IMG/VR virus record: IMGVR_UViG_3300017917_001342
Coordinates: 186,001 to 250,000 of that record
Direction: 5' to 3' (one strand)
DNA length: 64,000 nt
In this document: one piece after another, positions 1-64,000 of the stretch
How the letters are laid out: the number at the start of each line of letters is the position of its first letter
Numbering within the stretch: position 1 is the stretch's first letter
Notes under the pieces: generated by a model
Told to the model about the DNA's origin: nothing
Seen by the model: only the letters and a program-made list of their open reading frames with translations
The model's database searches: none
Made by a program: the position numbers and the translations under genes

Positions 1-2
1 TT

Positions 3-221
3 GCACAGTATGGCGAAGTCAACAAGGTTGCTACCGAGTTTACACGTCAAGGTATCGAAACGCTGCGTGAAAATCTTAACTTGATGGAACAGACTGCCCG
101 AGAGGTTGCAGAAACTGTGCTTGAAAGCAAGAGCGTAGTTGCTGATGTTGTCATGGGTAAGAATGCCGATGACAACAAAGCAGTTGAAACCAAAAAAGCC
201 AAAAGCCCGTTTAACCTCTAA
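3..221 (+). CDS. 3' end of a hypothetical protein (truncated by window start)
   Basis: Open frame AQYGEVNKV...KSPFNL* ending TAA at 219-221, just upstream of the next RBS. Confidence 0.7.
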   Translation, partial: AQYGEVNKVATEFTRQGIETLRENLNLMEQTAREVAETVLESKSVVADVVMGKNADDNKAVETKKAKSPFNL

Positions 222-237
222 TTAAGGGACTATAACA

Positions 238-2370
238 ATGCAATTTCTGATTTCGGGTCGCGAAGTTCTTGAACGTAACAAAGACTTTAAACTAGTAGGA
301 CGCGACAACGATCTCAAGCGTTTGTCCTCGGTACTGATGCGGACCAAAGCCGCATCAGTAATCCTAGTTGGTCCTGGCGGTGTAGGTGTTACTGCACTGT
401 GCATGGGGCTACAAGCTGCTAAAGAAGATCCTAACGTTGCCTTTGACATTGTTAGCAAGCGTATCTTCTGGCTTAAAACAGATGAACTGTTTGGCCAAGG
501 CAATATGGAAGCTATCAACAAAGGCTTTACCAGTGTTCTAAATATTCTCAAACGTACACCTGATAGTATCCTTGTAATTGAAGACACTCGTGATTTTATC
601 GAAGCTGCTCGCAACAACGGTTGCAGCCACTTTATCAACGGTCTTAACTCTGTAGTAAAGAATGGTGAAAGTCAGGTTATTCTTGAAGCAAAAGATCAAG
701 ACTTGGATATGATCTTTGCTGCACACAGCGACATGCGTCAATGCTACACTATGATTGACATCAGCGAACCGTTTGGTAATGATCTCAAAGAGATTGTAAA
801 AACAAATGCTGCATCACTTGAACAGCATCACGGTATTCGTATTGAGCCGGATGCTATTGATACTGCAATTGATCTTACAAACAAGTATCGTACTCGTGAT
901 GCTAGCCTTAGTCGTGCTCAACCAGAACGCAGCTATAACCTGCTAGACCGTGCTCTTGCAACATATCGTCTTGAAGCACATAAGCGTCATCCAAAGATTG
1001 ATCTGCTGCTCAGCAAAGGTGTGCCAGCTGATTCTGCTGAAATTCTTCAACTAGAAACTGAGTTTGCAAAAACTCAAGCTAGGATTAAAGAACTCTACAA
1101 TCTACAGCGTGAAGGCGAGATTGCAGTGATCAACCTAGAAGAGCAAATTGCTAAGCAAAAGCAACTAGATGACGAAGCTGCTGCTCGTGGTGAAACAGTA
1201 GAAGAAGAGCAGCCACAGCGTCGTATTCAAATGTTCAGCAGTGTTGCTAAAGCTGCGGGCTTTGAAAGCGCAAAAGTTCGTGCGCTGCGTGAAGAAGTTC
1301 GTCGCTTCCAAGCAGTGATCAACGAAAATCGTGCAGAGTTTGATGTGCTTACAGAAGCTATCAACGAACAACTGTGTCTTACCAAAGACATTGTGCTTGC
1401 AGAGTTTAGTCGTTTGAGCGGTATCCCTGCTAACAAGCTAAACGAAGATGAACGCGAAAAACTGCGTAATCTTGAAGCTACACTAAATGGTCGTGTGTTT
1501 GGTCAAAGCACAGTTATTGCTAAGATTGCCAATGCTATCAAAGTTGCACGTATTGGTCGTCGCAATGGTAACAAGCCGCAGGCTAGCTTCTTGATCATGG
1601 GCCCAAGTGGTACTGGTAAGACTGAAGTCTGTAAAGCACTGGCACATGCACTGAAAGATGATGAAGCTGCACTTACTCGCTTTGACATGAGTGAATACAT
1701 GGAAAAGCACAGTGTTGCTAAACTGATTGGTGCACCTGCAGGTTACGAAGGCAGCGAGCGCGGTGGTATTCTTACCAACGCAATGCGTCAGAATCCAAAC
1801 CGTATCATTCTGTTTGATGAAATTGAAAAAGCTGACCCCGCAGTGTTTGACCTGTTCCTACAGATTCTCAGTGATGGTCGACTGACTGATAACCATGGGC
1901 GTACTGTTAACTTCAGTGAGTCTATGATTATCATGACTACTAACATAGGGCAAACATTCTTCCTCAATGACAGCCTTAGCGATGAAGAAAGCGAACGTCT
2001 TGCAAATCTAGAACTAGACGACAAGTATCGTCCAGAATTCCTAAACCGATTTGCAGGTCGTCAAAACATTGTGTGTTTCCGTCGACTTGGTCTTGACAGC
2101 ATTGAAAAGATTGTACGCCGCGAACTCACTGATCTAAATCGTGCTTATCGTGAAAGCGGGCTTGATATTGTTGTTAGTGATGAATCTGTTAAACAGTTCT
2201 GTGCAGATCATTACGAACCACGTAACGGTGCCCGTGGTCTGCAAGGTTATGTTGTTAGCAACATTGAACCTCTAATTGCTGACTTGATTCTTGAGAATCG
2301 TGTTGCTAGTACTAAACTTGAACTGGTATACGATGCTAAAACCAAGCAGTTCAACTCAATCTTTTCCTAA
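238..2370 (+). CDS. ClpA/ClpB-family AAA+ protein lacking the N-domain, with a degenerate first nucleotide-binding site
   Basis: NBD2 intact: GPSGTGKTE, RFDMSEYMEKHSVAKLIGAPAGY, ILFDEIEKA, GRLTD, RPEFLNR, GARGL. NBD1 Walker A reads GPGGVGVT and Walker B reads LVIEDT. Coiled-coil middle region. Confidence 0.9.
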   Translation: MQFLISGREVLERNKDFKLVGRDNDLKRLSSVLMRTKAASVILVGPGGVGVTALCMGLQAAKEDPNVAFDIVSKRIFWLKTDELFGQGNMEAINKGFTSVLNILKRTPDSILVIEDTRDFIEAARNNGCSHFINGLNSVVKNGESQVILEAKDQDLDMIFAAHSDMRQCYTMIDISEPFGNDLKEIVKTNAASLEQHHGIRIEPDAIDTAIDLTNKYRTRDASLSRAQPERSYNLLDRALATYRLEAHKRHPKIDLLLSKGVPADSAEILQLETEFAKTQARIKELYNLQREGEIAVINLEEQIAKQKQLDDEAAARGETVEEEQPQRRIQMFSSVAKAAGFESAKVRALREEVRRFQAVINENRAEFDVLTEAINEQLCLTKDIVLAEFSRLSGIPANKLNEDEREKLRNLEATLNGRVFGQSTVIAKIANAIKVARIGRRNGNKPQASFLIMGPSGTGKTEVCKALAHALKDDEAALTRFDMSEYMEKHSVAKLIGAPAGYEGSERGGILTNAMRQNPNRIILFDEIEKADPAVFDLFLQILSDGRLTDNHGRTVNFSESMIIMTTNIGQTFFLNDSLSDEESERLANLELDDKYRPEFLNRFAGRQNIVCFRRLGLDSIEKIVRRELTDLNRAYRESGLDIVVSDESVKQFCADHYEPRNGARGLQGYVVSNIEPLIADLILENRVASTKLELVYDAKTKQFNSIFS

Positions 2371-2372
2371 GG

Positions 2373-3113
2373 ATGTACAACATGTCAGCTGAAGACAATG
2401 CTAACAAAATTCTAAACGACCTCAAGCGTGAAGCAGAAGAAACAGCTAAGCTAGCTGCTAATAGTCCTGCTGTGAAAACTGTTAAGGAATGGGGTCGACT
2501 TGCACGCTTTTGGTACCAGTTTACGGCAACAATGACCTTTATTTTCAATAGGTTCATTTGGCCATACTACTCCTGGTGTGCCTGGCTGTTTAGCGTTGTA
2601 TTTTGGCGTCCGTTTCGTGCTGCATGGGATCGATATGGATATAAAACTAGAAGCGACGGTACTCGTCGCTTCTCGACTGTACGTGGCACAGGTGTAATTG
2701 TAGCCGCAGCAGTTACCGTATTTTTTGTTTATCAACTGCTGTTTGTGCTGTTTGATACTGCGCTGTATTTTGCTACCGCGCGAGTCGATGAAACTGTTTA
2801 TATGAGCAACGCACAGGAAATCTCTGCTGCTGACAATCTTCACAGTGCGCAGGGTTGTATTAGCAAAGCAGACAGTGCTGAATTTACCTGTGGTACAGAA
2901 GACAGTTTGTACTTCCGTATTGAATCAAATGCATTTAGCCACATTTGGAGTTTGCTGCACAACGGTACACTGTTTTATCCAGACTACGTTGCAGCACCAA
3001 TTGCACCAGGCTGGGAGCAGTGTGTGATTACCAGCTATGGCATTCGTGCTAAGTTCTTTATGCGTACTTGGGATATCTATCCAAACCTACTAAGCGCAAC
3101 TTGCAAAGGTTAA
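2373..3113 (+). CDS. Hypothetical membrane protein
   Basis: 246-aa ORF with hydrophobic segments and a Cys-containing C-terminal domain. Confidence 0.75.
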   Translation: MYNMSAEDNANKILNDLKREAEETAKLAANSPAVKTVKEWGRLARFWYQFTATMTFIFNRFIWPYYSWCAWLFSVVFWRPFRAAWDRYGYKTRSDGTRRFSTVRGTGVIVAAAVTVFFVYQLLFVLFDTALYFATARVDETVYMSNAQEISAADNLHSAQGCISKADSAEFTCGTEDSLYFRIESNAFSHIWSLLHNGTLFYPDYVAAPIAPGWEQCVITSYGIRAKFFMRTWDIYPNLLSATCKG

Positions 3114-3114
3114 C

Positions 3115-3369
3115 ATGAAAGAATATGATAAAATTGCCTGTTTCTGCTGTGACAAACTGTTAGACAACATGCACTACGAATCACGTAACAGCTATGTGTA
3201 TGTCCATCCAATGGGTGGACTGCACTTTCAAACACACGGGCACTACGGTTCTGCTTTTTTTGACCCGATGGATGGCAGTTCATTAGATATAGCTATCTGC
3301 GACGAATGTGTTAAAGCCCGTGGGGACAAAATCAGAGGCACCGGAAAGACTGCGGAGCGATTCGGTTGA
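3115..3369 (+). CDS. Small Cys-rich (probably Zn-binding) hypothetical protein
   Basis: CFCC...ICDEC motifs; abuts the previous stop. Confidence 0.7.
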   Translation: MKEYDKIACFCCDKLLDNMHYESRNSYVYVHPMGGLHFQTHGHYGSAFFDPMDGSSLDIAICDECVKARGDKIRGTGKTAERFG

Positions 3370-3394
3370 CAGTGTAGTTGATTTATTGTAAACA
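3366..3394 (+). promoter_or_regulatory. sigma70-type promoter for the pnuC-nadR unit
   Basis: TTGACA (3366-3371), 17 nt, TAAACA (3389-3394). Confidence 0.55.
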
Positions 3395-3421
3395 ATAGTC
3401 AGCACATAGAGAGTGTGTTGA

Positions 3422-3638
3422 TCTAACTGCAAAAGGAGTTTTTGCAAATGGATAAAACTCGCGAACATACTGATCGCGAAAAAGCTTGGCTTGCTGCATG
3501 GTGCGCAGTTGTAACCAATCGACATCCTGATTATGCAGCTAAGTTTGCAGATCAATGTTTGAAAGAATTTGACGAACGATTTAACAAAGACGCTCAGTGA
3601 GAGAGTCTTTCTAACCGCAAAAGGAGTTTTTGCAAATG
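3422..3638 (+). repeat. 29-nt direct repeat of a translation-initiation region (3422-3450 and 3610-3638)
   Basis: TCTAAC[T/C]GCAAAAGGAGTTTTTGCAAATG twice with 1 mismatch; each copy ends in a start codon. Confidence 0.9.
3448..3600 (+). CDS. Small hypothetical protein, 50 aa (not in the ORF track)
   Basis: AAGGAG RBS, then MDKTREHTDREKAWLAAWCAVV...FDERFNKDAQ*. Confidence 0.7.
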   Translation: MDKTREHTDREKAWLAAWCAVVTNRHPDYAAKFADQCLKEFDERFNKDAQ

Positions 3639-4298
3639 ACTATGAAGTACATTCTCGAATCAATTGCATTGGCAATTGTACTTACTGCACTAAGCTATGT
3701 TGTTGGCTTGCAAGCAGGTTGGATTACAGAACTCAACTGGCTTGAAGTGTTTGCAGTAGCAACCAGCTATAGCTGCACTTGGCTTTGCACTCGTCAAAGC
3801 CGTTGGAATTACCCAATTGGTATTGTAACTACTGCTGCATACAGCGTGCTATTCTATCAGTGGGCAATGCCGGCGCTGGCACTGTTTAACCTGTATCTTG
3901 TGTTTTCGCTGATCTACGGTTGGTTCCGTTGGGGTAGCGATGATAACACTCGGCCTGTTACACGCATTCCGTTGAAATGGTATACAGGCTACGGTGCAAT
4001 TGGATTGGTAATCCTTGCGTTGTTCCTTGCTGCAAACTTGATGTTTAACCCTACTGGTATCAGCGAACTGAATCCTATTGATGTAGGTCTTGCAGTTGCA
4101 AGCGGTATTGCACAGTTGATGCTCGACAACAAGAAACTTGAAAACTGGACGCTGTGGGCAATTATTGATATTGTATCAATTCCATTCTTCATCCATGGTG
4201 GCTTGACACTGGTTGCGTTCCAGTATATCTTCTTCCTTGTGAACACTGTGATCGGACATGTTCATTGGAAAAGGTCTATGGTGACTGTAAATGCCTAA
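3636..4298 (+). CDS. pnuC: Nicotinamide riboside transporter PnuC
   Basis: Multi-pass membrane protein with WNYPIGIV, YGWFRW, KKLENWTLWAIID motifs; overlaps nadR; start moved to the ATG at 3636 after the RBS. Confidence 0.9.
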   Translation: MTMKYILESIALAIVLTALSYVVGLQAGWITELNWLEVFAVATSYSCTWLCTRQSRWNYPIGIVTTAAYSVLFYQWAMPALALFNLYLVFSLIYGWFRWGSDDNTRPVTRIPLKWYTGYGAIGLVILALFLAANLMFNPTGISELNPIDVGLAVASGIAQLMLDNKKLENWTLWAIIDIVSIPFFIHGGLTLVAFQYIFFLVNTVIGHVHWKRSMVTVNA

Positions 4299-5334
4299 CG
4301 CTGTTGTATTGATGACTGCACTTGTGCCCACTATCGGGCACAAGTATCTTATTGACTATGCAAAGAACCTTGGACTTATCGGCTATAGGGATCGGGTGCA
4401 TGTTATTGTGGGTACTATGGATCGAGAACCCGTCAAAGGTGATTTGAGATTTAATGCCATTTCTGAAACATATAAGAATGATTCTAGAGTGGTTGTTCAT
4501 CATCTACATCGTGATGTGCCTCAGGATCCTAGCGAACATCCTGATTTTTGGAATGTCTGGCGTGATATTGTTCGTGAGTTTGTTGATGTAAAGCCGGATG
4601 ATTACTTTGTGGCAAGCGAACTCTACGGCATGGATATGGCCCGTGTGCTTGGCTGTAAGTTTATGCCCTGCAATCGTTATCGCGAAACTGTACCAGTTAA
4701 AGGTACTGATGTTCGTAACGATCTGATGGACAGTTTTGAGCTTATTCTGCCTGCATTTCAAAAGCACATTCGCAAAACTGTAACTGTGTTTGGTGCAGAA
4801 AGCTGCGGCAAAACTACTATGACTCGTGCGTTGGCAAAAGAACTCAATGGCTACTTTGTACCTGAATGGGCTAGAGAATATCTTGAAACTGTAGGTGCAG
4901 AAGTAACTGACGAACGTATGCTGGCAATTGTTCATGGTCAGGCTGCTCTGCAACGAACTGCTCGTGACGATCTGTTCAATAAACCGTTTGTGTTTCAAGA
5001 CACTGATCTGTTTTCGACTCTAGGCTATTATAGGTTGTGGGGCGGTGGTACTGATCGCGACGTTGATCTTTGTGAATATCTTGCCAAGCAACTGAAATCT
5101 GATTTCTATATTGTAATGAATGATGGTATTCCTTTTGAAGCTGATCCGTTGCGTTATGGTGGAGACAAGCGTGAAAGCGGTATGCAGTATTGGATTGATC
5201 TTCTCGAAGAATTCAAACTACCATACTATGTAGTTCCAAATACAACCAAACATATGCAGACTAACTATGCTTGCAATGCAGTGATTGAAATGTTCGATCA
5301 ATCAACTCAACATATCAAGGAGTATAAACGATGA
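4291..5334 (+). CDS. nadR: NadR-like NMN adenylyltransferase / ribosylnicotinamide kinase (no HTH)
   Basis: N-terminal nucleotidyltransferase (PTIGH, FWNVW, ASELYG) plus P-loop kinase GAESCGKTT, VPEWAREY, DTD, DPLR; adjacent to pnuC. Confidence 0.9.
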   Translation: MPNAVVLMTALVPTIGHKYLIDYAKNLGLIGYRDRVHVIVGTMDREPVKGDLRFNAISETYKNDSRVVVHHLHRDVPQDPSEHPDFWNVWRDIVREFVDVKPDDYFVASELYGMDMARVLGCKFMPCNRYRETVPVKGTDVRNDLMDSFELILPAFQKHIRKTVTVFGAESCGKTTMTRALAKELNGYFVPEWAREYLETVGAEVTDERMLAIVHGQAALQRTARDDLFNKPFVFQDTDLFSTLGYYRLWGGGTDRDVDLCEYLAKQLKSDFYIVMNDGIPFEADPLRYGGDKRESGMQYWIDLLEEFKLPYYVVPNTTKHMQTNYACNAVIEMFDQSTQHIKEYKR

Positions 5335-5507
5335 AAATGAGACTATTGAATAAACAACTGAAAACAAATGATACAACATATGCGCCGGAATTGGAACTTG
5401 TTATCAGGGTTCCTATGCAACTAGCATCAGCGGGCGATTATGCTATTCCATCTGCGGAATTTTACGAACAAGTAGGTAGAGATTTAGTAGAACTGCTTGA
5501 CGAATAA
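5331..5507 (+). CDS. Small hypothetical protein, 58 aa
   Basis: ATGA overlap with the nadR stop, AGGAG RBS; MKMRLLNKQL...LVELLDE*. Confidence 0.6.
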   Translation: MKMRLLNKQLKTNDTTYAPELELVIRVPMQLASAGDYAIPSAEFYEQVGRDLVELLDE

Positions 5508-5508
5508 T

Positions 5509-6105
5509 CTAGCTGACCAATGGGTCTGTTATAACTAACGACCCGTCTTTTCTCTGCATGATATTATCACTGTGTAAGTCTATATAAAACTTACCTAGTT
5601 TAGTTAATCGCTCCATCACGGCTGCAATATCTGGATATTCTTCGTTGAGTTTATCTATTTGATCTTGATACCCAACAGGGTCGTCTGTTTTAAAAAATTG
5701 TCGCAATGTTTCTAACAGATTATGTAATTCATCTCGGTTAACTGGATACAATTTTTCCATGCGTACAGAGTAAGTGTTGTCATTTATGCGTATAAACTTA
5801 CCTTTGATCCTAGGAACGGCTGATAGGTTTTGATTGTTACGTGCAAAATTTAGATATGTAAAATACCCTGGATCATTGTTGAACACTTTAAACACCCAGG
5901 GATATCCGGGTTTTTCAAAAACTACTCCGTATGCGCCACGACCTAGTTTAGTAAATCCCAGCTCTTCTAATTCAAACACGAAATGTTGCCAGGCATTTTC
6001 TTTTTTTGTGTAATTATTAGGATCTGTGTCACCTAGACCTTTTGCAGCAACACCCACATGTGATTGCTTGATACGCTGTACACCTGTTATTTCATTAACA
6101 CGCAT
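5509..6105 (-). CDS. Ser/Thr protein kinase, T7 gp0.7 kinase-domain-like
   Basis: Gly loop LGRGAYGVV, VFK lysine, catalytic DLHSDNIM, ITDP; overall pattern resembles the T7 0.7 kinase as I recall it. Confidence 0.8.
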   Translation of the reverse strand: MRVNEITGVQRIKQSHVGVAAKGLGDTDPNNYTKKENAWQHFVFELEELGFTKLGRGAYGVVFEKPGYPWVFKVFNNDPGYFTYLNFARNNQNLSAVPRIKGKFIRINDNTYSVRMEKLYPVNRDELHNLLETLRQFFKTDDPVGYQDQIDKLNEEYPDIAAVMERLTKLGKFYIDLHSDNIMQRKDGSLVITDPLVS

Positions 6106-6728
6106 TAGTCTCTAGGTCCTAAACCAGACTTCTTGAGTAGATCTTTAAGCGCATTAACTTGATCATCCGCGGTCTTAGGCTTTTCACTTTTAACTTTGTA
6201 GCGATCATTGCCAATGGTAGCTAGTGTACCGCCAATGAACTGTTTGATGATATGTTGTGCAAAACCAATGGCACTTGATATTGGCATACCAGTTTTTTGT
6301 GCAATGGCACTAGCAAGATCAACTGCTGTAAATTCACCAAGTTCGCGCATTGCATTCATAGCTACTTTCGTAACACGTATCTGTGCGTCTATAGACTGCT
6401 GTACACCATGTGGAACATCTGCACCACCGTCACGATCTTCTTCATGCCAACCGTAGCGTTTATCACCCACACGATCTACACAGCATTTGAAATCACTTAC
6501 CACTGTCTTAAGTAGATCAACAATAGAAAAATCACTGTCAGGGTATAGTCTGCGAATATGATCGGCCCAGTCTTGTACACTGATACCATTTTCTCCTGCG
6601 TTCTTAACAGCTTCTAATGCATCAAGTATACGAGTCTGTGTTTCTGGATCATGCTTTTTCAAACGACGCTCAATTTGAAAATTAACGGATGGTTTATCTG
6701 CAATAGACTCTTTTAGTTTTTTTGGCAT
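6105..6728 (-). CDS. Hypothetical protein, possibly two winged-helix-like units
   Basis: 207-aa ORF coupled to the kinase; repeated helical units ending (V/I)G(D/N)(K/D)RY; N-terminal LKE/S. Confidence 0.65.
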   Translation of the reverse strand: MPKKLKESIADKPSVNFQIERRLKKHDPETQTRILDALEAVKNAGENGISVQDWADHIRRLYPDSDFSIVDLLKTVVSDFKCCVDRVGDKRYGWHEEDRDGGADVPHGVQQSIDAQIRVTKVAMNAMRELGEFTAVDLASAIAQKTGMPISSAIGFAQHIIKQFIGGTLATIGNDRYKVKSEKPKTADDQVNALKDLLKKSGLGPRD

Positions 6729-6758
6729 TCGAGCAGTCTTTCTTTTTATCAGTTGAGT

Positions 6759-6764
6759 TATTTA
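6759..6764 (-). promoter_or_regulatory. Late-type promoter TAAATA for the kinase operon
   Basis: TATTTA on the + strand, 30 nt upstream of the 6728 start. Confidence 0.6.
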
Positions 6765-6779
6765 TTTTGATATTTGCTA

Positions 6780-6807
6780 TTGACACTGTGTCCAAACCTG
6801 CTATATT
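6780..6807 (+). promoter_or_regulatory. sigma70-type early promoter with extended -10
   Basis: TTGACA, 16 nt, (TGC)TATATT, then an (AC)7 leader and GGAG RBS. Confidence 0.75.
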
Positions 6808-6849
6808 ACAGGTATAAAGTTTAACACACACACACACAGGAGAACTTGA

Positions 6850-7245
6850 ATGGGTATTGCTAAAGGCGCTCTTTATGTTGGCGCAGGATTGATCGGTGTC
6901 GCCGTGCTGTTTGGAGTTGCTACTCCGGTACTAAGTGTGCTTACTGCACCCGGACGAGTGCTCACTGATACTATGGGTACCAAGAACATTATCAACAACT
7001 ACGAAATGTTCTATGATATCAATGCAGGGCATGATCGTCGTGTTGCTGACATTGCAGGACACAAAGCTGCGGTTGCGTCTGCAACTGGTGATGAAAAGAA
7101 TCGACTCAATGTTGAGTTGATTGGTATGCAACAAACCTGTCGCGATCTTGTTACTCGCTACAACGCAGAAAGCAGCAAGATGAACAAGTCGCTGTTCAAA
7201 GCTGCTGATCTTCCTTCCGAACTTGACATCAACACCTGCAACTGA
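6850..7245 (+). CDS. Membrane-anchored hypothetical protein
   Basis: N-terminal hydrophobic helix, coiled-coil body, good RBS. Confidence 0.8.
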   Translation: MGIAKGALYVGAGLIGVAVLFGVATPVLSVLTAPGRVLTDTMGTKNIINNYEMFYDINAGHDRRVADIAGHKAAVASATGDEKNRLNVELIGMQQTCRDLVTRYNAESSKMNKSLFKAADLPSELDINTCN

Positions 7246-7257
7246 TAGGACACTGCT

Positions 7258-7806
7258 ATGAAAAACGTTCTTGTTAAACTGTCGATTGTTGCCGCTCTGG
7301 GTATGACCCTTATGGCCGGTAGCTGCGATATCCAGCCAAATGCATCTACTAAGCAAAGTGAATCACAAAAAGCTGCTGCCGCTGCTAACTCGATCAATTT
7401 TGCCGCAGGCAATGCTGAAATCGACAATATCAAGCGTCGACTGCAACTTACTAGTGATCCTGCGCTGATGGGATTCATTGTACTGTTCAACGACATGGGT
7501 CGTCCGATCCTGTACACTACTGTAAAAGGCAAGGTTACCAGTGGTAGCAAGCGTCTGACTGCACCGTTCCAAGAAACTGCACTGACTCGCGGCGGTGTTG
7601 CCGACGCTAGCTCGAGCAACTTTACTGATGCACCTAGCGACGAAGGCACTTGGGGTTCTAGCAACCCGTATATTTTCTTCTGGACTACCAGCGGACAATA
7701 CATTCAGTGGAGCGGTAACTACCTCTACAGTGACAAGCCGATTCGTATTACTGATAGCCCGGCAGTGGTGCTGATGGCGGATGAAGCTACTGCACCTAAG
7801 CAGTAA
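7258..7806 (+). CDS. Putative lipoprotein
   Basis: Signal peptide ending LMAGS-C; beta-rich domain (GKVTSGSKRLT, PSDEGTWGSS, YIFFWT). Confidence 0.8.
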   Translation: MKNVLVKLSIVAALGMTLMAGSCDIQPNASTKQSESQKAAAAANSINFAAGNAEIDNIKRRLQLTSDPALMGFIVLFNDMGRPILYTTVKGKVTSGSKRLTAPFQETALTRGGVADASSSNFTDAPSDEGTWGSSNPYIFFWTTSGQYIQWSGNYLYSDKPIRITDSPAVVLMADEATAPKQ

Positions 7807-7828
7807 ATCTGTTAGTAATTTAAGATAA

Positions 7829-7853
7829 AAGGGTGGTGCAATGCGCCACCCTT
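7829..7853 (+). terminator. Intrinsic terminator hairpin
   Basis: AAGGGTGGTGC-AAT-GCGCCACCCTT followed by a T-rich tract. Confidence 0.7.
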
Positions 7854-7881
7854 ATTCTTATGCAGACAATATATATGTTGC

Positions 7882-7887
7882 TAAATA
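7882..7887 (+). promoter_or_regulatory. Late-type promoter TAAATA
   Basis: CTAAATAT, 38 nt upstream of ATG 7926. Confidence 0.65.
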
Positions 7888-7925
7888 TTCAGCGCATAAT
7901 TTACATTATCCTGGATATTTACACT

Positions 7926-10900
7926 ATGAAAATCAATCAAATTATCAAGCTCAATGAAGAAGATCCCATGGGAGTCGGTAATGACTGGGTAGGGTCAGAT
8001 GGCATTGTAAATGATTTAGAGACTAACAATAGAATTGTAAAAATTACAGGTGAAATAGCTGGTGCACCAGGTGCCACTGCTGAAGAAATTATAGATACAC
8101 CATGGTATAAACGATGGTATAAAAACATGGGCTATGGTATAACGAAACTAGGCCGTGGTGCAAAGTGGACATTAAAATGGGTAGCTGTTCCAGTTATTGC
8201 ATTGTATGATTGTTACAATGCCTATCAAGAAATCGCTGCAATACCAAAAGACGATCCAGATAGATTAGAAAAAGGCACAGCTATAATTTCTAAATTAGTT
8301 GCATCGTACGGCTTACCAGTTGTTGGGGGTTATATAGGTGCATTAATAGGTGCTGGCGTAGGTGTATGGGCAGGTGGTATAGGTGCTTTACCGGCATCAA
8401 CAATTGGTGCACTTATTGGAACTGCTAGTGCAATAACTGCACAGGTAGTATATGGCGACGATATAGATGCAGAAATTGAAAAGCTAGTTAGTGCAATTTT
8501 TGATGTAATTGACAGTGAAGATTCAGAAACTACTACAACACCGCAAGACACTGAATCTAATACTTCACCTGTTCCGGCCGGACAACCTAACTTTGATAAT
8601 TTATCATATGAAGATGCATGGAAGGCAGCAAGAAAATTAGCCACAGAACTAGATCCAGATGAACCTGGGTCTTATTCCTTTGTGTGGCAAGGAAAAACTT
8701 ATCCGACAAGTTCAAAAGATGAACCGTTAATACCAGCCGAACGTAGACGTAATTTAATTACATTAAATCAACTAAACGAAGGTATTGGTTCAGATATCGG
8801 TGCAGTTATAAAAGACCTGTTTAAAGGTGCTAAAACACTAGAGCCAGAAATAAAACAAGGAGCAGATGCAGCCGCAGATGCAGCAAGAGCCGCTGAAGAC
8901 GCAGCCGCTGCATTAAAAGCTGGTCAAAGTGCAGAAGACGCAGCAAACGTTGCAAAAGAATTAAACATTGCAATAAGAGAAAACAATAAATTCCTTGCTG
9001 GACTATTAAATGACGCTAGTCATGTTGTAGAGTTAAACGGAAAGAAATATGCTAGGTATTATAGTCCTGCAAAAGACAAATGGATATGGACAGATATACA
9101 AGCCGCCGAAGCAGGCGGTAAACGATCATCTGGGTTTGTAGCCGATGCAACTGCTAAAGAATTAGATGATCTGATTAAATCTGGTACAGACACTGCAACA
9201 GACGCTGCAAAAGTCGCAGACGATGCTGCAAAAGCTGCTGACGATGCTACAACTACACCGCCTGCTGCCGCAGATGACGCTGCAACATCAACTACACCAA
9301 AACCGGCAGAACCTACAACACCTAAAGCCCCAGAACCTGCAACACCCGCAGCGCCATCTAGACTTACACCTGAATACATAGCAAAAATGAAAGCTAAGCC
9401 TGTAAGTAAATGGACTGATAAAGAACTTGCAGAATGGGGTTATCCGCCCGAACTTAGAAATGCAGTGAGTTTTATACAAAAAACAGATATTGATATGCTG
9501 ATACCTCTGGCTCAAGCATACAAAGTACCAATGCTCAAGAGTATTGCACAGTTAGCAATGAAAACGCCTGGCGCATTGTTCAGAGCTGTTAAATTACCAG
9601 TTACCAATCCAATTGCAATTTTGTTTATTACGGCCCCGGCTGCATTGACATTTTTTAAAGGTGTATTAGAACTTGATCCGTCTGATCCTCAATACAAAGA
9701 AAAATTAACAAAACTAGTTGTTGAATTTGTTGAAACTGTTGGTATCGGTGTTGCTGCTTGGTACATAAGTGGATTTGCCGGTAAAAAGTTAGCTGGCTTG
9801 TTAGGGCTATCAGAAGCTGGTGCATTTGCTTGGTTATTAAAATGGGTTGCTAGAGGCGGTACTATCTGGGCAGTAAACGAAAATGCAACAATACAATCGT
9901 TAATACAAGACCTTATAGGTAAAGGTGCTGATGCAATTGTTGGACCGACTACAAACAATAACGCAACAATAAAAACTAATCCCCTATATAAACAAGGTTT
10001 TGATTGGGCAAAAGCTCGAGGATATTCAGATCACGACTCTGATGCATTTGCTAGACATATTGTTCAGCAAGGCGGATTCCGTAACGAATATAAGTTTAAC
10101 GAACATGCAACTAACACATTTGCTCTTGCATGGTTGTACAAACAATTAAACGAATCTAACAGTCCAGTTAGAATTGTAAAGATAAACAAACACATTAAAA
10201 ATCTGTTAGAATACTTTGACAATTCTAATGCAGTGCATAAATTTGCAATTTCATTGTCGGAATCTATCAGTTTCAATGAAGAACAAACAAATAATTTTAT
10301 GACTAATATAACTGCTGCTATTGCGGCTAACACCAAAGGCGACAAAATGGGTGCGCAAAAAGCATTAGATGCAGCTAAGCAAAGTCAACCTGCAACAGCA
10401 CAAGATCAAATTAATCAAAAGAAAGTACTAGATCAAATGGCTAGAACCAACCCTGGATTAAACATACCGAACACCAATCAAAATGTAACAGAAGACGATC
10501 CGATGGGCGCAGGTAATGATTGGGCAACTACTGCAAATGCAAATGATCCAACTGCAAAAGGCACAGATCTACTTGCTGCGTATAATGAATTTGCTGCAAA
10601 ATATCCTGCTGCTAAATTCTTATTGGACATTGTACCTGTTACAGGTACTGCAACCAGTGTTATTGATGCAAGTCAAGACCTATACAACGGAAAATACGGA
10701 AAAGCTGCACTTGATATTCTAGGTGCTATACCAGGTTTCAAAATTGGAAAATATATAAGTCAAGGTCTAGCTAAAGCTATAAAAGCTGCAAATGTAACTA
10801 CTAAAACTGCAAACTATGCAAACGCTACAGCAGGACTTGTAGGCAATGAAATCAACGAATCACCTAAAGTAGGCGATCACATGATGTTGGAATTGGCAGA

Positions 10901-12959
10901 TGGCCGCGTTGTGGTTGCACCAATTGCAGAACTGCGCGGCAATGGTATAGTAGTAGAACTAGACGAAACTGGTAACCAGTGGTTAGAAGAAAGTCCAGAA
11001 CATCATGCCCTTAAGATAGGTCAAGGTGACGGACACCCATTGAGTACTACAGCCGAAATTTGGAACGCTATGATAGATCAGTTACCAAGCGATACACCGG
11101 ACGGTTGGGCAGAAGTATTCATTAGTATGCAAAATCAAACGGGTCAGCCTGCTAGAATCATGCCAAGACTTTGGTCGCAAATTTGGCGTCAACAGCACAA
11201 TGCGCTAGGGGATAGCCTGACTAGAGTTGATATGACAAATTGGGCAGAAGAAGTAGGTAAAGCATTAGACAGATCAGGTTTAGTTGAATCATCAATAGAA
11301 CCATCTAACAGCAATAAGTTAAAGAAACATCTGGATCCTAAAGACCCTGCAATGCTAGCAGTATGGATGGCAAGTCGTGCTGGTATAAAAGGTGTACCGG
11401 TTGACAAATTTGCCAAAGCCAAAGCTGTACAAAGCGGATTGCCAGCAGACCACTGGTGGAAAAAGATTAAAAAACTAGTGCAAGAAGGTGCAGTACCAAC
11501 AGTGCCTAGACTATTAGCTGCTAGAGATATTGAGCCTCTGGTACATTTTGAAGGCGACTATTACATAGTAAGTCACAACGATGGCAAACATTTAAAGTAC
11601 GATCTAGTTAAAAAAGTAGTAGCAACAACTGATCGTAACACACCTGCATATCAACATGTAGATCATCTAGACACAGGTCTACACAGGATTACTAAAGAAC
11701 AGCTTCGCAGATTAGCTAATGTTGCAATGGAAGCAGATAAACTTGCAGATGGTGAGGACGATACTCCTGATTTGCCAGACCTACTAGGCGTTATTGCACA
11801 GGTAATGGGCCGCAAAGTGCGTAAGCATCCAGATGCATTGTCAACTACCGTTAAGAAATCTGACATGGGTTATGTAGTCAGTAACCTACTGGTTAGACAC
11901 TTAGATGGTACAGAAGCACAGGATTTGAAAAATGCATTGCATCGTGCAGGATACAATGTATCAAAAGTCATTATCAATCCAACAACTATATTGGTAATAC
12001 TGAAAACTACAAAAACAACTCCTAATACCACAGCTATAATAACTGCTACTCCGCAACCAGATGTAGTAGGTGGACTTGCAGAAAGTGCCTATGCTATGGA
12101 AAAGCGTTATTACATAGTTCGTAAAGACGTTCCCACTGCACCAGTACCGGGTATGAGCGGCTATCACCAAAAGAGTGAAGCTGATAAAAAACTTGCCAGC
12201 ATGAAGAACAGTGATCAATATATGGTTCGTGCAATTGACAGCAAGCGTTTGCCAAAAGATGAAATTGCAGAAGCACGTAGAGATTTTAACTTTGACGAAA
12301 ACGATATTGCACGTATAGCAGCAATGGATGATCTTGATGCTGCTAAACGATATGCTATCAAATTGATAACAGCTAAAACTCGTAGACCAATGACTAAAGA
12401 TAAGATCATGTGGTTTACAAATTCTATCAATGATACCAAGACAATGAATCGTTTAGTCAAAATGCTTTACGACATGATGCTAAGTGGCGAAGGTCATGGT
12501 GTTATTGGTGATAGATATTCTACTGGTAAAAGCAGTTATCGCAGACAGTTCGATGAAGAATCACAACGTCTAGATCCAAAATGCTGGAAGGGTTATCGTA
12601 AGCAAGGCACTAAAGTTAAAGACGGAGTTCGTGTTAACAACTGTGTAAAAGTCAACGAAGAAATAAACGAAGCAGAATACCAAGGCAAAAGTGTACCTCT
12701 CAACAAGCCAATACGTACAAGCCCAAGTGAAGGCGGTAAGTTCAAAGTCTATGTAAAGGATCCTAAAACTGGTAACATCAAAATGGTACGTTTTGGTGAT
12801 ACTACTGGGTTGACTATCAAACGTGATGATCCAGAACGTCGTAAGAATTTCCGTGCAAGACACCATTGCGATAATCCAGGTCCAAAAACCAAAGCACGCT
12901 ATTGGTCCTGTAAGATGTGGACTCGCAAGCCTGTTGGTCAAGTGTTGAAAGGAAAATAA
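7926..12959 (+). CDS. Large modular (polyprotein-like) putative internal virion protein, 1677 aa
   Basis: Start moved to MKINQIIKLNEE. Gly-rich hydrophobic segments, PT-TG-like segment, Pro/Ala linker, C-terminal basic Cys-containing mini-domains; many [ILV]-x-E junctions. Confidence 0.8.
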   Translation: MKINQIIKLNEEDPMGVGNDWVGSDGIVNDLETNNRIVKITGEIAGAPGATAEEIIDTPWYKRWYKNMGYGITKLGRGAKWTLKWVAVPVIALYDCYNAYQEIAAIPKDDPDRLEKGTAIISKLVASYGLPVVGGYIGALIGAGVGVWAGGIGALPASTIGALIGTASAITAQVVYGDDIDAEIEKLVSAIFDVIDSEDSETTTTPQDTESNTSPVPAGQPNFDNLSYEDAWKAARKLATELDPDEPGSYSFVWQGKTYPTSSKDEPLIPAERRRNLITLNQLNEGIGSDIGAVIKDLFKGAKTLEPEIKQGADAAADAARAAEDAAAALKAGQSAEDAANVAKELNIAIRENNKFLAGLLNDASHVVELNGKKYARYYSPAKDKWIWTDIQAAEAGGKRSSGFVADATAKELDDLIKSGTDTATDAAKVADDAAKAADDATTTPPAAADDAATSTTPKPAEPTTPKAPEPATPAAPSRLTPEYIAKMKAKPVSKWTDKELAEWGYPPELRNAVSFIQKTDIDMLIPLAQAYKVPMLKSIAQLAMKTPGALFRAVKLPVTNPIAILFITAPAALTFFKGVLELDPSDPQYKEKLTKLVVEFVETVGIGVAAWYISGFAGKKLAGLLGLSEAGAFAWLLKWVARGGTIWAVNENATIQSLIQDLIGKGADAIVGPTTNNNATIKTNPLYKQGFDWAKARGYSDHDSDAFARHIVQQGGFRNEYKFNEHATNTFALAWLYKQLNESNSPVRIVKINKHIKNLLEYFDNSNAVHKFAISLSESISFNEEQTNNFMTNITAAIAANTKGDKMGAQKALDAAKQSQPATAQDQINQKKVLDQMARTNPGLNIPNTNQNVTEDDPMGAGNDWATTANANDPTAKGTDLLAAYNEFAAKYPAAKFLLDIVPVTGTATSVIDASQDLYNGKYGKAALDILGAIPGFKIGKYISQGLAKAIKAANVTTKTANYANATAGLVGNEINESPKVGDHMMLELADGRVVVAPIAELRGNGIVVELDETGNQWLEESPEHHALKIGQGDGHPLSTTAEIWNAMIDQLPSDTPDGWAEVFISMQNQTGQPARIMPRLWSQIWRQQHNALGDSLTRVDMTNWAEEVGKALDRSGLVESSIEPSNSNKLKKHLDPKDPAMLAVWMASRAGIKGVPVDKFAKAKAVQSGLPADHWWKKIKKLVQEGAVPTVPRLLAARDIEPLVHFEGDYYIVSHNDGKHLKYDLVKKVVATTDRNTPAYQHVDHLDTGLHRITKEQLRRLANVAMEADKLADGEDDTPDLPDLLGVIAQVMGRKVRKHPDALSTTVKKSDMGYVVSNLLVRHLDGTEAQDLKNALHRAGYNVSKVIINPTTILVILKTTKTTPNTTAIITATPQPDVVGGLAESAYAMEKRYYIVRKDVPTAPVPGMSGYHQKSEADKKLASMKNSDQYMVRAIDSKRLPKDEIAEARRDFNFDENDIARIAAMDDLDAAKRYAIKLITAKTRRPMTKDKIMWFTNSINDTKTMNRLVKMLYDMMLSGEGHGVIGDRYSTGKSSYRRQFDEESQRLDPKCWKGYRKQGTKVKDGVRVNNCVKVNEEINEAEYQGKSVPLNKPIRTSPSEGGKFKVYVKDPKTGNIKMVRFGDTTGLTIKRDDPERRKNFRARHHCDNPGPKTKARYWSCKMWTRKPVGQVLKGK

Positions 12960-12960
12960 T

Positions 12961-13410
12961 ATGCGCTTGTCTGAAATGCTCACATTTGATCAAGACACTA
13001 TAGACCATTTTGCAGAGATACTAGAAAAAGGTGAACCCTGGGCTATACAAACGATCTACGACGAATTAGAAGAATATGGTATACCCGACGGTGAGGAAGC
13101 TGTATTGTTTAGAGAACTGCTACCTGAGATAGTTGCCTGGTTTAATAACGCAATAACTCATGAGGCTCTTGCATATTCTGTAATAGATTACGCAATATTT
13201 CTAATACAGAACGAAAATCTTACAGCATTAATACCATTTGTCGTTAGAAGTTTAAAAGCAAATAAAACCGCAGTAATTAAACATCTGTTAACATTGATAA
13301 AAACCAATCACGAAGGTGCATTAGCAAGAGATTTGTTCAATGATCTATCAAAGTTTAACCTAAATTGGCCTGAATTAGCTGTAATTAAAAAAAGTTTAGA
13401 AGCGTTTTAA
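12961..13410 (+). CDS. Single WPEL-module protein
   Basis: MRLSEML leader; ends NLNWPELAVIKKSLEAF. Confidence 0.8.
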   Translation: MRLSEMLTFDQDTIDHFAEILEKGEPWAIQTIYDELEEYGIPDGEEAVLFRELLPEIVAWFNNAITHEALAYSVIDYAIFLIQNENLTALIPFVVRSLKANKTAVIKHLLTLIKTNHEGALARDLFNDLSKFNLNWPELAVIKKSLEAF

Positions 13411-14142
13411 ATGAGCGATAGCCCCTATACAGTTGTTAGTAAATCGTTTGATGAATTAAATGCTGCAAGTGAAGAAGCGCAGATTGCAGCAGTTAAAGCC
13501 AGACCAAATCTAATAACAAAAATTGATAATCCCAGTGCAGCAGTGCAATGGGCAGCAATTGAAGCTCACGCAATTGTTGCCAGATACTTAGAGCATCTCG
13601 ATGAGCGTGTACAACGAAAACTGATAGAAATAGATTATCGTAATCTACGTTACATAAACAATCCATCGCCTAGTATACAGTTAGCAGCAGTAACAGAAGA
13701 TCCTAAAAGTATTCAGTATATTACCAATCCAACTCCAGAAGCACAGGTTGTAGCAACTAAAAAATGGCCCGAGGCTATACGATACATCAGTAGTCCAACC
13801 GAAGATGCGCAGGTAAATGCAGTTCTTGGTCATCCGTGGTCTATAGAACACATTGCTGAGCCTTGTGTGCAAGCACAAAAAATTGCAATATATAGTCAAC
13901 CAGGTACAATGTTTGACTTGCAATGGCAGTTAGATCCTAATATCTTCAAAGAAGATGTAATCAAAACCGCCATTATTCGCACGATATTAACATCGTTAAA
14001 AAAGGACGGTAATACATATCAGGCAAGAAGATTTATCAATTTTTTAAAATCTTTTGATGTACAATGGCCTGAACTCGCAGTTATAGAACGTAGCATAGGC
14101 AACGAACCAGATGATGAATATGACGAAGGAATTCAACTATGA
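13411..14142 (+). CDS. Short helical-repeat protein (~23-aa repeats) plus C-terminal WPEL module
   Basis: About 6 repeats of P[ST]xxxQxxAVxxxPxxIxYIxN; ends VQWPELAVIERSIG. Confidence 0.8.
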   Translation: MSDSPYTVVSKSFDELNAASEEAQIAAVKARPNLITKIDNPSAAVQWAAIEAHAIVARYLEHLDERVQRKLIEIDYRNLRYINNPSPSIQLAAVTEDPKSIQYITNPTPEAQVVATKKWPEAIRYISSPTEDAQVNAVLGHPWSIEHIAEPCVQAQKIAIYSQPGTMFDLQWQLDPNIFKEDVIKTAIIRTILTSLKKDGNTYQARRFINFLKSFDVQWPELAVIERSIGNEPDDEYDEGIQL

Positions 14143-14888
14143 AAGCCAATGAATTCATTAACGAATCTATCAAATGGCAAGGCAACTCAGGTGCTACTCA
14201 AGCACGCCAAACTGATCATACTATTGAGGAAGCACGACGTTACGTTAAAGAAAACTATCCTCGAAATAAAACCTATACTATCAGCAGACTTGAACCAGGG
14301 TTTAGAGCATTGGATGCCAAAACCGGCTCTACTAATCCCAGTGCAGCAAATGCTACACTAAATCAAGAAGCAGCACTGAACCAGTTTGTTGAAATCTTTA
14401 AACTAAAACAAAATCCCTACATGAGCGGCAGCGAGCAAGTAACTGGCAGTATAGGATTCAGTTGGCATGTAGGTGAAGATAAAGAGCGCAAGCATGCCAT
14501 CTTCTATTATGAAGATCGCGGCATGGGCAATGACAGTATCACCATTGCTGCAAAAACCATTGTTGAACTCAAAGTAATGCAAGAAGTTCTTATTCATACA
14601 GGTCTTATCCCTGATCCTGATGAGGCCAAAGCAAAACGCACCGCTGACGCAGATAAACGTAGAGATGTACTTGCTAAAAAAGGCATTAAAATTGGTACTC
14701 GCATTACTGCTCGTAGACTAGACAACGGCGAAGTGTGGTTTGCTGGCAACGTAACTAGCATTGCACAAAACGGCTCTGTGGGTATTACTATTGATCAAGT
14801 AGATCCTGCTGTACAAGGTGTTACAGTTGGCAGTGTGTATAAAATGAAGCCAGGTAGTATTAGCAAAGACATGATCTCCAATGACTGA
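14139..14888 (+). CDS. Hypothetical putative internal virion protein
   Basis: Leader MKANEFINE/S closely resembles the T4 capsid-targeting sequence; beta-rich SH3/KOW-like C-terminus. Confidence 0.75.
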   Translation: MKANEFINESIKWQGNSGATQARQTDHTIEEARRYVKENYPRNKTYTISRLEPGFRALDAKTGSTNPSAANATLNQEAALNQFVEIFKLKQNPYMSGSEQVTGSIGFSWHVGEDKERKHAIFYYEDRGMGNDSITIAAKTIVELKVMQEVLIHTGLIPDPDEAKAKRTADADKRRDVLAKKGIKIGTRITARRLDNGEVWFAGNVTSIAQNGSVGITIDQVDPAVQGVTVGSVYKMKPGSISKDMISND

Positions 14889-14898
14889 TTATTTTCAA

Positions 14899-14913
14899 TA
14901 AATATCATAGGAG
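14899..14913 (+). promoter_or_regulatory. Late-type promoter TAAATA plus RBS
   Basis: ATAAATAT (core 14899-14904), AGGAG at 14909-14913. Confidence 0.7.
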
Positions 14914-14920
14914 ATTTATT

Positions 14921-15367
14921 ATGCGATTAGCAGATTTGTACGGCGACTTGTTTGAGTCTATCACAGCAGATGATATTAAAGATCCTATTTCCAAGGGACT
15001 AGTTCCTAATTTCATCCACAGTATGCCGTCTACTCATCTGCTAACAGGTATGGATCAATACTATCAATATTATAGATTCTTGATTGCCATTGCAGGTTAC
15101 CCGGAAGATTCCGACATACCATTAACTAGTGTTGTTAGGGATTGGCCTATGACAGTAGCATACACTACACAAGAAAAAGAAATGATAGATAAAGTTGCCA
15201 AACGTATGGGTATATCACCTACAGAAATTGCGTACGAAGGCAGTAAAGAATTACCCGATACCTACACTGTAAGTCCGGTAATGAAATTTTCAATGACTGA
15301 ATCTCAACACCGCAAATTAAAAAATCTAGCAGTTCTAACAGAGGCAATGATAAATGAAACTAAATGA
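14921..15367 (+). CDS. Hypothetical protein, paralogous to the N-terminal domain of the next gene
   Basis: Shared YRF, (A/G)YTxxE and VSPVMxFxM(T/S)E motifs with 15354..15752. Confidence 0.8.
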   Translation: MRLADLYGDLFESITADDIKDPISKGLVPNFIHSMPSTHLLTGMDQYYQYYRFLIAIAGYPEDSDIPLTSVVRDWPMTVAYTTQEKEMIDKVAKRMGISPTEIAYEGSKELPDTYTVSPVMKFSMTESQHRKLKNLAVLTEAMINETK

Positions 15368-17153
15368 TCTGTTTGAACAGTTTGGATCCACAAAACTTGC
15401 ACAAAATGCAGAAGCAGTAATACCACCTGTTGCGATATTCCCAGATCTTGACAACAGCAACAGTTACCTGCAATATAGATTCACAACTAATATGGCTGCG
15501 GCACGAGCGATTGCCGCCGGTGATGTACCATTTAAAAAAATTGTACCGTGGGAACAGTATCTAACTGTGGTAGGCTATACCCCAGAAGAAATAGAAACTG
15601 TGCGTCTAGCAGCAGAGCAATCTGGTATGAGAATGGAAATGCTTAACACTACCCCTAGCCACGAGCCAGATTGGGTTAACAAAGTTAGCCCGGTGATGCC
15701 GTTTCATATGAGCGAAACTAAGCGTAAAACCAAAGGCAAAGGTTTGTTTGAAAGCGATGGCAAACAGGTACTGGTAGTATATCCAGGACGTTTTCAGCCG
15801 GTACACCGAGGCCACGGTGCAGTGTTTAATGCACTACAAGAAGAGTTTGGTGGCAATGTGTTTATGGCAACGTCTGATAAAATAGAACCAGATCGCAGTC
15901 CATTCAGCTATGCAGATAAATCACTAATGGCTCGTGCTGCTGGTATACCTAGCGATAAATTTGTCAAGGTTAAAAATCCCTACAGTCCAATTGAAATTAC
16001 CAAACTCTACGATCCCAACAACACAGTGCTGATACTAGTTGTTGGTGCTAAAGACATGGTGGATGATCCTAGATTTAAATTTGGTAACAAAAAAGACGGA
16101 TCACCTAGTTACCTACAAAAATTTAAAGATATTGCTGTAGCTGAGCCTATGAGTAAACACGGCTATATTATGGAAGCACCCACTGTGGAATTTCTTGTAT
16201 TAGGACATCCCGTTACAAGTGCTACACAGGTACGTAATCTCTATGCTAAAAGTGATAACGTAAAACGAGATAGAATACTTAAAGATCTCTTTGAACAAAA
16301 CCGTGTAGAACTGAGACAACTGTTTGACAGTAAATTTGGTTCTGTGCAGGAAACTATCAGTGAATCTTTACACAGCGACCAAATTGTAGACCACATGCGC
16401 AATTTCTTAAAAATTGCACAACGTGAATTGCAATTAGCACAATTGCCTAAAATTATTTGGACTAGTTCAAGTACTGCTCATGGTGAGCGACCAACATTCG
16501 GGAAATTCCAAAATGACAACAACACTATTACAGTTAGCATTGTTAACAGGCATCCTATTGACATCATGCGTACACTTGCGCATGAACTCACGCATTACAA
16601 GCAAGATATCACAAAGGGTCTAAACGCCAACAGTGGTGATACTGGCAGTCCAGAAGAAGATGAGGCCAATGCTATGGCAGGCCGTATTATGCGGCATTTT
16701 GATGAAAAATACCCGCATGCATTTAACGCTAAACCGGTAGTATCAGAACAAATTAAACGTAGAAGTAAAACTACTAATGAAACTGATACAACTACACCAC
16801 AAACTAAAATGAATCCTGCAGATATAGAAGCAGACATGCTTGCTAATACAAGTGGTATGCCAGCGGATCCAAATGCTGCTAAAAACCTAGCGAAAAAGCT
16901 CGGTATTAAGCTGCTTGGTAAAATGGCAGGGAAAGCTATTGCTGGACCTGTAGGTGGTGTTGTAGGTGGTGTAATAGCAGGCGAAATTGCAGACCGCGCT
17001 CTTGTTAAAGAAGAAGTCTGGGATAAACCAAATCCTGTTAAAAAACATAAAAAGCTAGATGCTGACGATAAGGCTGCTGCAAAACGCAGAGCCAAAGCTG
17101 CTGGTAGAAAATACCCAAACATGGTTGACAACATCTGGGCTGCTAGACGATAA
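15354..17153 (+). CDS. Multidomain protein: unknown domain + HxGH nucleotidyltransferase + zincin metallopeptidase + Gly-zipper + basic peptide
   Basis: YPGRFQPVHRGH...SATQVR; RTLAHELTHYKQ...EDEANAMAG; GPVGGVVGGVIAG. Confidence 0.85.
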   Translation: MKLNDLFEQFGSTKLAQNAEAVIPPVAIFPDLDNSNSYLQYRFTTNMAAARAIAAGDVPFKKIVPWEQYLTVVGYTPEEIETVRLAAEQSGMRMEMLNTTPSHEPDWVNKVSPVMPFHMSETKRKTKGKGLFESDGKQVLVVYPGRFQPVHRGHGAVFNALQEEFGGNVFMATSDKIEPDRSPFSYADKSLMARAAGIPSDKFVKVKNPYSPIEITKLYDPNNTVLILVVGAKDMVDDPRFKFGNKKDGSPSYLQKFKDIAVAEPMSKHGYIMEAPTVEFLVLGHPVTSATQVRNLYAKSDNVKRDRILKDLFEQNRVELRQLFDSKFGSVQETISESLHSDQIVDHMRNFLKIAQRELQLAQLPKIIWTSSSTAHGERPTFGKFQNDNNTITVSIVNRHPIDIMRTLAHELTHYKQDITKGLNANSGDTGSPEEDEANAMAGRIMRHFDEKYPHAFNAKPVVSEQIKRRSKTTNETDTTTPQTKMNPADIEADMLANTSGMPADPNAAKNLAKKLGIKLLGKMAGKAIAGPVGGVVGGVIAGEIADRALVKEEVWDKPNPVKKHKKLDADDKAAAKRRAKAAGRKYPNMVDNIWAARR

Positions 17154-17184
17154 TTAATGCTGCAACTGCACAACGGAGGTTGTA

Positions 17185-17355
17185 GTGACATTATCAGCTA
17201 GTGACAGAGAAACACTTGGACGTATATTGTTCGAAACTGTGTGTCCAAGTAGAAATTGGCTAGATGTGTTACCAATGGAACGTAGACAGTGGGTGGCAGG
17301 CGCTGTTAAAATATATACTTTTGATTTAGATCAAATACGGCACGGCAGATACTAG
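17185..17355 (+). CDS. Small hypothetical protein, 56 aa (GTG start, not in the ORF track)
   Basis: GGAGGT RBS, then MTLSASDRETLGRILFE...RHGRY*; fills the intergenic gap. Confidence 0.55.
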   Translation: MTLSASDRETLGRILFETVCPSRNWLDVLPMERRQWVAGAVKIYTFDLDQIRHGRY

Positions 17356-17366
17356 TTGTTTTAAAC

Positions 17367-17372
17367 TAAATA
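17367..17372 (+). promoter_or_regulatory. Late-type promoter TAAATA, 5 nt from the ATG
   Basis: CTAAATATCTGCATG. Confidence 0.7.
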
Positions 17373-17377
17373 TCTGC

Positions 17378-19693
17378 ATGAAAATTAGCAGTATATTCAA
17401 AAACACAACTATATTAACTGATGGCAGGTCGTGGCGTCGTGACCCTGACGACGACATGTATAGTCGCGACAAAACATCAAAATACAAAATCAAAGATATT
17501 GTAGATGAACCGCCAGAAGAATTGGAAATCTCAGATGAAGAAAACTTCAAAGGGAAAGACCGAATAATTAAAATTCCTCATCTGAATTGTATATTTCTCA
17601 TTACTGCACATTGGCAATATAGACAATCACTTAGACATGGCAATTTAGACATTGCCATTGAAAAGCTATCAAACTTATTTGAACGTAACTACGACGTGAT
17701 ATCTAAACTTCCATATGGGTCGGAGTTTGGATTAATAGATCAAAAGAATTACAAAACTGTTTTTACCAAGCGTAGATCTAAAAACGGTACTACTGTATAT
17801 GCAACGAAAACCCTGCTTTCGCCTGAGATGAACCTAAGACCGTCGCAGTATTTTTTTAGAGAATCGTCTGACAACAGTGTGTTCTTAAAAGACCTTGTAA
17901 AAATGTCAGTTGGTATGCCGGACGCTGATTTTTGGATAAGACGCAGTGGCCAATTAAAAAGTCTCGGTGAACCTAGCAAACAATTTGACCCTGACAAAAT
18001 AGGTATCAAAGTTACTGCTACCAATATTATAGATCCAAACTATCTCTATTATGTGTTTATGAATTTGCAAAACCAGGGCGTGTTTGCGCAAATGGCAACA
18101 GGATCAACTGGTTTACAACACATTAAAATCAGCAGTCTTGCAAAAATACCGTTTGCACTAAGTGAATCGCTAAATGAAAACGACGATGAACCTATACGTA
18201 TTAGACTGCGTGGTAATGAAGATACTGCAAAGCGTTGGATCAAAAGCGTATACGATCAATTCCCAGCAAATCCGTTAAATGATCGTCAACACGTTATGCA
18301 ATTTGGCGACGATGCATACGTAGTGTTTGAATTAACACCAAGTTTTAACCGCAGAGGTGCCGTAGAAGTCAAGTGGATAAGCGCACACCCACAACGCAAA
18401 GGTCTCGGTTCTAAAGCACTGAAAACGTTGCAAGATTTAGCGCAAAAGAACAATGTTATGCTTACTCTTTACCCATGGGAAAAAGGTGAGATTAGCCAAC
18501 ATGATCTCAAGCGTTATTATAAAAAGCATGGGTTCAGAGGCGAAGGCGGCGGTAGTGATTACATGAAGTGGGATCCGCTGAACGAAAAAGACTACGACGA
18601 TATAGACGACGATGATAACCGCACACCTGACATAGAAGGTGCTAAGAAATATGTACAGGCTGTAAAACGAGATTTTGATCAGTTTGGTGAGTTGCCAATT
18701 ACTGGCATAATGAATGATTTAGAATATCGCTATAACTTAGATCCATCAACGGTTGATCAAGTTCTACAGCCTGTTAAAGACGACATTGTAATCTACATAA
18801 ACACTGAATTTGGAAAAGGTGAATACAGTATATACGGTGCAGTGCGTCGTCTAGATAAACTGTACAGATCAGGTATCAGTTGGCACGAACTGTATCGCAT
18901 GTTAGATAATCACAAGCACAGTATTATAAAATACATGCTCAGTCAGATTAAAAAAGGTGCAACTGGTATGGTAATGGAAATGACTATCATACTCAAACGT
19001 ATGGGACTTGACTGGCCAGAACTTACTGCAATACAACGCAGTTTGCGTGCAGATAAGCAAGCATTGCCAGAATCATATTCAAAAGAACAACGTATTGAGT
19101 TTGCACAAAAAGCATTTGAGCGAGGTACTGTATACGGTTTTTGGCGATTAGATCTGCTTGATTTAAAAGCTAGCGAAGTACCAGGCGCTATAGAAATACT
19201 TAACGCTGATAAAGACCGTTTTATTAGTGCATTATTACGCATGGTTAAAGACGGTAGCTTTTCTGCTGTGAAATATGCATTAAAAAATTATAGACATCAC
19301 GGGCTGGATTGGCCAGAACTTGATGTTATAGAACGCAGTGTTAAACAGATATCTGAATCCGACAGTTATGATGATCTGCGTAAACGCAACATGGACAAAG
19401 TGCTTAAATCGTTTAAGCTTGGTGCGTGGAACGGCTTCAAAAATCTAGATTTTTTTAATATGAAAGCTGCTGAAGTTCCAGGTGCAGTAGAAGCGTTAGA
19501 ACAGTTTAAAGAACAATTTGTTAAGATGCTGTTAACTCGCATGAAGAGTGGTGACTATGGTGATATAGGTACTGCTAGAAACCTAGCTGCTCAGATGCAA
19601 GGTGTTGGTATGAGTTGGCCGGAATTAGACATTGTTATAAAAAGTGCTAACAAAGCGTTTGATGATTATGATAAAAGTTTAGGCAACGACTGA
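17378..19693 (+). CDS. Multidomain protein: possible RNase-like domain + HsdS-type TRD + GNAT + three WPEL-terminated modules
   Basis: ITAHWQYRQSLR; IDPNYLYYVF...ATGSTGLQHIKISSLAKIPF; QRKGLGSKAL...RYYKKHGF; WPEL x3. Confidence 0.8.
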   Translation: MKISSIFKNTTILTDGRSWRRDPDDDMYSRDKTSKYKIKDIVDEPPEELEISDEENFKGKDRIIKIPHLNCIFLITAHWQYRQSLRHGNLDIAIEKLSNLFERNYDVISKLPYGSEFGLIDQKNYKTVFTKRRSKNGTTVYATKTLLSPEMNLRPSQYFFRESSDNSVFLKDLVKMSVGMPDADFWIRRSGQLKSLGEPSKQFDPDKIGIKVTATNIIDPNYLYYVFMNLQNQGVFAQMATGSTGLQHIKISSLAKIPFALSESLNENDDEPIRIRLRGNEDTAKRWIKSVYDQFPANPLNDRQHVMQFGDDAYVVFELTPSFNRRGAVEVKWISAHPQRKGLGSKALKTLQDLAQKNNVMLTLYPWEKGEISQHDLKRYYKKHGFRGEGGGSDYMKWDPLNEKDYDDIDDDDNRTPDIEGAKKYVQAVKRDFDQFGELPITGIMNDLEYRYNLDPSTVDQVLQPVKDDIVIYINTEFGKGEYSIYGAVRRLDKLYRSGISWHELYRMLDNHKHSIIKYMLSQIKKGATGMVMEMTIILKRMGLDWPELTAIQRSLRADKQALPESYSKEQRIEFAQKAFERGTVYGFWRLDLLDLKASEVPGAIEILNADKDRFISALLRMVKDGSFSAVKYALKNYRHHGLDWPELDVIERSVKQISESDSYDDLRKRNMDKVLKSFKLGAWNGFKNLDFFNMKAAEVPGAVEALEQFKEQFVKMLLTRMKSGDYGDIGTARNLAAQMQGVGMSWPELDIVIKSANKAFDDYDKSLGND

Positions 19694-19694
19694 C

Positions 19695-21914
19695 ATGAAG
19701 TTAGATGATATATTTGAAGCAGGCCCAAAGATAGACAACATTCATGGTATGGGTGCTGTTGGTATAAGTGGTAATATCGACTACATGGGTTTACGAGTAT
19801 ACGTAAAACCCAGCGTGTTTCTCAAACTTGCATACAGTCATCCTAACCTTGATACTACATACATTCAACAACAGTTGTCGATTGGACAAGCTATCGGCGC
19901 ACCGTTTCTAAGTATTGCAATACCTGAATCGTGGATCAGTCCAGATTCACATTACGAAAAAGTTGTAGAAGGTGACCTAACTGATCCTGCTGAAATCACA
20001 GGTCATGAAGGTCGTCATCGCATGGCTGCTATATTGAAGGAGTACGGAGATGTTCCTGTTGAAACACATCTTGTGTTTAATGGTCTTCGTCGTCGTCATA
20101 TTACTGATAACATGATCGAACGACTAAACAGTGATATATTAAACGAACATGGTAAACTTCTAATAGGGCCATGGTTTAGTTTAACAGAAACTATCACCGA
20201 AGCCGATGCAGATTTTATCTATCGCAATTTTCTAAAAGACATTAACATATACGGTATAACAAAAGCATTACATAAAATTTCTCTACGTATTGAACGTGCT
20301 GATGCAGACGGTGAAGATCCAGAGACGACTAGAAGTATTTTAACTGATCACAAAGAGTTAATACTTAAAGAACTATTATCTTGGATAAAACTATGTGAAT
20401 ACAAAGAAGATATCTACGAAGTTATCAAAGCTATCAAGTATGTTAATAGTATAGGTATTGATTGGCCAGAATTTGAAACAATTAAAAAAGGCTGTAAAAG
20501 TATTGCCGCCTCGGCGCCGAGTAATCCTTTTCAACTTGGTTATCACGAAATTAATGAAAACTTTGCAGATGGCAAAGGACCAGGTAGACCCGGTGATAGT
20601 CGCAGACATGGTATACCCAAACATGCAACTCTGTCACAGTTAGATAAAATTGGTAAAGGGTCTGGACGTAAGGCGCAGCTAGCACGTTGGCAAGCAAATA
20701 TGCGTAGAGGTCGTGCTAAAGTTAACGAAAATGAACTAGGCAGCTACATGCCATTAGATATTGCACAACTTAAAGAATTACTATTAGTTGTGCAAGATCA
20801 ACAGGAAATTGTAGATGATCACAGTTTTGATGTAGAACCGGGAACCGTTGCATATAAGCAAATAGAACAGGAATATCGTGCATTAACTGCTATCGAATAT
20901 GTTGTAAAAAACAATATCAAAGCAATTAATAATCCCGAACTACAGCCAGGCGCTATTTTTGTATATGATTGGGAATACGATGATGCAATTGGTGCAGCTC
21001 AATTACAAGTAACTGGTACAGTGGCCGAATTGAAATGGTTAGGTAGCTATAACAGCTCTGGTAAGCAACTGATAAAGCAGGGATTGTCACATGCTAAAAC
21101 AATGGGTGCTAAGTCTGTTAATCTAACTAGCAAATGGGGCAGTGCTGAATACTATAAAAAGCAAGGCTTTACACCAAAAGATAATGTGGCAGATAACCCA
21201 ATAACAGATGTCGGTACATCATTTACAAAAGACATAGATGAAGCATCTCAACAGTATAAAAAGATCAGTCCTGAACTGATAAAAGACATTGTTGCAACTG
21301 TGCCACAGACTCGTGAAATATGGTTCCATGGTAGTAGAGCAACAGGCGCACATCGACGTGACAGTGATTGGGATATACTAGTAGTAGTACCAGATGACAT
21401 TAAAGGCAATACCTATATAGATATTATAGAACTGTTGCGTAACATAGAACGAAACTATCCGAACTACGATATACAACCTGCTCACCCACGTAATATGATC
21501 ACTAATATTGCTAGAGAAGAAGGTGTATTGTTGTGGTCACATAAACCGCCAGTTACTGAAGCCATTGCACCACATGGCGATTTTAACAACGAATTGCGCA
21601 TGATGAAAGCTGGTACTAAGCCTGCTGCAATAATTGATCCTATGGTATATGAACACATGTATAAACCATTGGTAAATGATTACGGATGGGAAGTGGTTAC
21701 ATTTAAAAACAATTATGGTCGTAGATACGTAGTAGGACAGATGGGCGAATATGCTCGTATTAAACGTATTGCTGATCTAGTTGACAACATGAATAAAAAA
21801 ATGGAACAAGGTGTTAAAGCAACACCTGAGTATCATATACAATTAGGTCGCTTACTAGGTTATAGTGAACAAGATATTGAAGATTTCTTAGAAAAAATTG
21901 CAATGAATTCTTGA
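19695..21914 (+). CDS. Multidomain protein: ParB/Srx-like + WPEL + basic peptide + GNAT + MNT nucleotidyltransferase + unknown domain
   Basis: HEGRHR; WPEF; GKQLI...AEYYKKQGF; FHGSRATG...DSDWDILVVV; GRLLGYS. Confidence 0.8.
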   Translation: MKLDDIFEAGPKIDNIHGMGAVGISGNIDYMGLRVYVKPSVFLKLAYSHPNLDTTYIQQQLSIGQAIGAPFLSIAIPESWISPDSHYEKVVEGDLTDPAEITGHEGRHRMAAILKEYGDVPVETHLVFNGLRRRHITDNMIERLNSDILNEHGKLLIGPWFSLTETITEADADFIYRNFLKDINIYGITKALHKISLRIERADADGEDPETTRSILTDHKELILKELLSWIKLCEYKEDIYEVIKAIKYVNSIGIDWPEFETIKKGCKSIAASAPSNPFQLGYHEINENFADGKGPGRPGDSRRHGIPKHATLSQLDKIGKGSGRKAQLARWQANMRRGRAKVNENELGSYMPLDIAQLKELLLVVQDQQEIVDDHSFDVEPGTVAYKQIEQEYRALTAIEYVVKNNIKAINNPELQPGAIFVYDWEYDDAIGAAQLQVTGTVAELKWLGSYNSSGKQLIKQGLSHAKTMGAKSVNLTSKWGSAEYYKKQGFTPKDNVADNPITDVGTSFTKDIDEASQQYKKISPELIKDIVATVPQTREIWFHGSRATGAHRRDSDWDILVVVPDDIKGNTYIDIIELLRNIERNYPNYDIQPAHPRNMITNIAREEGVLLWSHKPPVTEAIAPHGDFNNELRMMKAGTKPAAIIDPMVYEHMYKPLVNDYGWEVVTFKNNYGRRYVVGQMGEYARIKRIADLVDNMNKKMEQGVKATPEYHIQLGRLLGYSEQDIEDFLEKIAMNS

Positions 21915-21945
21915 TTCAATATCAAATATCTAACATGCTTGTGTT

Positions 21946-22788
21946 ATGACAACAGTATTATTCAGCATGCCTTGCCACGAAAGTCACGAGGCTATAAACA
22001 TAAACATTTCAAACCTGCGTCGTTTTAATGGACTGCAACATCCAGTTGTTATTCATGCAGATTCTGGATGGAACGAATTTGATCCAGAACGTGTAGATTT
22101 TTCCGATATCTACGTCAATCCAAGACGTTATAGAACACAACATGCACATAGTCAGATTACTACTCACATCAGTAACTACTTGACAGCAGTAGAACAAGGT
22201 GTCGAGTTTGATTACGTTGCAGTATTTCACACTAGCGAAATGTTTGTAAAACGTGGTATGCATGATCATATAGCACGATACGATTATGGTCTTTGGTTTA
22301 CACCAGACACCCAGCCTAAAGATTTTGGTTGGCCTCCTCTACGTAACGCTATAGAAATGAATATGTTTAAGGATCTGTTTCCTGCAAATGCAGTAGACAA
22401 CTATCTAGGTAATCTGCTAGAAGGCAGTTGGTGGAGCAGAGATCTTTTCAAAGAAATAGTAGATTGGACACTTTACCACTATGATCTCGAAGATCTTCGT
22501 TTACCATGGGCAGCAGAAGAATGTTTCTTTCCTACTCTTAGCTGGCATCTAAGCGGAGGTAAACGATTTACACATCCCTATTGCGCATTTCATCATCAAG
22601 ATCACTATGTACAAGATCGTACACTGATAGACAACATACGTGCAGGTAGAGATATCACCTGCTGGCAACCTCAGAATTTTGTCTACGATTGGAAACCTAT
22701 TTCTAGCGAAGGTTTTTATTCTGTTAAGCGTATCAGCAGAGACTTAGACGATCCAATTAGACATTATATAAGTTGGCTAAAGACATGA
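21946..22788 (+). CDS. Possible glycosyltransferase-like protein
   Basis: GT-A-like start (VLFSMPCHE...VVIHAD), FDYV, AEECFFPT. The ORF is solid but the function is weakly supported. Confidence 0.5.
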   Translation: MTTVLFSMPCHESHEAININISNLRRFNGLQHPVVIHADSGWNEFDPERVDFSDIYVNPRRYRTQHAHSQITTHISNYLTAVEQGVEFDYVAVFHTSEMFVKRGMHDHIARYDYGLWFTPDTQPKDFGWPPLRNAIEMNMFKDLFPANAVDNYLGNLLEGSWWSRDLFKEIVDWTLYHYDLEDLRLPWAAEECFFPTLSWHLSGGKRFTHPYCAFHHQDHYVQDRTLIDNIRAGRDITCWQPQNFVYDWKPISSEGFYSVKRISRDLDDPIRHYISWLKT

Positions 22789-22836
22789 TGTAATATTTGT
22801 TAAATATAGTTGAGAATTCACTCGACTGTTTTTTAA

Positions 22837-22842
22837 TAAATA
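22837..22842 (+). promoter_or_regulatory. Late-type promoter TAAATA, 5 nt from the ATG (second copy at 22801-22806)
   Basis: ATAAATATCATCATG. Confidence 0.7.
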
Positions 22843-22847
22843 TCATC

Positions 22848-23756
22848 ATGAGACTATTAGACATTTTCACCCCCGATTACCTCCTGGAAGACCTTGAAGG
22901 TCAAAAAGCCCAGCGTGGTCAATTTATCAAAGATAAACTAGGTAAAGACTTTAAAGGTCTACCTGGGTATGATGACATCGATAAGCTAATTGACAAAATT
23001 GGCGAAGTTGACCCGTCACGTAATGGCATTTACATGCCCTGGATCGCGCGGTTGGTAATCACTAAACCGGGCGAAAACCGATCTGAAGACCTTGATCGTG
23101 TTGGACAAGACTTGCAAAACTTTGAACAGTTTAAAGCACGTATTGCTAACAAAGATATTAACAGTTACAAGAGTTTCCAACAGCTCTATGACGTAATTGA
23201 ACCATTTACTAGACCACAGCCAAAAACTGCTGATCAAAAAGCCAAAGAAAAAGAAGCAGCAGAAATTGCTAAACTGAAGAATGAAATTATCACAGTTTAC
23301 AATGGTCCCGAAGGTTGGATACGTATTCCTAAAACACAAGCTGCTGCGGTGTATCTAGGTCGTGGTACTCGTTGGTGTACTGCTGCTGATCGCAACAACA
23401 TGTTTAATCACTATAGTAAAAACGATAACCTGTTTGTTGTACACGATAAAGCACAGGCCAAAGCCTACAGAGAGTTTATGGCAGACCCTGCTAATGCTGG
23501 TAAGCGTAAACCGCACAACGGTATGTATCAGATGCACATTGAAAGTGGACAGTTTGCGTCAGATGACGACAGCAATCAAGGTATGAATGCTGTACCAGAT
23601 TGGGCAAGAACTCCAATTCTTGATTACTACAAAGCTAACAATCCAAAACTAACTTGGAAGCAGATTATGACACTGAGTACATTCGGTGACGAAAATCTTG
23701 CTGCGGGTACAGAACATGAGGATCTAATCAACCTCATGAAAGCCTATGGTATCTAA
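22848..23756 (+). CDS. Hypothetical protein with PcfJ-like GxGTxWCT domain
   Basis: Start moved to MRLLDIF...LLE/D; IPKTQAAAVYLGRGTRWCTAA...FNHY motif. Confidence 0.65.
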   Translation: MRLLDIFTPDYLLEDLEGQKAQRGQFIKDKLGKDFKGLPGYDDIDKLIDKIGEVDPSRNGIYMPWIARLVITKPGENRSEDLDRVGQDLQNFEQFKARIANKDINSYKSFQQLYDVIEPFTRPQPKTADQKAKEKEAAEIAKLKNEIITVYNGPEGWIRIPKTQAAAVYLGRGTRWCTAADRNNMFNHYSKNDNLFVVHDKAQAKAYREFMADPANAGKRKPHNGMYQMHIESGQFASDDDSNQGMNAVPDWARTPILDYYKANNPKLTWKQIMTLSTFGDENLAAGTEHEDLINLMKAYGI

Positions 23757-23759
23757 ACA

Positions 23760-24788
23760 ATGCGCTTCGCTGAATTGCAACCTCACACTCAATTCAGCGA
23801 AGCTGCTCTCAACTCTGTAACACAGCGTTATATTGATTCACACATAAAACACTTACTATACAAAAAAGACCAGTATGGTCCTCGTAATGTACGTAAAGTT
23901 GTTGAATTCTTAACTGATTTACAAAATCGTTTTAAACGAGATGGCGATCCCACTACATTTGAAATCGCCGAAGTACTTGAACCATATAGACAAGATATTA
24001 TAAAGTACTTGTCTAATTTGTTTGATGGTGTACCAGACAGTTATACGCCTGTATTTCAAGCAGCTATATTAACTAATAGTGGTGTACACTGGCCGGAAAT
24101 AGTTGAAATATTTGAGCCTTATCGAGAACCTATTATTAAAAGAATACTACAAACTGTGCGACACGGTTACAGAGACAGTGATGTAGATTCTTGGGTGACA
24201 GCATTACGAGCAATTGGGGTTGATTGGCCAGAAGTAGATATCATAGAACGAAGCCGAAACGCTAGTAAACAAATCGATGAAAACAGCTTAGTTGCTGATT
24301 CGCATAGACAATATATGCTTGATAATATTAGAGACCGTCGGTTTCATATTATCTTTTCACAATTAATCACCTATTTCAAACCAGATCCAGTTATTGCAGA
24401 TGCATTAACTAAAAACAAATCTGTTGTGCTGCAATACATATCCGATGCAATTAAGAACGGGTATTTCTTAGGTGCTGCAAAATATCTTGTTGGTTTGCAA
24501 AATGTTGGTGTTGCGTGGCCGGAACTGGAAAACATTAAAACTGCAATAAAAGTACCGTGCATAACTCGTATGCTAACAATACTAAAAAAGTCTGATTACG
24601 ATAGAGACCATCTGACAAATATATTAGAAACAATAAAGTATTTGAGAAAAGCTGGACTTGATTGGCCTGAGTTAAAAATTATCAACGACGCAGCCGAAAC
24701 GGAACTTGATTATCATCCCGAAGATGAAGAAGAAGAATACATCGCAACTGATGACGATCGCGGCGACTACTACAGAGATCTCTATTAA
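23760..24788 (+). CDS. WPEL-module repeat protein (4 copies)
   Basis: WPEI, WPEV, WPEL, WPEL; internal IDE/N junction. Confidence 0.85.
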   Translation: MRFAELQPHTQFSEAALNSVTQRYIDSHIKHLLYKKDQYGPRNVRKVVEFLTDLQNRFKRDGDPTTFEIAEVLEPYRQDIIKYLSNLFDGVPDSYTPVFQAAILTNSGVHWPEIVEIFEPYREPIIKRILQTVRHGYRDSDVDSWVTALRAIGVDWPEVDIIERSRNASKQIDENSLVADSHRQYMLDNIRDRRFHIIFSQLITYFKPDPVIADALTKNKSVVLQYISDAIKNGYFLGAAKYLVGLQNVGVAWPELENIKTAIKVPCITRMLTILKKSDYDRDHLTNILETIKYLRKAGLDWPELKIINDAAETELDYHPEDEEEEYIATDDDRGDYYRDLY

Positions 24789-24795
24789 ACAACGA

Positions 24796-24801
24796 TAAAT
24801 A
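24796..24801 (+). promoter_or_regulatory. Late-type promoter TAAATA
   Basis: ATAAATAT in the intergenic gap before 24831. Confidence 0.65.
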
Positions 24802-24830
24802 TCCCTATAACAGCACGGGTATTTTTCTAA

Positions 24831-26198
24831 ATGCAGATACAGAGTTTAATGGAAGCAAAAAACATTCCGCCGGATGTAGCTGCAAAAATAGACAGCATAG
24901 TAAAATCCATGCTGAAAACTGGCTACATAGATGTGTGTGTAAGACGACTTGAAGATGAAGGTCTCACAGATGCTGGCATACTTGATGTGTTAACTCCACA
25001 TGCAGACAAGCTAGTAAATCTCATAACAAGTAAAAAGCATAAGACATTACCTGGTTATACAGTTTATGAGTTGCTATTACTATTAGGTATAGGAGCAAGA
25101 TGGCCGTCGTTAATTGCAGCACTTGCCAATAACAAAGAGTCAGTAATTAAGTACATTTTAACACAGTTTAAAGAATATTCTAACGATGATATCGAAATGG
25201 ATATAATAAATTTCGATATAAAAGTTTTGCAAAAATTAGGTATCGATTGGCCAGAATTAGCAGTTATAAAAAAATCTGTTGAAAACGAATTGGTAAGAAT
25301 GGGTCACCCGCCATCATTAATGGAAGCACAGCCTGTAATACCTCAAAAACTTATTAAAATATTCAACCAACATCTTAACAACATATATGAGCGCGGTATT
25401 GACAAGTTAGCGTATTTGATAATTGATATGAAAAATGCAGGTGCAACCGATCAACAGATTGCATCGCTTCTCAGTGAAAAGCGTCAAGAAATTGTAAAGA
25501 TACTCAGAAATACTATTCACAATGAATCTCCTAAAAACTGGAGAGCAATTAACGAATTTGCTGTTGCAATTGCGTCATTATTAGATCTTGGAATCAAATG
25601 GCCGCCATTATTAGAATTATTAAACTACTATCGAGATAAAATCGAAGCCTGGGCAATTGCTGCGGTATTTGATGCAGGATTTGGCAAGCATGTTGCTGAG
25701 AAATTACGTAAGTTTGAACAATTGGGTTTTGATATATTACCAATACGCCGAGCAATCAAAGCAAACATATTACCTACACTAAAAGAATATCTTACTAAAA
25801 ATGGTATTGATCATTATACAGTTGCTAAATTAGAGGCTATGCATAGACTAAATCTATTGCCTAAAGCTCTAGATGACAAAACTACTAAACTTGTTTTTGA
25901 TGCAATAGAAAACTCTATGAGCAAAGGTATGCCTAATGATTTCAAAAATGCATTGAAATATTTTGCAATGATGAACATACCAAATCTTGAATCAACCGTA
26001 AAAAGCATAGTAGAAGCTAATAAAACACCTGTTATAAAATCATTACTAACTGCTATGAAAACTGGTTTAGGTAATGCAAACAACTATTACACGTTACCAA
26101 CTTATTACATAGTAGATACACTACAGCTATTACATAAACTAGGTATACAGTGGCCAGAAATTGCTGCAATTACTAGAAGCTTGAAGGCAGGGCGTTGA
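24831..26198 (+). CDS. WPEL-module repeat protein
   Basis: WPSL, WPEL, WPPL, WPEI; leader MQIQSLME/A and internal SLME/A. Confidence 0.85.
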   Translation: MQIQSLMEAKNIPPDVAAKIDSIVKSMLKTGYIDVCVRRLEDEGLTDAGILDVLTPHADKLVNLITSKKHKTLPGYTVYELLLLLGIGARWPSLIAALANNKESVIKYILTQFKEYSNDDIEMDIINFDIKVLQKLGIDWPELAVIKKSVENELVRMGHPPSLMEAQPVIPQKLIKIFNQHLNNIYERGIDKLAYLIIDMKNAGATDQQIASLLSEKRQEIVKILRNTIHNESPKNWRAINEFAVAIASLLDLGIKWPPLLELLNYYRDKIEAWAIAAVFDAGFGKHVAEKLRKFEQLGFDILPIRRAIKANILPTLKEYLTKNGIDHYTVAKLEAMHRLNLLPKALDDKTTKLVFDAIENSMSKGMPNDFKNALKYFAMMNIPNLESTVKSIVEANKTPVIKSLLTAMKTGLGNANNYYTLPTYYIVDTLQLLHKLGIQWPEIAAITRSLKAGR

Positions 26199-26199
26199 T

Positions 26200-28059
26200 A
26201 TGGATATGTACGGCAACTGGGTTTATTCAGCTTTAAAAGACGTTGTTCGTCAACGTCAATACAAAGATGTGGCATTCAAACTACGTAATCTTGGTAGAGA
26301 AGGTGTGGCATTTGCTAAATCTGATGATACAACAGCATTGCTTAACGATCGCAAAGACAACTGTCTACGCGGTATACTGTTCATAATGAAGTATCACGAC
26401 GATTATGGTCTTTATGGTCAAGATTTTGTTGATATTGCCAACGGTGCTCGCAAGGTTGGGTTAAACTGGCCTGAATTGGACATTATTGAAAAGGCTGCTA
26501 AATCAATGCCCGAAAATCCATATATAGATGAAGCTATGCATATTGATTTAAAATCTAGTCGTGAACAGATATTAGATAAACTTGAACAGATATTCAATGA
26601 TCCCGGTACGGATGTATTTGATCGCATTGCTGAATTAGATATTGCTAGGAATGTGCTACGACGCATAGAAAAATCAGACGTTGCCGAAATATTAGCAAAA
26701 TACAAAACCAATATCATTAAAGACACTCTGCATTATATGCGGCACGGTGTAGTAGAAGTAGACATTCCTGTATATTTAGAAACACTTCAAGACCTTGGTG
26801 CAAACTGGCCCGAATTAACCATCATTATGAATAGTTTTAAAAAACCAAAAAACACACCATTAGATGAAAACGCACACGATGATTTAGATACAGTATTGGC
26901 ATCGTTAAAAGACGATGCAGTAGCAAGACCAATTAAAGTAGCTTTTAATAGAATGTCAAATGACATGGCTGAACACTACAACAGAAAACCTATTTTGGAT
27001 TTTCTAAAATTTGTTGATCGCTACAAACCCTACATCGGCGACGAAAATATACACTTAATAGTAAATGCTACTAAGCAGAAAATGTTAGAATATATAGAAT
27101 GGGTGATAAGCAACTATTCTAAACCGTTTGCAGATCTCACTTTAACCGAACCGCTGTCTAACACATTAAAATCTATTGCATGGTTAAAACATCACTACGG
27201 CATAACATGGCCAGAGTTAAGCACTGTGCTGAATACCTATAAGACTGGTATAATAAAAACCTGTTTGAAACAGGCTAAGGATGCAAATAGCTACAGCATC
27301 GAAGACTTAGAAGATCTCATAACACACCTAGACGCTATAGGAGTCAACTGGCCTGAAATTGCTACTATCAAAAAAAGTGTGTTTACCCAACTAGACGAAA
27401 GCATAAACATGACTGACCATGGTGTCGCCATGATACTGAATAGTTTAGAAGATCAGCATTTTGATGACATACCCTATGCATTGGCAATTATTGGCGATGC
27501 AGACAGGCGTGCTAATTATGGGCTTGTGCCAGCGTTTGACGAAAACAAAACAGAAATAATGCGTGTTATATTAAAAGCAATACGCGATCCAGATGAATAT
27601 AATCTTTGGTTTCCAGAAGCATTTGAAAAAATGATACGAGGTGCAAGACTGCTTGGTATAGATTGGCCTGAATTTAAAGCTATTGAACGCAGCATCGGCT
27701 CAGATGAATTAGACGAAGGTGAAGCGGGTAATTCTGCAATGCAGTATAACCTAAGCGGTGTGCTGTCTAGTATTAAACATGACGAACCTAGAGAAATGGT
27801 ATTGTTCCTAAGTCAATTGGTTTGGATTGACAAATGGGGACTTGCAGAGTTAACAGACTACTCAAAAGAATTGACTCCGCACATCAAATTTATAGTAAAA
27901 GCCCTACTTGAATTTTTAAAATACGAATCAGATGATGCAGAACCAATAGACACTGTTAGAGACTGTCTAAGAGTATTAGAAAAGATGAATGTATCAAGCC
28001 CAGACTTGGACATAATTAAACGCAGTTTAGCAGTAGGAAAAGTCAATGACCAGCAGTAA
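26200..28059 (+). CDS. WPEL-module repeat protein (5 copies plus 1 degenerate)
   Basis: Modules separated by IDE/A, LDE/N, LDE/S, LDE/G. Confidence 0.85.
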   Translation: MDMYGNWVYSALKDVVRQRQYKDVAFKLRNLGREGVAFAKSDDTTALLNDRKDNCLRGILFIMKYHDDYGLYGQDFVDIANGARKVGLNWPELDIIEKAAKSMPENPYIDEAMHIDLKSSREQILDKLEQIFNDPGTDVFDRIAELDIARNVLRRIEKSDVAEILAKYKTNIIKDTLHYMRHGVVEVDIPVYLETLQDLGANWPELTIIMNSFKKPKNTPLDENAHDDLDTVLASLKDDAVARPIKVAFNRMSNDMAEHYNRKPILDFLKFVDRYKPYIGDENIHLIVNATKQKMLEYIEWVISNYSKPFADLTLTEPLSNTLKSIAWLKHHYGITWPELSTVLNTYKTGIIKTCLKQAKDANSYSIEDLEDLITHLDAIGVNWPEIATIKKSVFTQLDESINMTDHGVAMILNSLEDQHFDDIPYALAIIGDADRRANYGLVPAFDENKTEIMRVILKAIRDPDEYNLWFPEAFEKMIRGARLLGIDWPEFKAIERSIGSDELDEGEAGNSAMQYNLSGVLSSIKHDEPREMVLFLSQLVWIDKWGLAELTDYSKELTPHIKFIVKALLEFLKYESDDAEPIDTVRDCLRVLEKMNVSSPDLDIIKRSLAVGKVNDQQ

Positions 28060-29227
28060 AAACGCAGATGAATTAATTGCTGATCGTATGGACGGTTTAA
28101 AAAAGCAAGAACCTCTAGCACTTAGAGGATTAATCCATAATCTAAAGAGCAGACCCTATGAATGGTACGATGATGATATTGCTGCACTGTTAGAAGAATA
28201 CAAAGCTGACATATTAAAATACATCACACGCAAATATCATGTGGGCCAGATATCATTACCAACTAATGATATTAAAAAGCTAATGAGTGTTGGAATACAA
28301 TGGCCTGAATTAACTGATCTTGTCAACCGATACAAAACAGCTATTATCAAAAATGTACTAGAAACTCTTAAGCTAGATTACAGAAACGTAGCTGACACTG
28401 TAGGTACGTTGACTAGTATGAATCTCGGTTGGAAAGAATTAGACGCAATTAATCGTAGCTTAAATGCACTGCGTAATAATGTAAACGAAGCTTTAAAGTA
28501 TGATAACAATGAAATAGAAGAACTCAAAACTAACATAATTCAAGACCTACATGACGGATATTATAGAGATGCGTTAGATGTCATAGCAACACTGTGGCAT
28601 GACAATAGTAATCTTGGCGACGTAACTGCTATAACACGTTTATTGGAAAAACATAAACGTGGGTTGATTACACAGTTATTAACTGTAATCAAATATAGTA
28701 GCACTTACGAATTAAGCAAATATTTTAAAGATTTTATTAAAGGACTACAAGATTTTGGGATTGATTGGCCAGAATTCGACGCTATGTTAAAATCGATCAA
28801 CGCTGACAAAACAACACTTGATGAATCTTATTCAAAAAACGATGCAGAACAGTATAAGGATGAAATCATTAATACCATTAAGAAGGATGATATGGATGAT
28901 TTGTTTGAAATGCTTGCTGAGTTTGCATGGATACCGAGAGCACTTGTAGGCGATGTTACAAAACTAAATCGTATACTAGAACTACACAAAGTTCGAGTAA
29001 TAAAAGCATTACTGTCTTATATGCGAGAGCTAGATGACAGCGGTATTTGCTACATCATGCCACAAATTCTAGGCGGTTTAGAACATGCTGGCATAAATTG
29101 GCCCGAGTTAAAAATTATAGATCAAAGTGTTGACAAAATACAAAAACGTCGCGAAGCCGAAGATGACGATTTGTATGAGAGTAGCAAAGCAGTAAATACT
29201 ACTGCAAAAAAGGCTCGCAGACGATGA
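28046..29227 (+). CDS. WPEL-module repeat protein
   Basis: WPEL, WKEL, WPEF, WPEL; junctions VNE/A, LDE/S, LYE/S. Confidence 0.85.
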   Translation: MTSSKNADELIADRMDGLKKQEPLALRGLIHNLKSRPYEWYDDDIAALLEEYKADILKYITRKYHVGQISLPTNDIKKLMSVGIQWPELTDLVNRYKTAIIKNVLETLKLDYRNVADTVGTLTSMNLGWKELDAINRSLNALRNNVNEALKYDNNEIEELKTNIIQDLHDGYYRDALDVIATLWHDNSNLGDVTAITRLLEKHKRGLITQLLTVIKYSSTYELSKYFKDFIKGLQDFGIDWPEFDAMLKSINADKTTLDESYSKNDAEQYKDEIINTIKKDDMDDLFEMLAEFAWIPRALVGDVTKLNRILELHKVRVIKALLSYMRELDDSGICYIMPQILGGLEHAGINWPELKIIDQSVDKIQKRREAEDDDLYESSKAVNTTAKKARRR

Positions 29228-31533
29228 CACCTCATGAAATTCGCGTAACTCTAAATTTCTTCTTAGAAGATCTACAAGAAGAACGTTACATTGATGCTGT
29301 CAATGGTCTGATAGAATTGTATGCCTATACCAATTCTGATTATCCTCCATATGCTGATCGTAAAAACCAAATACCCTTTGACAAAATCAGCGAATTACTA
29401 CAACAGCATAAAACTGGTATTGTAAAACGCTTGTTGCGTTACATGAAGCATTATGATGCAGATGAAGTAAAACGATTTGTGTTGCTTGCTATCAATGCAT
29501 TAAAACACTTTGGTATAGATTGGCCTGAACTAGCTGTTATGAAAAACAGCGTTTCGCCGGAAGTTGAAGAATCCTGGAGCAACAAATATAAGAAAAGCAT
29601 CAATTGCAGCAATCCAAAAGGTTTTAGTCAACGTGCGCACTGTGCTGCTAGACGTAAGCGCAAAGCTGGCGGTAAGACTAAGAGCAAGCCAGTGAGAGAA
29701 GCATTGAGTTCGCCGCTGGGAGGTATTGTGCTGTCAATGCAAGACGCATTGCGAAAAGGCAGTGATGCCGCAGTATCGCATCGTGTTATTGACCTTTGGC
29801 GTGCTAACACAGCAGAACGACAGCGTGCAAGCGATATGCTAGCAGATGTAGAACACTTGGTAACAAGTTATGTAGAACGTCATCTCGGTTCAGAAAATCA
29901 TTTAGATGTACAAGACGGCTTGAACATGCTTCAAGTTTTACCACCAAGTGAAGATTGGGCAGACTTGCAAGTGTTATTAAACAAATACAAAACCAACATA
30001 CTAAAGTATTTGTTAAAGTGCATGAAGGATAATGATATAGATATACCTCATTATCGAATACCTGTGTTGAAAAAATGGGGCACAGATTGGCCAGAACTGG
30101 ACACAATCTACACCAGTGCTGATTCAGAATTGAAAAAACAAAAACGTATAGACGAGGGTGTTATTGCCTATCATGCTAGCCCGGTTGCTACAATTCGCAG
30201 CAAACGTTTTTGGCCATTTACACATTTTGGCAGTGAAAAAGCCGCAGCAGATCGTATCAAATATCTAAAGAAAACAGGCGAACTTGCAAAGGACTCGCCA
30301 GTCAGAGTCTATCAAGTTGAACTCAATATCAACAATCCCGCTGTAATCAAAGATGAACCTGTGCAACACAGTGCAACACAGTTTGCATTTGCATTGAAAA
30401 AGGCCAAGCTGATTTCTCAAGAGGAAATGGAAAGCATCACAAAACTTGGACACGATCCTGTTACCTATAAGCCTACTATGAGTTACGCTGATGCTGAAAA
30501 GCAACGCAATCGTAAATTGAGAGCATTGATGCGTAGCAAAGGCTTTGACGGATTTGCGTATGTGAATCGCTTTGAAGACAAAGGCAGTATGAGCTATGTC
30601 ATACTGGATCCCGCACAAGCTAGAACATTGCGACCAGTTAAAGCAGCGCCCGCAGAATTAAAAGAAGATGAACGCAACAATTTTTCCACAGTGTTTAGAA
30701 ATCGTTCTGAACAAGAAGGTGGTCACCGTTTTACACTCAATGCAGATGAATATGTAGAACATATAGAAAAACTCTTAAAATATGGAATGCTAGCAACTGA
30801 TAATGTAGTGATAGAATTAGCTACGCTGGGTCGACGCAGGCCCGATGCAATTAAAAATTGGCCAGAACTAGCTAACTTATTAAATCAACACAAAGATGAG
30901 TTGATGCGCATTATACAACATCACTTTAATAAAGACGTTACCAGTGAGCATGCAATGGCTCGCAGTGTTGATGTTGCAGGTGCATTAAAGCTAATTGGTA
31001 TAGACTGGCCAGAAATCGCTCAGCTTATTGAAAAGAACAAGCACAAAATAGTCAAAACACTGCTTGAGTTTATGCGAGATGAATATGACGCCCATATCCC
31101 ATACGAACTTAAAACACTGCGTAGCTATGGTGCAGATTGGCCAGAGTTAGCAGTAATTGAAAAAAGCCTAAACGCAGGATTGAATGAATCAAAGTCTAAC
31201 AAATTACCGCAGGACGTTACTGACATGGTAATGGACATGCTTAAACGAGATGGCACAGGCATCGCACTGTATCATATTTGGGAATGGAAATTAGACATAG
31301 ATAAACTGCCAGAATTAGAAGAATTCCTAAACGACCGCAAGCAAACCTATATGGAAATTATGTTGAAAAACATGAAGATGGGCGGAGACGCACTATACGG
31401 TACAGAACAGTATTTAGAACGTTTAGAAGGTACTAAAATAAATTGGCCTGAACTCAAAGTCATACGTAATAGCTTAAATAAGCTATTAGCAGAATTGCAT
31501 GCGTCGGAAGAACATCCAAATGAAAACCATTGA
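29224..31533 (+). CDS. Multidomain protein: WPEL modules + basic Cys peptide + ADP-ribosyltransferase (ART-PolyVal-like)
   Basis: AYHAS...THFG...VYQVELNINNP...KGFDGFAYVNRFED...SYVILDPAQ; six WPE[LI]; TAAATA at 29193-29198 upstream. Confidence 0.85.
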   Translation: MTPHEIRVTLNFFLEDLQEERYIDAVNGLIELYAYTNSDYPPYADRKNQIPFDKISELLQQHKTGIVKRLLRYMKHYDADEVKRFVLLAINALKHFGIDWPELAVMKNSVSPEVEESWSNKYKKSINCSNPKGFSQRAHCAARRKRKAGGKTKSKPVREALSSPLGGIVLSMQDALRKGSDAAVSHRVIDLWRANTAERQRASDMLADVEHLVTSYVERHLGSENHLDVQDGLNMLQVLPPSEDWADLQVLLNKYKTNILKYLLKCMKDNDIDIPHYRIPVLKKWGTDWPELDTIYTSADSELKKQKRIDEGVIAYHASPVATIRSKRFWPFTHFGSEKAAADRIKYLKKTGELAKDSPVRVYQVELNINNPAVIKDEPVQHSATQFAFALKKAKLISQEEMESITKLGHDPVTYKPTMSYADAEKQRNRKLRALMRSKGFDGFAYVNRFEDKGSMSYVILDPAQARTLRPVKAAPAELKEDERNNFSTVFRNRSEQEGGHRFTLNADEYVEHIEKLLKYGMLATDNVVIELATLGRRRPDAIKNWPELANLLNQHKDELMRIIQHHFNKDVTSEHAMARSVDVAGALKLIGIDWPEIAQLIEKNKHKIVKTLLEFMRDEYDAHIPYELKTLRSYGADWPELAVIEKSLNAGLNESKSNKLPQDVTDMVMDMLKRDGTGIALYHIWEWKLDIDKLPELEEFLNDRKQTYMEIMLKNMKMGGDALYGTEQYLERLEGTKINWPELKVIRNSLNKLLAELHASEEHPNENH

Positions 31534-34171
31534 TTTAAACATATTTTTAGAAGCTCAAGGTCCTGCAAAGATACCAACTGGTTCTGGTAAGTCCACTATT
31601 GCAAACCCTGCGCATTCTCCCGGTAGCTATTACGAAGGTGATCCTGCTAACTTTGATTTTGGTGCACAGCGTAGAAACTACCAAGCATTAAATGCCGCAT
31701 TGGCACGTAACGGTAAAAAGCTTAATTACATCGGTGTTTCCAAAGCAGATAGTGGTAGAGACACCTTTGTTGCAACTGCACCCGGTGTTGTATGGTACAA
31801 ATACGAAGGCAGCAATCCACAGTCTGGACAAAACATACTCTACATCAACGGTGTTAAAGACAAGTTTACGTCATTTATGGCATTGTCGCCAGAGGAACAA
31901 GACAAGAAACTGTCTGCAAGTCCTGCTGCATTGAGTTTACAAAAAGGTGATGTGTTTGGTTATATCAATGCACTGGCTGCGTCAGATGCGCCTGCAAACA
32001 CTGTTGTTGACAGTTTGAATCAAAACAAAGATTTGATACTGCAACGAATAGCAAACGAACTGTTAAACTACCCAAAATACATATCTAAGATAAAAACCTT
32101 TAATAAAGCATTGGCTAACAAAGGTGCGTTGCTACCATGGTTAACAGTTGACGAAATTTTAAAAGCAATCCAGCCTGTGATATCGAAAGATCTGTTCGAC
32201 TATTTTTTAAGGTGGCCAAGTACAGATTCATTGAAACGTATCAAATCTGCAATCGCAGTTGGATTGCTGTTTGACATGTCTTATATGCAAGAATTGACCA
32301 ATAACAATGTTGATGGGTTTGTCGAACGCTTTTCTAGTCCCGGCATGTTTACCGGACCAGGATATCGCATGGTAGACAACCTAATAGAATTTCTAACTCT
32401 TGTACGCTACAGTAACCCACGATTAGAAGTTAAGAATCTAATTGACAATGTGGATTATAAGCGCATTGTAAAATATTTAAACGATTCTAGCAATGTAACA
32501 GGAAATGTATATCAAGCTGCTAAACTGTTGTTAAATGCAGGATTTCCAAAAGATCGCATTGTACAGGCATTTGAAGATCTAAAAGAAGAAATGGTTGGCA
32601 ATGCACTGCTTAAATTAGTTAGAACTGCTAGAGTTGATGATATTGGAAATCTCAATGCAGCACTTAATATACTTGGTATATCATGGCCCGAAATTGTTGG
32701 GGATAATATACGTAAGCTGATTGAAAATAACAAAACTAATATTATTAAAACTATACTTACTAATGTAAAAAATGGAGTTTTTCAAAATGCGTTAAATGCT
32801 GTCGATTTCTTTATAGATAACGACTACAAATGGCCAGAGCTAGCTGCAATAAAACGAAGCTTAATCGCTTCACTAAATAACCGAACAGACGAAACACGCA
32901 ACAGTTTGAGTAACAATATGAAAATCGACGAAGTTGAACAATTAGACGAGGACCTTGGTAATCTAAATCAGCTAGGTATGGGTCCGCTGCTTAATGTACT
33001 CAAACAGGAGCATTGGAGTCGCCGAAATTACGATCCAGAGATACGTCCGGTCGGCAAGCGTTTTGTTGGATCGGGCTATGACCGACGAGTAGGTCCTAAC
33101 AGCGAAATACAAGACATTGGTGCAGTAAAAGACATTCTTAAATCTCTACGTAAAGCATTTAAAACCACAGCAGCCGTTGCATTTGCACTATATATAGGCG
33201 GCAAACCTGTGATGTTTGGTGTCACAGATGAATATACACTAGCAGGCAGCAGTCGTCATGGTAAAATTGCCTACGATCTAACACCCTGGGCAGAAACTGT
33301 TAAGCTGTATGATCAGCAACAAAAAGGTCGCTACGCACCTAGTACACAGTTGACAACTATGCGTGACAAAGAAGAACGCAATTACAGTGATCCACGCGAC
33401 AAATGGGATACTCCTGTAATGGTTACTCAAAAATACGCAGGTGATATGATATCAACTGGCGACTTGTCAACTATTGCAAAAGTAATTGAATTTATTTCTG
33501 CTAACACAGGCGAACCTATCACAGCTAAGTTAGTAATGAAAGACGAAGCTGGCTTTGAAAAAATGAAAAGCCGACAGATCAATCATGTTGCAGTTCGCAG
33601 TGCAGCAGAAGATCTCAAGCATAGACTAAGTGTTTACAAGAACAGCAAAAAACCATCTGTAGATACTATTGAAGATTTTATTGCTATGAGCCTTAGAAAA
33701 CCAGGCAGTGTAGTTCAGTTTGCAGGTGTACCATATCGTTTAACTGCAACCAGCTACGATAAAATAGAACCAGTATCTTTGCTATCAGGTAAAGAGTTTA
33801 GCACAGATTATAAAAGCAATCTCAAGGACGATTATCATAACAGTGTTAGGATCTATTACAGATACGACAAAGACACTAATCAATTGTTGCCGATATATGC
33901 CGAATGGTATGACAAAACTGATCCAAATAACCCATCATATCAACGAGTATCTGCTGTTCTAGATGGCAAAGGTTATATCAAAAGTAGACTAAAAGTGCAG
34001 TCGCTAACAAAAGAAGCGGTGATACCAAAAATATTAGAGAAGATTAAATCGTCGCAATTCAAAGATGCATTGTTATATGTTCAGGCATTGCAAAAAATGG
34101 GTATGGACTGGCCAGAGTTAAGTGTTATTGAACGCAGTGCAAATGCTGAATTAAACAAGCCGAGAGACTGA
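31520..34171 (+). CDS. Large WPEL-module protein, apparently a fusion of two genes
   Basis: Start moved to MKTIDLNIFLE/A; internal TAAATA (32874) and in-frame MKIDEVEQLDE/D at 32918; both halves end in WPEL. Confidence 0.8.
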   Translation: MKTIDLNIFLEAQGPAKIPTGSGKSTIANPAHSPGSYYEGDPANFDFGAQRRNYQALNAALARNGKKLNYIGVSKADSGRDTFVATAPGVVWYKYEGSNPQSGQNILYINGVKDKFTSFMALSPEEQDKKLSASPAALSLQKGDVFGYINALAASDAPANTVVDSLNQNKDLILQRIANELLNYPKYISKIKTFNKALANKGALLPWLTVDEILKAIQPVISKDLFDYFLRWPSTDSLKRIKSAIAVGLLFDMSYMQELTNNNVDGFVERFSSPGMFTGPGYRMVDNLIEFLTLVRYSNPRLEVKNLIDNVDYKRIVKYLNDSSNVTGNVYQAAKLLLNAGFPKDRIVQAFEDLKEEMVGNALLKLVRTARVDDIGNLNAALNILGISWPEIVGDNIRKLIENNKTNIIKTILTNVKNGVFQNALNAVDFFIDNDYKWPELAAIKRSLIASLNNRTDETRNSLSNNMKIDEVEQLDEDLGNLNQLGMGPLLNVLKQEHWSRRNYDPEIRPVGKRFVGSGYDRRVGPNSEIQDIGAVKDILKSLRKAFKTTAAVAFALYIGGKPVMFGVTDEYTLAGSSRHGKIAYDLTPWAETVKLYDQQQKGRYAPSTQLTTMRDKEERNYSDPRDKWDTPVMVTQKYAGDMISTGDLSTIAKVIEFISANTGEPITAKLVMKDEAGFEKMKSRQINHVAVRSAAEDLKHRLSVYKNSKKPSVDTIEDFIAMSLRKPGSVVQFAGVPYRLTATSYDKIEPVSLLSGKEFSTDYKSNLKDDYHNSVRIYYRYDKDTNQLLPIYAEWYDKTDPNNPSYQRVSAVLDGKGYIKSRLKVQSLTKEAVIPKILEKIKSSQFKDALLYVQALQKMGMDWPELSVIERSANAELNKPRD

Positions 34172-34174
34172 TCT

Positions 34175-35437
34175 ATGAAGATTACAGAGTTATCAGAGGC
34201 TGTAGAATTACCGCCAGATGTTATAGAACAACTTAACGGTTTATTAATTAAACCATTGCGTGATACTCTGATAAGACGTATGGCATATCCAAATCTCTAT
34301 TACATAATTGATACATTTGAAGATATGCTTGCTGATAAAAAATATGCCAAGTCGCCGCGTCGTAAACAGGCAATTGCGTTGCTATTTCCATATGTTTTGC
34401 AAGCATTAGATGAGATTATCAAAAATGCCAAAGCAGACGGTAGCTATTATCCTTTCACTAGAATAGTCAAGCTACTGAGATACAGCATAGACAACGAAGC
34501 TGTTGCAGAAGTTTTAGAAAACAACAAAGGCAAACTCTTACAGATATTAAAAGCCTTTATTGACAAAACTCACAAATCTGCACATAACGTTGGACGAAAT
34601 GCCGACGAGAGTGCAATTGTAGATATTGTCAATGCTCTTGATCATGCAGGCATTGATTGGATAGAACTCAAAGACCTATATAAACAACATTTCTATAATC
34701 GCTATAGCGGCTGGTTAAGTCAATCGCAAGACAAATGGGGTACAAATACTGTATTCAATGTGTTAAACGACATGAGTAGGCACAAACTCACTATAGATGA
34801 TCTCAACGAAGAACTAGCGAACCGTTTACAGTCTATGAAATCAACAATATTAAACAGATCACTGTTTAATTTTAGACATGATTCTGTGCGATACGGTTTG
34901 GTAGAAATGGGAGACTACTATAAAAAACTGCGACGTCTTGGGTTCGATTGGCCTGAATTACAAATATCTAGCTTAGATCAATTCAAAACACCTATCATGC
35001 GTGAGTTACTGACACTGTTTAAAGAACAAAACGTAGGCCGCGCAGCAAAAATAGTAGCAGAATTAAAGCAGGCAACAGATTGGCCAGAACTAGCTGCTAT
35101 GGAACGATCACTAGGTGCTAAACAACTTGATGAAGAACTGCACCCTGCACGTATCAAAGCAGTTGATGAATCTCTGCGCAACGGTGATTATATAGGTGCT
35201 GCACATTATATGGGTGTGTACGGTGTCAACATAGATGAGTTCGACAAGCGTGTTCGTGAACGATTTGAAGAAATGAAACCAGAAATCATTCGTGAAATGC
35301 TACAGCTTGTCAAAAACATTTCGCTCGATCGTGGTTATCGAATAATGGACAATGTTCGTAAAGCTGGACTAGGTTGGCCAGAGATTGATATCATATTCAA
35401 AAGTCTAGACAAGTCCTACACTGAACGATACCGTTAA
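34175..35437 (+). CDS. WPEL-module repeat protein
   Basis: Leader MKITELSE/A; WIEL, WPEL, WPEL, WPEI; LDE/E junction. Confidence 0.85.
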   Translation: MKITELSEAVELPPDVIEQLNGLLIKPLRDTLIRRMAYPNLYYIIDTFEDMLADKKYAKSPRRKQAIALLFPYVLQALDEIIKNAKADGSYYPFTRIVKLLRYSIDNEAVAEVLENNKGKLLQILKAFIDKTHKSAHNVGRNADESAIVDIVNALDHAGIDWIELKDLYKQHFYNRYSGWLSQSQDKWGTNTVFNVLNDMSRHKLTIDDLNEELANRLQSMKSTILNRSLFNFRHDSVRYGLVEMGDYYKKLRRLGFDWPELQISSLDQFKTPIMRELLTLFKEQNVGRAAKIVAELKQATDWPELAAMERSLGAKQLDEELHPARIKAVDESLRNGDYIGAAHYMGVYGVNIDEFDKRVRERFEEMKPEIIREMLQLVKNISLDRGYRIMDNVRKAGLGWPEIDIIFKSLDKSYTERYR

Positions 35438-35444
35438 ATATAGT

Positions 35445-36023
35445 ATGTTTAACGAATCAGCGCCTCTTACAGCAGATGGCAGTTTTGCCAAAAGTCTAAG
35501 CTACAGCAAACTCTGGATGTGTCTAGAGTTAAAACGTCTTATGGAAGAATTGAACATCAAAAAATTCAACGCTGTATACAGTTTAGGCAGTTGGTATGGC
35601 AATATGGGTATATTCATGTTGCTTACCTACGTACCGTTTAAAGTATTGGTTAATGTAGATATTGACCCAGAACCATTAGCAGCAAGTCAAACAGTTCTTA
35701 AAAAACTGTCACCTAATAAAAAAATCATAGGCCTCTGCAAAGATGCCAACAACATAAAATATGTTGCAGCACAGCCAAGTTTAGTAATCAATACCAGTAC
35801 TAATAATATGAAAAACTCTGGTTGGTTGGATCATATACCAACTGGCACTGTGGTTGCTATACAGGGTAGAAACAACGAACCCAAAAACAAACTCAATACT
35901 TGCAACTCGCTAGATGAGTTTGATGCACAATATCCACTGAGAGATGTACAGTTTTTAGGCAGCATAAAGCTAGCTGATCCGGGCGACAAATACCAACGTT
36001 GGATGAAGATAGGTATAAAGTAA
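35445..36023 (+). CDS. Class I SAM-dependent methyltransferase-like protein
   Basis: YSLGSWYG, VNVDIDP, DAN, LVINTS; TAAATA at 35435-35440, 4 nt before the ATG. Confidence 0.75.
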   Translation: MFNESAPLTADGSFAKSLSYSKLWMCLELKRLMEELNIKKFNAVYSLGSWYGNMGIFMLLTYVPFKVLVNVDIDPEPLAASQTVLKKLSPNKKIIGLCKDANNIKYVAAQPSLVINTSTNNMKNSGWLDHIPTGTVVAIQGRNNEPKNKLNTCNSLDEFDAQYPLRDVQFLGSIKLADPGDKYQRWMKIGIK

Positions 36024-37070
36024 ATGGCAACAGTTATAGGCGCAGGACAACGTTACGACAGAATCATTGGTGTAGGTGGTGTAACTGTAAGCACAGACGG
36101 TTATTTGTGGAGCAGTCAGAGTGAAATTACACAGCCGTTCCCACCGAGAATGCGTGCGCAGGGTATTGCAGTAAACGGCAGCAGCAATGTCTGGGTTGCA
36201 ATAAGCGACAACGGGTTTGCATCTACTAGCTACGATCTTTCAACCTGGACCGCTGCACGACTGTTAGATGCTGACTTTACTGCACAGGGTATCAGTTGGA
36301 GCATAAACGGCAGTGGTGCTAGACCTATATTCTGTGTGGCAGGCAGTAGAAAATACAACAACGGCAATGTATTGCCAAATGAATATGAAGACAATACACA
36401 GATTGCACAAATATTAATCAACGAGTCTGGCAGTCCCTATACCTGGGATCAGGCATTTACACACCCTGACAACAACAGTTACTTTTTCAATGTGAAATAT
36501 TTTACAGGTATACTGGTTAACGGTATACCAACTAATGTATGGATTGCAGTGGGTTCAGCAAATGGCCAACCGGATATCTGGTACACTAATGACGTTACAT
36601 GGATAGGCGGTGGATCAGTCCCTGACAACAACACATGGCAGCGTGTAAGTATACCTGAGGTGTTTGCTAATAGACCTTTATATGATGTTGCAGAATATCA
36701 AGGTACACTATACTTTAGTGGCCGAGGTGTGATACTCAATACCAACGACCTTGGTAACCCAACTTGGGATTCTAGCAATTTCTTTACAACCGCACGTTCT
36801 ACACCAAATTATCGTAACATTGCTATTAACCCTGCCGGACACATAGTTGTGGTTAGCAGCGGTGACATTCGTTACAGTACAGACAGAGTTGGTTGGACTA
36901 GTTACGAATATGAAGGTTATTTTTTCCAAAGTGTTTGCTGGTTCCAAGATCATTGGATAGTCGGCAGTTACAGTACACTGACTGAATACACTTATTTTAC
37001 TAGTACCAATACCAGTACCTGGGTACCACGCAATAATCTAGTTCAAATTTACGGCTTCTGTAGTTATTGA
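36024..37070 (+). CDS. Beta-propeller-like protein (possibly structural)
   Basis: Repeated S-x-D-x-x-x-W (BNR-like) and WVAI/WIAV/WIVG strands. Confidence 0.65.
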   Translation: MATVIGAGQRYDRIIGVGGVTVSTDGYLWSSQSEITQPFPPRMRAQGIAVNGSSNVWVAISDNGFASTSYDLSTWTAARLLDADFTAQGISWSINGSGARPIFCVAGSRKYNNGNVLPNEYEDNTQIAQILINESGSPYTWDQAFTHPDNNSYFFNVKYFTGILVNGIPTNVWIAVGSANGQPDIWYTNDVTWIGGGSVPDNNTWQRVSIPEVFANRPLYDVAEYQGTLYFSGRGVILNTNDLGNPTWDSSNFFTTARSTPNYRNIAINPAGHIVVVSSGDIRYSTDRVGWTSYEYEGYFFQSVCWFQDHWIVGSYSTLTEYTYFTSTNTSTWVPRNNLVQIYGFCSY

Positions 37071-37095
37071 CACACAGTTGACCACCGATTACACT
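37067..37095 (+). promoter_or_regulatory. sigma70-type promoter
   Basis: TTGACA, 17 nt, TACACT; AAGGAG RBS downstream. Confidence 0.6.
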
Positions 37096-37127
37096 ATAGT
37101 ATCGCAAATGTGTAAAAGGAGCATACT

Positions 37128-37400
37128 ATGAGTATTGGAAGCTTGAGCGAAGCAGATCGACTAAAGATCAAAGAACTAATTGACCAGGGTGTGTCTGTAA
37201 CTCGAGACATCGAAACTCTCAAAGATGGTCTTAAAGAAACGGTCGATGCAATTGCAACAGAACTTGAAATTAAAAAAGCAGTTCTTACTAAGGCAATTCG
37301 TGTAGCATATAAGATGGCAGAAAATCGCGACGAACTTGCAGAAGGTCGAGAAATTTTTGACGAAATTGAAGAACTGCTAGATATTGCTAAGAAAAAGTAA
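37128..37400 (+). CDS. Small dsDNA-binding protein (T4 DsbA / GapR-like)
   Basis: 90-aa helical protein with the pattern LKDGLKETVDAIATELEIKKAVLTKAIR, directly upstream of the polymerase. Confidence 0.65.
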   Translation: MSIGSLSEADRLKIKELIDQGVSVTRDIETLKDGLKETVDAIATELEIKKAVLTKAIRVAYKMAENRDELAEGREIFDEIEELLDIAKKK

Positions 37401-37421
37401 CTGTAGATTATATCTATTACC

Positions 37422-37456
37422 AAGCGAGCAAGTAACTTTGCTCGCTTATTTTATTT
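37422..37456 (+). terminator. Intrinsic terminator
   Basis: AAGCGAGCAA-GTAACT-TTGCTCGCTT then ATTTTATTT. Confidence 0.8.
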
Positions 37457-37542
37457 CAGCATTGCCATTGTTTAACGAGTATTTGCTTGGTACAATTAAA
37501 TTTAAGTAAGGTTAGCCGGCCACAAGCGGTAAAGGAGAGTAA

Positions 37543-40311
37543 ATGAGTTACGTTGATGCAATCATTGACAAAGAAAAGAATACTATTTTTGTTGCAGAAC
37601 GTGCGCCAGACGGGCGTAGAATACTAACAGAACACCCGACAAAATATGTAGTGTATTGGCCAAGTGATCGAGGACAATGGACCAGTATACACGGTGTTAA
37701 ATTAACACGCTTTCAAACAAATAAAAGCAAAGATTTCCAAAGAGAACTTGGTGTAATACCAAAAGCCAAACAGCACGAAAGCGATATTAATCCAATCTTT
37801 CGCTGTTTATACGACAACTACAGAGATGCGCCAAGTCCAGACCTACATGTTGGACTGTTCGACATTGAAGTAGACTTTGATCCAGAACGTGGATTTTCTA
37901 GTCCAGATGATGCATTTGCACCAATCACAGCAATTTCAATCTGGCTAAACTGGATGGACCGTTGTTTTACGCTGGCTATCAAACCGAAAACTATGAGTAC
38001 AGAAGCTGCAAAGACAGTGTGTGATAGTTTTCCGGACACTATGCTATGCAACACAGAAAAAGAACTGCTAGACATATTTCTCACACTGATCGAAGACTGC
38101 GACATTCTAAGTGGTTGGAACTCAGAAGGCTTTGATATTCCCTATATCTATAACCGTGTAGTGCAGGTATTAGGCAAAAGTGAAACTGCGAGAATGTGTC
38201 TTTGGGGCAAGTATCCAAAGAAGCGTGAATATGAAAGTTATGGTCGTCAAACTATCACCTATGATCTAGTAGGTCGTGTACACTTAGACTATCTACAACT
38301 TTATCGCAAACACACCTATCACGAAATGCACAGCTATAGACTTGATGCAATTGGTGAATATGAAGTAGGTGAACGTAAAACACAGTATGAAGGCACTCTT
38401 GATCAGCTCTACAACAATGACTTTAAAAAGTTCATTGAATACAACAGACAAGACGTTTTACTGCTAGCTAAAATTGATGCAAAGCTAAAGTTCATTGAAC
38501 TGTCTAACAATCTTGCACATACCAACTGTGTGTTGCTGCAAACTACAATGGGCGCTGTGGCACTTATTGACCAAGCTATTGTCAATGCTGCTAGAGACTT
38601 AGAGTTAATTGTACCTAGTAGAGTTCGAGAAACTGAAGCTGAACGTGAAGAGCGTTGGGCAGAAGAAACTGAGATGGGCGGCTCTGTGGTTGGTGCATAT
38701 GTTGCTGATCCAAAACCTGGTATGCACGATTGGATCGGCGGTGTTGACATCAACAGTCTGTATCCGTCAGTGATTCGTGCGCTAAACATGAGTCCAGAAA
38801 CTATTCTTGGACATATACGTCCAGACGTTACTGATGCATTTGTACTTAACAAAGTCAAAAACGAAAAGAAAACTTTTGCAGACGCATGGAACGGTGTATT
38901 CGGTACACTGGAATATCAAGAAGTAATGGAACAGTCTGCTAAGGTTATCACGGTTGATTTCGAAGATGGTACTAGTGCGCAGGTAACTGCTAAAGAAGTC
39001 TATAATCTAGTTTGGAACAGCGGTAAGAAACTAACACTCAGCGCAAACGGTACTATATTTGACTATAGCAAACCTGGACTTATTCCGGGCGTGTTGTCTC
39101 GCTGGTACAGAGAACGTAAAGAACTACAGGCTGAATATAAAAAGTGGGCAAAGCTTGCAGATGAAGCTACAGATCCTGATCAAAAATCAGAGTGCAAAAA
39201 GAAAGCTGAGTTTTATGATCAACGCCAATTGATCAAGAAGATTTTGCTTAACAGTTTGTATGGCGCTATCGGTAACCCAGGCAGTCGCTGGTATGATCCA
39301 AGAGTTGCACAGAGTACTACACTTAGCGGTCGCTGTGTTGTTAAACACATGAGCAGTAAGATTAATGAAATTATCACTGGTGAATACAATCACGTTGGTA
39401 AAGCAATTATCTATGGTGACACTGACTCTGCATACTTTACAGCGTTTACAACTATGCGTGATAATCCAGAGTTTGCGGACTATGACTGGAGTAAAGACAA
39501 TGTAATTGATCTCTATGATAAAATTGCAGACATTACCAACGCTAGTTTCCCAGAGTTTATGTATAGAGCATTTGGGTGCCCAGATGAAAACGGTAAGATC
39601 ATTCGCGCAGCACGAGAACTCTGTGCAGCAAAAGGTCTGTTTATTACCAAGAAACGCTATGCTGTTTTAATCTATGACAAAGAAGGCAAGCGTAAAGATC
39701 AGAATGGTAAACCCGGCGAGATCAAAGCAATGGGTCTTGATCTTAAACGCAGTGATACTCCAAAAACTGTGCAAGACTTTTTGCAAAGCATACTGATATC
39801 TGTGCTTACAGGTGTTAAGAAAGAATCTGTGCTGCAACAGATTATGGACTTCCGCAAAGAATTCCGTAGCTGGCCGGGTTGGGAAAAAGGTTCACCTAAG
39901 CGTGCAAACAACATCACACACCACGCTCGCAATCAAGAGATTATGGAAAAGGTCAACTTCAACAAAGTTGGTAGTGACAGCAAGCGTGCAATGGTACCAG
40001 GGCATGTGCTTGCAAGTCTTAACTGGAACAAACTCAAGCGAATCTACAATGACAACTACAGTATGCCAATTCAAGATGGACAGAAGGTTATTGTATGTAA
40101 ACTAAAACCAAATCCCAGTGGTATGACCAGTGTGGCATATCCAACAGATGAACTTAAACTACCACAATGGTTTAAAGATTTACCGTTTGATCATGATGCA
40201 ATGGAAGAAGCACTGATTGATAAGAAGCTTGATAACCTGCTTGGTGTGTTAAAGTGGAACGTAAATGACAACAAGGCCAATACCAGCTTTGATGATCTGT
40301 TTAGTTTTTAA
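37543..40311 (+). CDS. Family-B DNA polymerase (T4 gp43-like)
   Basis: Exonuclease motifs DIEVD, GWNSEGFDIPY, YNRQD; polymerase motifs DINSLYPS, KILLNSLYG, YGDTDS, KKRY; no intein or intron. Confidence 0.97.
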   Translation: MSYVDAIIDKEKNTIFVAERAPDGRRILTEHPTKYVVYWPSDRGQWTSIHGVKLTRFQTNKSKDFQRELGVIPKAKQHESDINPIFRCLYDNYRDAPSPDLHVGLFDIEVDFDPERGFSSPDDAFAPITAISIWLNWMDRCFTLAIKPKTMSTEAAKTVCDSFPDTMLCNTEKELLDIFLTLIEDCDILSGWNSEGFDIPYIYNRVVQVLGKSETARMCLWGKYPKKREYESYGRQTITYDLVGRVHLDYLQLYRKHTYHEMHSYRLDAIGEYEVGERKTQYEGTLDQLYNNDFKKFIEYNRQDVLLLAKIDAKLKFIELSNNLAHTNCVLLQTTMGAVALIDQAIVNAARDLELIVPSRVRETEAEREERWAEETEMGGSVVGAYVADPKPGMHDWIGGVDINSLYPSVIRALNMSPETILGHIRPDVTDAFVLNKVKNEKKTFADAWNGVFGTLEYQEVMEQSAKVITVDFEDGTSAQVTAKEVYNLVWNSGKKLTLSANGTIFDYSKPGLIPGVLSRWYRERKELQAEYKKWAKLADEATDPDQKSECKKKAEFYDQRQLIKKILLNSLYGAIGNPGSRWYDPRVAQSTTLSGRCVVKHMSSKINEIITGEYNHVGKAIIYGDTDSAYFTAFTTMRDNPEFADYDWSKDNVIDLYDKIADITNASFPEFMYRAFGCPDENGKIIRAARELCAAKGLFITKKRYAVLIYDKEGKRKDQNGKPGEIKAMGLDLKRSDTPKTVQDFLQSILISVLTGVKKESVLQQIMDFRKEFRSWPGWEKGSPKRANNITHHARNQEIMEKVNFNKVGSDSKRAMVPGHVLASLNWNKLKRIYNDNYSMPIQDGQKVIVCKLKPNPSGMTSVAYPTDELKLPQWFKDLPFDHDAMEEALIDKKLDNLLGVLKWNVNDNKANTSFDDLFSF

Positions 40312-40360
40312 CACATTGACAAATGGCCACAGTTAGACAATACTTTTATATGAGGATACT

Positions 40361-40585
40361 ATGACAAAAACTACAGAAGACGACAGCGAAGGACTTGCAT
40401 ATTCACCGCAAGATCTCAAAACACTGTTTGAAGCATTTCAGATTGCACCAAGTTGGCTAAGCAAGCGTTTTATTATGAAAGAGCTTTGCGGATGGAATGA
40501 CGCAGCAATCGAACAAAACGTTAAACTAATGACAGAAGAACAGGCACAGCATGCCAAAGGCAATAAAATAGGAGCATACAGATGA
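40361..40585 (+). CDS. Small hypothetical protein
   Basis: GAGG RBS; ATGA-coupled to the next gene; WLSKRFIMKELCGW motif. Confidence 0.75.
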   Translation: MTKTTEDDSEGLAYSPQDLKTLFEAFQIAPSWLSKRFIMKELCGWNDAAIEQNVKLMTEEQAQHAKGNKIGAYR

Positions 40586-41319
40586 AGGACTATATTCAAG
40601 ATTTAACTAAAAACGTAGTCAGCACGGGATTTTTTGATAAGATCAAAATCACTGCTGACAAAAAAGGTGTTGCTATCGAAGCACTGGAAAAAGACAAAGA
40701 AGTAGTGTTCAAAGGTTCTTTTGCTGATGCACTAGAAGGTGTTGAGGGCGAGTTCGGACTTAGCAATCTCAGCTTGCTGAGTCACATTGCAAACGACAGC
40801 GAATTCAACAGCAAAGACAGTAAACTAGAAGTGGTATATGATACCAAAAACGGTGAAAAGATTGCAGTTGAACTTACCTATGTTAACAAAAGTAAGAGCT
40901 ACATCAACTATCGTTTTATGAGCAAGCAACTGATTCCAGATCAGCCAAAGTTCATGCAGCCACAATGGGATGTTGTAATTAAGCCAAGCAAGGCTCACGT
41001 ACAGCAGTTTGCATGGGCTAGCAGCGGTCTTGGTGCGTATGAACAGTATTTTATTCCTAAGATTCAAAATGGTGAACTCAAGTTCTTCATCGGTGAAGAA
41101 GATACTGCAAATCAACGTGGTGGGGTTGTATTTGCTACTGGACTAAGTGAAAAGTTTGAAGCACAGCACAAGTGGAAGATTCAACACATTATGACTGTGC
41201 TTAAGCTTGCAGACAATGCCGATTGTGAAATGGCCTTTAGTAATAAGGGTGTGATTCAAATCACTCTTAACACTGGGCTTGGTAACTATCGTTTCATCTT
41301 CCCAGCAAAGGTGCGCTAA
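40582..41319 (+). CDS. Probable sliding clamp (gp45-like)
   Basis: 245 aa, alpha/beta pattern with GEFGLSNL and INYRFMS; position after the polymerase. Confidence 0.7.
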   Translation: MKDYIQDLTKNVVSTGFFDKIKITADKKGVAIEALEKDKEVVFKGSFADALEGVEGEFGLSNLSLLSHIANDSEFNSKDSKLEVVYDTKNGEKIAVELTYVNKSKSYINYRFMSKQLIPDQPKFMQPQWDVVIKPSKAHVQQFAWASSGLGAYEQYFIPKIQNGELKFFIGEEDTANQRGGVVFATGLSEKFEAQHKWKIQHIMTVLKLADNADCEMAFSNKGVIQITLNTGLGNYRFIFPAKVR

Positions 41320-41696
41320 TGCAGCATCCACATCACGCAGTTACTGAGTTTCATGAGGCGTTTGATCTTATGATTAACTCTACTCCGGTATTACCAGATC
41401 CTGCTACAAGAGATCTGCGTAGAAAACTGTTGGAAGAAGAATTTAACGAATATATCACAGCAGAAGCTGAAGATGATATCGTTGAAATTGCAGATGCACT
41501 TGCAGACTTGATCTACATTGCCTGCGGTACAGCAGTTGCCTACGGTATACCGCTTGATAAAGTGTTTGCAGAAGTGCATCGCAGCAATATGGCTAAACTG
41601 GTAGACGGTAAAGTTATACGTAGAGAAGATGGCAAAGTGTTGAAACCTGCAGGCTGGACACCGCCAGACATAAAGTCTATACTAGACGCACATTAA
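41319..41696 (+). CDS. MazG-like / PRA-PH-family nucleoside triphosphate pyrophosphohydrolase
   Basis: EEEFNE...EIADALADLIY...EVHRSNMAK...DGKVLKP. Confidence 0.9.
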   Translation: MQHPHHAVTEFHEAFDLMINSTPVLPDPATRDLRRKLLEEEFNEYITAEAEDDIVEIADALADLIYIACGTAVAYGIPLDKVFAEVHRSNMAKLVDGKVIRREDGKVLKPAGWTPPDIKSILDAH

Positions 41697-41718
41697 CTGC
41701 TCCTTAAAATGTGCGAAA

Positions 41719-41756
41719 TTATGCCGTGTAAGTTTGATGCTTACACGGCATAAATA
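41719..41756 (+). promoter_or_regulatory. Perfect 14-bp inverted repeat overlapping a TAAATA late promoter
   Basis: TTATGCCGTGTAAG-7 nt-CTTACACGGCATAA; TAAATA at 41751-41756. Confidence 0.7.
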
Positions 41757-41782
41757 TCTCACGCATTACTTGAGGTTACTTT

Positions 41783-42649
41783 ATGGCTAATTTTCCATTG
41801 AGAGCAATACCGTCGCTTAAGACTTATCTTAAAGAAGCCGACGAAGATAAAAAGACTAAAACTGCAACTGCAACGGACACAGACGATCTCAAGAAGATGT
41901 TTGAGCCGCAAAAAGATCAACCAATTGCCAAAGTTGACAAACCGGGTGAAAAATCATCAGAAACTCCAAAAGCTGATGCACCAAAATTAAAGGCTGCATC
42001 TGCTGCGGATACTGCCCGTGCAATGCGTGGCGTCAGTGCTACAGACGACATGCGAGACATGCTGAGCAGGATGAATGTGCCAGACGAACTGGTAGACCGC
42101 GAACCGGAACTTGATAAAACCGATGGCGAAGAACCAAAGCCACCAACTCCAAGCGATGTACCTGCTGTTATCAGTCGTGCAATTGCTACAACTGATCCTA
42201 ATGCAGTGGATCCAAAATTCCATCAGGTTAAGAATCTACCTGGTTACATGAGCCGCGCAATTCGTGCAATGGGTCGTGAAACATTTAAGAACTATACAGA
42301 TACACCAATTGAAGAAATCAGTGTTATTGCTAATCTAGGCGGACAGGGTCCAAACAGTGAGCGAGAACTCAACGGTGTATCAGCTTGGCTCAAGCACAAT
42401 GCAAAAGAAATTGACAAAGGTACACTTGACTTTGGTCAGATGATGCCAGGATATCAAGCACAGACTATTCGATTCTCTACACAGGGTGTGCAGTTCCTTG
42501 TTGTGCGTGACTTTGCAGGTGGTTACATATATGCATGGCCAGAAGGTGCGGCAGGTAACGAAATAGCAGGACCTAAATCAACACCTGCATTAGCTGCACC
42601 TAGCGACGACGATGATTTAGAGTCGCTAATGAAAAAATACGGAGTCTAA
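41783..42649 (+). CDS. Hypothetical putative internal virion protein
   Basis: Leader ...SLKTYLKE/A, low-complexity N-half, globular C-domain FHQVKNLPGY...IRAMGR. Confidence 0.75.
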   Translation: MANFPLRAIPSLKTYLKEADEDKKTKTATATDTDDLKKMFEPQKDQPIAKVDKPGEKSSETPKADAPKLKAASAADTARAMRGVSATDDMRDMLSRMNVPDELVDREPELDKTDGEEPKPPTPSDVPAVISRAIATTDPNAVDPKFHQVKNLPGYMSRAIRAMGRETFKNYTDTPIEEISVIANLGGQGPNSERELNGVSAWLKHNAKEIDKGTLDFGQMMPGYQAQTIRFSTQGVQFLVVRDFAGGYIYAWPEGAAGNEIAGPKSTPALAAPSDDDDLESLMKKYGV

Positions 42650-42651
42650 TA

Positions 42652-42679
42652 AAAAACAGCGTCGAAAGACGCTGTTTTT
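42652..42679. terminator. Bidirectional terminator between convergent blocks
   Basis: AAAAACAGCGTC-GAAA-GACGCTGTTTTT. Confidence 0.9.
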
Positions 42680-42683
42680 GTTT

Positions 42684-43277
42684 TTATTCTGCGCTAAGCA
42701 CAATATCGTAAATTTCTTCCCAGTCTTTAACCATTTGTATTTCTGGGTGTTCAAAACTAAAATTGTGTCCGTGTGCTACCAGCAAGCTACGCATTCCTAG
42801 ATCTGAACCGCACACAGCATTTTCAATCTTATCTTCGATCCACCACACACCTGTATCCTTGTATGGTTGCAGTGCTTCATGCTTGCCAGCGTTGGTAGGC
42901 AAAAACACAAAGTTACGAAATGCAGTTTCGCCAAACAGTTTGAAAAGATTCTTCTTACGCAGTTGTTGCGCATAGGTGTTTGTGCTGAGACTGGTTACAA
43001 CATCAAACACATATCCATGTTTTTCATGTAGCAGTTTAACGTAATAAGCAGCATCACGCAGTGCTGGCAAGAACCCAATTGCAGCACTTTCGTTGAACAG
43101 TCTGATAAGCTGCATACTTTCTTTTTTACTGATACCGTACCTGAGATCCATTTCGTAGGCTTTGATGTGTTCTGGCACTATGATATGTCCGTGTTCTTCC
43201 ATCCATAGTGCAAAAGCCCATTCCCAATTGCAAAGTACTCCGTCGCAATCTGTGACTATGAGTTTAGGTTTATCCAT
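42684..43277 (-). CDS. HAD-superfamily phosphatase (5'-nucleotidase / T4 30.2-like)
   Basis: TDCDGVL, VVTS, K, WIEDKIEN. Confidence 0.85.
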   Translation of the reverse strand: MDKPKLIVTDCDGVLCNWEWAFALWMEEHGHIIVPEHIKAYEMDLRYGISKKESMQLIRLFNESAAIGFLPALRDAAYYVKLLHEKHGYVFDVVTSLSTNTYAQQLRKKNLFKLFGETAFRNFVFLPTNAGKHEALQPYKDTGVWWIEDKIENAVCGSDLGMRSLLVAHGHNFSFEHPEIQMVKDWEEIYDIVLSAE

Positions 43278-43279
43278 TT

Positions 43280-44026
43280 TTACCCCTTGATAATATTGAT
43301 AATTTTTGTGTAATTCAGGCGAGTTTCTGCAACATCTTCATTGTTATAATGACGACGATGATCTTTAACTCGTCCGCTGACAGTGAGTACATCACCGTCA
43401 TTGTGTTTGGTTTTGTTAAAGAAACTTACCACATAGTTTTCATCTGTAATACAGGTATGTGAATACACGCCAAACTGTTGACTGTATCGCGCACTGAGTA
43501 CTTTGGCATTGACTTTGACAACATCGCCGACAGGTGCAAGATACTCATTCTTTGCACCAAAGAACACATCTTGTGTTTTTTGATTTTTTTCAATGTTTTC
43601 TGCCAAATTGACTACATAGCAAAGACGTTTCATGTCTCGACTAGTGACAGTGTCTTTGTTAAGAATCACACTGAGTTCGCGCATAAACGGATTGACTTTG
43701 CCCTGCATGATTTCGAACATAGAAGTCTGCATAACGAGCTCGCGCATCTCAACAGCACGAGTTTTATGGTCATCGTTGATAGACAATTCAACATTGACTG
43801 TATGAGCATCATTGTGCCAATGAGAAAAGCCAAGGTTGCACATTACAGTAACATGCAACCCCGGTACCCAGCGATATTCAACATCATAGTCATTGTCAAC
43901 CTTGCTATTATAGGTATAGATCTCCTGCACAATTTCTCGATTGGCACGATTTTTAGTCCAGCCTTGAGCTCGATATTCGTCCCATGCTGCAACAATAACA
44001 GCAACGGCGTCAAGTGTATTAATCAT
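43280..44026 (-). CDS. Hypothetical protein with C-terminal OB-fold-like domain
   Basis: YLAPVGDVV...VSGRVKDH...ETRLNY; has its own promoter. Confidence 0.7.
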   Translation of the reverse strand: MINTLDAVAVIVAAWDEYRAQGWTKNRANREIVQEIYTYNSKVDNDYDVEYRWVPGLHVTVMCNLGFSHWHNDAHTVNVELSINDDHKTRAVEMRELVMQTSMFEIMQGKVNPFMRELSVILNKDTVTSRDMKRLCYVVNLAENIEKNQKTQDVFFGAKNEYLAPVGDVVKVNAKVLSARYSQQFGVYSHTCITDENYVVSFFNKTKHNDGDVLTVSGRVKDHRRHYNNEDVAETRLNYTKIINIIKG

Positions 44027-44085
44027 GATGCAGACCTTCTATTGCAGTGTTTGTTACAGCTACAATAGCATCACATCTAGTGCTG

Positions 44086-44346
44086 TCAACCCGCACTACA
44101 TCGAATACCGATGTTTTCTAGCATAGATTTAGCAAGTAGGTAATCTGCATCTTCTACATAGTCATTGTAATAGTCGTCGCTGATTACAATAGTATTGTCA
44201 TCGTCGATGATGTCGAAAATCAAATTAATCAATTCAATTTGATCCATTTCGTCAAACCATTGACTTTTTCTACCATCGAAGTCTGAACTGTATGTGACAA
44301 ACCATGAACTAATAGTGTATGGGCTACTTACTGAAATACCTGCCAT
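44086..44346 (-). CDS. Acidic hypothetical protein
   Basis: AAGGA RBS, 86 aa, in the minus-strand gene array. Confidence 0.65.
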   Translation of the reverse strand: MAGISVSSPYTISSWFVTYSSDFDGRKSQWFDEMDQIELINLIFDIIDDDNTIVISDDYYNDYVEDADYLLAKSMLENIGIRCSAG

Positions 44347-44362
44347 TTTATTTTCCTTTTTA

Positions 44363-44743
44363 TTAAACGATTACTCGTTGGCGGTTTTGAGTTTCTGCAT
44401 TTTTTCCATAGAGACACACACCACGTTTGCGAATCAAAGTGGCCATGCCTTGTGGATTAACGTCAAACATTTCTTTTACATGCTCTTCGGTAACGCCGTC
44501 GGGCATAGTGATAGCATACATTTCGTAATTGCGCTGCGGATTATATCTTGCACGCAACTGCAACATTGGAATCAGTTCACCAACGTCAACGTCTTTATAC
44601 ACTTCACCTTTCAGTGTTGCTTCAATACGCTTACGATCATACCCGTCCATATCTACTACAGTTTCGAGGCCGTAGCAGTCCCAGAACAGCAGAAAACGAT
44701 GCGGATCTTCTTGCTCTAAATCTTCTTCCCAATCGTCGTTCAT
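44363..44743 (-). CDS. Hypothetical protein
   Basis: WDCYGLE...LRARYNPQRNYEMY motif; tight gene packing. Confidence 0.75.
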   Translation of the reverse strand: MNDDWEEDLEQEDPHRFLLFWDCYGLETVVDMDGYDRKRIEATLKGEVYKDVDVGELIPMLQLRARYNPQRNYEMYAITMPDGVTEEHVKEMFDVNPQGMATLIRKRGVCLYGKNAETQNRQRVIV

Positions 44744-44751
44744 AATTGTTC

Positions 44752-44940
44752 TTACTGTTGGAAATCAAAATGATTTAGAATAAAACCGCCAACTGGACAA
44801 AAACCCTTGTCATAGTTGTCGTCGGCAACGTCTGCACACTCTTTGATGATCATTTTTGCAAACTGCACATAATCAAGATCTGCACGTTCCCAATTTTCGG
44901 CGCGGCATTTTTCAGCAATAGCTTCGATACGATTAGTCAT
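44752..44940 (-). CDS. Small hypothetical protein (paralogue of 44937..45194)
   Basis: Shared FAxxI(I/V)xEC...xHF motif. Confidence 0.75.
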   Translation of the reverse strand: MTNRIEAIAEKCRAENWERADLDYVQFAKMIIKECADVADDNYDKGFCPVGGFILNHFDFQQ

Positions 44941-45194
44941 TTTTTGACTCCAAAATGTTCAACTAGTTTAGCAGATAGATCTTCGCGCCATAATGCGTCG
45001 AAGTCTCTTTGATAGTCTTCATTGAAATATCGAATACATTCGTCAACAATTGACTCAGCAAACTTTTCAAGCGAACCTGGATTGTTAAGCGACTCTTGCC
45101 AAATACGTACAGGTTCAACACCTGTTTCAACATCTGCCCATTTAGTTTGTTTCAAGCCAGCAGCTTTAGCTAGTTCTTTGAACTTTGGATTCAT
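44937..45194 (-). CDS. Small hypothetical protein
   Basis: MNPKFKELA...EKFAESIVDEC...EHFGV. Confidence 0.75.
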   Translation of the reverse strand: MNPKFKELAKAAGLKQTKWADVETGVEPVRIWQESLNNPGSLEKFAESIVDECIRYFNEDYQRDFDALWREDLSAKLVEHFGVKK

Positions 45195-45439
45195 TGAGTT
45201 TTTTCCAATGCGGCCTTGGCTTGTGACATATAGGGTTCGGTGTCGATTTTGCGCAGCAAACGTTTGTATCCGTTTTTAACTAACACATCTGCAACATCGT
45301 CTTGCTGTACTTTGTCTTCGTAGTAGACCGTAGCACTACCACCCCAAGGTTTAGTACTACGGTCAGTAATACGAGTGTCATTGACATATACTGCACCGGA
45401 CGCTGCTACAGTCAGTGAAACACGTTTATTGCTCATCAC
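45191..45439 (-). CDS. Hypothetical protein
   Basis: Coupled overlaps on both sides. Confidence 0.7.
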   Translation of the reverse strand: MMSNKRVSLTVAASGAVYVNDTRITDRSTKPWGGSATVYYEDKVQQDDVADVLVKNGYKRLLRKIDTEPYMSQAKAALEKTQ

Positions 45440-45621
45440 ACTTCGCCGAAGTAGCGAATTTCTGCACCGTATTGCTTGTGCCGAGATTCAACTTGATTGC
45501 GAGCTTGTTGATTGTCACGAGCTTCGACAATAGTCTCGTAATAATCAGCAGTGGTGTAGTGTGCATTCTGCCCCGGAGGAAGATAGGGTTGAACGCCGAA
45601 TTTATACTTCTTGTATTGCAT
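45436..45621 (-). CDS. Small hypothetical protein
   Basis: GAGGT RBS, 61 aa. Confidence 0.65.
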   Translation of the reverse strand: MQYKKYKFGVQPYLPPGQNAHYTTADYYETIVEARDNQQARNQVESRHKQYGAEIRYFGEV

Positions 45622-45630
45622 TTTATCACC

Positions 45631-46101
45631 TCATGCAGTTTCGTTGTTGATCATCATAAGTTCGATATAGAACCGATGGTATTTTTCCATACGATCCAAG
45701 TCTTTCTGTGTGACACCCTTGAGGCGACGCACATCAGTGTTGTGACGAAGATCAGCCATCTTAACTTTCACAGCATCTGGATTGCATGCAACCCGAACCT
45801 TGTAGTCGTCATAGCTTTCGCCGGGCATCTTAGTCAGCGAACGGATACCTTCGATGATACGATCTGTGAACCCCATTTCTTTGAGTTCAGAAAACGTAGT
45901 ATCAGTGTCTTCTACAAGATCATGTGCAAGAGCAATGCACTGAAGTTCTTCATCATCAGTTTTGAGATAGTGCATCACTTTGAGCGGATGCAGGATGTAG
46001 GGATTCTTACCACGATCAAACTGACCAGCATGACGATTCGTAGCCAGCACAAGCATCTTACCAAGCAGTTCGCCCTTTTGAATTTTGTGTTCTTTTGTCA
46101 T
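45631..46101 (-). CDS. Stand-alone HD-domain (p)ppGpp hydrolase-like protein (SpoT-HD/Mesh1 type)
   Basis: HAGQFDRGKNPYILHP, ALAHDLVEDT, VKMADLRHN; start moved to the ATG after AGGAG. Confidence 0.85.
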   Translation of the reverse strand: MTKEHKIQKGELLGKMLVLATNRHAGQFDRGKNPYILHPLKVMHYLKTDDEELQCIALAHDLVEDTDTTFSELKEMGFTDRIIEGIRSLTKMPGESYDDYKVRVACNPDAVKVKMADLRHNTDVRRLKGVTQKDLDRMEKYHRFYIELMMINNETA

Positions 46102-46150
46102 CGCCATCTCCTGTGTTTGCATTACAACAATAGCAGAATCTAACGCAGTG

Positions 46151-46354
46151 TCAACCGCGTTTCTTCAAATCTGCCAACTCAAAGATTGCACAGTTCAGAG
46201 TGTGTTCACCCCGGGTCAGTGTGGCAATGGCCATCGGCCATTGCCCAAGTTCTTTGCAGACACGCTCGGCCGTGTCCATGCCATGTTCGGCACAGTTGCT
46301 TTCCACAACGCGATAGGCACCTTCACGAAACATTGCATAGATATCGTAAGTCAT
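46151..46354 (-). CDS. Small hypothetical protein
   Basis: Own promoter and AAGGA RBS. Confidence 0.7.
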   Translation of the reverse strand: MTYDIYAMFREGAYRVVESNCAEHGMDTAERVCKELGQWPMAIATLTRGEHTLNCAIFELADLKKRG

Positions 46355-46417
46355 AGCGTGTTCCTTTGCTGTGTTGCTGCGTTGTGTTTAGCATGTCACA
46401 TAAACAGTGTCAACCGG

Positions 46418-46822
46418 TTAATGGAATCGATAAACGTCGTGGCAGTCTTTCAGCTTGCAACGTTTCACAACGATTTCTTGCAAGCTGCTGCCCCAACCGC
46501 TGAACGATTTGTATTTGATCGGAGTACCGTTAGCATGATATGCCACAGGCTGTTCACTTTCGGGCAAGCGCGAGATATTCCAATCACGTTCGCAATCATA
46601 CAGCGTTTTAGCAGCAGTCATAGCAGCTTCACGATCACCATAGAAGTCGATTGCTTGATAGCAAGGTGTATCGTCGCGATTAAAGCTGTCATAGGTAGTA
46701 TAGATAGCAAACACCACCCAACCTTCTTCAACGCTGTCGTCGGTGCAGTTGAAGCTTTCATAGTCAGTGCCTTGCGGCTTTTCACGGTACAGGTCGAACC
46801 CAGTCAAGTCTAAGTAATACAT
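46418..46822 (-). CDS. Hypothetical protein
   Basis: Own promoter and AAGGAG RBS. Confidence 0.75.
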   Translation of the reverse strand: MYYLDLTGFDLYREKPQGTDYESFNCTDDSVEEGWVVFAIYTTYDSFNRDDTPCYQAIDFYGDREAAMTAAKTLYDCERDWNISRLPESEQPVAYHANGTPIKYKSFSGWGSSLQEIVVKRCKLKDCHDVYRFH

Positions 46823-46873
46823 AGTGTCGCTCCTTGTTTACAACTATGCAAATAGCAGAATCTGTTAACAGTG

Positions 46874-47089
46874 TCAACGTTTCTTGATTGATTTTTTGCC
46901 TTTTTCTGTTAGGCGTACAAATCCAACTCGATCTTTGTTGATTGCAAATTCAACTAAGTCACCTGCGTCTATTGCACGATTTTGCACATGTGAAAACAGA
47001 GGTGCACCTACTCGTTTCCACCCATTGACTATTTCTTTAGAGCGATAAACAAGTTCAAGTAATGCTCTAGTCTCGCTATTGATTGCCAT
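46874..47089 (-). CDS. Small hypothetical protein (possible winged-helix fragment)
   Basis: GDLVE...VRLTEKGK C-terminus. Confidence 0.6.
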   Translation of the reverse strand: MAINSETRALLELVYRSKEIVNGWKRVGAPLFSHVQNRAIDAGDLVEFAINKDRVGFVRLTEKGKKSIKKR

Positions 47090-47339
47090 TGCGTTCTGTT
47101 TGCTCTAGTTCATCGAGATATGCCCGTGCTTCTGCAATAGTACGACGTTTCGTATATTTGCCGTTTCCTGCACTAAGCAACCATATCATAAACAACACAG
47201 CACCGATCCATTGCAAGGGTTCAATACCAAGCAAATAGCCAGGCAACACCATAGCAAACACCATTAGCAAGCTGTAGGTGTCTGTAAGTATACTTTCGCG
47301 TAGAGTTTCGCGAACAATAACAACTTTAGTATTAGACAT
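47076..47339 (-). CDS. Small membrane protein
   Basis: Two hydrophobic helices; GGAG RBS. Confidence 0.7.
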   Translation of the reverse strand: MSNTKVVIVRETLRESILTDTYSLLMVFAMVLPGYLLGIEPLQWIGAVLFMIWLLSAGNGKYTKRRTIAEARAYLDELEQTERNGNQ

Positions 47340-47589
47340 TGATAGACTCCGCTAGTTTGATTAGATCTTCTTCGGTGCCCTGTTCAAACACTGTACCGTG
47401 GCCGCTGTCCACAACACGCAGTCCAGGCGCTGTAATAATCGTTGTGTATCCTTCATCAAGTAAACGCACAACCACGTCGCCTTTACGCCACATGTCAATG
47501 GTCCACATACCGCCCATAGTCTCATAACCACGCGGTACATAGTGTTCGCCAGTTTTGACAGTGTTTACAATAGTGCTAATTGCTTGCAT
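47332..47589 (-). CDS. Hypothetical protein
   Basis: GAGG RBS, tight packing. Confidence 0.7.
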   Translation of the reverse strand: MQAISTIVNTVKTGEHYVPRGYETMGGMWTIDMWRKGDVVVRLLDEGYTTIITAPGLRVVDSGHGTVFEQGTEEDLIKLAESINV

Positions 47590-47598
47590 GATGTCCTC

Positions 47599-47805
47599 TC
47601 AGTAGGGAGTTGCAGTCATGGGCTTAACAATAAGCCCACAACATTTGCAGTATGAAAAACTCAGATGATAATAAAAATGAAAATCGTCATCTCTAACATC
47701 ATCATATTCTCGATCTTCAATTTCCTGCGTAGTAACCACACGCGGCACAGTAACGACAACAATATTGCTATCGACTTTGCAGCAATCGAGCATTTCGTTT
47801 TCCAT
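47599..47805 (-). CDS. Small Cys-rich hypothetical protein
   Basis: DCC...YCKCCG. Confidence 0.65.
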   Translation of the reverse strand: MENEMLDCCKVDSNIVVVTVPRVVTTQEIEDREYDDVRDDDFHFYYHLSFSYCKCCGLIVKPMTATPY

Positions 47806-47814
47806 AGTAGCGTC

Positions 47815-48039
47815 TCACTCTTCCAAAAACTTTTGGATAAACTGATTGTGAAACTCTTGTCCCTGTGCCATTACAGTAGCAAGGTCGTCCGAGCCAGGCA
47901 ATGAGCAAGCCCAATTGGGCCAATACTTGCCTTCTTCGTAGCTAATGGTGATATACCCGCGATGTGATGCAGGAGTATCAGCAATCCACATGTCTCGCTT
48001 AATCCATTCAAGCTGCTTGATCTTCACGATAGACTCCAA
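47815..48039 (-). CDS. Hypothetical protein
   Basis: VKIKQLEW motif; tight packing. Confidence 0.65.
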   Translation of the reverse strand: MESIVKIKQLEWIKRDMWIADTPASHRGYITISYEEGKYWPNWACSLPGSDDLATVMAQGQEFHNQFIQKFLEE

Positions 48040-48167
48040 ATGATCAGTGCTACAATAGCAACTGTGTCAATTACTACAGCCAGTAGTAGCCAGAACACAA
48101 GAGGGATTTTGCGTTCTGGCTCTGCTTTTACAGGATATTTGTCAAACTGTGGATTGTAATCATCCAT
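48024..48167 (-). CDS. Small single-pass membrane protein
   Basis: MDDYNPQF...IPLVFWLLLAVVIDTVAIVALIIWSLS; start reassigned. Confidence 0.55.
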   Translation of the reverse strand: MDDYNPQFDKYPVKAEPERKIPLVFWLLLAVVIDTVAIVALIIWSLS

Positions 48168-48172
48168 TGTGT

Positions 48173-48382
48173 TTACCGTTGTGCTTGAGGTTGTGCATTG
48201 TGATCTTCCTCGAGATCGCGATAGTGATCTTCGAGTTCCCATTCCTGACGCCACAGTTCGCGGGCAGTGTTGCCGTAGCCAAAGCCTGCGTAATACTCGT
48301 CGTCATAGAGATCATCTTCAGTATCGTAGAGACGATCTTCTGCGGTAATTGTAGCAAATTTACCAAGAGTTGCCATTTCCAT
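48173..48382 (-). CDS. Small acidic hypothetical protein
   Basis: AAGGA RBS, 69 aa, D/E-rich. Confidence 0.65.
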   Translation of the reverse strand: MEMATLGKFATITAEDRLYDTEDDLYDDEYYAGFGYGNTARELWRQEWELEDHYRDLEEDHNAQPQAQR

Positions 48383-48400
48383 AGTCCTTTCGCTGTTTGA

Positions 48401-48832
48401 TTATTTTTCGCTAACAATCCAAGCTGCAACAACTTTACGACGCAGCTTGGGAAACTCTGCAACCGGAACCGGTCGCTTGGTCCAATTGTCCCCCGCAAAT
48501 CCCATATGGCATGTCATCATATGATCGTTAGTTGCAAACATGATAGGCATGCAATATTCAAAGGGTGTACGACCTTTAAAGAACTGTTCAATCGTGGGAG
48601 GCGTGGGATATTTAGCAGCAAGATCAATGGGTGTTGCCTTGTACCCCTGTTCACGAAGCAGCAACACCGCTTCTTCAAGATGCACACCTTCGACATCTTT
48701 GAGCGGCTTGTTTTGCATAAACGCTGCTCGCACATGCATGTGACCAACAGGTGCACCAGTGAGCATTGCAACAGCACTGGGAACACACCATGCAGTGTGC
48801 TCCCAACCATCCAAATTCAAAGTATGCAGCAT
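48401..48832 (-). CDS. Hypothetical protein, possible papain-like (C39-type) fold
   Basis: WCVPSAVAMLTG...DHMM...GDN spacing suggests a Cys-His-Asp triad. Confidence 0.5.
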   Translation of the reverse strand: MLHTLNLDGWEHTAWCVPSAVAMLTGAPVGHMHVRAAFMQNKPLKDVEGVHLEEAVLLLREQGYKATPIDLAAKYPTPPTIEQFFKGRTPFEYCMPIMFATNDHMMTCHMGFAGDNWTKRPVPVAEFPKLRRKVVAAWIVSEK

Positions 48833-48888
48833 AACATTCTCGCTTTGCGCTGTGTTAACGTATTACGTAATTACTGCCTACAACTGTC

Positions 48889-48920
48889 AGTGTCAAGCAC
48901 TGTGACCAATGCTTGACACT
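48889..48920. terminator. 11-bp inverted repeat overlapping a -35 box
   Basis: AGTGTCAAGCA-10 nt-TGCTTGACACT. Confidence 0.6.
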
Positions 48921-48926
48921 TTTTAT

Positions 48927-49724
48927 TTAGGCAATCATACGCTTAGAACCAGCGCCAATCGCACGCCCAAGGTTAACACGTTCGCCTGCGGCTGCACCTG
49001 CACTGTGCGCAGTATGGTTTGAACCGTAGCTGAAGCTAGCACCCCTGCGCAGTCGAGTGTACTTGGTACGATACGCTTCATCAACTTCTTTGCGCTTTTG
49101 TTCAGCAATTTCGCAAACAACCATCGCAGTGCTGCTGGAGGTAGCAGCGTTTTCGATTTGCAGTTGCTCAGCTTTGCGCTTGTTGGCTTGACGCTCAAGC
49201 TCGGCATCCTGTGCCATGCGGTACAGCCGGTTGCTGATACGGTTCACCATCGACATTTGGAAGCTGGCCTTAGCGCCGCCGCCAACGCTGACATTGCTGC
49301 GACGATAGTTTTCGTATTCGCGTTCCATTGCTTCTTTGATCACAGCAATCAGATAGTTTGCAAGTTCAGTGTCCGGGCGATGTCCCGTGAACGTGATGTT
49401 GCCACTGTAGGTATCATACACGCTCTTGGTCTGAGTAAACGCACAAATACCACCCAGCGCCATAACAACTTTGTGGCGATGCTTGTTGCCAACCAACGCA
49501 CTGGTATCCGACTTTTTGTGAACGATATCCAGCGTAATACGACCTTCAGTTTCGGCCAGCGCCAGTTCAGCTTCTTCGATGTTGTAAGCATCCATCAGCT
49601 TTGCAGCAACCGCAAACGCAGCTTGCATTTCAGCTTCGCTGGAACCATCGTTTTCAGCTTTTGCACGAAGGTTCAGTACACGTTGCAGCATCTTGTCGCG
49701 CTTAGACTGTTCAGTGTCGGACAT
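48927..49724 (-). CDS. DUF2786-like domain protein
   Basis: KMLQRVLNLRAKAE...EAEMQAAFAVAAKLMDAYNI N-terminus; C-terminal AGAAAGERVNL. Confidence 0.75.
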   Translation of the reverse strand: MSDTEQSKRDKMLQRVLNLRAKAENDGSSEAEMQAAFAVAAKLMDAYNIEEAELALAETEGRITLDIVHKKSDTSALVGNKHRHKVVMALGGICAFTQTKSVYDTYSGNITFTGHRPDTELANYLIAVIKEAMEREYENYRRSNVSVGGGAKASFQMSMVNRISNRLYRMAQDAELERQANKRKAEQLQIENAATSSSTAMVVCEIAEQKRKEVDEAYRTKYTRLRRGASFSYGSNHTAHSAGAAAGERVNLGRAIGAGSKRMIA

Positions 49725-49784
49725 TTTGTATTTCCTACGTTGTGTTACGTTATGTCAGTTGTATAGCAGAGCGGTAAAAGGTGG

Positions 49785-50084
49785 TCAACCGTATTTTAAC
49801 AGTAATTCTAAGAATTTTTCCTGTGAGAGATCTACTAGTTTAGCCCATTCCTCAAATGGATAAGGCTTGTCATGCAAGTACCACGAAACTGTACCATCTT
49901 CTCTGGTAACAGCCGGACCATCGGTTCTATGTATCTGGCCGTAGTAGTACCATCGTTCGTGTGGGCTATAGTCTCTGCAAACAGCAGGACCGTCAGTTCT
50001 GTGTAATACCTTATCTGGCTTGTGTGTACCAGTTACATGGTAATACAGTGTTAATCCACTGCGTAGTTTAACAATTTCCTGCAT
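49785..50084 (-). CDS. HRxDGPA-repeat protein
   Basis: Two HRTDGPAV repeats; ends LLKYG. Confidence 0.8.
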   Translation of the reverse strand: MQEIVKLRSGLTLYYHVTGTHKPDKVLHRTDGPAVCRDYSPHERWYYYGQIHRTDGPAVTREDGTVSWYLHDKPYPFEEWAKLVDLSQEKFLELLLKYG

Positions 50085-50086
50085 AG

Positions 50087-50449
50087 TTAACCATATTGCA
50101 AAATCATAGCCAGTCGCTGTTCTTGATAGATCATTGGCACACGTTTGATATACTCTTCGAATCGTAACTTTTTACCGTCTAGCCACCATTCTACGCTGCC
50201 GTCATCATGCTCAACTGCCGGACCGAGAAGTCGATGCAGATGATTCCAATAACGCCATTCAAGTATACCTGTAGTTTTGGTATAAATCGCAGGGCCGTCG
50301 AGTCTATGGATAGTATTATTTTGATACCACACATAAGACCCATCTGGATATTCCAGTGCAGGTCCGTCAACTCGATGCAATTTACCGTTGACTTTCCAAC
50401 GCTTTACACCGGCTCTGCTAACAGTCAATGTCGGAGTCTTTTTAGTCAT
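50087..50449 (-). CDS. HRxDGPA-repeat protein (paralogue)
   Basis: HRVDGPA, HRLDGPA, HRLLGPA; ends ILQYG. Confidence 0.8.
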   Translation of the reverse strand: MTKKTPTLTVSRAGVKRWKVNGKLHRVDGPALEYPDGSYVWYQNNTIHRLDGPAIYTKTTGILEWRYWNHLHRLLGPAVEHDDGSVEWWLDGKKLRFEEYIKRVPMIYQEQRLAMILQYG

Positions 50450-51204
50450 ACATCGTCTCGCAGTGTTTTATTACGTTCAACTGCCCATGCTGCATAGGAT
50501 TCTGCAATTTGCATATCGGTCATTAGTGTAGACATTGCCGCAGTGTCTTTTGGTAAACAACCACCGCCGAATCCATATCTACCATCCGGTCCTGGCTGAT
50601 CCCAATAGCCTTTGCCAAGTCTAGGATCCATGTCTAATACTTGTTTAACGCCGCGCCAATTAAGATTCAATGCATCGCAGGTTTTTCTAATGTCGTTTAC
50701 AATTACAGTTCTAACAGCAAGATAAGAATTGACAGCCAGTTTTGCCATAGCTGCATCTTTTGCACTGCCAATATGTGTTATTGGTATTGTTGCAAAATCT
50801 TGCATAAACTCTGCAACATTGTCACCGCCTACAATTGACATCAATGGAGTTACTGCATCAGTAGTCCAAGTGGCTTTACGTAGAAACTCTGGCCATACAA
50901 TAGCAGTGTTGTCGAGTTTTAAACTGTCGCAATCAACAGGCGACATCGTACTGCGTATCACCGTAACACCTAAAAAACCCTGTTGTGCAGCAAGATCTAA
51001 TGCGTTGATTACAGCAGATGTATCGTGTGTATGCTCGGAATTCAGCGGCGTTGGTACACAGACAAAATGATACTTTGCACTTTTCCAGTCTACAATAGAC
51101 TCTGGCAATTTTGGATCATTTATGTATACTGAGATGTGATTTTGCAAAGCGACTAGTTCAGTTGCTTTACCTACATATCCATATCCGCTAATAACACAGT
51201 TCAT
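50446..51204 (-). CDS. UDP-glucose/GDP-mannose dehydrogenase-like protein lacking the C-terminal domain
   Basis: GYGYVG, VCVPTP, IRST, PEFLR, AKLAVNSYLA, DPRLG, GFGGGCLPKD. Confidence 0.88.
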   Translation of the reverse strand: MNCVISGYGYVGKATELVALQNHISVYINDPKLPESIVDWKSAKYHFVCVPTPLNSEHTHDTSAVINALDLAAQQGFLGVTVIRSTMSPVDCDSLKLDNTAIVWPEFLRKATWTTDAVTPLMSIVGGDNVAEFMQDFATIPITHIGSAKDAAMAKLAVNSYLAVRTVIVNDIRKTCDALNLNWRGVKQVLDMDPRLGKGYWDQPGPDGRYGFGGGCLPKDTAAMSTLMTDMQIAESYAAWAVERNKTLRDDV

Positions 51205-51542
51205 TAGACAATATCAGTTGTTTCAAGTTTACCCAATTCAATGCGAAGAATCTGTTCTGGTGCGTACCAAACGCTGTCAATTTTGATACCTTTAGTACCG
51301 CATTTTGCCAGCCATTCGTTTACTTTATCTTCAGCATCTACACGAATATTACCAAGCCCGCCAATGTTGTAATCTTCAAATGTAATGGTGCGTTCAAACG
51401 GCGGTCTAACATCTTTGATATAGATCACCAGATGCTGAGTATGACGTTGCAAAGGAGTAGTTTCGTCCCAGGCGTCGTAGGCTTTTTGTGCATCATCTCG
51501 CGGATCCCACAGCCATTTAAGTGTAGCAAACAGTCCCATCAT
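51204..51542 (-). CDS. Hypothetical protein
   Basis: GGAGG RBS; ATG overlaps the upstream stop. Confidence 0.7.
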   Translation of the reverse strand: MMGLFATLKWLWDPRDDAQKAYDAWDETTPLQRHTQHLVIYIKDVRPPFERTITFEDYNIGGLGNIRVDAEDKVNEWLAKCGTKGIKIDSVWYAPEQILRIELGKLETTDIV

Positions 51543-51901
51543 GCCTCCATCACATAGGGTTTGTCCCAACGACCAACGTTGATGTCAATGTAGTGCGAAC
51601 GGTGGAAGTAATCAGTTTGTGCATCGCTGTGGTCGAAGAAATCCGGACCTTTCATTGCAGCATAGACTTCTTTGAGAAAGTCTTTGGCTTTGCCAGTGTA
51701 GTGATCTTCGAGCCAGTACACGTTGACGTCAATATGACCATTGTGTGCATCTTGACCAAAATCAAGCACACCGCTTTTGATATTCAGTACCAGCGTGCTG
51801 TGATGATGCACGCTCAGCGTGCCTTTCATGTTGTATTTTTTGAGAACAGCTTTGATTGCCGGAGCCAGTTGCGCTTTCATCTCTTGAGAAACGTAAGCCA
51901 T
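51539..51901 (-). CDS. Hypothetical early protein (possibly LPD29-like)
   Basis: MAYVSQE...DHSDAQTDYF...INVGRWDKPY; own promoter; family call tentative. Confidence 0.65.
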   Translation of the reverse strand: MAYVSQEMKAQLAPAIKAVLKKYNMKGTLSVHHHSTLVLNIKSGVLDFGQDAHNGHIDVNVYWLEDHYTGKAKDFLKEVYAAMKGPDFFDHSDAQTDYFHRSHYIDINVGRWDKPYVMEA

Positions 51902-51982
51902 TGCGTAAGTCCTTGTGCTGTGTTGCTGCGTTGTGTTATACATAGCACCAGGCAAAGGTACGGTCAACCGTTTTATAAAAAT

Positions 51983-52004
51983 AAAGGGGGTATAAACCCC
52001 CTTT
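51983..52004. terminator. Intrinsic terminator
   Basis: AAAGGGGGT-ATAA-ACCCCCTTT with A/T tracts on both sides. Confidence 0.8.
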
Positions 52005-52006
52005 TT

Positions 52007-52705
52007 TTAAGAAATAACTTCTACGTCTATGTGTTTTTCTTTTGACGTAAAGATTTCGTCCGGATACAGGTGGTGTTCACGACGATTGCGTTCTTCGTCT
52101 TTGAATCCGATCCCCATGATAAGCAGTATGTTGCCTTTTACACCTAGCAATTCTTGAACTTTTGCTACGTCAAAACATTGGCAGCAACCTGTTGAGTAAC
52201 CCATGAGTGATGCAGTGAGGTTCATATAACCTGCTGCAATACCAACTGCAATAGAACGATCTCGCTTGTAATCTTCTGACAACATAGTAACAAGTTGTTG
52301 CTTGTCATTGTCGTAATATTCAAGATGCAAACCTGTTACACGTTCGCTCATCACCTGGTGATATGCAGCCGCTGCGGGACTGTGTTCTAGGTCTTCGGCA
52401 TTGAAATCTTCTACTAACACAACTAATAGATTTGCTAGTAATTGTGCCTGAGTCTTCATGCTGAATTCGCTAGTGTGTTTGTTAACCACACCGCCCAACA
52501 TAGAAGTGTCATGAATTTGTCTAATAAGGTCTCTATTTGTTACAAATATAGGTTTATAAAATGTAACGTTTTGCTTAGACGGGCATTCAGTTACAGCAGT
52601 CTTAATTACTTCTAGATCTTCTTCGGGGATTGATTTTGAGAGATCCCAATTGCGTTGGCAACGCTGGCTGCGACGCACTGCCTTTATCAATGTTGTGTTA
52701 TCCAT
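52007..52705 (-). CDS. Nitroreductase-family protein
   Basis: RRSQRCQRNWD...IPEEDL, CPSKQN, LTASLMGYSTG, LLIMGIG; TAAATA upstream at 52740 and 52755. Confidence 0.8.
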   Translation of the reverse strand: MDNTTLIKAVRRSQRCQRNWDLSKSIPEEDLEVIKTAVTECPSKQNVTFYKPIFVTNRDLIRQIHDTSMLGGVVNKHTSEFSMKTQAQLLANLLVVLVEDFNAEDLEHSPAAAAYHQVMSERVTGLHLEYYDNDKQQLVTMLSEDYKRDRSIAVGIAAGYMNLTASLMGYSTGCCQCFDVAKVQELLGVKGNILLIMGIGFKDEERNRREHHLYPDEIFTSKEKHIDVEVIS

Positions 52706-52781
52706 AATAACCTCTCTTTCATATACAGGTCTGGCTAGATATTTAGTGCGCAGTTATTTAAATCTGAGGTTATTATCACAA

Positions 52782-53513
52782 TTAGAGCAAATATTTTTTT
52801 ATCAGAGATTTTACTTTGCCTGCAAAGTTTTGTTTCTCTTCTCTAGTACTCATAGTGTCTATTAGATGTTTAGATTCATCGTAGAATTTATATGCACGGC
52901 TAAACAATCTATTGTATTGACGCTGTCCTTCGGGACCTTCTTGGAATAAACCGCGCCCTAGTTTTTGATTAGATAATGCAAGTCTTATGACTTCTTTTGA
53001 TTCCTGTGCAGTACCTACACGGCCTATGGTTTTTAAACTTTCCATTTCGCCATTGACGATATCAAGCAATGCCTGTGCAAAACGTGCATTGATTTCCTGC
53101 GGTTGTCTTAGATAGGTTTTATATGAATCATCATCACTTTGACGTCGAAGTGCTTTGCCTCGACTTTTGTAATCATCTAATGCATGTTGTATCTCGTGTG
53201 TAAGCACACTGATCAACTCGGTTCTATAATGAACAAGCCGGCGATCTAATGACACAAGATTGTATCTTGGATCATACCAACCTACTACGCCCTTTTCTGG
53301 TTTATGTAGTGCAAATTGTAATTGCTGATCGAACAACAGGTTAATCATATAACCAGAATAGAACTGCGGCAACGCCCCCGGCATTTCGCTTAGTGTTACA
53401 ACGTGTTTTGGTTTATTTTCAATTAGCCAATCAGCAACGTATTTAGAAATACGTAGTAGATCTACGCTGTCTTCAGTGGCTTCATCTAGTGTGTCGAATT
53501 CAAATATGCGCAT
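52782..53513 (-). CDS. Zincin-like metallopeptidase domain protein with internal-protein-type leader
   Basis: THEIQHALD...EINARF; leader MRIFEFDTLDE/A; TAAATA at 53519-53524, 5 nt from the ATG. Confidence 0.8.
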   Translation of the reverse strand: MRIFEFDTLDEATEDSVDLLRISKYVADWLIENKPKHVVTLSEMPGALPQFYSGYMINLLFDQQLQFALHKPEKGVVGWYDPRYNLVSLDRRLVHYRTELISVLTHEIQHALDDYKSRGKALRRQSDDDSYKTYLRQPQEINARFAQALLDIVNGEMESLKTIGRVGTAQESKEVIRLALSNQKLGRGLFQEGPEGQRQYNRLFSRAYKFYDESKHLIDTMSTREEKQNFAGKVKSLIKKYLL

Positions 53514-53546
53514 GCTGATATTTAGTCAGCATGCGCACACTTTTGA

Positions 53547-53921
53547 TTAACCAAACTTGGCTTTGAGACGTTCGTATTCGGCACGTTCACGTTCTGCTTG
53601 TTCAGCTTCGCGACGTTTGATGTCCTCGATGCGAGCGTTGTACTCTTCATCGGTTTCCATACGCTTACCAACAAACTTCCAAACGATACGTTCACCGTCG
53701 TAGTCATTTACCCAGTCTTTGTCAAGCTTGATGTCTTTGAACTTGTCGCCGTAATCCTTGCGGATTTCTTCAACACGAGCAACGATTTCGTCAAGTGTGT
53801 AACCATCCCAATCCATGGTTACTTCAATAAACACTTTGCGACCAAAGCTGGTGTAATCCTCACCAAGGCTCGCTGTGATTTCTTTGCGATCCATTTCATT
53901 TACTTTGCGAGCCTTGGTCAT
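53547..53921 (-). CDS. Hypothetical protein
   Basis: RMETDEEYNAR...ERAEYERLKAKFG; own promoter and AGGAG. Confidence 0.75.
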   Translation of the reverse strand: MTKARKVNEMDRKEITASLGEDYTSFGRKVFIEVTMDWDGYTLDEIVARVEEIRKDYGDKFKDIKLDKDWVNDYDGERIVWKFVGKRMETDEEYNARIEDIKRREAEQAERERAEYERLKAKFG

Positions 53922-53992
53922 GTTAGTCTCCTAATGTGTGTTGTGATTTACACTTAACATCTATAGATCTGTTGTCAACAGGTATTTTAGAG

Positions 53993-54298
53993 TTAAACCC
54001 CGATACTGTCTGCCAAAATACCTGCATCGTGCAAATACTTAAGTACAGTATCATTCGGTGTCACCCAAAACTGTTCTAGGTTGTTGTCGTTAATTTCTAG
54101 AATTCGAGTCCTCACCTCAGGATACGCAGTGCAGATTTTATCAAATCGATCATACAGTTTCATACATTGTTCGGTAGTTAACCCATATTCTTTGCGAGAT
54201 GCCCTAGCCATAAATGCCATATGAATAATCAACTGATCGATATTGCCAGTGGGCTCTGTAGGTGCTGCTTTAAGATCATTAAAAGTCATAGTAGTCAA
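53993..54298 (-). CDS. Hypothetical protein
   Basis: Own promoter; likely ATG at 54289. Confidence 0.7.
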   Translation of the reverse strand: MTTMTFNDLKAAPTEPTGNIDQLIIHMAFMARASRKEYGLTTEQCMKLYDRFDKICTAYPEVRTRILEINDNNLEQFWVTPNDTVLKYLHDAGILADSIGV

Positions 54299-54356
54299 CC
54301 TTATGTGATTAAATTTTACACTGCACTACTAGCATCTACTAATGCAGTGTCAACCG

Positions 54357-54692
54357 TTAACTGCCAGTAATCAGTTCAATATCGCCAGTATCTAGAAGAA
54401 CAAAATCTTCTACAAAGATTCGATCAAAGTTACCACTTAGTCGAATAGCAGTGTCGGCAGCAATGTAGAGATCCTTCCATGTATAGCCATCAATATCTAC
54501 GGCAACTTCAAAACCTTTGCCGCGATAGATAAGCATCGGTTCGAGTTCTTCCAGAATAGGTGCTTCTTGATCAAATTTAATACCTTCACCATACATGCTG
54601 AATACAGCATAGAGATCATGTTCTTCTGCAAATTCACGGAAATAGTCGTACTCAACATCGAACGAATCAAGCGGCATAATAGGTCCTTTCAT
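54357..54692 (-). CDS. Acidic hypothetical protein
   Basis: TWKDLYIAAD...IFVEDF...LITGS; start uncertain. Confidence 0.65.
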   Translation of the reverse strand: MKGPIMPLDSFDVEYDYFREFAEEHDLYAVFSMYGEGIKFDQEAPILEELEPMLIYRGKGFEVAVDIDGYTWKDLYIAADTAIRLSGNFDRIFVEDFVLLDTGDIELITGS

Positions 54693-54739
54693 TTTGCCAA
54701 GATAAACAATGTACTGTAGCCATTAACAAAGATCAACAC

Positions 54740-55291
54740 TTACCATACATCCCAGATATGTTTCTTACCAAGGTAGGTATCTGGATAGGGAAGATGATCC
54801 CAGTCTTCGTCTTTAAGAATACGACGTTCAAGTCGACGAACAGCATTGCGCACAGTTTCTTTGCTGAGAGTTTTGTACGCAGTGTTGCATCCAGTTTCGT
54901 TCCAATAGCCATCGCGGGTAAGTTTTGCATACTTGCGCTTAGCTTCGGCAATTTCTTTATCAACATCAATGGGAGCATTTTCATAACGATATTTGCTCAC
55001 ATAGTATTTGTATTTTTCAGGCAGCGCACGAAGATAGCAGTCGTACATAACGCTGCCAGGATTAGTGTGACAGTACCAAAACTGTTTACGAACTGCACGG
55101 CAGTCAGCTTCGTAGCGTGCATTGGCAGCAGCAAGATCACGCTGATATTCGGCGTCGGTCTTGCGAATTTTGATTTGTGTAGTTAGTTCGCCGTAGCGAT
55201 GGTAACGACGATACAGCCAGTTGAGTTCGTCGTTGACGAATGCAACTTCAGTCTCGTAGCGAGACTTGGGTTTACGGTAAGTTCTGCTCAT
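54740..55291 (-). CDS. Basic Arg/Tyr-rich hypothetical protein
   Basis: MSRTYRK... with an AAGGAG RBS inside a hairpin. Confidence 0.8.
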   Translation of the reverse strand: MSRTYRKPKSRYETEVAFVNDELNWLYRRYHRYGELTTQIKIRKTDAEYQRDLAAANARYEADCRAVRKQFWYCHTNPGSVMYDCYLRALPEKYKYYVSKYRYENAPIDVDKEIAEAKRKYAKLTRDGYWNETGCNTAYKTLSKETVRNAVRRLERRILKDEDWDHLPYPDTYLGKKHIWDVW

Positions 55292-55294
55292 TTT

Positions 55295-55349
55295 GACTCC
55301 TTTTAAGCTAGATAGCTTAGAAGTCGTCGTAAAACTTTCTATAGTGCAT
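55295..55349 (-). promoter_or_regulatory. Leader peptide (MHYRKFYDDF*) plus RBS-sequestering hairpin
   Basis: uORF 55349-55317 with its own AAGGA RBS; GACTTC-TAAGCT...AGCTTA-AAA-GGAGTC stem covers the downstream SD. Confidence 0.65.
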
Positions 55350-55412
55350 AGTCTGTTCCTTTTTGTTATTAATCAAACATTAGCAAAAAGCTGTAGTTAA
55401 TGCAAGAAAAAT

Positions 55413-55679
55413 TTAATATCCTAGACGTTCACAAAGTGCATCCATGCCGGTTGTAGTACCTTTGATTTCGGGTAGTGCTTGCCAGCGGCGATATTGTTTA
55501 CACAATTCAACAGTGCCGTTTTGTAAACCAGCTGTATTGGTTTCTATCGCTGTAGATTTGTCTGTCTTTGTAAACACAGTACGATGGTATGCAGTGTCAG
55601 CTATGTAAAAACACAAGTTGATACCAGCTAAAAACAATACTAACAGTATTGCATCTAGTGGGTCGTTCTTTTTATGCAT
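55413..55679 (-). CDS. Small membrane-anchored protein
   Basis: MHKKNDPLDAILLVLFLAGINLCFYIA; start reassigned. Confidence 0.6.
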   Translation of the reverse strand: MHKKNDPLDAILLVLFLAGINLCFYIADTAYHRTVFTKTDKSTAIETNTAGLQNGTVELCKQYRRWQALPEIKGTTTGMDALCERLGY

Positions 55680-55680
55680 T

Positions 55681-55923
55681 TTAGTTACCGTTATCCAGTT
55701 GTTGACATTGTGCATTAAACACAAATCGTTGATAGTCGTCAGCTTTAGCATTGAGAAACGCTAGTGTTTTGTCAATGCTGTCTTTGCTATACTTGTCAAA
55801 TGCTTCTTTTTTAGACCACTCTTTAATGTCATTGGTTACAGCACTGTAGGCATCTTGAAACATCTCTAATACACGGTTTGCATCTTTTTCTGTTTCAACA
55901 TCTACATACACACGATATGCCAT
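55681..55923 (-). CDS. Hypothetical protein
   Basis: AGGAGG RBS. Confidence 0.75.
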   Translation of the reverse strand: MAYRVYVDVETEKDANRVLEMFQDAYSAVTNDIKEWSKKEAFDKYSKDSIDKTLAFLNAKADDYQRFVFNAQCQQLDNGN

Positions 55924-55944
55924 ACTGACCTCCTAACAACAATA

Positions 55945-56484
55945 TCATGCTGCCATACGGTTAGCACCAAGAGCGTCGCTAACCTTATAGCGTTCAAACA
56001 TTTTATGTTCTTTTGTGCCAAATTCAAACGGATTTGCAGCATTAGATTCAACAGCTTTGCGCACAGTTGCCTGCATAGCACGATTGGCAGCAGCTTTGGC
56101 AGCGCGAAGTGCAGTTTTGCTAGGACCTTCTTTGAAATTGCCTTTTTGAACAATGTCAACGAACCGTTCAACAGGACGAACACCACGTGCCTGATTGCAG
56201 CGATTGCAGCTCATTGCAAAGTTTTCCCAAGTGTCAGTACCGCCTTGGCTGCGCGGTGTAACATGCTCGATAGTTGCGCTGTTGTGTTTGTTGGATTCAG
56301 GTACACAGTGCTGGCCACACCAGCAGCAACGCCAGTTTTGTGCTTCTGCAAGACGTACACGCATGTAGACCTTTTTAGCAGACATGTAAGCCAGTTTGGC
56401 CTTAAAACCTTCGCCCGGATATTGCTTTTTCCAATAAGCTTTAGTGGGCTCTTCGGTGATAACAAACGGGACTTCGAACTTCAT
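55945..56484 (-). CDS. HNH endonuclease (Zn-binding, McrA-type core)
   Basis: CCWCG...ATIEHVTPRSQGG...N...CNRCNQARG. Confidence 0.88.
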   Translation of the reverse strand: MKFEVPFVITEEPTKAYWKKQYPGEGFKAKLAYMSAKKVYMRVRLAEAQNWRCCWCGQHCVPESNKHNSATIEHVTPRSQGGTDTWENFAMSCNRCNQARGVRPVERFVDIVQKGNFKEGPSKTALRAAKAAANRAMQATVRKAVESNAANPFEFGTKEHKMFERYKVSDALGANRMAA

Positions 56485-56539
56485 GACCGGTATCCTTGTT
56501 GCTGCCTATGCGTTACACATAGCATCAACAACTTAGTTG

Positions 56540-56857
56540 TCAATCCTCAAATCGAGAATATTCCCACAATTTTACTTTGTTATGACTACCGTAGGATTCA
56601 GGTGGTAACTGATCTCGCACAAACCGTTTGATTTCCAGTATAGCTGGACGATTATGTTGGTCTGCTGCATTGTTTAGATACTCGTTATCTTTGTCAGACT
56701 CTGCATCTGCTAGCAACGAACCTAAGAAATTGCCAGGACCTATTTTGTAGTAATAGTAATATTCCAGACTATGTCTCGTATGGTCGGGAATATTATAACC
56801 TTCAAAATCTAAACCACGCAGTTTAGCATAGAGAACATGTTCGTCATACTTGCTCAT
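56540..56857 (-). CDS. Hypothetical protein
   Basis: PGNFLGSLL...AAD...N...LPPESYGS...W motif. Confidence 0.75.
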   Translation of the reverse strand: MSKYDEHVLYAKLRGLDFEGYNIPDHTRHSLEYYYYYKIGPGNFLGSLLADAESDKDNEYLNNAADQHNRPAILEIKRFVRDQLPPESYGSHNKVKLWEYSRFED

Positions 56858-57102
56858 GCCGAATCCTTTGGTGGGTGATGTGCAGGATCTAGAACTACGT
56901 GAGTGCAGGTGTTATCAATTTTAATATACCATTCGCCGTATTCCGCCAACGCTTTGGGAATATTCTCTAGCTCTCTGCGCAGGTATTCTGCTTGATCTTT
57001 CCAGAATTTCGCTTCGGCAATCAACTTTGCACGTTCTTCTGAGCGATATACTTCGCCAAAACTATCCAAATGGCAATTAGTATGTGACATTATGTAGTCC
57101 AA
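56854..57102 (-). CDS. Hypothetical protein
   Basis: Coupled overlaps; start uncertain. Confidence 0.6.
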   Translation of the reverse strand: MDYIMSHTNCHLDSFGEVYRSEERAKLIAEAKFWKDQAEYLRRELENIPKALAEYGEWYIKIDNTCTHVVLDPAHHPPKDSA

Positions 57103-57404
57103 TCCTTTGATAATTCATGAAACATGCGTTTTTGATCTCTAAGACTGCGTAGTTCTTGAACAGCATGTGCTTCGAAAACTACCGGAACAAATACTGCAAC
57201 ACAATTGTCATGACCCAATCGTGTGAGCATATTATCTACAACAGCACGATCTGGATTGCATTGTGGTTTAACATCACCCATAGTCATACCGTACCACCAC
57301 ATAAGACCTTTGTCCTTGTCGCAGAGCCACCAATAGTTGACCCATGCGTGTCCTGTCATAGGCTTAGCAGCAACATCAATTGGTACATAGAGCATAGTTG
57401 GCAT
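57090..57404 (-). CDS. Hypothetical protein
   Basis: Trp-rich, PQCN motif; tight packing. Confidence 0.7.
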   Translation of the reverse strand: MPTMLYVPIDVAAKPMTGHAWVNYWWLCDKDKGLMWWYGMTMGDVKPQCNPDRAVVDNMLTRLGHDNCVAVFVPVVFEAHAVQELRSLRDQKRMFHELSKDWTT

Positions 57405-57406
57405 GA

Positions 57407-57988
57407 TTAATAGAACACGTTGCGAATAAAGATCTCAGCATCGTGTAGTTCTGGAATCGCAGCGATGAGATTGCGTTTGCAAACTTCGATACGGTCAAAG
57501 AACTCTTTGTTCAGTACTACTGCATTGTCAAGCCCACCATGCGGGTTGTCCATATCAAGAATAGCAGGGCAGTATCGACCGCTGAGATTTACACCAATAG
57601 AGAAGTTGGCTTTTTCGTCGCCCAATTCAACTGGATCGTATATAGCTTTGACATACCAAACTCGTGCAATCCTAGAACCCCAAGGCGATTTAACACCTAC
57701 ATGCTCATTGCTTTTAGCATAGGATTTTGGTTCTACAATCTTACCAGTTTCCCAGTTGAAATCGCTCAGTGTGCTAATAAATGCATTGCGTAACACTGTG
57801 TCATAACGAGTGCCAGGGTCAAAGTCGTAGCTAGCATAACGATCGCTGTCATTTACAGCTAAAAATTCATCGTAGTCTACAACAGTATCGTTATCAAGAT
57901 TTACAATATCAATACCAACACGCTTTGCAAACTCAAACGCACGTTCAGCATTAGGGTAACCAAAGTGAATTTCTCTATCAACAGGCAT
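57407..57988 (-). CDS. Hypothetical protein
   Basis: 193-aa ORF, tight packing. Confidence 0.75.
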   Translation of the reverse strand: MPVDREIHFGYPNAERAFEFAKRVGIDIVNLDNDTVVDYDEFLAVNDSDRYASYDFDPGTRYDTVLRNAFISTLSDFNWETGKIVEPKSYAKSNEHVGVKSPWGSRIARVWYVKAIYDPVELGDEKANFSIGVNLSGRYCPAILDMDNPHGGLDNAVVLNKEFFDRIEVCKRNLIAAIPELHDAEIFIRNVFY

Positions 57989-57990
57989 GA

Positions 57991-58203
57991 TTAATTTCCA
58001 AATTCTTTCATCACGGTGTAGAGTTTTTCAGTTAGTTCACGTTTAACTCGTGCTGCTGCTACATGATCTTGCACGTTGCTGACATGCGGATCAACAGTCA
58101 GCACACCACGCAGCATGCGAATTGCGTTGATAAGCAGTTCTGCATCATCTTCACGAATGTCTCGATCGAGTACCACAGTGAGTGCATTATAACGGTCAGT
58201 CAT
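57991..58203 (-). CDS. Small hypothetical protein
   Basis: MTDRYNALTVVLDRDIREDDAE...GVLTV. Confidence 0.75.
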   Translation of the reverse strand: MTDRYNALTVVLDRDIREDDAELLINAIRMLRGVLTVDPHVSNVQDHVAAARVKRELTEKLYTVMKEFGN

Positions 58204-58393
58204 TTTCAAAACCCTTGTAAGATTCAGTTAACGTTACTTTCATTGCTTCTACTTCAACTGCGATCTGTTCGCCACTAGATGCTTCAATAAAATGAATATC
58301 GTCTAGCGCAACATCGACACCATTGGCTGTAAAATATTGATGTACTGCCTGTCGAACTTCGTCGTCGTCAAGAAAGATGTGTATAGCTGCCAT
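58196..58393 (-). CDS. Small hypothetical protein
   Basis: 65 aa, tight packing. Confidence 0.65.
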   Translation of the reverse strand: MAAIHIFLDDDEVRQAVHQYFTANGVDVALDDIHFIEASSGEQIAVEVEAMKVTLTESYKGFEND

Positions 58394-58396
58394 TTT

Positions 58397-59227
58397 TCAC
58401 GCTTTCAATGCTGCAAGGAAAACATATGGCACCATGTCTTCTCTGTCAAGCTCTTTATCAGTAGCATGGTCATAATGCACTGCCCAAATGCCTCGTTCTC
58501 GATTGGGCTTTTCATACTCGTCATACTGTACCCACTCTGGAATATAGTCATCATCAGTTGCGTCTTCTGCTTCTTTAACCAGACCATAGCGAACACGCAG
58601 GCTAGCTTTGACATTGCCAAGGTTGGCAAATCGCTTGTCGACAAATGCATTGCCGTCATTGTCTTCAATCTTCCAATAGGTCTTGGCTTTGCCAGCTGAG
58701 ACCAGTTTGAGGTATGCGCTGGCTTCCTTAGCCGGAATGAACGCACCTCTGATCATCTTGCCGCCTTGATATGTACGTGTAGACAAAATCTCCAATCCCG
58801 GTGCCATTTCAGCTACAATGCATTTCTCTTGGGGTTTGTACCAAGCAAGTCGCATTTTTTGATCGATGATTTTAACACGAGTGCCAGCAGGAACGGTATG
58901 TTCTTTAGTACCGTCGTCAACCCAGCCGTTGAATGTCCAGTCGCGTTCAAATTCCCACTCGCTGCCTTTTACAGCAAGAGTCACAAATTCTTTTTTCATA
59001 GCAGGGATCTTGACTTCGGTAAATGCAGTTTTAGCGTCTACAAATCGCCATGTATAACCGTTATAGGTTACAGCCCAGACATAGCCACCTTTGTGATATT
59101 CTTCATATACATTGTAGCGAAGTTTTGTATCAGCATCGGTAAATTTGTGAGTTTTACCTTCGTTGCGCCATCCAGTACCGTGAACCACAGTACCTGGTTT
59201 AATCATTGCCCATTTAGACTTAGCCAT
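58397..59227 (-). CDS. Hypothetical protein
   Basis: 276-aa ORF, GGAG RBS. Confidence 0.8.
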   Translation of the reverse strand: MAKSKWAMIKPGTVVHGTGWRNEGKTHKFTDADTKLRYNVYEEYHKGGYVWAVTYNGYTWRFVDAKTAFTEVKIPAMKKEFVTLAVKGSEWEFERDWTFNGWVDDGTKEHTVPAGTRVKIIDQKMRLAWYKPQEKCIVAEMAPGLEILSTRTYQGGKMIRGAFIPAKEASAYLKLVSAGKAKTYWKIEDNDGNAFVDKRFANLGNVKASLRVRYGLVKEAEDATDDDYIPEWVQYDEYEKPNRERGIWAVHYDHATDKELDREDMVPYVFLAALKA

Positions 59228-59230
59228 GTC

Positions 59231-59470
59231 TTACTCCGTTGAGTCAGCAAAAACAATTCCGTAGGAATTAAGAAGTTTCCATTTATTTGGGTAAAATACA
59301 CCAGTGTATTTAGAAATAGATACAGTGCCTGTAATACCATAGTTTCCTAAATACTTTATTACACTTATAAATTTGCCGGAAAGATATAACGTTTTATTTT
59401 CAGTTGTAACAACGTAATTATTATAGTTGTTATCCCAATCTTGTTTATCAAAATTAATAGACAACAGCAT
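59231..59470 (-). CDS. AT-rich small hypothetical protein
   Basis: GAGG RBS before ATG 59470. Confidence 0.6.
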   Translation of the reverse strand: MLLSINFDKQDWDNNYNNYVVTTENKTLYLSGKFISVIKYLGNYGITGTVSISKYTGVFYPNKWKLLNSYGIVFADSTE

Positions 59471-59481
59471 ATGTATTCCTC

Positions 59482-59658
59482 TCAAGGATCATAGTAAAAA
59501 TCTGGATTTCGACATTCTTCGAGACCTTGTGCAAAGTCCCAGTTGTCTTGCTCAACTGCTGCCCAATATTGACGCCAAAGATCATCGGTAGCAGAGTAAT
59601 AATCTCCGCTGTACGTTCGACCGCGACGATATTTTTTATCGTCGTTATTGACTTGCAT
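59482..59658 (-). CDS. Small hypothetical protein, 58 aa (not in the ORF track)
   Basis: MQVNNDDKKYRRG...PDFYYDP* fills the gap; AAGGT RBS. Confidence 0.55.
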   Translation of the reverse strand: MQVNNDDKKYRRGRTYSGDYYSATDDLWRQYWAAVEQDNWDFAQGLEECRNPDFYYDP

Positions 59659-59968
59659 TTGCTAGCACCTTTTCATTGTGCAGTGCAAGAAACTCTTTGA
59701 TCTTAGGCAGAAGATATGTGTCTCGAACACGTTCCACAACACACATACTGCCATTGTGCATTTCTTCCCATTGACGACACTTGCGGCCGTAGATGTCCAG
59801 CATGTCATGGAACAGATACAGATTGTATGCTTCTGAACGTGTGTTATCGTATTCAAAGAACCAAAACTTTGCCAGATCTTCTTTTTTCATATGTGCAAGT
59901 TCGTCGCGAGCTCGCATTAGGATGCCGGAGAAGACATCCTCTAGGACTTCTTTATCAATTTCAGTCAT
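59645..59968 (-). CDS. Hypothetical protein
   Basis: CAGGA RBS, 107 aa. Confidence 0.7.
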   Translation of the reverse strand: MTEIDKEVLEDVFSGILMRARDELAHMKKEDLAKFWFFEYDNTRSEAYNLYLFHDMLDIYGRKCRQWEEMHNGSMCVVERVRDTYLLPKIKEFLALHNEKVLANASQ

Positions 59969-59980
59969 TTTATGATCCTG

Positions 59981-60325
59981 TTATGCCATTTCGTAACCAG
60001 CAGTTGCCCACTTTTCAACAAAGTCCTTTTCGGCATCAAACGACACATAGTCGTCGCCCTGCATACCCTGTTCGCTGTAGTAGAACTCATTGCTGAGACC
60101 CATTGCAACCAGCTTTTTAACTAGTGCTTTGTGGAAACCACTGTCTGTATAAATTAGACCATGTTCGCGAATGTTCCAACCGCGAGTATCAAAGTACACC
60201 CGCAGTTCACCGTAATCATTGCCGTCGTAGCAAACCAGTTCAAGACCAGTTACTTTGACAGCTTTCGCAACGCCGCTCCAATGACCGTCACCGGCCGTAT
60301 TGATCACGAAGTTGACAGTTTTCAT
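59981..60325 (-). CDS. Hypothetical early protein
   Basis: GELRVYF...GLIYTD...YSEQGMQG; first gene behind the promoter at 60361-60388. Confidence 0.8.
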   Translation of the reverse strand: MKTVNFVINTAGDGHWSGVAKAVKVTGLELVCYDGNDYGELRVYFDTRGWNIREHGLIYTDSGFHKALVKKLVAMGLSNEFYYSEQGMQGDDYVSFDAEKDFVEKWATAGYEMA

Positions 60326-60414
60326 TTTTTAGAAGTCCTCTTGGTTGAATAACTATACTGAACATAACATTTGTTGCAGCGTTGTCAACCACTTTACTGC
60401 TAAAATTTATAAAA

Positions 60415-60420
60415 TAAATA
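60415..60420 (+). promoter_or_regulatory. Late-type promoter TAAATA for the fibre genes
   Basis: AATAAATAC, 24 nt upstream of ATG 60445. Confidence 0.65.
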
Positions 60421-60444
60421 CAAGCTATAACATGGTATAAATCA

Positions 60445-62298
60445 ATGCGGGTACAAGGTAATAAGAACTATGGTGTGGATAGCAACGTCTATGTTGGCTA
60501 TCAAGGTGAACTCACCGTAGATCCCAACACACTCGCAGTTAGAGTTCACGACGGTGTAACGCCTGGCGGTTTGCCAATTGTAGGTATAACTGGTCCAACT
60601 GGCGGTTTAGGCGGTCCTACGGGACCAACAGGTACAGCATCTACAGTGCCAGGTCCTACTGGTCCTGCTAGTATAGTTACTGGACCAACTGGTCCGGGTG
60701 TTGGTGCTACAGGTCCAAGCGGTTTTACAGGTCCAACAGGTCCAACAGGTTCTCCTAGTATAATAACTGGCCCCACTGGTGCACCCGGTATAGCATCTAG
60801 AACTGGTGCCACAGGTCCAACTGGCCCATTAGGCGGTCCTACTGGTCCTACTGGTGCAGAAGGTCCACAAGGCCCTGCAGGCGGTCCTACTGGTCCAACA
60901 GGATTGAGAGGTGCAACTGGTACCACTGGTGCAATAGGACCTACTGGATATACTGGTGCAATAGGTCCAACTGGTGCACCAAGCACAGTTCAAGGCCCTA
61001 CTGGACACACTGGTCCAGCTAGTACAATAACTGGTCCAACTGGCCCATTAGGTGGTCCTACAGGACCTACTGGTGTAGCCGGTACAGCAACAAACACTGG
61101 TGCTACAGGACCTACAGGTGATCAAGGTCCTACAGGCGCAACTGGTGAACCTGGTACTGCTGCTAATACAGGTGCTACAGGTGCTACGGGTCCAACTGGA
61201 CCGTTAGGAGGCCCAACGGGCCCGGCTGGTTCTAGTGGACCTACTGGTATTAGGGGTGCAACAGGTCCAACTGGACCGTTAGGAGTAGGACAAACAGGTG
61301 CTACTGGTCCTACCGGTATTCAAGGTGATTTAGGTTTAACTGGTCCTACTGGACACACAGGTCCCATAGGCGCTGCTAGTACTGTAACTGGTCCCACTGG
61401 TCCTTTAGGGGGTCCTACAGGTCCTACAGGAGCAGCAAGCGTAATCACAGGTCCTATAGGTGATGCAGGGCCTACCGGTCCAACTGGTGCCCCTGGCACA
61501 GCAGCAAATACAGGTGCAACAGGTCCTACAGGAGATTTGGGCCCAACTGGTCCAACAGGCGCTCCGGGCACTGCTGCGAACACTGGTGCAACAGGTGCAA
61601 CAGGTCCTGCTGGTAATCCTGGTGGCCCAACTGGCCCAACTGGATTAAGAGGTTTCACTGGTCCAACTGGTGTTGCAGGTGTATCAGGTGATATAGGCCC
61701 AACTGGTCCAACTGGTGTAATGGGGGAACTTGGTCCAACAGGTGCTACAGGACGTACTGGTCCAGCAAGTACTGTTACTGGTCCAACTGGTTTTACTGGC
61801 CCGACTGGCCCGACAATTTTATCTACTCAACGCACATTAGCAAGACGTAATAACGCAACTCAAACTATCGCTACTAACACAGAAACCGTAGTGGTATTTG
61901 ACACTGCTGATACTAGTCAAGGACAATCGCCTGTATACATTAATAATTTCAATCTAAACTATGACGGTGTTACCAACATAGGTAGGTTTACTTACACTGG
62001 TGTTGATACTGTTACTTTAGTAATAACATGGCAGATCGGTTGGCAATTTGTAGGCGGCGGTGTACGTTCAACATGGCTAACTGTAAACGGTGATATTGGC
62101 AACAGATATGGTTATAGTACTGTTAACAGTACCGCAGTTGCAACTTTCCAATCTCCTAACACAGTGATATTGTTAAGTAATAATGATTATTTTGAAATCT
62201 ACTGTTATCAAACTGCCACTAGCAGTGTTACACTTGGTGGTAACATAGGTAATACTACAGGTAATCGCAGTGTTCGCATACAAGTTACACAGATATAA
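60445..62298 (+). CDS. Collagen-like fibre protein (Mtd_N-like anchor, G-P-T triple-helix repeats, C1q/TNF-like head)
   Basis: GELTVD...VHDGVTPGG; about 400 aa of interrupted G-X-T; C-terminal VVFDT...[13 protein letters not shown]. Confidence 0.85.
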
Positions 62299-62310
62299 GG
62301 CTTATAGTTT

Positions 62311-64000
62311 ATGGTATACCAACTTATAACAGGACCAACTGGCTATACTGGCCCAACAGGTGTACCCGGTACTGCTGCAAACACTGGAGCACAAGGTGAT
62401 CCTGGTCCAACTGGCCCAACTGGTTTACGAGGTATAACTGGACCTACAGGTCCGTTAGGTGGTCCAACTGGTCCGCAAGGCGGTCAAGGTGTTAAAGGCG
62501 ATACTGGACCGACCGGCCCGGCAGGCAATGATGGTGTAACAGGTCCGCAAGGTGAACCGGGCACTGCTGCAAACACTGGACCTCAAGGCGATGCTGGACC
62601 AACTGGTCCTACAGGGTTGCGTGGTACTACAGGTCCTACTGGACCGTTAGGTGGTCCAACTGGTCCACAAGGTACAAGAGGAGTTACAGGTCCTCAGGGA
62701 TTAACTGGTGCAACTGGTGCAACTGGTAATATAGGTCCTACAGGGCCGTTAGGTGGTCCTACTGGTCCGCAAGGATTGCAGGGTGCAACTGGGCCTAGAG
62801 GATTTCAAGGATATACTGGGCCTACTGGATTAGGATATACAGGTGCAACTGGCTCAACCGGACCTATAGGATTAACGGGTCCTATTGGTAACACAGGTCC
62901 AACTGGTTATACAGGATTGCAAGGAACTACTGGCCCAACTGGCCCATTGGGCGGTCCTACAGGTCCAACTGGTACCATTGGTGATATAGGTCCAACCGGC
63001 CCAACCGGTAATGCTGGTTATACAGGCCCTACTGGTAATATTGGCCCTACTGGTGCAGCAAGCACAGTAACAGGCCCTACTGGATATACAGGCGTTACTG
63101 GACCAGCTGGTGCTGATGGTATTACTGGTTCAACTGGCCCAACAGGTGCCGCAAGTACAGTAACAGGCCCAACTGGATATACAGGTGTTACAGGTCCAGC
63201 TGGTGCAGATAGTGTAATTACTGGTCCAACTGGTGCAAATGGAAATAACGGAGCAACAGGTCCTACAGGTGCAAATGGCACTAACGGAGCAACTGGACCG
63301 ACTGGCGCAAACGGAATTAACGGATCAACTGGTCCTACAGGTGCAAATGGCACTAATGGAGCAACAGGCCCAACTGGTGCAAGCGGAGCAGATAGTACAG
63401 TAACAGGCCCTACTGGTGCTACAGGTGCAAATGGCACTAATGGAGCAACAGGCCCAACTGGTGCAAATGGCACTAATGGAGCAACAGGCCCAACTGGTGC
63501 AAGCGGAGCAGATAGTACAGTAACAGGCCCTACTGGTGCTACAGGTGCAAATGGAACTAATGGAGCAACGGGACCAACTGGTGCAGCAAGCACAGTAACA
63601 GGACCAACAGGCTATACAGGTGTTACAGGTCCAACAGGTACTAACAACCCATTTAACCAATCTCTTAATACAAGTGATGCAGTTGAATTTGCAAATTTAA
63701 TTGTTACAGGCAATGCACTTGTATTAACTAATCTTAATGTAAACGGCAATATTACTCTAAGCGGTAATGTTACACAAATATCCGGTAACAGTGGTCAATT
63801 TTTTGGTGATGTAAATGGTATAGGTGCACTGTATGCAGGTATATCGGTTGGCTATAGCACTGTTGTAAATCCTGTAATACAAAGTTCAGCTAGTATCGCA
63901 AATTATGTACAAAACAATTTCCAAAACATTAACAGTAGCAATATTGCATCAGCAGATTTAGTTGTTACAGCGGATAATGGTACTGATACTACACATTATA
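62311..64000 (+). CDS. Second collagen-like fibre protein (runs off the window end)
   Basis: [17 protein letters not shown]..., G-X-T repeats to about 63640, then NPFNQSLNT... beta-rich domain; no stop seen. Confidence 0.85.
63340..63554 (+). repeat. 95-nt exact direct repeat with 120-nt period in the collagen region
   Basis: 63340-63434 is identical to 63460-63554. Confidence 0.9.

What the first reader, a model, noticed from the sequence alone, without database searches (positions are those of the whole stretch)
5509..6764. T7 gp0.7-like kinase wired as a late, possibly virion-packaged protein
Seen: a compact 198-aa kinase with intact catalytic motifs. It starts MRVNEI, like the leaders of the internal-protein block. 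It is coupled to a partner gene with an LKE/S junction and lies behind a TAAATA motif, not a sigma70 promoter. Established: T7 0.7 is an early gene that phosphorylates host proteins. Inference: here the kinase may be packaged and injected, acting before any phage transcription; the partner may target or inhibit it.
Basis: partly seen in the sequence, partly recalled or inferred. Interest (0 to 1): 0.65.

Follow-up and report, generated by a model that had tools for sequence, protein, structure and literature searches.

The report
Late, leader-tagged T7-type phage kinase
A 518-kb freshwater phage carries a stripped-down T7-type protein kinase that sits behind a late promoter and starts with a short tag which, in the closest cultured relative, marks proteins found inside virus particles, so it may be delivered ready-made into the next host cell; this is not yet shown.

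Summary
Window 5509-6105(-) encodes a 198-aa kinase of the phage T7 kinase family with its catalytic motifs intact and no T7 C-terminal shut-off domain. Its ATG overlaps the stop of a 207-aa gene (TAATG). That gene lies 30 nt behind a TAAATA box, and no sigma70-like promoter faces this way.

The window belongs to a 518,643-bp T4-superfamily phage. TAAATA is its most enriched upstream hexamer. It precedes the portal and the prohead protease, and the phage encodes a gp55-type late sigma factor. Late wiring is therefore well supported.

The start M-[KR]-hydrophobic-x-[DE]-hydrophobic is shared by about 25-28 otherwise unrelated proteins and by all four kinase paralogs. In Agrobacterium phage Atu_ph07, 16 of 16 annotated proteins with this start were detected in purified virions, against 38 of 198 others. 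Packaging is plausible but indirect.

Two cautions apply. T7 gp0.7 itself starts MNITDI, so part of the resemblance may be inherited. The "partner" is a conserved late tandem winged-helix protein that lacks an adjacent kinase in six of nine lineages, so a dedicated targeting or inhibitor role is not supported.

Verdict: a new variant of known kinds. There are no expression or proteome data for this phage.

The parts
5509..6105 (-). 198-aa kinase of the phage T7 kinase family, kinase domain only
   Evidence: phrog_15752 at E 5.9e-23. PF27024 on orthologs. hhalign against T7 gp0.7 gives probability 97.6%. AF2 model has pLDDT 86.8, and 466 protein-kinase-like PDB matches at E<=0.001.
6088..6105 (-). 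Codons 1-6 (MRVNEI): N-terminal tag of the type M-[KR]-hydrophobic-x-[DE]-hydrophobic
   Evidence: Conserved in all 27 orthologs and paralogs. Disordered in the model: residues 1-9 have pLDDT below 50. Matrix rank 26 of 682. Caveat: T7 gp0.7 starts MNITDI.
5935..5943 (-). Glycine-rich loop, G55-x-G57
   Evidence: Invariant columns in alignment A1.
5887..5889 (-). K73, the beta-3 lysine in V-F-K
   Evidence: Invariant in A1.
5563..5580 (-). Catalytic loop, D176-L-H-x-x-N181
   Evidence: D176 and N181 are invariant. The loop aligns with the T7 gp0.7 catalytic loop.
5518..5526 (-). D194-P195-L196, the counterpart of the T7 kinase DPV (DFG-like) motif. The protein ends two residues later.
   Evidence: D194 and P195 are invariant. 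The DPV motif is described in PMC13645617.
6105..6728 (-). 207-aa 'partner': a conserved late protein with two tandem winged-helix-like domains (about residues 28-94 and 107-179)
   Evidence: No Pfam or PHROG match and no phage tblastn match. 22 metagenomic homologs. AF2 pLDDT 74. Only weak winged-helix matches in the PDB.
6705..6716 (-). Partner residues 5-8 (L-K-E-S): resembles a gp21-type cleavage site (hydrophobic-x-E, then cut)
   Evidence: E7 is invariant, S8 is kept in at least 90% of homologs, and the position two before E7 is always hydrophobic. Compare the predicted major capsid protein site L-F-E/S. Cleavage was not tested.
6759..6764 (-). TAAATA late-promoter core, 30 nt upstream of the partner ATG
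   Evidence: The same box lies 21-30 nt upstream of the partner gene in 8 relatives.
6780..6807 (+). Strong sigma70-like promoter (TTGACA, 16-nt spacer, TATATT, with TG) that drives the divergent genes, not the kinase operon
7926..35437 (+). Block of large late genes, many of which start with the same tag (starts at 7926, 12961, 14139, 14921, 15354, 17378, 19695, 22848, 23760, 24831, 34175)
   Evidence: Enzyme-like domains are seen in some members.

Best explanation
This is a minimal serine/threonine kinase of the phage T7 kinase family that a 518-kb T4-superfamily phage has re-wired.

Shown here:
- It is the second cistron of a two-gene operon.
- The only recognisable promoter for that operon is the clade's late-promoter box TAAATA. 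The phage encodes the gp55-type late sigma factor that reads such boxes.
- The kinase has lost the T7 C-terminal shut-off/DNA-binding domain.
- It starts with the tag M-[KR]-hydrophobic-x-[DE]-hydrophobic. About 25-28 unrelated late proteins of the same genome and its three tandem paralogs share that tag.

Inferred:
- The tag acts like the T4 capsid targeting sequence. It would bring the kinase into the prohead core, where the gp21-type protease may trim it after Glu5.
- The kinase would then stay in the filled head and leave with the DNA.
- It would phosphorylate host proteins, including defence proteins, before any phage gene is expressed. T4 does the same with its packaged Alt enzyme.

The upstream gene is an independent late winged-helix protein. 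The kinase has borrowed its late promoter; it is not a dedicated regulator of the kinase.
For: Family. Fold. Catalytic columns.

Late wiring:
- TAAATA occurs 90 times against 7.4 expected upstream of genes.
- There are 204 copies in the genome against about 700 expected from base composition, and 95 of them lie in the 7% that is intergenic.
- The box precedes the portal, the prohead protease and a gene whose product starts like a tail sheath (sheath identity is my reading of the N-terminus, not tested).
- The gp55 homolog matches phrog_12791 at E 6e-84 and lies next to gp46/47-like genes.
- The box is kept before the partner gene in 8 of 8 relatives with GC content of 41-64%.
- No sigma70-like site lies within 120 nt on this strand.

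Tag:
- 25 N-termini match the pattern, against 8 internal Met sites.
- It is conserved at the amino-acid level, not the codon level.
- It is linked to a TAAATA box directly upstream: 12 of 28 against 58 of 654, p=4e-6.
- All kinase paralogs carry it, and one starts MKLNDLFE, identical to an unrelated 599-aa protein.
- Non-kinase proteins start MRINEI and MRFVEITG.

Head machinery: the protease is 34% identical to T4 gp21 and the capsid protein 31% identical to gp23.

Experimental link in the closest cultured relative, Atu_ph07: 16 of 16 tag-bearing annotated proteins are in the published virion mass-spectrometry list, against 38 of 198 others, p=4e-11.

Precedents:
- T4 CTS and Alt (PMC3012670 and PMC5694885).
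- Virion-associated kinases in cyanophages (PMC10665884).
- T7 kinase as a broad anti-defence enzyme (PMC13645617).
Against: - There is no transcript or proteome data for this phage, and no RNA run holds it.
- T7 gp0.7, which as far as I know is not a virion protein, starts MNITDIMNAI and scores higher on the tag matrix (6.6) than the target (4.2). A Klebsiella T7-like kinase starts MNYTDM. The start may therefore be inherited from the kinase family, with only K/R at position 2 new.
- The target's tag is a weak example. It lacks the hydrophobic residue at position 7 and the hydrophobic-x-E at positions 6-8 seen in the best tags.
- Atu_ph07 and Phosso have no kinase homolog, so the proteomic link concerns the tag, not the kinase.
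- The Atu_ph07 list also contains likely contaminants such as replication proteins.
- The tag resembles the T4 CTS only in style, not in sequence.
Confidence: 0.5

Rival explanations
1. The kinase is made late but stays in the cytoplasm. It would act late in infection on host or phage proteins, for example on RNA turnover or assembly. Its start is simply the ancestral N-terminus of the T7 kinase family, and the likeness to the tag is inherited or coincidental.
For: T7 gp0.7 starts MNITDI and a Klebsiella T7-like kinase starts MNYTDM. The target's tag score is modest. There are no virion data for any kinase of this family.
Against: - K/R at position 2 is fixed in 25 of 27 huge-phage kinases, whereas the T7-like phages have N or T there.
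- One paralog has the exact 8-residue tag of an unrelated protein.
- Non-kinase genes in the same late operon carry the tag.
- In Atu_ph07, 16 of 16 tagged proteins are in virions.
Confidence: 0.3
2. The partner and the kinase form a dedicated two-protein module. The winged-helix protein would bind the kinase to aim it or to hold it inactive until release.
For: There is a one-base stop/start overlap. Adjacency is kept in three lineages: the window, L011 and L024.
Against: Six of nine partner loci have no kinase next to them. In L020 the partner faces NadR/PnuC directly, as if the kinase was inserted later. Kinases in L025 and L026 and the three paralogs here have no partner.
Confidence: 0.12
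3. The operon is expressed early or in the middle period from a promoter type not recognised here, and the TAAATA box is incidental.
For: Only consensus scans were possible. A middle-type promoter would not have been recognised.
Against: TAAATA is roughly 3.5-fold depleted genome-wide, which makes an incidental copy unlikely. The box is kept at the same distance in 8 of 8 relatives. No sigma70-like site was found.
Confidence: 0.06

Closest known systems
T7 gp0.7 protein kinase (T7K; Pfam PF27024, PHROGs 15752 and 2828)
   Same: Same kinase domain family and the same catalytic columns, including the D-P-x motif in place of DFG (PMC13645617).
   Different: - 198 aa against 359 aa, with no C-terminal shut-off/DNA-binding domain.
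- It lies behind a late-type promoter, whereas T7 gene 0.7 is an early gene (established knowledge).
- Four paralogs per genome.
- K/R at position 2.
T7-kinase homologs of jumbophages (Salmonella phage Munch, Escherichia phage G17) described in PMC13645617
   Same: Diverged kinase-only homologs in very large phages that have lost the shut-off domain, with the valine of DPV not conserved.
   Different: That paper leaves their function open and says nothing about timing or packaging in the passages read. The Rak2-like phages I searched (CBB, fEgEco12, BF, XaC1) gave no match.
T4 Alt ADP-ribosyltransferase
   Same: A host-modifying enzyme with a short N-terminal propeptide. It is built into the prohead core, trimmed by gp21 and injected with the DNA (PMC5694885).
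   Different: Different enzyme chemistry and no sequence relation. Packaging of the kinase here is inferred, not shown.
T4 internal proteins IPI-III and their capsid targeting sequence
   Same: A short conserved N-terminal tag on otherwise unrelated, fast-evolving late proteins. The tag ends in hydrophobic-x-E, and a gp21-type protease is present.
   Different: The tag sequence differs: T4 has MKTYQEFIAE, while here it is M-[KR]-[ILV]-x-[DE]-[ILF]. The cargo here is far larger and includes proteins with enzyme-like domains of up to 1677 aa.
Atu_ph07 virion proteins gp043, gp046, gp047, gp053-gp063, gp548, gp561
   Same: The same kind of N-terminal tag, with TAAATA boxes before many of these genes. 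All were detected in virions by mass spectrometry.
   Different: No sequence homology beyond the tag, and Atu_ph07 has no kinase.
Virion-associated protein kinases of cyanophages (S-CRM01, S-TIM5, S-CBWM1, S-CREM2)
   Same: Kinase-like proteins found by proteomics inside myovirus particles, some of them T4-like (PMC10665884).
   Different: They belong to other kinase-like families (APH/ChoK/Rio2-like). S-CRM01 and S-TIM5 give no match to this family's profile, while positive controls matched.

Membership tests
Phage T7 kinase family (PF27024 / phrog_15752) | Significant match to the family profile and to T7 gp0.7 itself | tested here: met
   phrog_15752 at E 5.9e-23. PF27024 on orthologs. hhalign probability 97.6%, and BLASTP 25% identity at E 1e-7.
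Phage T7 kinase family (PF27024 / phrog_15752) | Protein-kinase-like fold with glycine loop, beta-3 Lys, catalytic Asp/Asn and a D-P-x metal-binding motif | tested here: met
   AF2 pLDDT 86.8. 466 kinase-fold PDB matches. G55, G57, K73, D176, N181, D194 and P195 are invariant.
Phage T7 kinase family (PF27024 / phrog_15752) | C-terminal shut-off/DNA-binding domain, as in T7 gp0.7 | tested here: not met
   The protein ends two residues after D-P-L. The alignment covers only T7 residues 52-217 of 359. This domain is also reported lost in jumbophage homologs, so it does not define the kinase family itself.
Phage T7 kinase family (PF27024 / phrog_15752) | Early expression from host-RNA-polymerase promoters | tested here: not met
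   No sigma70-like site faces the operon. A TAAATA late box lies 30 nt upstream. This is motif evidence only.
Phage T7 kinase family (PF27024 / phrog_15752) | Protein kinase activity | not testable with these tools
   Needs purified protein.
T4-type capsid-targeted internal head proteins (CTS cargo) | Short N-terminal tag shared by non-homologous proteins of the same phage | tested here: met
   25 N-termini match, against 8 internal sites. 28 N-termini score at least 4 on the matrix. The tag is conserved at the amino-acid level, not the codon level.
T4-type capsid-targeted internal head proteins (CTS cargo) | gp21-type prohead protease and a T4-like head gene module in the genome | tested here: met
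   phrog_207 at E 3.6e-57, and 34% identity to T4 gp21. Portal and capsid protein genes lie in T4 order.
T4-type capsid-targeted internal head proteins (CTS cargo) | Tag ends in a hydrophobic-x-Glu cleavage site that is cut during maturation | tested here: inconclusive
   The kinase has V-N-E at residues 3-5 only. Many other tags have such a site at residues 6-12, but that count overlaps the tag definition. Cleavage itself cannot be tested here.
T4-type capsid-targeted internal head proteins (CTS cargo) | Physical presence in virions | not testable with these tools
   There is no proteome for this phage. In Atu_ph07, 16 of 16 tagged proteins are in the virion list, but none of them is a kinase.
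T4-type capsid-targeted internal head proteins (CTS cargo) | Tag is specific to packaged proteins | tested here: inconclusive
   T7 gp0.7, which as far as I know is not a virion protein, starts with a similar sequence and scores 6.6 on the matrix.
gp55-dependent (T4-type) late promoter | TATAAATA-like core a short distance upstream of late and structural genes, with no -35 element | tested here: met
   The consensus of 102 sites is a-TAAATA-t-c. The first T of the T4 octamer is not conserved. The box precedes head and other structural genes here and in Atu_ph07.
gp55-dependent (T4-type) late promoter | Phage encodes the late sigma factor | tested here: met
   phrog_12791 at E 6e-84 and phrog_234 at E 6e-21.
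gp55-dependent (T4-type) late promoter | Transcripts start just downstream of the box, late in infection | not testable with these tools
   No RNA runs hold this phage.
Dedicated kinase-regulator gene pair | The two genes co-occur across lineages | tested here: not met
   They are adjacent in 3 of 9 partner loci. Kinases also occur without the partner.

The most novel reading that the evidence does not exclude
A T4-superfamily megaphage uses a short N-terminal tag to load a large and varied cargo of late-made proteins with enzyme-like domains into its capsid. The cargo would include four T7-type kinases, nucleotidyltransferase-like proteins and a 1677-aa protein. The kinases would be injected with the DNA and act as time-zero, broad-spectrum, phosphorylation-based anti-defence enzymes.
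Probability: 0.4. Interest if true: 0.8.

Novelty: new variant of a known kind. Interest (0 to 1): 0.62.

Why it matters
The T7 kinase was recently shown to disarm many bacterial defences by mass phosphorylation. That paper leaves the role of its jumbophage relatives open.

If the kinase is packaged, it would be present before any phage gene is read. Abortive-infection and nucleic-acid-sensing defences decide the outcome at that moment. This would extend the T4 Alt and internal-protein principle to a new chemistry.

The tag itself may matter more than the kinase. It is short, recognisable from sequence, linked to late promoters, and backed by virion proteomics in a cultured relative. It could be used to predict the injected protein cargo of uncultured huge phages directly from metagenomes.

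Tried and rejected
- Near-identity DNA search of the phage collection found no match.
- The partner has no Pfam or PHROG match, no tblastn match in phages, and no significant PDB match by sequence. Foldseek gave only weak winged-helix rows, the best at E 9e-3.
- Complex prediction on kinase plus partner returned no verdict (score 0.00). I do not use it as evidence either way.
- No T7-kinase homolog was found in these phages. Empty answers show little, although positive controls matched.
  - Atu_ph07 and Phosso.
  - CBB, fEgEco12, BF and XaC1.
  - S-CRM01 and S-TIM5.
- The block proteins have no homologs in the 150 kb of Atu_ph07 that I read.
- I guessed that the gene after the Rhizobium phage kinase is an Alt-like ADP-ribosyltransferase. 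No profile supported this, so I dropped it.
- Hydrophobic-x-E is enriched after the tag, but the count overlaps the tag definition, so I do not use it.
- Ser+Thr+Tyr content is lower in early-like genes than in late-like genes (15.1% against 16.3%, p=0.007). The direction fits a kinase that meets early proteins, but the effect is small and confounded, so it is only a hint.
- No RNA runs hold the phage, and read laying was not used.
- The large representative protein search was not needed.
- No other genetic code was used. The standard code gives 93% coding.

Full report
WHERE THE WINDOW LIES. The window is bases 186001-250000 of a 518,643-bp virus record with direct terminal repeats. The standard code gives about 93% coding. 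The DNA polymerase is closest to Agrobacterium phage Atu_ph07 (49% identity) and Sinorhizobium phage Phosso (47%), followed by Rak2-like jumbophages. The head genes match T4-type families in T4 order: portal, prohead protease, then major capsid protein. Identities to T4 are 34% to gp21 and 31% to gp23. Near-identical DNA occurs in pond, freshwater and aquaculture metagenomes from about 14 studies. No RNA run holds it.

THE OBSERVATION. ORF 5509-6105(-) encodes 198 aa and ORF 6105-6728(-) encodes 207 aa. The stop of the upstream gene and the ATG of the downstream gene share one base, as TAATG.

The 198-aa protein matches the PHROG family of the T7 gp0.7 kinase at E 5.9e-23. It is about 30% identical to kinases of Klebsiella T7-like phages. 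Its metagenomic orthologs carry the precomputed tag PF27024, Phage_T7_kinase.

Against T7 gp0.7 read from the T7 record, BLASTP gives 25% identity at E 1e-7. A profile comparison gives 97.6% probability over T7 residues 52-217. In 27 homologs the glycine loop (G55, G57), K73, D176, N181 and D194-P195 are invariant. The last pair corresponds to the D-P-V motif that replaces DFG in the T7 kinase (PMC13645617).

The AlphaFold model is confident (pLDDT 86.8) and matches hundreds of kinase-fold structures. The protein ends two residues after D-P-L, so it lacks the T7 C-terminal domain.

THE PROMOTER. TAAATA lies on the minus strand at 6759-6764, 30 nt before the partner ATG. The one strong sigma70-like site in the 120-nt intergenic region points the other way. 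No such site lies within 120 nt on the kinase strand.

Across the genome, TAAATA is the most enriched hexamer in the 60 nt before genes: 90 observed against 7.4 expected. The genome holds only 204 copies on both strands, against about 700 expected from base composition. Of these, 95 fall in the 7% that is intergenic.

The box precedes about 100 genes. They include the portal, the prohead protease, a small head-module protein, a gene whose product starts like a tail sheath (my reading of the N-terminus, not tested) and several very large genes. The consensus of 102 sites is a-TAAATA-t-c.

The phage encodes a late sigma factor of the T4 gp55 type (phrog_12791, E 6e-84), next to gp46/47-like genes. 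In Atu_ph07 the same box precedes genes annotated as virion structural proteins. I therefore read TAAATA as the gp55-type late promoter. This rests on motif and homology. No transcript data exist.

The box is kept 21-30 nt before the partner gene in all eight relatives I could read, including two with 64% GC.

THE N-TERMINAL TAG. Many genes in the + strand block after 7926 start with M-[KR]-[ILV]-x-[DEQS]-[ILF]. Genome-wide, 25 of 682 predicted proteins match this pattern at or near their start, against 8 among the deeper, internal Met positions.

Identical tags use different codons, so selection acts on the protein. Tagged genes have a TAAATA box directly upstream far more often than other genes: 12 of 28 against 58 of 654, p=4e-6. 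Most of the remainder lie downstream in operons that start with such a box.

A scoring matrix built only from the block proteins places the target kinase 26th of 682. It is above 99.7% of internal Met contexts.

The genome has three more kinase paralogs in tandem at 65.3-67.3 kb. They lie in a late operon behind two non-kinase genes that also carry the tag, MRVDEFF and MRINEINS. One paralog starts MKLNDLFE, identical to the unrelated 599-aa block protein. All metagenomic orthologs keep the tag, while the next 20 residues vary.

WHAT THE TAG MEANS. In T4, internal proteins and Alt carry 10-20-residue N-terminal capsid targeting sequences. These bring them into the prohead core and are removed by gp21, which cuts after Glu (PMC3012670 and PMC5694885). 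Read from the T4 record, these starts are MKTYQEFIAE for IPII and IPIII, MAKINELLRE for gp24 and MLKEQLIAE for gp22. They share the style of the tags here but not their sequence.

The best test available was the published virion proteome of Atu_ph07, which lists 131 of 714 proteins (PMC6102473, Table S5). I chose 150 kb of that genome without regard to the tag. In it, 16 annotated proteins start with the pattern: gp043, 046, 047, 053-063, 548 and 561. All 16 are in the virion list, against 38 of 198 other proteins (Fisher p=4e-11).

gp053, predicted at 87 kDa, peaks in a gel band where proteins of about 20 kDa run. This points to processing and is my inference from the table. These proteins share no homology with the cargo here beyond the tag, which matches the picture for the T4 internal proteins.

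THE CAVEAT. T7 gp0.7 itself starts MNITDIMNAI and scores 6.6 on my matrix, above the target's 4.2. A Klebsiella T7-like kinase starts MNYTDM. A proline about 16 residues in is also shared.

The kinase family may therefore have had a start of this shape before it entered huge phages. If so, only K/R at position 2 is new, and MRVNEI on this kinase is not independent evidence for packaging.

Four things remain:
- All four kinases lie behind late boxes.
- They sit in operons with other tagged genes.
- One paralog carries the exact tag of an unrelated protein.
- Non-kinase proteins start MRINEI and MRFVEITG.

A Rhizobium T4-like phage kinase starts (M)KSFSEHIAES, close to the T4 IPII/III tag. This is a lead, not a test.

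THE PARTNER. The 207-aa protein has 22 metagenomic homologs and no family match. Its model (pLDDT 74) shows two helix-helix-helix-hairpin units at about residues 28-94 and 107-179. The only PDB matches are weak ones to tandem winged-helix proteins.

Residues 5-8, L-K-E-S, are conserved as hydrophobic-x-E-S. They look like the predicted capsid-protein maturation site L-F-E/S. However, the basic N-terminus is not a tag of the above type.

Of nine partner loci, the kinase follows in three and is absent in six. In L020 the partner faces NadR/PnuC directly, as in this window minus the kinase. The simplest reading is that the kinase was inserted behind an existing late gene and now uses its promoter.

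MECHANISM AND ODDS. Late transcription from the box at 6759-6764, with translation of the kinase coupled to the partner: about 0.85. Entry into the prohead through the tag: about 0.5. Delivery with the DNA and action before phage transcription: about 0.4.

The likely activity is broad phosphorylation of host proteins, as shown for the T7 kinase (PMC13645617). That extrapolates from a relative with 25% identity.

Virion-associated kinases are known from cyanophage proteomes but belong to other families (PMC10665884). My literature searches found no phage kinase of the T7 family reported in virions. This covers only the held library.

HOUSEKEEPING. No alternative genetic code was named.

Noticed in passing
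window 17378, 22848, 35445 (+) and 53513 (-); about 20 genes genome-wide: TAAATA lies only 4-7 nt before the ATG, with no Shine-Dalgarno sequence. If transcription starts a few bases after the box, as in T4, these late mRNAs would be leaderless or nearly so.
   Followed up: partly
window 7962-7988 and 10497-10523 (+): In the 1677-aa tagged protein, the motif D-P-M-G-x-G-N-D-W follows the tag directly (residue 13) and recurs at residue 858 after V-T-E-D. This suggests an internal cleavage site, so the protein may be a polyprotein.
   Followed up: partly
window 6780-7806 (+): A near-consensus sigma70-like promoter is followed by an (AC)7 run at 6824-6838 in the 5' leader. Next come a 131-aa membrane-type protein and a 182-aa protein with a lipoprotein-like signal. 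These look like early genes lying back to back with the late operon.
   Followed up: no
window 3630-5334 (+) and just upstream of the window: A NAD salvage cluster (NAMPT-like, PnuC, NadR-like) converges on the kinase gene with a 1-nt gap and no terminator between them. The same neighbourhood is seen in relatives L011, L020 and L023.
   Followed up: partly
genome 495464-495640 (+); proteins P0041 and P0043: A 58-aa tagged protein (MRATEFINES, then G-G-x-G-R-V-V-P-G-V-N-T-T) is fused in some relatives in front of the kinase. The old kinase start then lies internally.
   Followed up: no
L032, L040-L044 (Pseudomonas phage Astolliot) and L026: Other phages also carry the T7-type kinase as a tandem triplet, and Astolliot has a fourth copy elsewhere. 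This is the same layout as in this genome.
   Followed up: no
L031 1184-1849 (Rhizobium phage RHph_I1_18): A T7-family kinase with a TTG start begins (M)KSFSEHIAES, close to the T4 IPII/IPIII capsid targeting sequence MKTYQEFIAE. The next gene starts MISFKSHLNES.
   Followed up: partly
window 15354-17153, 17378-19693 and 19695-21914 (+); genome 51876-53402: Some tagged late proteins carry enzyme-like domains: cytidylyltransferase-like (E 5e-9), Pol-beta-type nucleotidyltransferase (E 4e-8), amidoligase-like (E 3e-7) and a weak, sub-threshold GNAT match (E 7e-3). If the tag means packaging, they are candidates for injected effectors.
   Followed up: partly
L033 122-151 (T7 gene 0.7): The N-terminus of T7 gp0.7, MNITDIM, fits the huge-phage tag pattern except at position 2. 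The role of this conserved start in T7-like kinases appears to be unexplored.
   Followed up: partly
window 62311-63999 (+): A large ORF starts with collagen-like G-x-y repeats ([10 protein letters not shown]...). It is probably a fibre protein.
   Followed up: no

What the first reader, a model, noticed from the sequence alone, without database searches (positions are those of the whole stretch)
7926..35437. Candidate new system: ~28-kb arsenal of capsid-packaged polyproteins cut into effectors at [ILV]-x-E sites
Seen (leaders): most ORFs begin with a short M-[KR]-h-x-[ED]-h...E leader, for example MKANEFINE, MKLNDLFE, MKLDDIFE, MKITELSE, MKINQIIKLNE and MQIQSLME. Seen (junctions): inside the ORFs, boundaries between unrelated domains fall on [ILV]-x-E followed by A/S/G/N/D/E. 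In 19695..21914 the order is IFE/ParB-ITE/WPEL-INE/basic-VNE/GNAT-IDE/MNT-VTE/unknown. In 15354..17153 the junctions are LFE, LFE, ISE, VSE and VKE. Established: T4 internal proteins carry a ~10-aa capsid-targeting leader (IPIII MKTYQEFIAE), prohead protease gp21 cleaves after (L/I)-x-E, and IPI and Alt are injected anti-restriction and host-takeover proteins. Inference: one packaging tag loads a string of effectors that head maturation releases as separate small, ejectable proteins. Multidomain 'polyvalent' phage proteins are known, but I know of no description of this protease-punctuated design at this scale. Caveat: [ILV]-x-E is common by chance; the evidence is its position at junctions.
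Basis: partly seen in the sequence, partly recalled or inferred. Interest (0 to 1): 0.93.

Follow-up and report, generated by a model that had tools for sequence, protein, structure and literature searches.

The report
Protease-punctuated polyprotein cluster in a megaphage
A 28-kb gene block of an uncultivated 519-kb phage encodes long proteins built from cassettes separated by the short signal at which T4-type head proteases cut, which suggests (from sequence evidence only) that strings of small proteins and enzymes are loaded into the phage head and cut apart there.

Summary
Window 7926-35437 holds 17 co-directional ORFs of a 518,643-bp phage contig. Ten of the 17 start with a T4-like leader ending in h-x-E, against 4 of 41 other ORFs. 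The refined motif [ILV]-[DNST]-E-[small/polar] occurs 39 times against 12 expected (z 7.5), with no excess outside the cluster or with Asp at P1.

In 145 independent WPEL proteins from metagenomes, 417 of 452 internal unit ends are followed by h-x-E about 11 residues later (p 7e-121). A further 92 unit ends sit at a stop codon at the same distance and lack the motif. Domain gains and losses between orthologues fall at these sites. A structure model places all four predicted sites of one ORF in its four longest internal inter-domain linkers. A homologue of one cluster protein is a mass-spectrometry-detected virion protein of phage PA5oct.

Not shown: cleavage, packaging, or the protease gene of this contig, which I could not retrieve.

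Verdict: probably prohead-protease-processed, capsid-targeted polyproteins. This is a new variant of known kinds (T4 internal proteins, polyvalent proteins). 'Effector arsenal' fits only a minority of the modules.

The parts
7926..12959 (+). 1677-aa polyprotein. It has the leader MKINQIIKLNE|E, and an internal copy of the same post-site N-terminus (VTE|DDPMGAGNDW, about aa 855). It also has Gly-rich hydrophobic segments and a Cys/basic C-terminal module.
   Evidence: DUF6861, just below the Pfam cut-off; phrog_7595, phrog_4359; 14 fragments under the strict site rule
12961..13410 (+). 149-aa protein ending in a WPEL cap four residues before the stop; no h-x-E leader.
13411..14142 (+). 243-aa protein with short HEAT-like/DUF4116-type repeats and a C-terminal WPEL cap. 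Multi-copy relatives occur in Atu_ph07 (12 places) and Salicola phage SCTP-2 (14 places).
14139..14888 (+). 249-aa protein with leader MKANEFINE|S; mature part unknown, basic (pI 9).
14921..15367 (+). 148-aa protein with leader MRLADLYGDLFE|S, preceded by the TAAATATC motif.
15354..17153 (+). 599-aa polyprotein. Order: leader (LFE8) / unknown / LFE133 / nucleotidyltransferase / ISE337 / HELTH zincin-like module / VSE465 / Gly-rich 88-aa module absent from the orthologue / VKE553 / basic tail.
17378..19693 (+). 771-aa protein. It has an unknown N-terminal part, a weak GNAT match and three WPEL units separated by LPE|S and ISE|S. The orthologue has an extra 179-aa module between LSE| and VAE|.
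19695..21914 (+). 739-aa polyprotein. Order: IFE8 / ParB-like 9-169 / WPEL unit 170-288 / basic 57-aa module (pI 11.8) 289-345 / GNAT-like 346-516 / MNT nucleotidyltransferase 517-622 / unknown 623-739.
21946..22788 (+). 280-aa ORF without leader, WPEL or family match. It is conserved in the relatives; whether it belongs to the system is doubtful.
22848..23756 (+). 302-aa protein with leader MRLLDIFTPDYLLE|D. Its core (aa 45-190) is 36% identical to the PA5oct virion protein EST35_0205.
23760..24788 (+). 342-aa protein with a leader ending FSE|A, two WPEL double units separated by IDE|N, and an acidic tail.
24831..26198 (+). 455-aa WPEL protein. The leader MQIQSLME|A is repeated internally as PSLME|A.
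26200..28059 (+). 619-aa leaderless array of five WPEL units. Sites IDE111, LDE223, LDE400 and LDE506 lie in the four longest internal low-confidence linkers of the model.
28046..29227 (+). 393-aa leaderless array of three WPEL units (VNE|A, LDE|S, LYE|S) with a basic 15-aa tail.
29224..31533 (+). 769-aa leaderless protein. It carries WPEL units, a 43-aa Cys/basic module directly after VEE|S, and an unknown 344-aa part.
31499..34171 (+). 890-aa ORF. The likely start is 31520 (MKTIDLNIFLE|A). It carries WPEL units, an unknown roughly 400-aa C-terminal domain shared with L004_11291, and a WPEL cap at the end.
34175..35437 (+). 420-aa WPEL protein with leader MKITELSE|A and internal site LDE|E.
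52782..53513 (-). Possible outlying member: a 243-aa ORF with leader MRIFEFDTLDE|A, weak zincin (SprT-like/DUF6782) matches and the same TAAATATC upstream motif.

Best explanation
The block encodes substrates of a T4-type (S77, gp21-like) prohead protease.

Proposed mechanism:
- Many of the proteins enter the assembling prohead by a short N-terminal propeptide of the T4 capsid-targeting type.
- During head maturation the protease cuts after the Glu of [L/I/V]-x-E. This removes the leader and severs the polyproteins at every exposed inter-module linker.
- The products are dozens of separate polypeptides of roughly 5-35 kDa that stay inside the head with the DNA.

The products fall into three classes:
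- Acidic alpha-helical WPEL units. These are the bulk of the block; their function is unknown, and I suggest head-internal packing or adaptor proteins.
- Small, very basic, probably DNA-binding modules.
- A minority of enzymes typical of injected 'polyvalent' proteins: two nucleotidyltransferases, GNAT-like, ParB-like and zincin-like modules. These are likely to be ejected with the DNA.

Shown: the grammar (leader, separator, cassette), its conservation in an independent protein family, and the linker position of the sites.

Inferred: cleavage, the identity of the protease, packaging, and ejection.
For: - Leaders: 10 of 17 cluster ORFs against 4 of 41 others. They resemble the T4 gp24 N-terminus and the published 10-aa CTS with L/I-x-E processing.
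- Motif excess: z 7.5 in the cluster, none outside it, none with Asp at P1. In the 145 independent proteins it is z 14.5.
- Site logo: P3 is L/I/V, P2 is D/N, P1' is A/S.
- WPEL units in the window: 26 unit ends, of which 7 lie at the C-terminus, 16 are followed by h-x-E and 3 by neither (p 2e-5). The distant relative L004 shows 7 of 7 internal ends followed by h-x-E plus 3 at the C-terminus.
- WPEL units in the independent set: 417 of 452 internal ends are followed by h-x-E at a median of +11 residues (p 7e-121), with controls depleted.
- C-terminal tails in that set have a median length of 10 aa and only 9 of 92 carry the motif. A stop codon and a site are therefore interchangeable.
- Indels of 50 aa or more between orthologues: 8 of 16 boundaries lie within 2 aa of h-x-E (null 1.9, p 3e-4; controls 0-2).
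- Two small modules recur in different proteins, always starting directly after h-x-E.
- In the AlphaFold model of ORF 26200 (mean pLDDT 72), all four predicted sites lie in the four longest internal segments with pLDDT below 50. Such segments cover 9.5% of residues. The other 12 h-x-E occurrences lie outside the low-confidence segments, ten of them inside helices.
- The ParB-like module equals a whole stand-alone protein in another phage.
- The PA5oct homologue is detected in virions by MS, has a CTS-like N-terminus and lies in a cluster of virion genes. PA5oct has a gp21-type protease.
- The closest cultured relatives by DNA polymerase (Atu_ph07, Rak2-like phages) encode S77 proteases next to the portal, scaffold and capsid genes. 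The literature reports that group 1 and group 2 jumbo phages carry a gp21 orthologue with the same phyletic pattern as the portal protein.
Against: - There is no proteomic or biochemical evidence for this uncultivated phage.
- The S77 gene of this contig was not retrieved. It is not in the window or within 10 kb of either end. Four pattern scans and one protein search did not reach it.
- Seven cluster ORFs, and most of the 145 family members, lack a clear leader.
- One indel (loss of the GNAT module in L002) does not respect the sites.
- The conservation test had little power.
- The model of ORF 19695 is too poor to be informative (mean pLDDT 47).
- No T4-type late promoter is present, so late expression is not shown.
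Confidence: 0.6

Rival explanations
1. The proteins are cut at h-x-E by the prohead protease, but the WPEL arrays are scaffold or core-like assembly proteins. Like T4 gp22, gp67 and gp68, they would be degraded to clear the head, rather than being a cargo that is kept and ejected.
For: WPEL units are all-helical and mostly acidic (pI 4.5-5.7). T4 core proteins are cut into fragments at several L/I-x-E sites. A capsid for 519 kb needs a very large core. No enzymatic domain is found in ORFs 23760-35437.
Against: The predicted products are folded units of 105-230 aa, too large to leave through capsid pores. This differs from the short peptides described for T4. The same polypeptides carry enzymes and basic DNA-binding-like modules. 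The family is diverse, shuffled and multi-copy, which fits conflict or cargo genes better than essential scaffolds.
Confidence: 0.15
2. The polyproteins are processed at h-x-E by another protease and are not head-internal. Candidates are the embedded zincin-like module, as proposed for polyvalent proteins, the AAA+ Lon/Clp-like enzyme at 238-2370, or a host enzyme.
For: ORF 15354 holds an HELTH module with weak Peptidase_M78/DUF6782 matches. Iyer et al. proposed MPTase-driven processing of polyvalent proteins. An ATP-dependent protease gene lies 5.5 kb upstream.
Against: HExxH is not enriched in 145 WPEL-family proteins (5 observed against 3.8 expected), so an embedded zincin cannot be the general processing enzyme. 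A strict Glu at P1 with L/I/V at P3 and A/S at P1' is the published signature of T4-type head proteases. The N-terminal leaders mimic T4 propeptides. The PA5oct homologue is in virions.
Confidence: 0.1
3. h-x-E is a conserved linker or capping element of uncleaved multidomain proteins. The proteins act full-length, as classical polyvalent or repeat proteins.
For: The motif sits at a fixed distance after the WPEL cap (median 11 residues, IQR 9-13), as a structural element might. No cleavage has been observed.
Against: The motif is absent when the unit ends the protein (9 of 92 tails; 8 of 28 tails of 14 aa or more), so the unit itself does not need it. The same tripeptide ends the N-terminal leaders and separates unrelated folds. 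It lies in low-confidence, mostly non-helical linkers in the model. Asp does not substitute for Glu.
Confidence: 0.12
4. It is chance: [ILV]-x-E is common and the junction pattern is a reading artefact.
For: The bare tripeptide is frequent; about 36-40% of 22-aa windows contain one.
Against: All the tests above argue against it, including an independent set of 145 proteins (p 7e-121) and negative controls.
Confidence: 0.01

Closest known systems
T4 internal proteins IPI-III and Alt, with their capsid targeting sequence, and prohead protease gp21 (Peptidase S77)
   Same: A short N-terminal propeptide ends in L/I-x-E, and cleavage follows Glu with Ala or Ser next. The cargo behind a shared leader is diverse and fast-evolving. 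Some enzymes are packaged and ejected. Alt is also trimmed at an internal C-proximal site.
   Different: T4 cargo proteins are single-module proteins with one maturation cut (Alt has two). Here up to about 14 sites per polypeptide separate modules that appear to be independent folded products. The locus is 27.5 kb. Many members lack the leader. There is no sequence homology to the T4 IPs.
Polyvalent proteins of phages and conjugative elements (Iyer, Burroughs, Anand, de Souza, Aravind 2017)
   Same: Several unrelated conflict-type domains occur in one polypeptide (Pol-beta NTase, GNAT, ParB-like, zincin). Delivery with the DNA and processing into units were predicted.
   Different: That paper proposed processing by embedded MPTase domains. 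Here the separators carry the signature of the head maturation protease and zincins are rare. The Pfam MPTase-PolyVal and LPD families were not matched. The dominant module is a new helical repeat.
phiKZ, 201phi2-1 and SPN3US inner-body or ejection proteins cut by gp175/gp245
   Same: Clustered paralogous head-internal proteins are present in many copies, cut after Glu by an S77-related protease and ejected into the host.
   Different: Their motif is S/A/G-x-E, with a small residue at P3. Almost all reported cuts remove N-terminal propeptides that are then cleared. A design that releases several retained modules has not been described. There is no sequence or fold match.
T4 prohead core proteins gp22, gp67 and gp68
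   Same: They are helical, acidic and cut at many L/I-x-E sites.
   Different: They are degraded to short peptides and expelled. They are single-copy essential genes, not a shuffled multi-gene family carrying enzyme cassettes.

Membership tests
T4-type capsid-targeted, gp21-processed head proteins | N-terminal propeptide of about 6-20 aa ending in L/I-x-E | tested here: met
   10 of 17 ORFs, with the E at position 8-14. Published rule; T4 gp24 and gp23 read from the T4 record. Seven ORFs do not meet it.
T4-type capsid-targeted, gp21-processed head proteins | The same genome encodes a Peptidase S77 prohead protease | tested here: inconclusive
   It is absent from the window and from 10 kb on each side. 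It is present in Atu_ph07, K64-1, pEa_SNUABM_47 and PA5oct and on many 430-870 kb contigs. The gene of contig Ga0192394_117770 was not reached.
T4-type capsid-targeted, gp21-processed head proteins | The protein is present in the virion and its N-terminus starts after the Glu | not testable with these tools
   The phage is uncultivated. The only indirect evidence is that PA5oct EST35_0205, a homologue of ORF 22848, is MS-detected in virions.
Polyvalent proteins (Iyer et al. 2017) | Two or more unrelated conflict-type globular domains in one polypeptide | tested here: met
   ORF 15354 has an NTase plus a zincin-like module. ORF 19695 has ParB-like, GNAT-like and MNT modules.
Polyvalent proteins (Iyer et al. 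2017) | Zincin MPTase hub domain, or LPD domains of that family | tested here: inconclusive
   One HELTH module gives only weak M78/DUF6782 matches (E about 0.07). Neither MPTase-PolyVal nor any LPD family was among the Pfam matches. HExxH is not enriched in the wider family.
phiKZ-type inner-body proteins | Cleavage motif S/A/G-x-E and homology to the gp93/gp95 paralogue families | tested here: not met
   P3 is L/I/V in 32 of 34 sites and in 393 of 417 sites. No PHROG, phage tblastn or fold match was found.
Any curated family for the WPEL repeat | A match to a Pfam, PHROG, PDB or BFVD entry | tested here: not met
   There are no Pfam or PHROG hits for ORFs 23760-35437 and no tblastn hit in 50,697 phage records. 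Foldseek finds only generic HEAT/ARM/TPR-like similarity, with no match at E of 0.001 or better and TM-score of 0.24 or less.

The most novel reading that the evidence does not exclude
A family of at least 600 proteins of very large, mostly uncultivated phages uses a polyprotein strategy for its head cargo. Independent folded cassettes (WPEL helical units, basic peptides, enzymes) are strung together and delimited by head-protease sites that are interchangeable with start-leader and stop-codon boundaries. Evolution can then add, drop and shuffle ejected proteins as cassettes, and one translation product yields many mature internal proteins. This would be the first described protease-punctuated polyprotein arsenal in a dsDNA phage.
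Probability: 0.5. Interest if true: 0.8.

Novelty: new variant of a known kind. Interest (0 to 1): 0.72.

Why it matters
If the cuts are real, giant phages carry far more distinct internal and ejected proteins than their gene counts suggest. The rule 'leader or h-x-E before, h-x-E or stop after' would then let mature head cargo be predicted from sequence alone in hundreds of metagenomic phages.

It would link two separate literatures, T4 capsid-targeting and maturation on one side and polyvalent injected proteins on the other. It would also supply a concrete processing enzyme where the polyvalent-protein model assumed embedded peptidases.

It defines a new helical repeat family (WPEL) of at least 622 cluster representatives with no annotation.

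It also gives directly testable predictions: exact N- and C-termini for about 70 products in this locus.

Tried and rejected
- DNA similarity to 50,697 phage records: none. Protein similarity for a WPEL ORF: none.
- T4 late promoter TATAAATA: 0 matches.
- Hunt for the contig's own S77 protease: no match among the PHROG scans of window ORFs and no S77 among the genes called within 10 kb of either window end. A protein search listed 120 of 7,998 hits, none from the 518,643-bp contig.
- A first guess at the Atu_ph07 protease (ASV44717) turned out to be a gp15-like protein, and the 'Clp-like' gene a Ro60/TROVE protein.
- WPEL genes are not found within 8 kb of S77 genes in about 200 fetched loci.
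- Motif conservation against flank identity in orthologues: too few diverged flanks, no significant result.
- The first automated indel test had a counting flaw and double-counted events. I redid it with unique events.
- The structure of ORF 19695 is too low in confidence to define boundaries.
- Fold searches of the WPEL model gave only generic solenoid similarity.
- An embedded zincin as the general processing enzyme: rejected, because HExxH is not enriched.
- The phiKZ paper PMC3323674 is not held.


Full report
**What the sequence is.** The window is positions 186001-250000 of a 518,643-bp viral contig (IMGVR_UViG_3300017917_001342, which is JGI Ga0192394_117770). Its family-B DNA polymerase (37543-40311) is closest to Agrobacterium phage Atu_ph07 (49% identity), then to Sinorhizobium phage Phosso and the Rak2-like jumbo phages. 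It has no DNA-level relative among 50,697 phage records. The phage is therefore an uncultivated member of the large T4-related jumbo myoviruses.

**The observation.** Between 7926 and 35437 lie 17 co-directional plus-strand ORFs with almost no intergenic space, 9,045 codons in all.
- Ten start with a leader of the form M-[K/R/Q]-h-x-x-h...h-x-E, against 4 of 41 other ORFs in the window (p 2e-4).
- For ORF 31499 the leader starts at an internal Met (31520).
- Seven ORFs have no leader.

**Is it more than chance?**
- [ILV]-x-E is over-represented in the cluster (164 against 124 in composition-preserving shuffles, z 4.3).
- The refined pattern [ILV]-[DNST]-E-[ASGNDET] is over-represented threefold (39 against 12.3, z 7.5).
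- Non-cluster genes of the same window show no excess (z 0.8), and the same pattern with Asp instead of Glu shows none either.
- I chose 34 sites by position only: the ends of leaders, the first h-x-E after a repeat unit, and the sites that flank indels or domains. They give P3 as L17/I9/V6/F2, P2 mostly D or N, and P1' as A11/S10 (Ala plus Ser p 1e-10).
- This matches the published rule for T4 gp21, which cuts after Glu in L/I-x-E and was first seen at a glutamyl-alanyl bond. SPN3US shows a preference for Ser at P1'.

About half of the block is not made of unrelated domains. It consists of roughly 37 copies of a 45-residue two-helix repeat ending in G-h-x-W-P-E-L. Runs of these repeats end in a cap, WPEL-x-x-I-x-x-S.
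- In the window there are 26 such caps. Seven lie within 25 residues of a stop codon, 16 are followed by h-x-E within 22 residues, and 3 are neither (background 0.36, p 2e-5).
- In a relative of about 29% identity (L004), 3 caps are C-terminal and 7 of 7 internal ones are followed by the motif.
- The repeat has no Pfam or PHROG family.
- A profile of 32 window repeats, searched against 1.84 billion proteins, found 622 cluster representatives (117 below E 1e-30). These carry up to 16 repeats in proteins of up to 2,070 aa.

**Independent test.** I used 145 of those proteins, all representatives at 50% identity and none from the window or its close relatives.
- They hold 544 caps, of which 92 are at the C-terminus.
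- Of the 452 internal caps, 417 (92%) are followed by h-x-E within 22 residues (background 0.40, p 7e-121). The Glu lies at a median of 11 residues after the cap (IQR 9-13).
- P3 is L216/I121/V56, P2 is D91/N81, and P1' is S105/A77/N53/D49.
- Control tripeptides ending in D, K, Q, N, S or T are depleted there.
- The C-terminal tails have a median length of 10 residues. Only 9 of 92 contain the motif, and only 8 of the 28 tails long enough to hold it do.
- The motif is therefore not part of the repeat fold. It appears only when something else follows, and a stop codon sits where the Glu would be. That is the behaviour expected of a separator that makes internal units end like terminal ones.

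**Cassette behaviour.** Syntenic relatives were recovered (L002 from ENA, L003 from NCBI).
- Orthologous polyproteins differ by whole modules. These include an 87-88-aa module between VSE| and VKE| in ORF 15354, a 179-aa module between LSE| and VAE| in the orthologue of ORF 17378, a 58-aa module between ITE| and VKE| and a 117-aa unit between LKE| and VNE| in the orthologue of ORF 19695, and a 176-aa double unit between LDE| and LDE| in ORF 26200.
- Over eight unique indels of 50 aa or more, 8 of 16 boundaries lie within 2 residues of an h-x-E (null 1.9, p 3e-4; seven control tripeptides give 0-2).
- One event, the loss of most of the GNAT-like module in L002, does not respect the sites.
- Two small modules recur in different proteins of the wider family and always begin directly after h-x-E. 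They are a basic one starting NFADGKGPG and a Cys/basic one starting WS..YKKSI.
- Post-site N-termini are also duplicated between a leader and an internal site in ORFs 7926 and 24831.

**Structure.**
- A model of ORF 26200 from six sequences (mean pLDDT 72) is all-helical. It has eight segments below pLDDT 50, covering 9.5% of residues.
- The four sites predicted from the cap rule (E111, E223, E400, E506) fall in the four longest internal low-confidence linkers. The chance of that is about 8e-5.
- The other 12 h-x-E occurrences lie outside the low-confidence segments, ten of them inside helices.
- The model of ORF 19695 is poor (mean pLDDT 47). Only its WPEL unit is confident, at residues 171-277, between ITE169 and INE288.
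- Fold searches found only generic solenoid similarity.

**Module identities.**
- Secure: an MNT/Pol-beta nucleotidyltransferase (ORF 19695, aa 517-622) and a cytidylyl/NMNAT-like nucleotidyltransferase that starts right after LFE133 (ORF 15354).
- Weaker: GNAT-like modules, a zincin-like HELTH module, and a ParB-like module that corresponds to a whole stand-alone 165-aa protein of phage RsoM2USA.
- There are also very basic small modules: 57 aa with pI 11.8 and 43 aa with pI 11.2.
- Most WPEL units are acidic.
- This domain set is that of the 'polyvalent proteins' of Iyer et al. 2017, who predicted delivery with the DNA and processing by embedded zincins. In the 145 family members HExxH is not enriched (5 against 3.8), so an embedded zincin is not the general processing enzyme.

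**Link to the virion and the protease.**
- The core of ORF 22848 is 36% identical to PA5oct EST35_0205. That protein is annotated as a structural protein from ESI-MS/MS, begins MKLFEVFTLYE followed by D, and lies in a run of MS-detected virion genes.
- PA5oct has a prohead scaffold/protease gene.
- Atu_ph07 encodes a gp21 homologue (32% identity to T4 gp21, E 5e-18). K64-1 and pEa_SNUABM_47 have it between the portal and the scaffold and capsid genes.
- The comparative literature reports that group 1 and group 2 jumbo phages carry the gp21 orthologue with the same phyletic pattern as the portal protein.
- I could not retrieve the protease gene of this contig. This is the main gap.

**Conclusion.** The most likely reading (about 0.6) is that these are capsid-targeted polyproteins cut by the T4-type head protease into many internal proteins, some of which are probably ejected enzymes. 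The rivals are:
- cleavage for clearance of scaffold-like proteins (0.15);
- processing by another protease outside the head (0.10);
- uncleaved linkers (0.12);
- chance (refuted).

A 2026 review of jumbo phages and the SPN3US/phiKZ proteolysis papers describe removal of N-terminal propeptides, not module-releasing polyproteins. I therefore rate this as a new variant of known kinds. It is not categorically new, and the label 'effector arsenal' applies to only part of the locus.

Noticed in passing
window 14899, 17367, 22837, 24796, 41751 (+); 48607, 52738, 53517 (-); 7914 (-): TAAATATC occurs 9 times (3.2 expected; no shuffle reached 9). Eight copies lie on the coding strand 3-35 nt upstream of ORF starts, in two cases only 3 nt before the ATG. 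This is a candidate phage promoter, possibly giving leaderless mRNAs. The T4 late box TATAAATA is absent.
   Followed up: partly
window 52782-53513 (-): A 243-aa ORF outside the cluster has a CTS-like leader (MRIFEFDTLDE followed by A), weak SprT-like/DUF6782 zincin matches and the TAAATATC motif upstream. It may be a further head-targeted protein.
   Followed up: partly
window 22848-23756 and 41783-42649; L004 6862-7722: Three otherwise different proteins end with the same C-terminal motif, ..DL..LMK.YG[IV] followed by the stop. Its meaning is unknown; it could be a C-terminal signal.
   Followed up: no
window 26200, 28046, 29224: The three leaderless WPEL ORFs start within -14 to +2 nt of the preceding stop codon (ATGA-type overlaps). 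How they would reach the prohead is unexplained. Possibilities are translational coupling, binding to tagged partners, or the repeat itself acting as a signal.
   Followed up: no
window 238-6105 and contig upstream (L009): A NAD-salvage set is present: a PnuC-like transporter (3630-4298), a NadR-like adenylyltransferase (4291-5334), and NAMPT and a NUDIX-NMNAT gene just upstream of the window. Nearby are an AAA+ Lon/ClpB-like protease (238-2370) and a T7-type protein kinase (5509-6105, minus strand).
   Followed up: partly
L004, L005, L221, L222: More distant contigs with the same trio (the ORF 22848 family, a WPEL polyprotein, and the C-terminal domain family of ORF 31499) also carry heme oxygenase, ferredoxin-dependent bilin reductase, an Hc1-like gene, FtsH and Endonuclease_NS. 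These are cyanophage-like auxiliary genes, which hints at cyanobacterial hosts for part of the family.
   Followed up: no
window 7831-7860: A GC-rich hairpin (aagggtggtgc...gcgccaccctt) followed by a T-rich run, directly before the first cluster gene. It looks like an intrinsic terminator that closes the upstream unit.
   Followed up: no
window 12400-12959 (C-terminus of ORF 7926): The last roughly 130 aa match phrog_4359 and phrog_7595, which are small Cys/basic domains of unknown function defined on other phages. Here they sit after KVNE|EINE|A as terminal cassettes.
   Followed up: no
window 13411-14142: Its short HEAT-like/DUF4116-type repeats have 12 matching places in Atu_ph07 and 14 in Salicola phage SCTP-2. 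This is a second multi-copy repeat family of giant phages.
   Followed up: partly
window 55945-56484 (-) and 60445-62298 (+): An HNH endonuclease gene lies among small minus-strand ORFs. A 617-aa collagen-like tail-fibre gene is followed, beyond the window, by ORFs of 973 and 1,735 aa.
   Followed up: no

What the first reader, a model, noticed from the sequence alone, without database searches (positions are those of the whole stretch)
12961..35437. Massively expanded WPEL module that caps the C-terminus of predicted mature products
Seen: 32 WPE[LIFV] copies in 11 ORFs, each ending a ~50-aa helical unit, in two flavours. Internal copies run straight into the next unit (WPELxxLLNx[YH]K). Terminal copies read WPELxxIx[RK]S and are followed, typically within 5-20 aa, by a stop or an [ILV]-x-E site (ISE/S, IDE/N, LME/A, IDE/A, LDE/N, LDE/S, LDE/G, VEE/S, IDE/G, LNE/S, LDE/E). 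The sequence upstream of each module is highly variable. Four ORFs lacking the N-terminal leader (13411, 26200, 28046, 29224) still carry it. Inference: a constant C-terminal tag for packaging, ejection or docking on a shared host or phage target, attached to a diversified library of helical binders. I cannot assign it to a known family.
Basis: partly seen in the sequence, partly recalled or inferred. Interest (0 to 1): 0.88.

Follow-up and report, generated by a model that had tools for sequence, protein, structure and literature searches.

The report
Giant-phage head-cargo polyproteins, new helical domain
An uncultured 519-kb giant phage carries a gene cluster whose proteins are strings of a previously undescribed 100-residue helical domain, each followed by what looks like a T4-type head-protease cutting site, so they are most likely chopped into many small proteins inside the capsid.

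Summary
There are 32 WPE[LIFV] motifs (36-37 units by profile) in 11 ORFs between 12961 and 35437, and essentially none elsewhere in the window.

In 168 metagenomic relatives, 88% of 629 'terminal' units are followed by [ILV]-x-E, with the E 12-30 residues after the W. Random anchors give 33%. In C-terminal units the stop codon falls at the same distance.

The unit is the conserved C-terminal part of a compact six-helix domain of about 100 residues (AlphaFold pLDDT 97). It has no Pfam, PHROG, PDB or BFVD relative, and no match in 50,697 deposited phage genomes. Profile search finds 614 unnamed protein clusters.

The predicted sites lie in low-confidence linkers. Their E is invariant among orthologues. 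The motif is depleted inside domain bodies. Eleven of 16 cluster ORFs begin with a leader resembling the T4 capsid-targeting sequence.

Best reading: polyproteins packaged into the prohead and diced by a gp21-type protease into acidic helical proteins and enzyme fragments. Whether the module is itself a packaging signal is plausible, because leaderless ORFs keep conserved sites, but it is untested. The protease gene was not recovered from this contig, and no proteomic evidence exists.

The parts
7926..12959 (+). Giant ORF of about 1677 aa. The likely true start carries a T4-CTS-like leader ending in LNE. It has a glycine-zipper/TM-like region, many [ILV]xE sites in polar linkers and no WPEL unit. 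It is probably a packaged or ejected protein and heads the cluster.
12961..13410 (+). 149-aa ORF with a leader and one WPEL domain. The stop lies 14 aa after the W.
13411..14142 (+). 243-aa leaderless ORF. It starts directly after the in-frame TAA of the previous ORF. It has NPS-x-x-VQ-x-AAV type repeats (phrog_5925) and one terminal WPEL unit. The stop is at W+25.
14139..17153 (+). Three leader-bearing ORFs without WPEL units: 14139-14888, 14921-15367 and 15354-17153. The last has a cytidylyltransferase-like domain and an HExxH motif. They are probably cargo of the same system.
17378..19693 (+). 771-aa ORF with a leader-like start, a weak GNAT-like region and four units. Predicted cuts fall after residues 565 and 660. 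The last segment (19358-19690) was modelled.
19695..21914 (+). 739-aa ORF with a leader (IFE/A) and one WPEF unit with a cut after residue 288. A very basic 57-aa peptide follows, then a Pol-beta-type nucleotidyltransferase domain.
22848..23756 (+). 302-aa leader-bearing ORF without a WPEL unit. The true start is at the internal ATG of the 22797 ORF.
23760..24788 (+). 342-aa ORF with a leader and four units (two internal, two terminal). A cut is predicted after IDE-174. The tail is acidic.
24831..26198 (+). 455-aa ORF with a leader (LME/A) and three units. A cut is predicted after LME-165. The stop is at W+15.
26200..28059 (+). 619-aa leaderless ORF made of five domains. Predicted cuts fall after E111 (26530-26532), E223 (26866-26868), E400 (27397-27399) and E506 (27715-27717).
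28046..29227 (+). 393-aa leaderless ORF overlapping the previous stop by 14 nt. It has four units and predicted cuts after residues 148, 260 and 378.
29224..31533 (+). 769-aa leaderless ORF (ATGA overlap) with six units. Predicted cuts fall after residues 116, 311, 655 and 757. It also has a basic peptide (117-159) and an unassigned globular region (about 312-480).
31520..34171 (+). 883-aa ORF with a leader (FLE/A) and three units. It contains two large unassigned regions, each ending in a WPEL unit.
34175..35437 (+). 420-aa ORF with a leader and four units. A cut is predicted after LDE-320. The stop is at W+20.
14899..24803 (+). Four copies of TAAATATC (14899, 17367, 22837, 24796), 3-28 nt upstream of the starts of ORFs 14921, 17378, 22848 and 24831. 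This is a candidate promoter element that would divide the cluster into transcription units.

Best explanation
Proposal. The cluster (about 7.9-35.4 kb) encodes capsid-internal cargo of an uncultured giant phage of the T4 superfamily. The window is part of a 518,643-bp IMG/VR contig.

Architecture. Eleven ORFs are beads-on-a-string polyproteins. The bead is a new acidic domain of about 100 residues: two paralogue-specific helices, then a conserved three-helix repeat (L-x-x-x-K-x-x-II-K-x-LL ... L-x-x-x-G), then a capping helix that starts with D/N-W-P-E-L. One to three repeats can be stacked, and then the WPEL helix doubles as the first helix of the next repeat (the 'internal flavour').

Processing. 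After the last repeat the capping helix has its own signature, WPEL-d-[IV]-I-x-[KR]-S. Nine to thirteen residues after the S comes [LIV]-x-E followed by a small or polar residue, or the stop codon. This is the specificity of the T4 gp21 prohead protease. Inside the prohead the polyproteins would therefore be diced into fragments of about 11-13 kDa (one repeat) or 17-19 kDa (two repeats), or into larger enzyme-bearing fragments.

Entry. ORFs that open a translationally coupled run carry a T4-type N-terminal capsid-targeting leader. The leaderless ORFs that follow presumably enter through the WPEL domain itself, by associating with the core or with leader-bearing WPEL proteins.

Status of each step. 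Shown: motif statistics, domain model, site placement in linkers, leaders, family size. Inferred: cleavage, packaging, the entry route of leaderless ORFs, and ejection into the host to serve host take-over or counter-defence.
For: Site association. 87.6% against 33%, specific for E at P1 and a hydrophobic residue at P3. P1' is S, A, D, N, G or T. The stop codon sits at the same distance in 134 C-terminal units.

Site placement. In the AlphaFold model of ORF 26200, the low-confidence or non-helical stretches (106-113, 212-228, 396-402, 500-511) coincide with the predicted sites E111, E223, E400 and E506. Those E residues are invariant in 13 orthologues of 45-96% identity, and indels are whole segments bounded by the sites.

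Motif avoidance. [ILV]xE[SAGNTD] is depleted inside domain bodies (0.72 of shuffle, z = -4.9), while [ILV]xK, [ILV]xQ and [ILV]xD are enriched.

Quantised products. Lengths between predicted ends peak at 100-130 and 150-175 aa.

Leaders. Present in 11 of 16 cluster ORFs against 2 of 34 elsewhere (p = 7e-6). They resemble the T4 ipI/ipII/ipIII leaders read from NC_000866.

Literature. T4 CTS propeptides are 10-19 residues; residues 8 and 10 govern processing; Asp at the P1 position blocks cleavage (PMC9026906). T4 Alt is cut at ITE-6 and LTE-619 (PMC5694885). T4 internal proteins are diverse and share only the CTS (PMC3012670).

Lineage. The DNA polymerase is T4-type and closest to Atu_ph07 and Rak2-like jumbo phages. 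Atu_ph07, K64-1 and pEa_SNUABM_47 encode gp21 homologues.

Other. Enzyme domains sit in the same ORFs. Gene spacing of -14 to +3 nt indicates coupling. Purifying selection, dN/dS 0.11.
Against: There is no proteomic or experimental evidence of cleavage, packaging or ejection.

The protease gene of this very contig was not retrieved in three IMG/VR scans. No WPEL unit lies within 8 kb of any retrieved protease.

No cultured phage carries the family, so no virion proteome can be consulted.

Predicted products are acidic (median pI 5.4). T4 internal proteins are basic.

Four ORFs lack a leader, so their packaging requires an unproven second route.

There is no sign of diversifying selection between close strains, which does not favour an arms-race role.
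Confidence: 0.55

Rival explanations
1. The WPEL proteins are auxiliary scaffold or core-building proteins of a very large capsid. They would co-assemble into the prohead core, be cut into pieces by the prohead protease like T4 gp22, gp67 and gp68, and be expelled before DNA packaging. On this reading they are not delivered to the host.
For: They are acidic, all-helical and multiply cut at predicted [LIV]xE sites, like T4 core proteins (PMC9026906). Many copies of one domain could build a lattice. There is no diversifying selection. The scaffold proteins of related giant phages share a short motif, L-x-x-x-K-x-x-IMKELL.
Against: Related phages already have a gp22-type scaffold gene next to the protease and the major capsid protein. 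The motif resemblance is not significant (hhalign probability 2%). The cluster lies beside replication genes, not in the head module. The same ORFs carry enzyme domains. Orthologues gain and lose whole segments, which is unexpected for a size-determining scaffold. Folded pieces of 11-19 kDa are large for escape through shell pores (inference).
Confidence: 0.15
2. One reading: the WPEL module is a constant C-terminal tag whose job is docking on a shared host or phage target (packaging, ejection or host binding). The variable upstream helices would be a diversified library of binders.
For: The terminal flavour has conserved residues (I+6, K/R+8, S+9) that internal copies do not need for the fold. 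Large enzyme-bearing fragments also end in a unit. Leaderless ORFs keep conserved sites.
Against: The unit is an integral part of one compact domain, not an appended peptide. The conserved residues look structural. The upstream helices are conserved between orthologues and evolve under the same constraint as the unit. Leader-bearing cargo without any unit exists in the same cluster.
Confidence: 0.15
3. The proteins are ordinary cytoplasmic helical-repeat proteins (adaptors or chaperone-like) that never enter the capsid. The [ILV]-x-E would be a linker habit, or the site of another protease, for example the HExxH protein encoded at 15354-17153.
For: No direct evidence of virion association. The cluster sits among replication and metabolism genes. 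An HExxH motif is present in ORF 15354. A ClpB-like ATPase is nearby.
Against: The motif is Glu-specific with a hydrophobic P3, exactly the T4 gp21 rule, and Asp is not tolerated (PMC9026906). The same motif ends T4-like N-terminal leaders in the same ORFs. The motif is avoided inside domain bodies. Pfam finds no peptidase domain in ORF 15354.
Confidence: 0.1

Closest known systems
T4 internal proteins IPI/IPII/IPIII and Alt (capsid-targeting sequence plus gp21 processing)
   Same: A short N-terminal leader of the form M-K-x-x-[polar/acidic]-[hydrophobic]-F/I-x-E, ending in the protease site. Cleavage after [LI]-x-E. Products of about 10-20 kDa. Genes lie outside the head module. Paralogues are diverse. 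Enzyme cargo (Alt) is cut at both ends.
   Different: The WPEL domain is all-helical and acidic, while the IPs are basic. Several products are encoded per ORF as a polyprotein. The shared element is C-terminal and is a folded domain. Some ORFs have no leader. There is no sequence or fold similarity to the IPs.
Inner-body and ejection-protein paralogue families of phiKZ, 201phi2-1 and SPN3US
   Same: Giant phages. Expanded paralogue families packaged in the head. Multiple cuts by a gp21-related prohead protease after Glu.
   Different: Their motif is S/A/G-x-E or A-x-E, which is not enriched here. The phage lineage is unrelated. There is no PHROG or BFVD match. Here the products are regular domain cassettes with a fixed distance from a conserved helix to the cut.
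Polyvalent proteins of phages and conjugative elements (Iyer et al. 2017, cited in PMC7824862)
   Same: Long multi-domain proteins combining enzymatic modules (nucleotidyltransferase, GNAT-like), thought to be delivered with the DNA and processed into pieces.
   Different: No marker domains of that class were detected by Pfam. The dominant module here is a non-enzymatic helical domain. Processing is predicted to use the prohead protease rather than an embedded peptidase.
ARM / HEAT / TPR alpha-solenoid repeats
   Same: A three-helix repeat of about 45 residues that can stack in tandem. The full-length model's best, non-significant Foldseek hits are beta-catenin and importins.
   Different: No Pfam repeat model matches. 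The single-domain model (pLDDT 97) has no PDB hit better than E = 1, TM 0.42-0.46. Mostly there are only one or two repeats with a dedicated capping helix.
Encapsulin cargo-loading peptides
   Same: A constant C-terminal element shared by otherwise different cargo of an HK97-fold shell. This is a functional analogy to the 'tag' idea.
   Different: Those are short unstructured peptides binding the shell interior. Here the element is a folded 100-residue domain, and no binding has been shown.

Membership tests
T4-type capsid-targeted, gp21-processed head proteins | N-terminal propeptide of 10-19 residues resembling the T4 CTS and ending in [LI]-x-E | tested here: met
   11 of 16 cluster ORFs against 2 of 34 elsewhere. 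Side-by-side with T4 ipI/II/III leaders. Four WPEL ORFs lack it.
T4-type capsid-targeted, gp21-processed head proteins | Sites of the form [LI(V)]-x-E in accessible linkers, with Glu required | tested here: met
   88% against 33%, with no D, Q or K enrichment. Sites lie in low-pLDDT linkers. E is invariant in orthologues. The motif is depleted in domain bodies. Actual cleavage is not shown.
T4-type capsid-targeted, gp21-processed head proteins | gp21-family prohead protease encoded by the same genome | tested here: inconclusive
   Present in Atu_ph07, K64-1 and pEa_SNUABM_47 and in more than 560 IMG/VR contigs. The window's contig was not among the loci returned.
T4-type capsid-targeted, gp21-processed head proteins | Physical presence of processed products in virions, and ejection | not testable with these tools
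   No cultured phage carries the family.
T4 internal proteins (IPI-III) proper | Small basic DNA-associated proteins homologous to the IPs | tested here: not met
   WPEL segments have mean charge -4.3 and median pI 5.4. T4 IPs have +2, +4 and +9. No PHROG hit.
phiKZ-like inner-body / ejection protein families | S/A/G-x-E processing motif and sequence or fold homology | tested here: not met
   [AGS]xE 0.196 against 0.167 control. No PHROG or BFVD match.
ARM/HEAT/TPR alpha-solenoids | Match to repeat profiles or a significant structural superposition | tested here: not met
   Pfam finds none in the 10 cluster proteins scanned (8 of them WPEL ORFs) or in 46 relatives. Foldseek PDB best E = 5e-3 for the full model and E = 1 for the single domain.
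gp22-type scaffolding proteins | Gene between protease and major capsid protein, with profile similarity to scaffold proteins of related phages | tested here: not met
   The cluster lies upstream of the DNA polymerase. hhalign probability 2%.
Polyvalent proteins (Iyer et al. 2017) | One polypeptide combining several effector or enzymatic domains with processing into pieces | tested here: inconclusive
   Pol-beta NTase, a weak GNAT and cytidylyltransferase domains occur in cluster ORFs. No marker domains of the class were detected. Delivery is not testable.

The most novel reading that the evidence does not exclude
The terminal WPEL helix and its fixed 9-13-residue spacer form a second, CTS-independent capsid-targeting and protease-docking signal, a 'ruler' exosite. 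It would let a giant phage load leaderless multi-cassette polyproteins into the prohead and release a defined library of small acidic proteins for injection. This would be a new class of packaging signal and a new way of encoding phage internal proteins.
Probability: 0.2. Interest if true: 0.8.

Novelty: new variant of a known kind. Interest (0 to 1): 0.62.

Why it matters
Internal and ejected head proteins are the least understood part of giant-phage virions. They are a known source of counter-defence factors, such as T4 IPI*.

This finding defines a large protein family (614 clusters at 50% identity) that is unnamed in the sources seen. It has a confident structural model and an explicit, testable processing grammar: leader, domain, terminal helix, spacer, [LIV]-x-E.

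If correct, cleavage maps and mature products could be predicted from sequence alone for a clade of uncultured 150-520-kb phages. It would also show that T4-style cargo loading has been extended to polyproteins. It points to a folded domain that may act as a second packaging signal, which would be useful for loading foreign proteins into capsids.

Tried and rejected
1. Known-family assignment. Pfam, PHROGs, PDB sequence search with a domain profile, and Foldseek against PDB and BFVD found nothing significant.
2. Cultured-phage relatives. blastn and tblastn of cluster DNA, ORF 26200 and a 16-unit relative against 50,697 phage records gave no match.
3. Scaffold relationship. Weak HMM hits to the ORF downstream of the protease in related phages were not confirmed by profile-profile comparison (probability 2%).
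4. Finding the protease of the window's own contig. Three IMG/VR scans (a gp21 alignment, a 524-kb-contig protease and the Atu_ph07 protease) did not return this contig. Contig names from a WPEL DNA pattern scan and from DNA-polymerase relatives did not intersect with protease-bearing contigs.
5. Cellular genomes. No relative of the ORF 26200 orthogroup was found. The single DNA-pattern hit, in a Patescibacteria MAG, is a chance 9-residue match with no unit.
6. Diversifying selection. dN/dS is 0.11 in both unit and non-unit parts, so the 'rapidly diversifying library' idea is not supported at this timescale.
7. T4 late promoter TATAAATA. Absent from the window.
8. Synteny with the DNA polymerase. 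It holds only in the closest relatives, with polymerase identity of 87% or more.
9. Searching the unit alignment directly in IMG/VR failed for lack of a conserved stretch.
Full report
**Observation.** Only one WPE[LIFVM] occurs anywhere else in six frames of the 64-kb window. The copies align as a unit of about 56 residues with the consensus L-x-x-x-K-x-x-I-x-K-x-x-L-x-x-x-K ... L-x-x-x-G-x-x-W-P-E-L-x-x-I-x-x-S. A profile built from them recovers 36-37 units at i-E < 1e-3. These include degenerate copies (WHEL, WKEL, WPPL, WIEL, SPDL), and all lie in the same 11 ORFs.

Both flavours exist. There are 24 terminal and 8 internal copies in the window. All 17 terminal copies that are not at a protein end are followed by [ILV]-x-E with the E 15-33 residues after the W. 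For 17 of 17 at a chance rate of 0.33, p is about 8e-9.

**Context.** The window is part of IMG/VR contig IMGVR_UViG_3300017917_001342, 518,643 bp. A T4-type family-B DNA polymerase lies just downstream (37543-40311). It is closest to Agrobacterium phage Atu_ph07 (48.8% identity), Sinorhizobium phage Phosso, Xanthomonas phage XaC1 and the Rak2-like jumbo phages. A ClpB-like ATPase and a NadR-like gene lie upstream.

The cluster genes are packed with gaps of -14 to +3 nt. Eleven of 16 cluster ORFs start with a short leader of the type M-K/R-hydrophobic-x-D/E-hydrophobic-...-[LIF]-x-E. Elsewhere in the window the figure is 2 of 34 (p = 7e-6). Read from the T4 record, the leaders of ipI, ipII and ipIII have the same build.

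According to the literature these 10-19-residue propeptides target proteins into the T4 prohead core. They are removed by gp21, residues 8 and 10 determine processing, and Asp in place of the Glu blocks cleavage (PMC9026906). T4 Alt is cut at ITE-6 and LTE-619 (PMC5694885). T4 internal proteins are a diverse set that shares only the targeting sequence (PMC3012670).

**The family outside the window.** No Pfam or PHROG family matches the repeat proteins. Of 46 relatives scanned against Pfam, 44 have no hit and two match only DUF5661. No record among 50,697 deposited phage genomes matches ORF 26200 or a 16-unit relative by tblastn.

A profile search of 1.84 billion representative proteins finds 614 proteins at E <= 1e-3 and 119 at E <= 1e-30. 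They carry up to 16 units each, and that library holds no names. A word-indexed search with ORF 26200 finds 35 metagenomic homologues. None carries a functional name; three are labelled only 'hypothetical protein'. Related loci each carry 22-38 units within about 22 kb. No relative of the ORF 26200 orthogroup was found in 185,579 bacterial and archaeal species genomes.

In 168 proteins with 842 units, 763 are of the terminal type (D/N-W-P-E-L, I at +6 75%, K/R at +8 70%, S at +9 83%). The other 79 are of the internal type, with K at +11 in 81%.

Of 629 terminal units not near a protein end, 87.6% have [ILV]-x-E with the E at W+12 to W+30 (mode 18-22). Random anchors in the same proteins give 33% (binomial 2e-176). 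[ILV]xD, [ILV]xQ, [ILV]xK and [AGS]xE are not enriched. P1' is S, A, D, N, G or T in 84%. For the 134 C-terminal units the stop codon falls at W+12 to W+29 in all but eight (mode 17-20). The genetic end and the predicted proteolytic end of a product therefore coincide.

Inside domain bodies the full motif [ILV]xE[SAGNTD] is depleted to 0.72 of shuffled expectation (z = -4.9). The comparable [ILV]xK, [ILV]xQ and [ILV]xD are enriched, as expected if the motif is selected against where cutting would be harmful. Lengths between consecutive predicted ends are quantised, with peaks at 100-130 and 150-175 residues.

**Structure.** An AlphaFold model of ORF 26200, using 13 orthologues, is all-helical with pTM 0.35, which indicates independent domains. 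Its low-confidence or non-helical stretches (106-113, 212-228, 396-402, 500-511) coincide with the predicted sites E111, E223, E400 and E506. In the orthologue alignment those Glu residues are invariant, and length differences are whole segments bounded by the sites.

A single predicted product (window 19358-19690, 111 aa) was modelled with 23 paralogous segments. It gives pLDDT 96.8 and pTM 0.86, a compact six-helix domain in which W-P-E-L opens the last helix. The two 'variable' N-terminal helices also align between paralogues.

In tandem arrays the WPEL helix of one repeat is the first helix of the next, so the basic repeat is three helices plus a capping helix. The pattern D/N-W-P-E fits a helix N-capping box. 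Together with the invariant K and L, this suggests that the best-conserved residues are fold determinants (inference from general protein-structure knowledge). Foldseek finds nothing significant in PDB or BFVD. The best single-domain hit has E = 1 and TM 0.42. The full model gives only generic solenoids such as beta-catenin at E = 5e-3. A domain profile finds no PDB sequence relative.

**Selection.** Against a 97%-identical relative (L003), dN/dS is 0.11 both in the units and in the rest of the family ORFs. It is 0.03 in neighbouring non-family genes. These are functional genes under purifying selection. They are somewhat less constrained than their neighbours, and there is no diversifying signal. 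The parts that differ between paralogues are conserved between orthologues.

**Interpretation.** Four lines of evidence point the same way:
- T4-like leaders at the starts of cluster ORFs.
- Glu-specific [LIV]-x-E sites placed in linkers.
- Avoidance of the motif inside domains.
- A T4-superfamily lineage whose cultured relatives encode gp21 homologues: Atu_ph07 'prohead core protein', 29% identical to T4 gp21 with the GVSSRG block conserved, plus K64-1 and pEa_SNUABM_47.

Together they make processing in the prohead the best explanation. The cluster would then be a set of capsid-internal cargo polyproteins, diced into small acidic helical proteins and enzyme-bearing fragments. The enzyme domains are a Pol-beta nucleotidyltransferase, a weak GNAT and a cytidylyltransferase-like domain. 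Further candidate sites in polar linkers that are not preceded by a unit would separate enzyme domains and short, very basic peptides.

The leaderless ORFs (13411, 26200, 28046, 29224) each abut or overlap the preceding WPEL ORF in a run that starts with a leader-bearing ORF. Because their sites are conserved, they presumably reach the protease. The only shared feature that could bring them in is the WPEL domain. The terminal helix also conserves residues (I+6, K/R+8, S+9) that internal copies do not need. A fixed spacing from there to the cut would suit a docking or ruler function.

**Weaknesses.**
- There is no experimental or proteomic evidence.
- The protease gene of this contig was not retrieved.
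- WPEL units are not near the head module in any retrieved relative.
- The products are acidic (median pI 5.4), unlike the basic T4 internal proteins. This keeps a scaffold or core-building role alive. However, the related phages already have a gp22-like scaffold gene, and the weak motif resemblance to it is not significant.
- Synteny with the polymerase holds only in the closest relatives.

**Novelty.** The kind of system is known: head-internal proteins targeted by a leader and processed by the prohead protease. The new elements are these:
- The domain family itself.
- Its encoding as multi-cassette polyproteins.
- The regular relation between a conserved capping helix and the cut.
- The leaderless members.

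I rate it a new variant of a known kind. It is of good interest to phage-assembly and phage-defence specialists, and it is directly testable.

Noticed in passing
window 14899, 17367, 22837, 24796, 41751 (+) and 52738, 53517 (-): The octamer TAAATATC sits 3-33 nt upstream of start codons in intergenic spots. In three cases (ORFs 17378, 22848 and 53513 on the minus strand) it is exactly 3 nt before the ATG, which would imply leaderless or near-leaderless mRNAs if it is a -10-like promoter element. The T4 late promoter TATAAATA is absent from the window.
   Followed up: partly
window 7833-12959 (likely start 7926): A protein of about 1677 aa with a T4-CTS-like leader, a glycine-zipper/TM-like region (DUF6861, just below the Pfam cut-off), Ala/Pro/Thr-rich linkers and a basic Cys-containing C-terminal domain (phrog_7595). 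Similar basic tails occur at the end of ORF 15354 (phrog_34011) and inside ORF 29224 (residues 117-159). It is possibly a large ejected protein.
   Followed up: partly
L008 21095-21784, L009 12636-13325, L010 18024-18710: Next to the WPEL clusters of three related giant-phage contigs lies a release-factor gene (PCRF/RF-1 domains) split into a 35-aa ORF and a 138-190-aa ORF. This resembles the programmed frameshift arrangement of bacterial prfB.
   Followed up: no
window 13411-14142; also P0002, P0013, P0025: Repeats of the NPS-x-x-VQ-x-AAV type (phrog_5925 and related) occur as cassettes inside the same polyproteins, bounded by the same predicted sites. The polyproteins therefore mix at least two repeat families.
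   Followed up: partly
window 12961-13410 / 13411-14142 junction: The two ORFs are in the same frame and separated only by one TAA immediately followed by ATG. Read-through was not examined.
   Followed up: no
window 5509-6105 (-) and 52782-53513 (-): Two ORFs outside the cluster also begin with a CTS-like leader ending in [IF]-x-E. They may be further packaged proteins.
   Followed up: no
window 60445-62298 (+): A G+C-richer ORF (617 aa) with strong matches to collagen-like tail-fibre families (phrog_5073, 1e-62).
   Followed up: no
L082 976-2061 and homologues (ORF downstream of the gp21-type protease in related IMG/VR contigs): The scaffold-like protein carries a short motif (L-x-x-x-K-x-x-IMKELL) resembling the first helices of the WPEL unit. 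Profile-profile comparison is not significant.
   Followed up: yes
L215, L235, L237, L244 (DNA polymerase about 80-82% identical to the window's): In relatives with polymerase identity of about 80-82%, the region upstream of the polymerase holds only one WPEL unit. In most of the more distant relatives it holds none. The cluster's position, or its presence, changes quickly within the clade. What replaces it was not examined.
   Followed up: no
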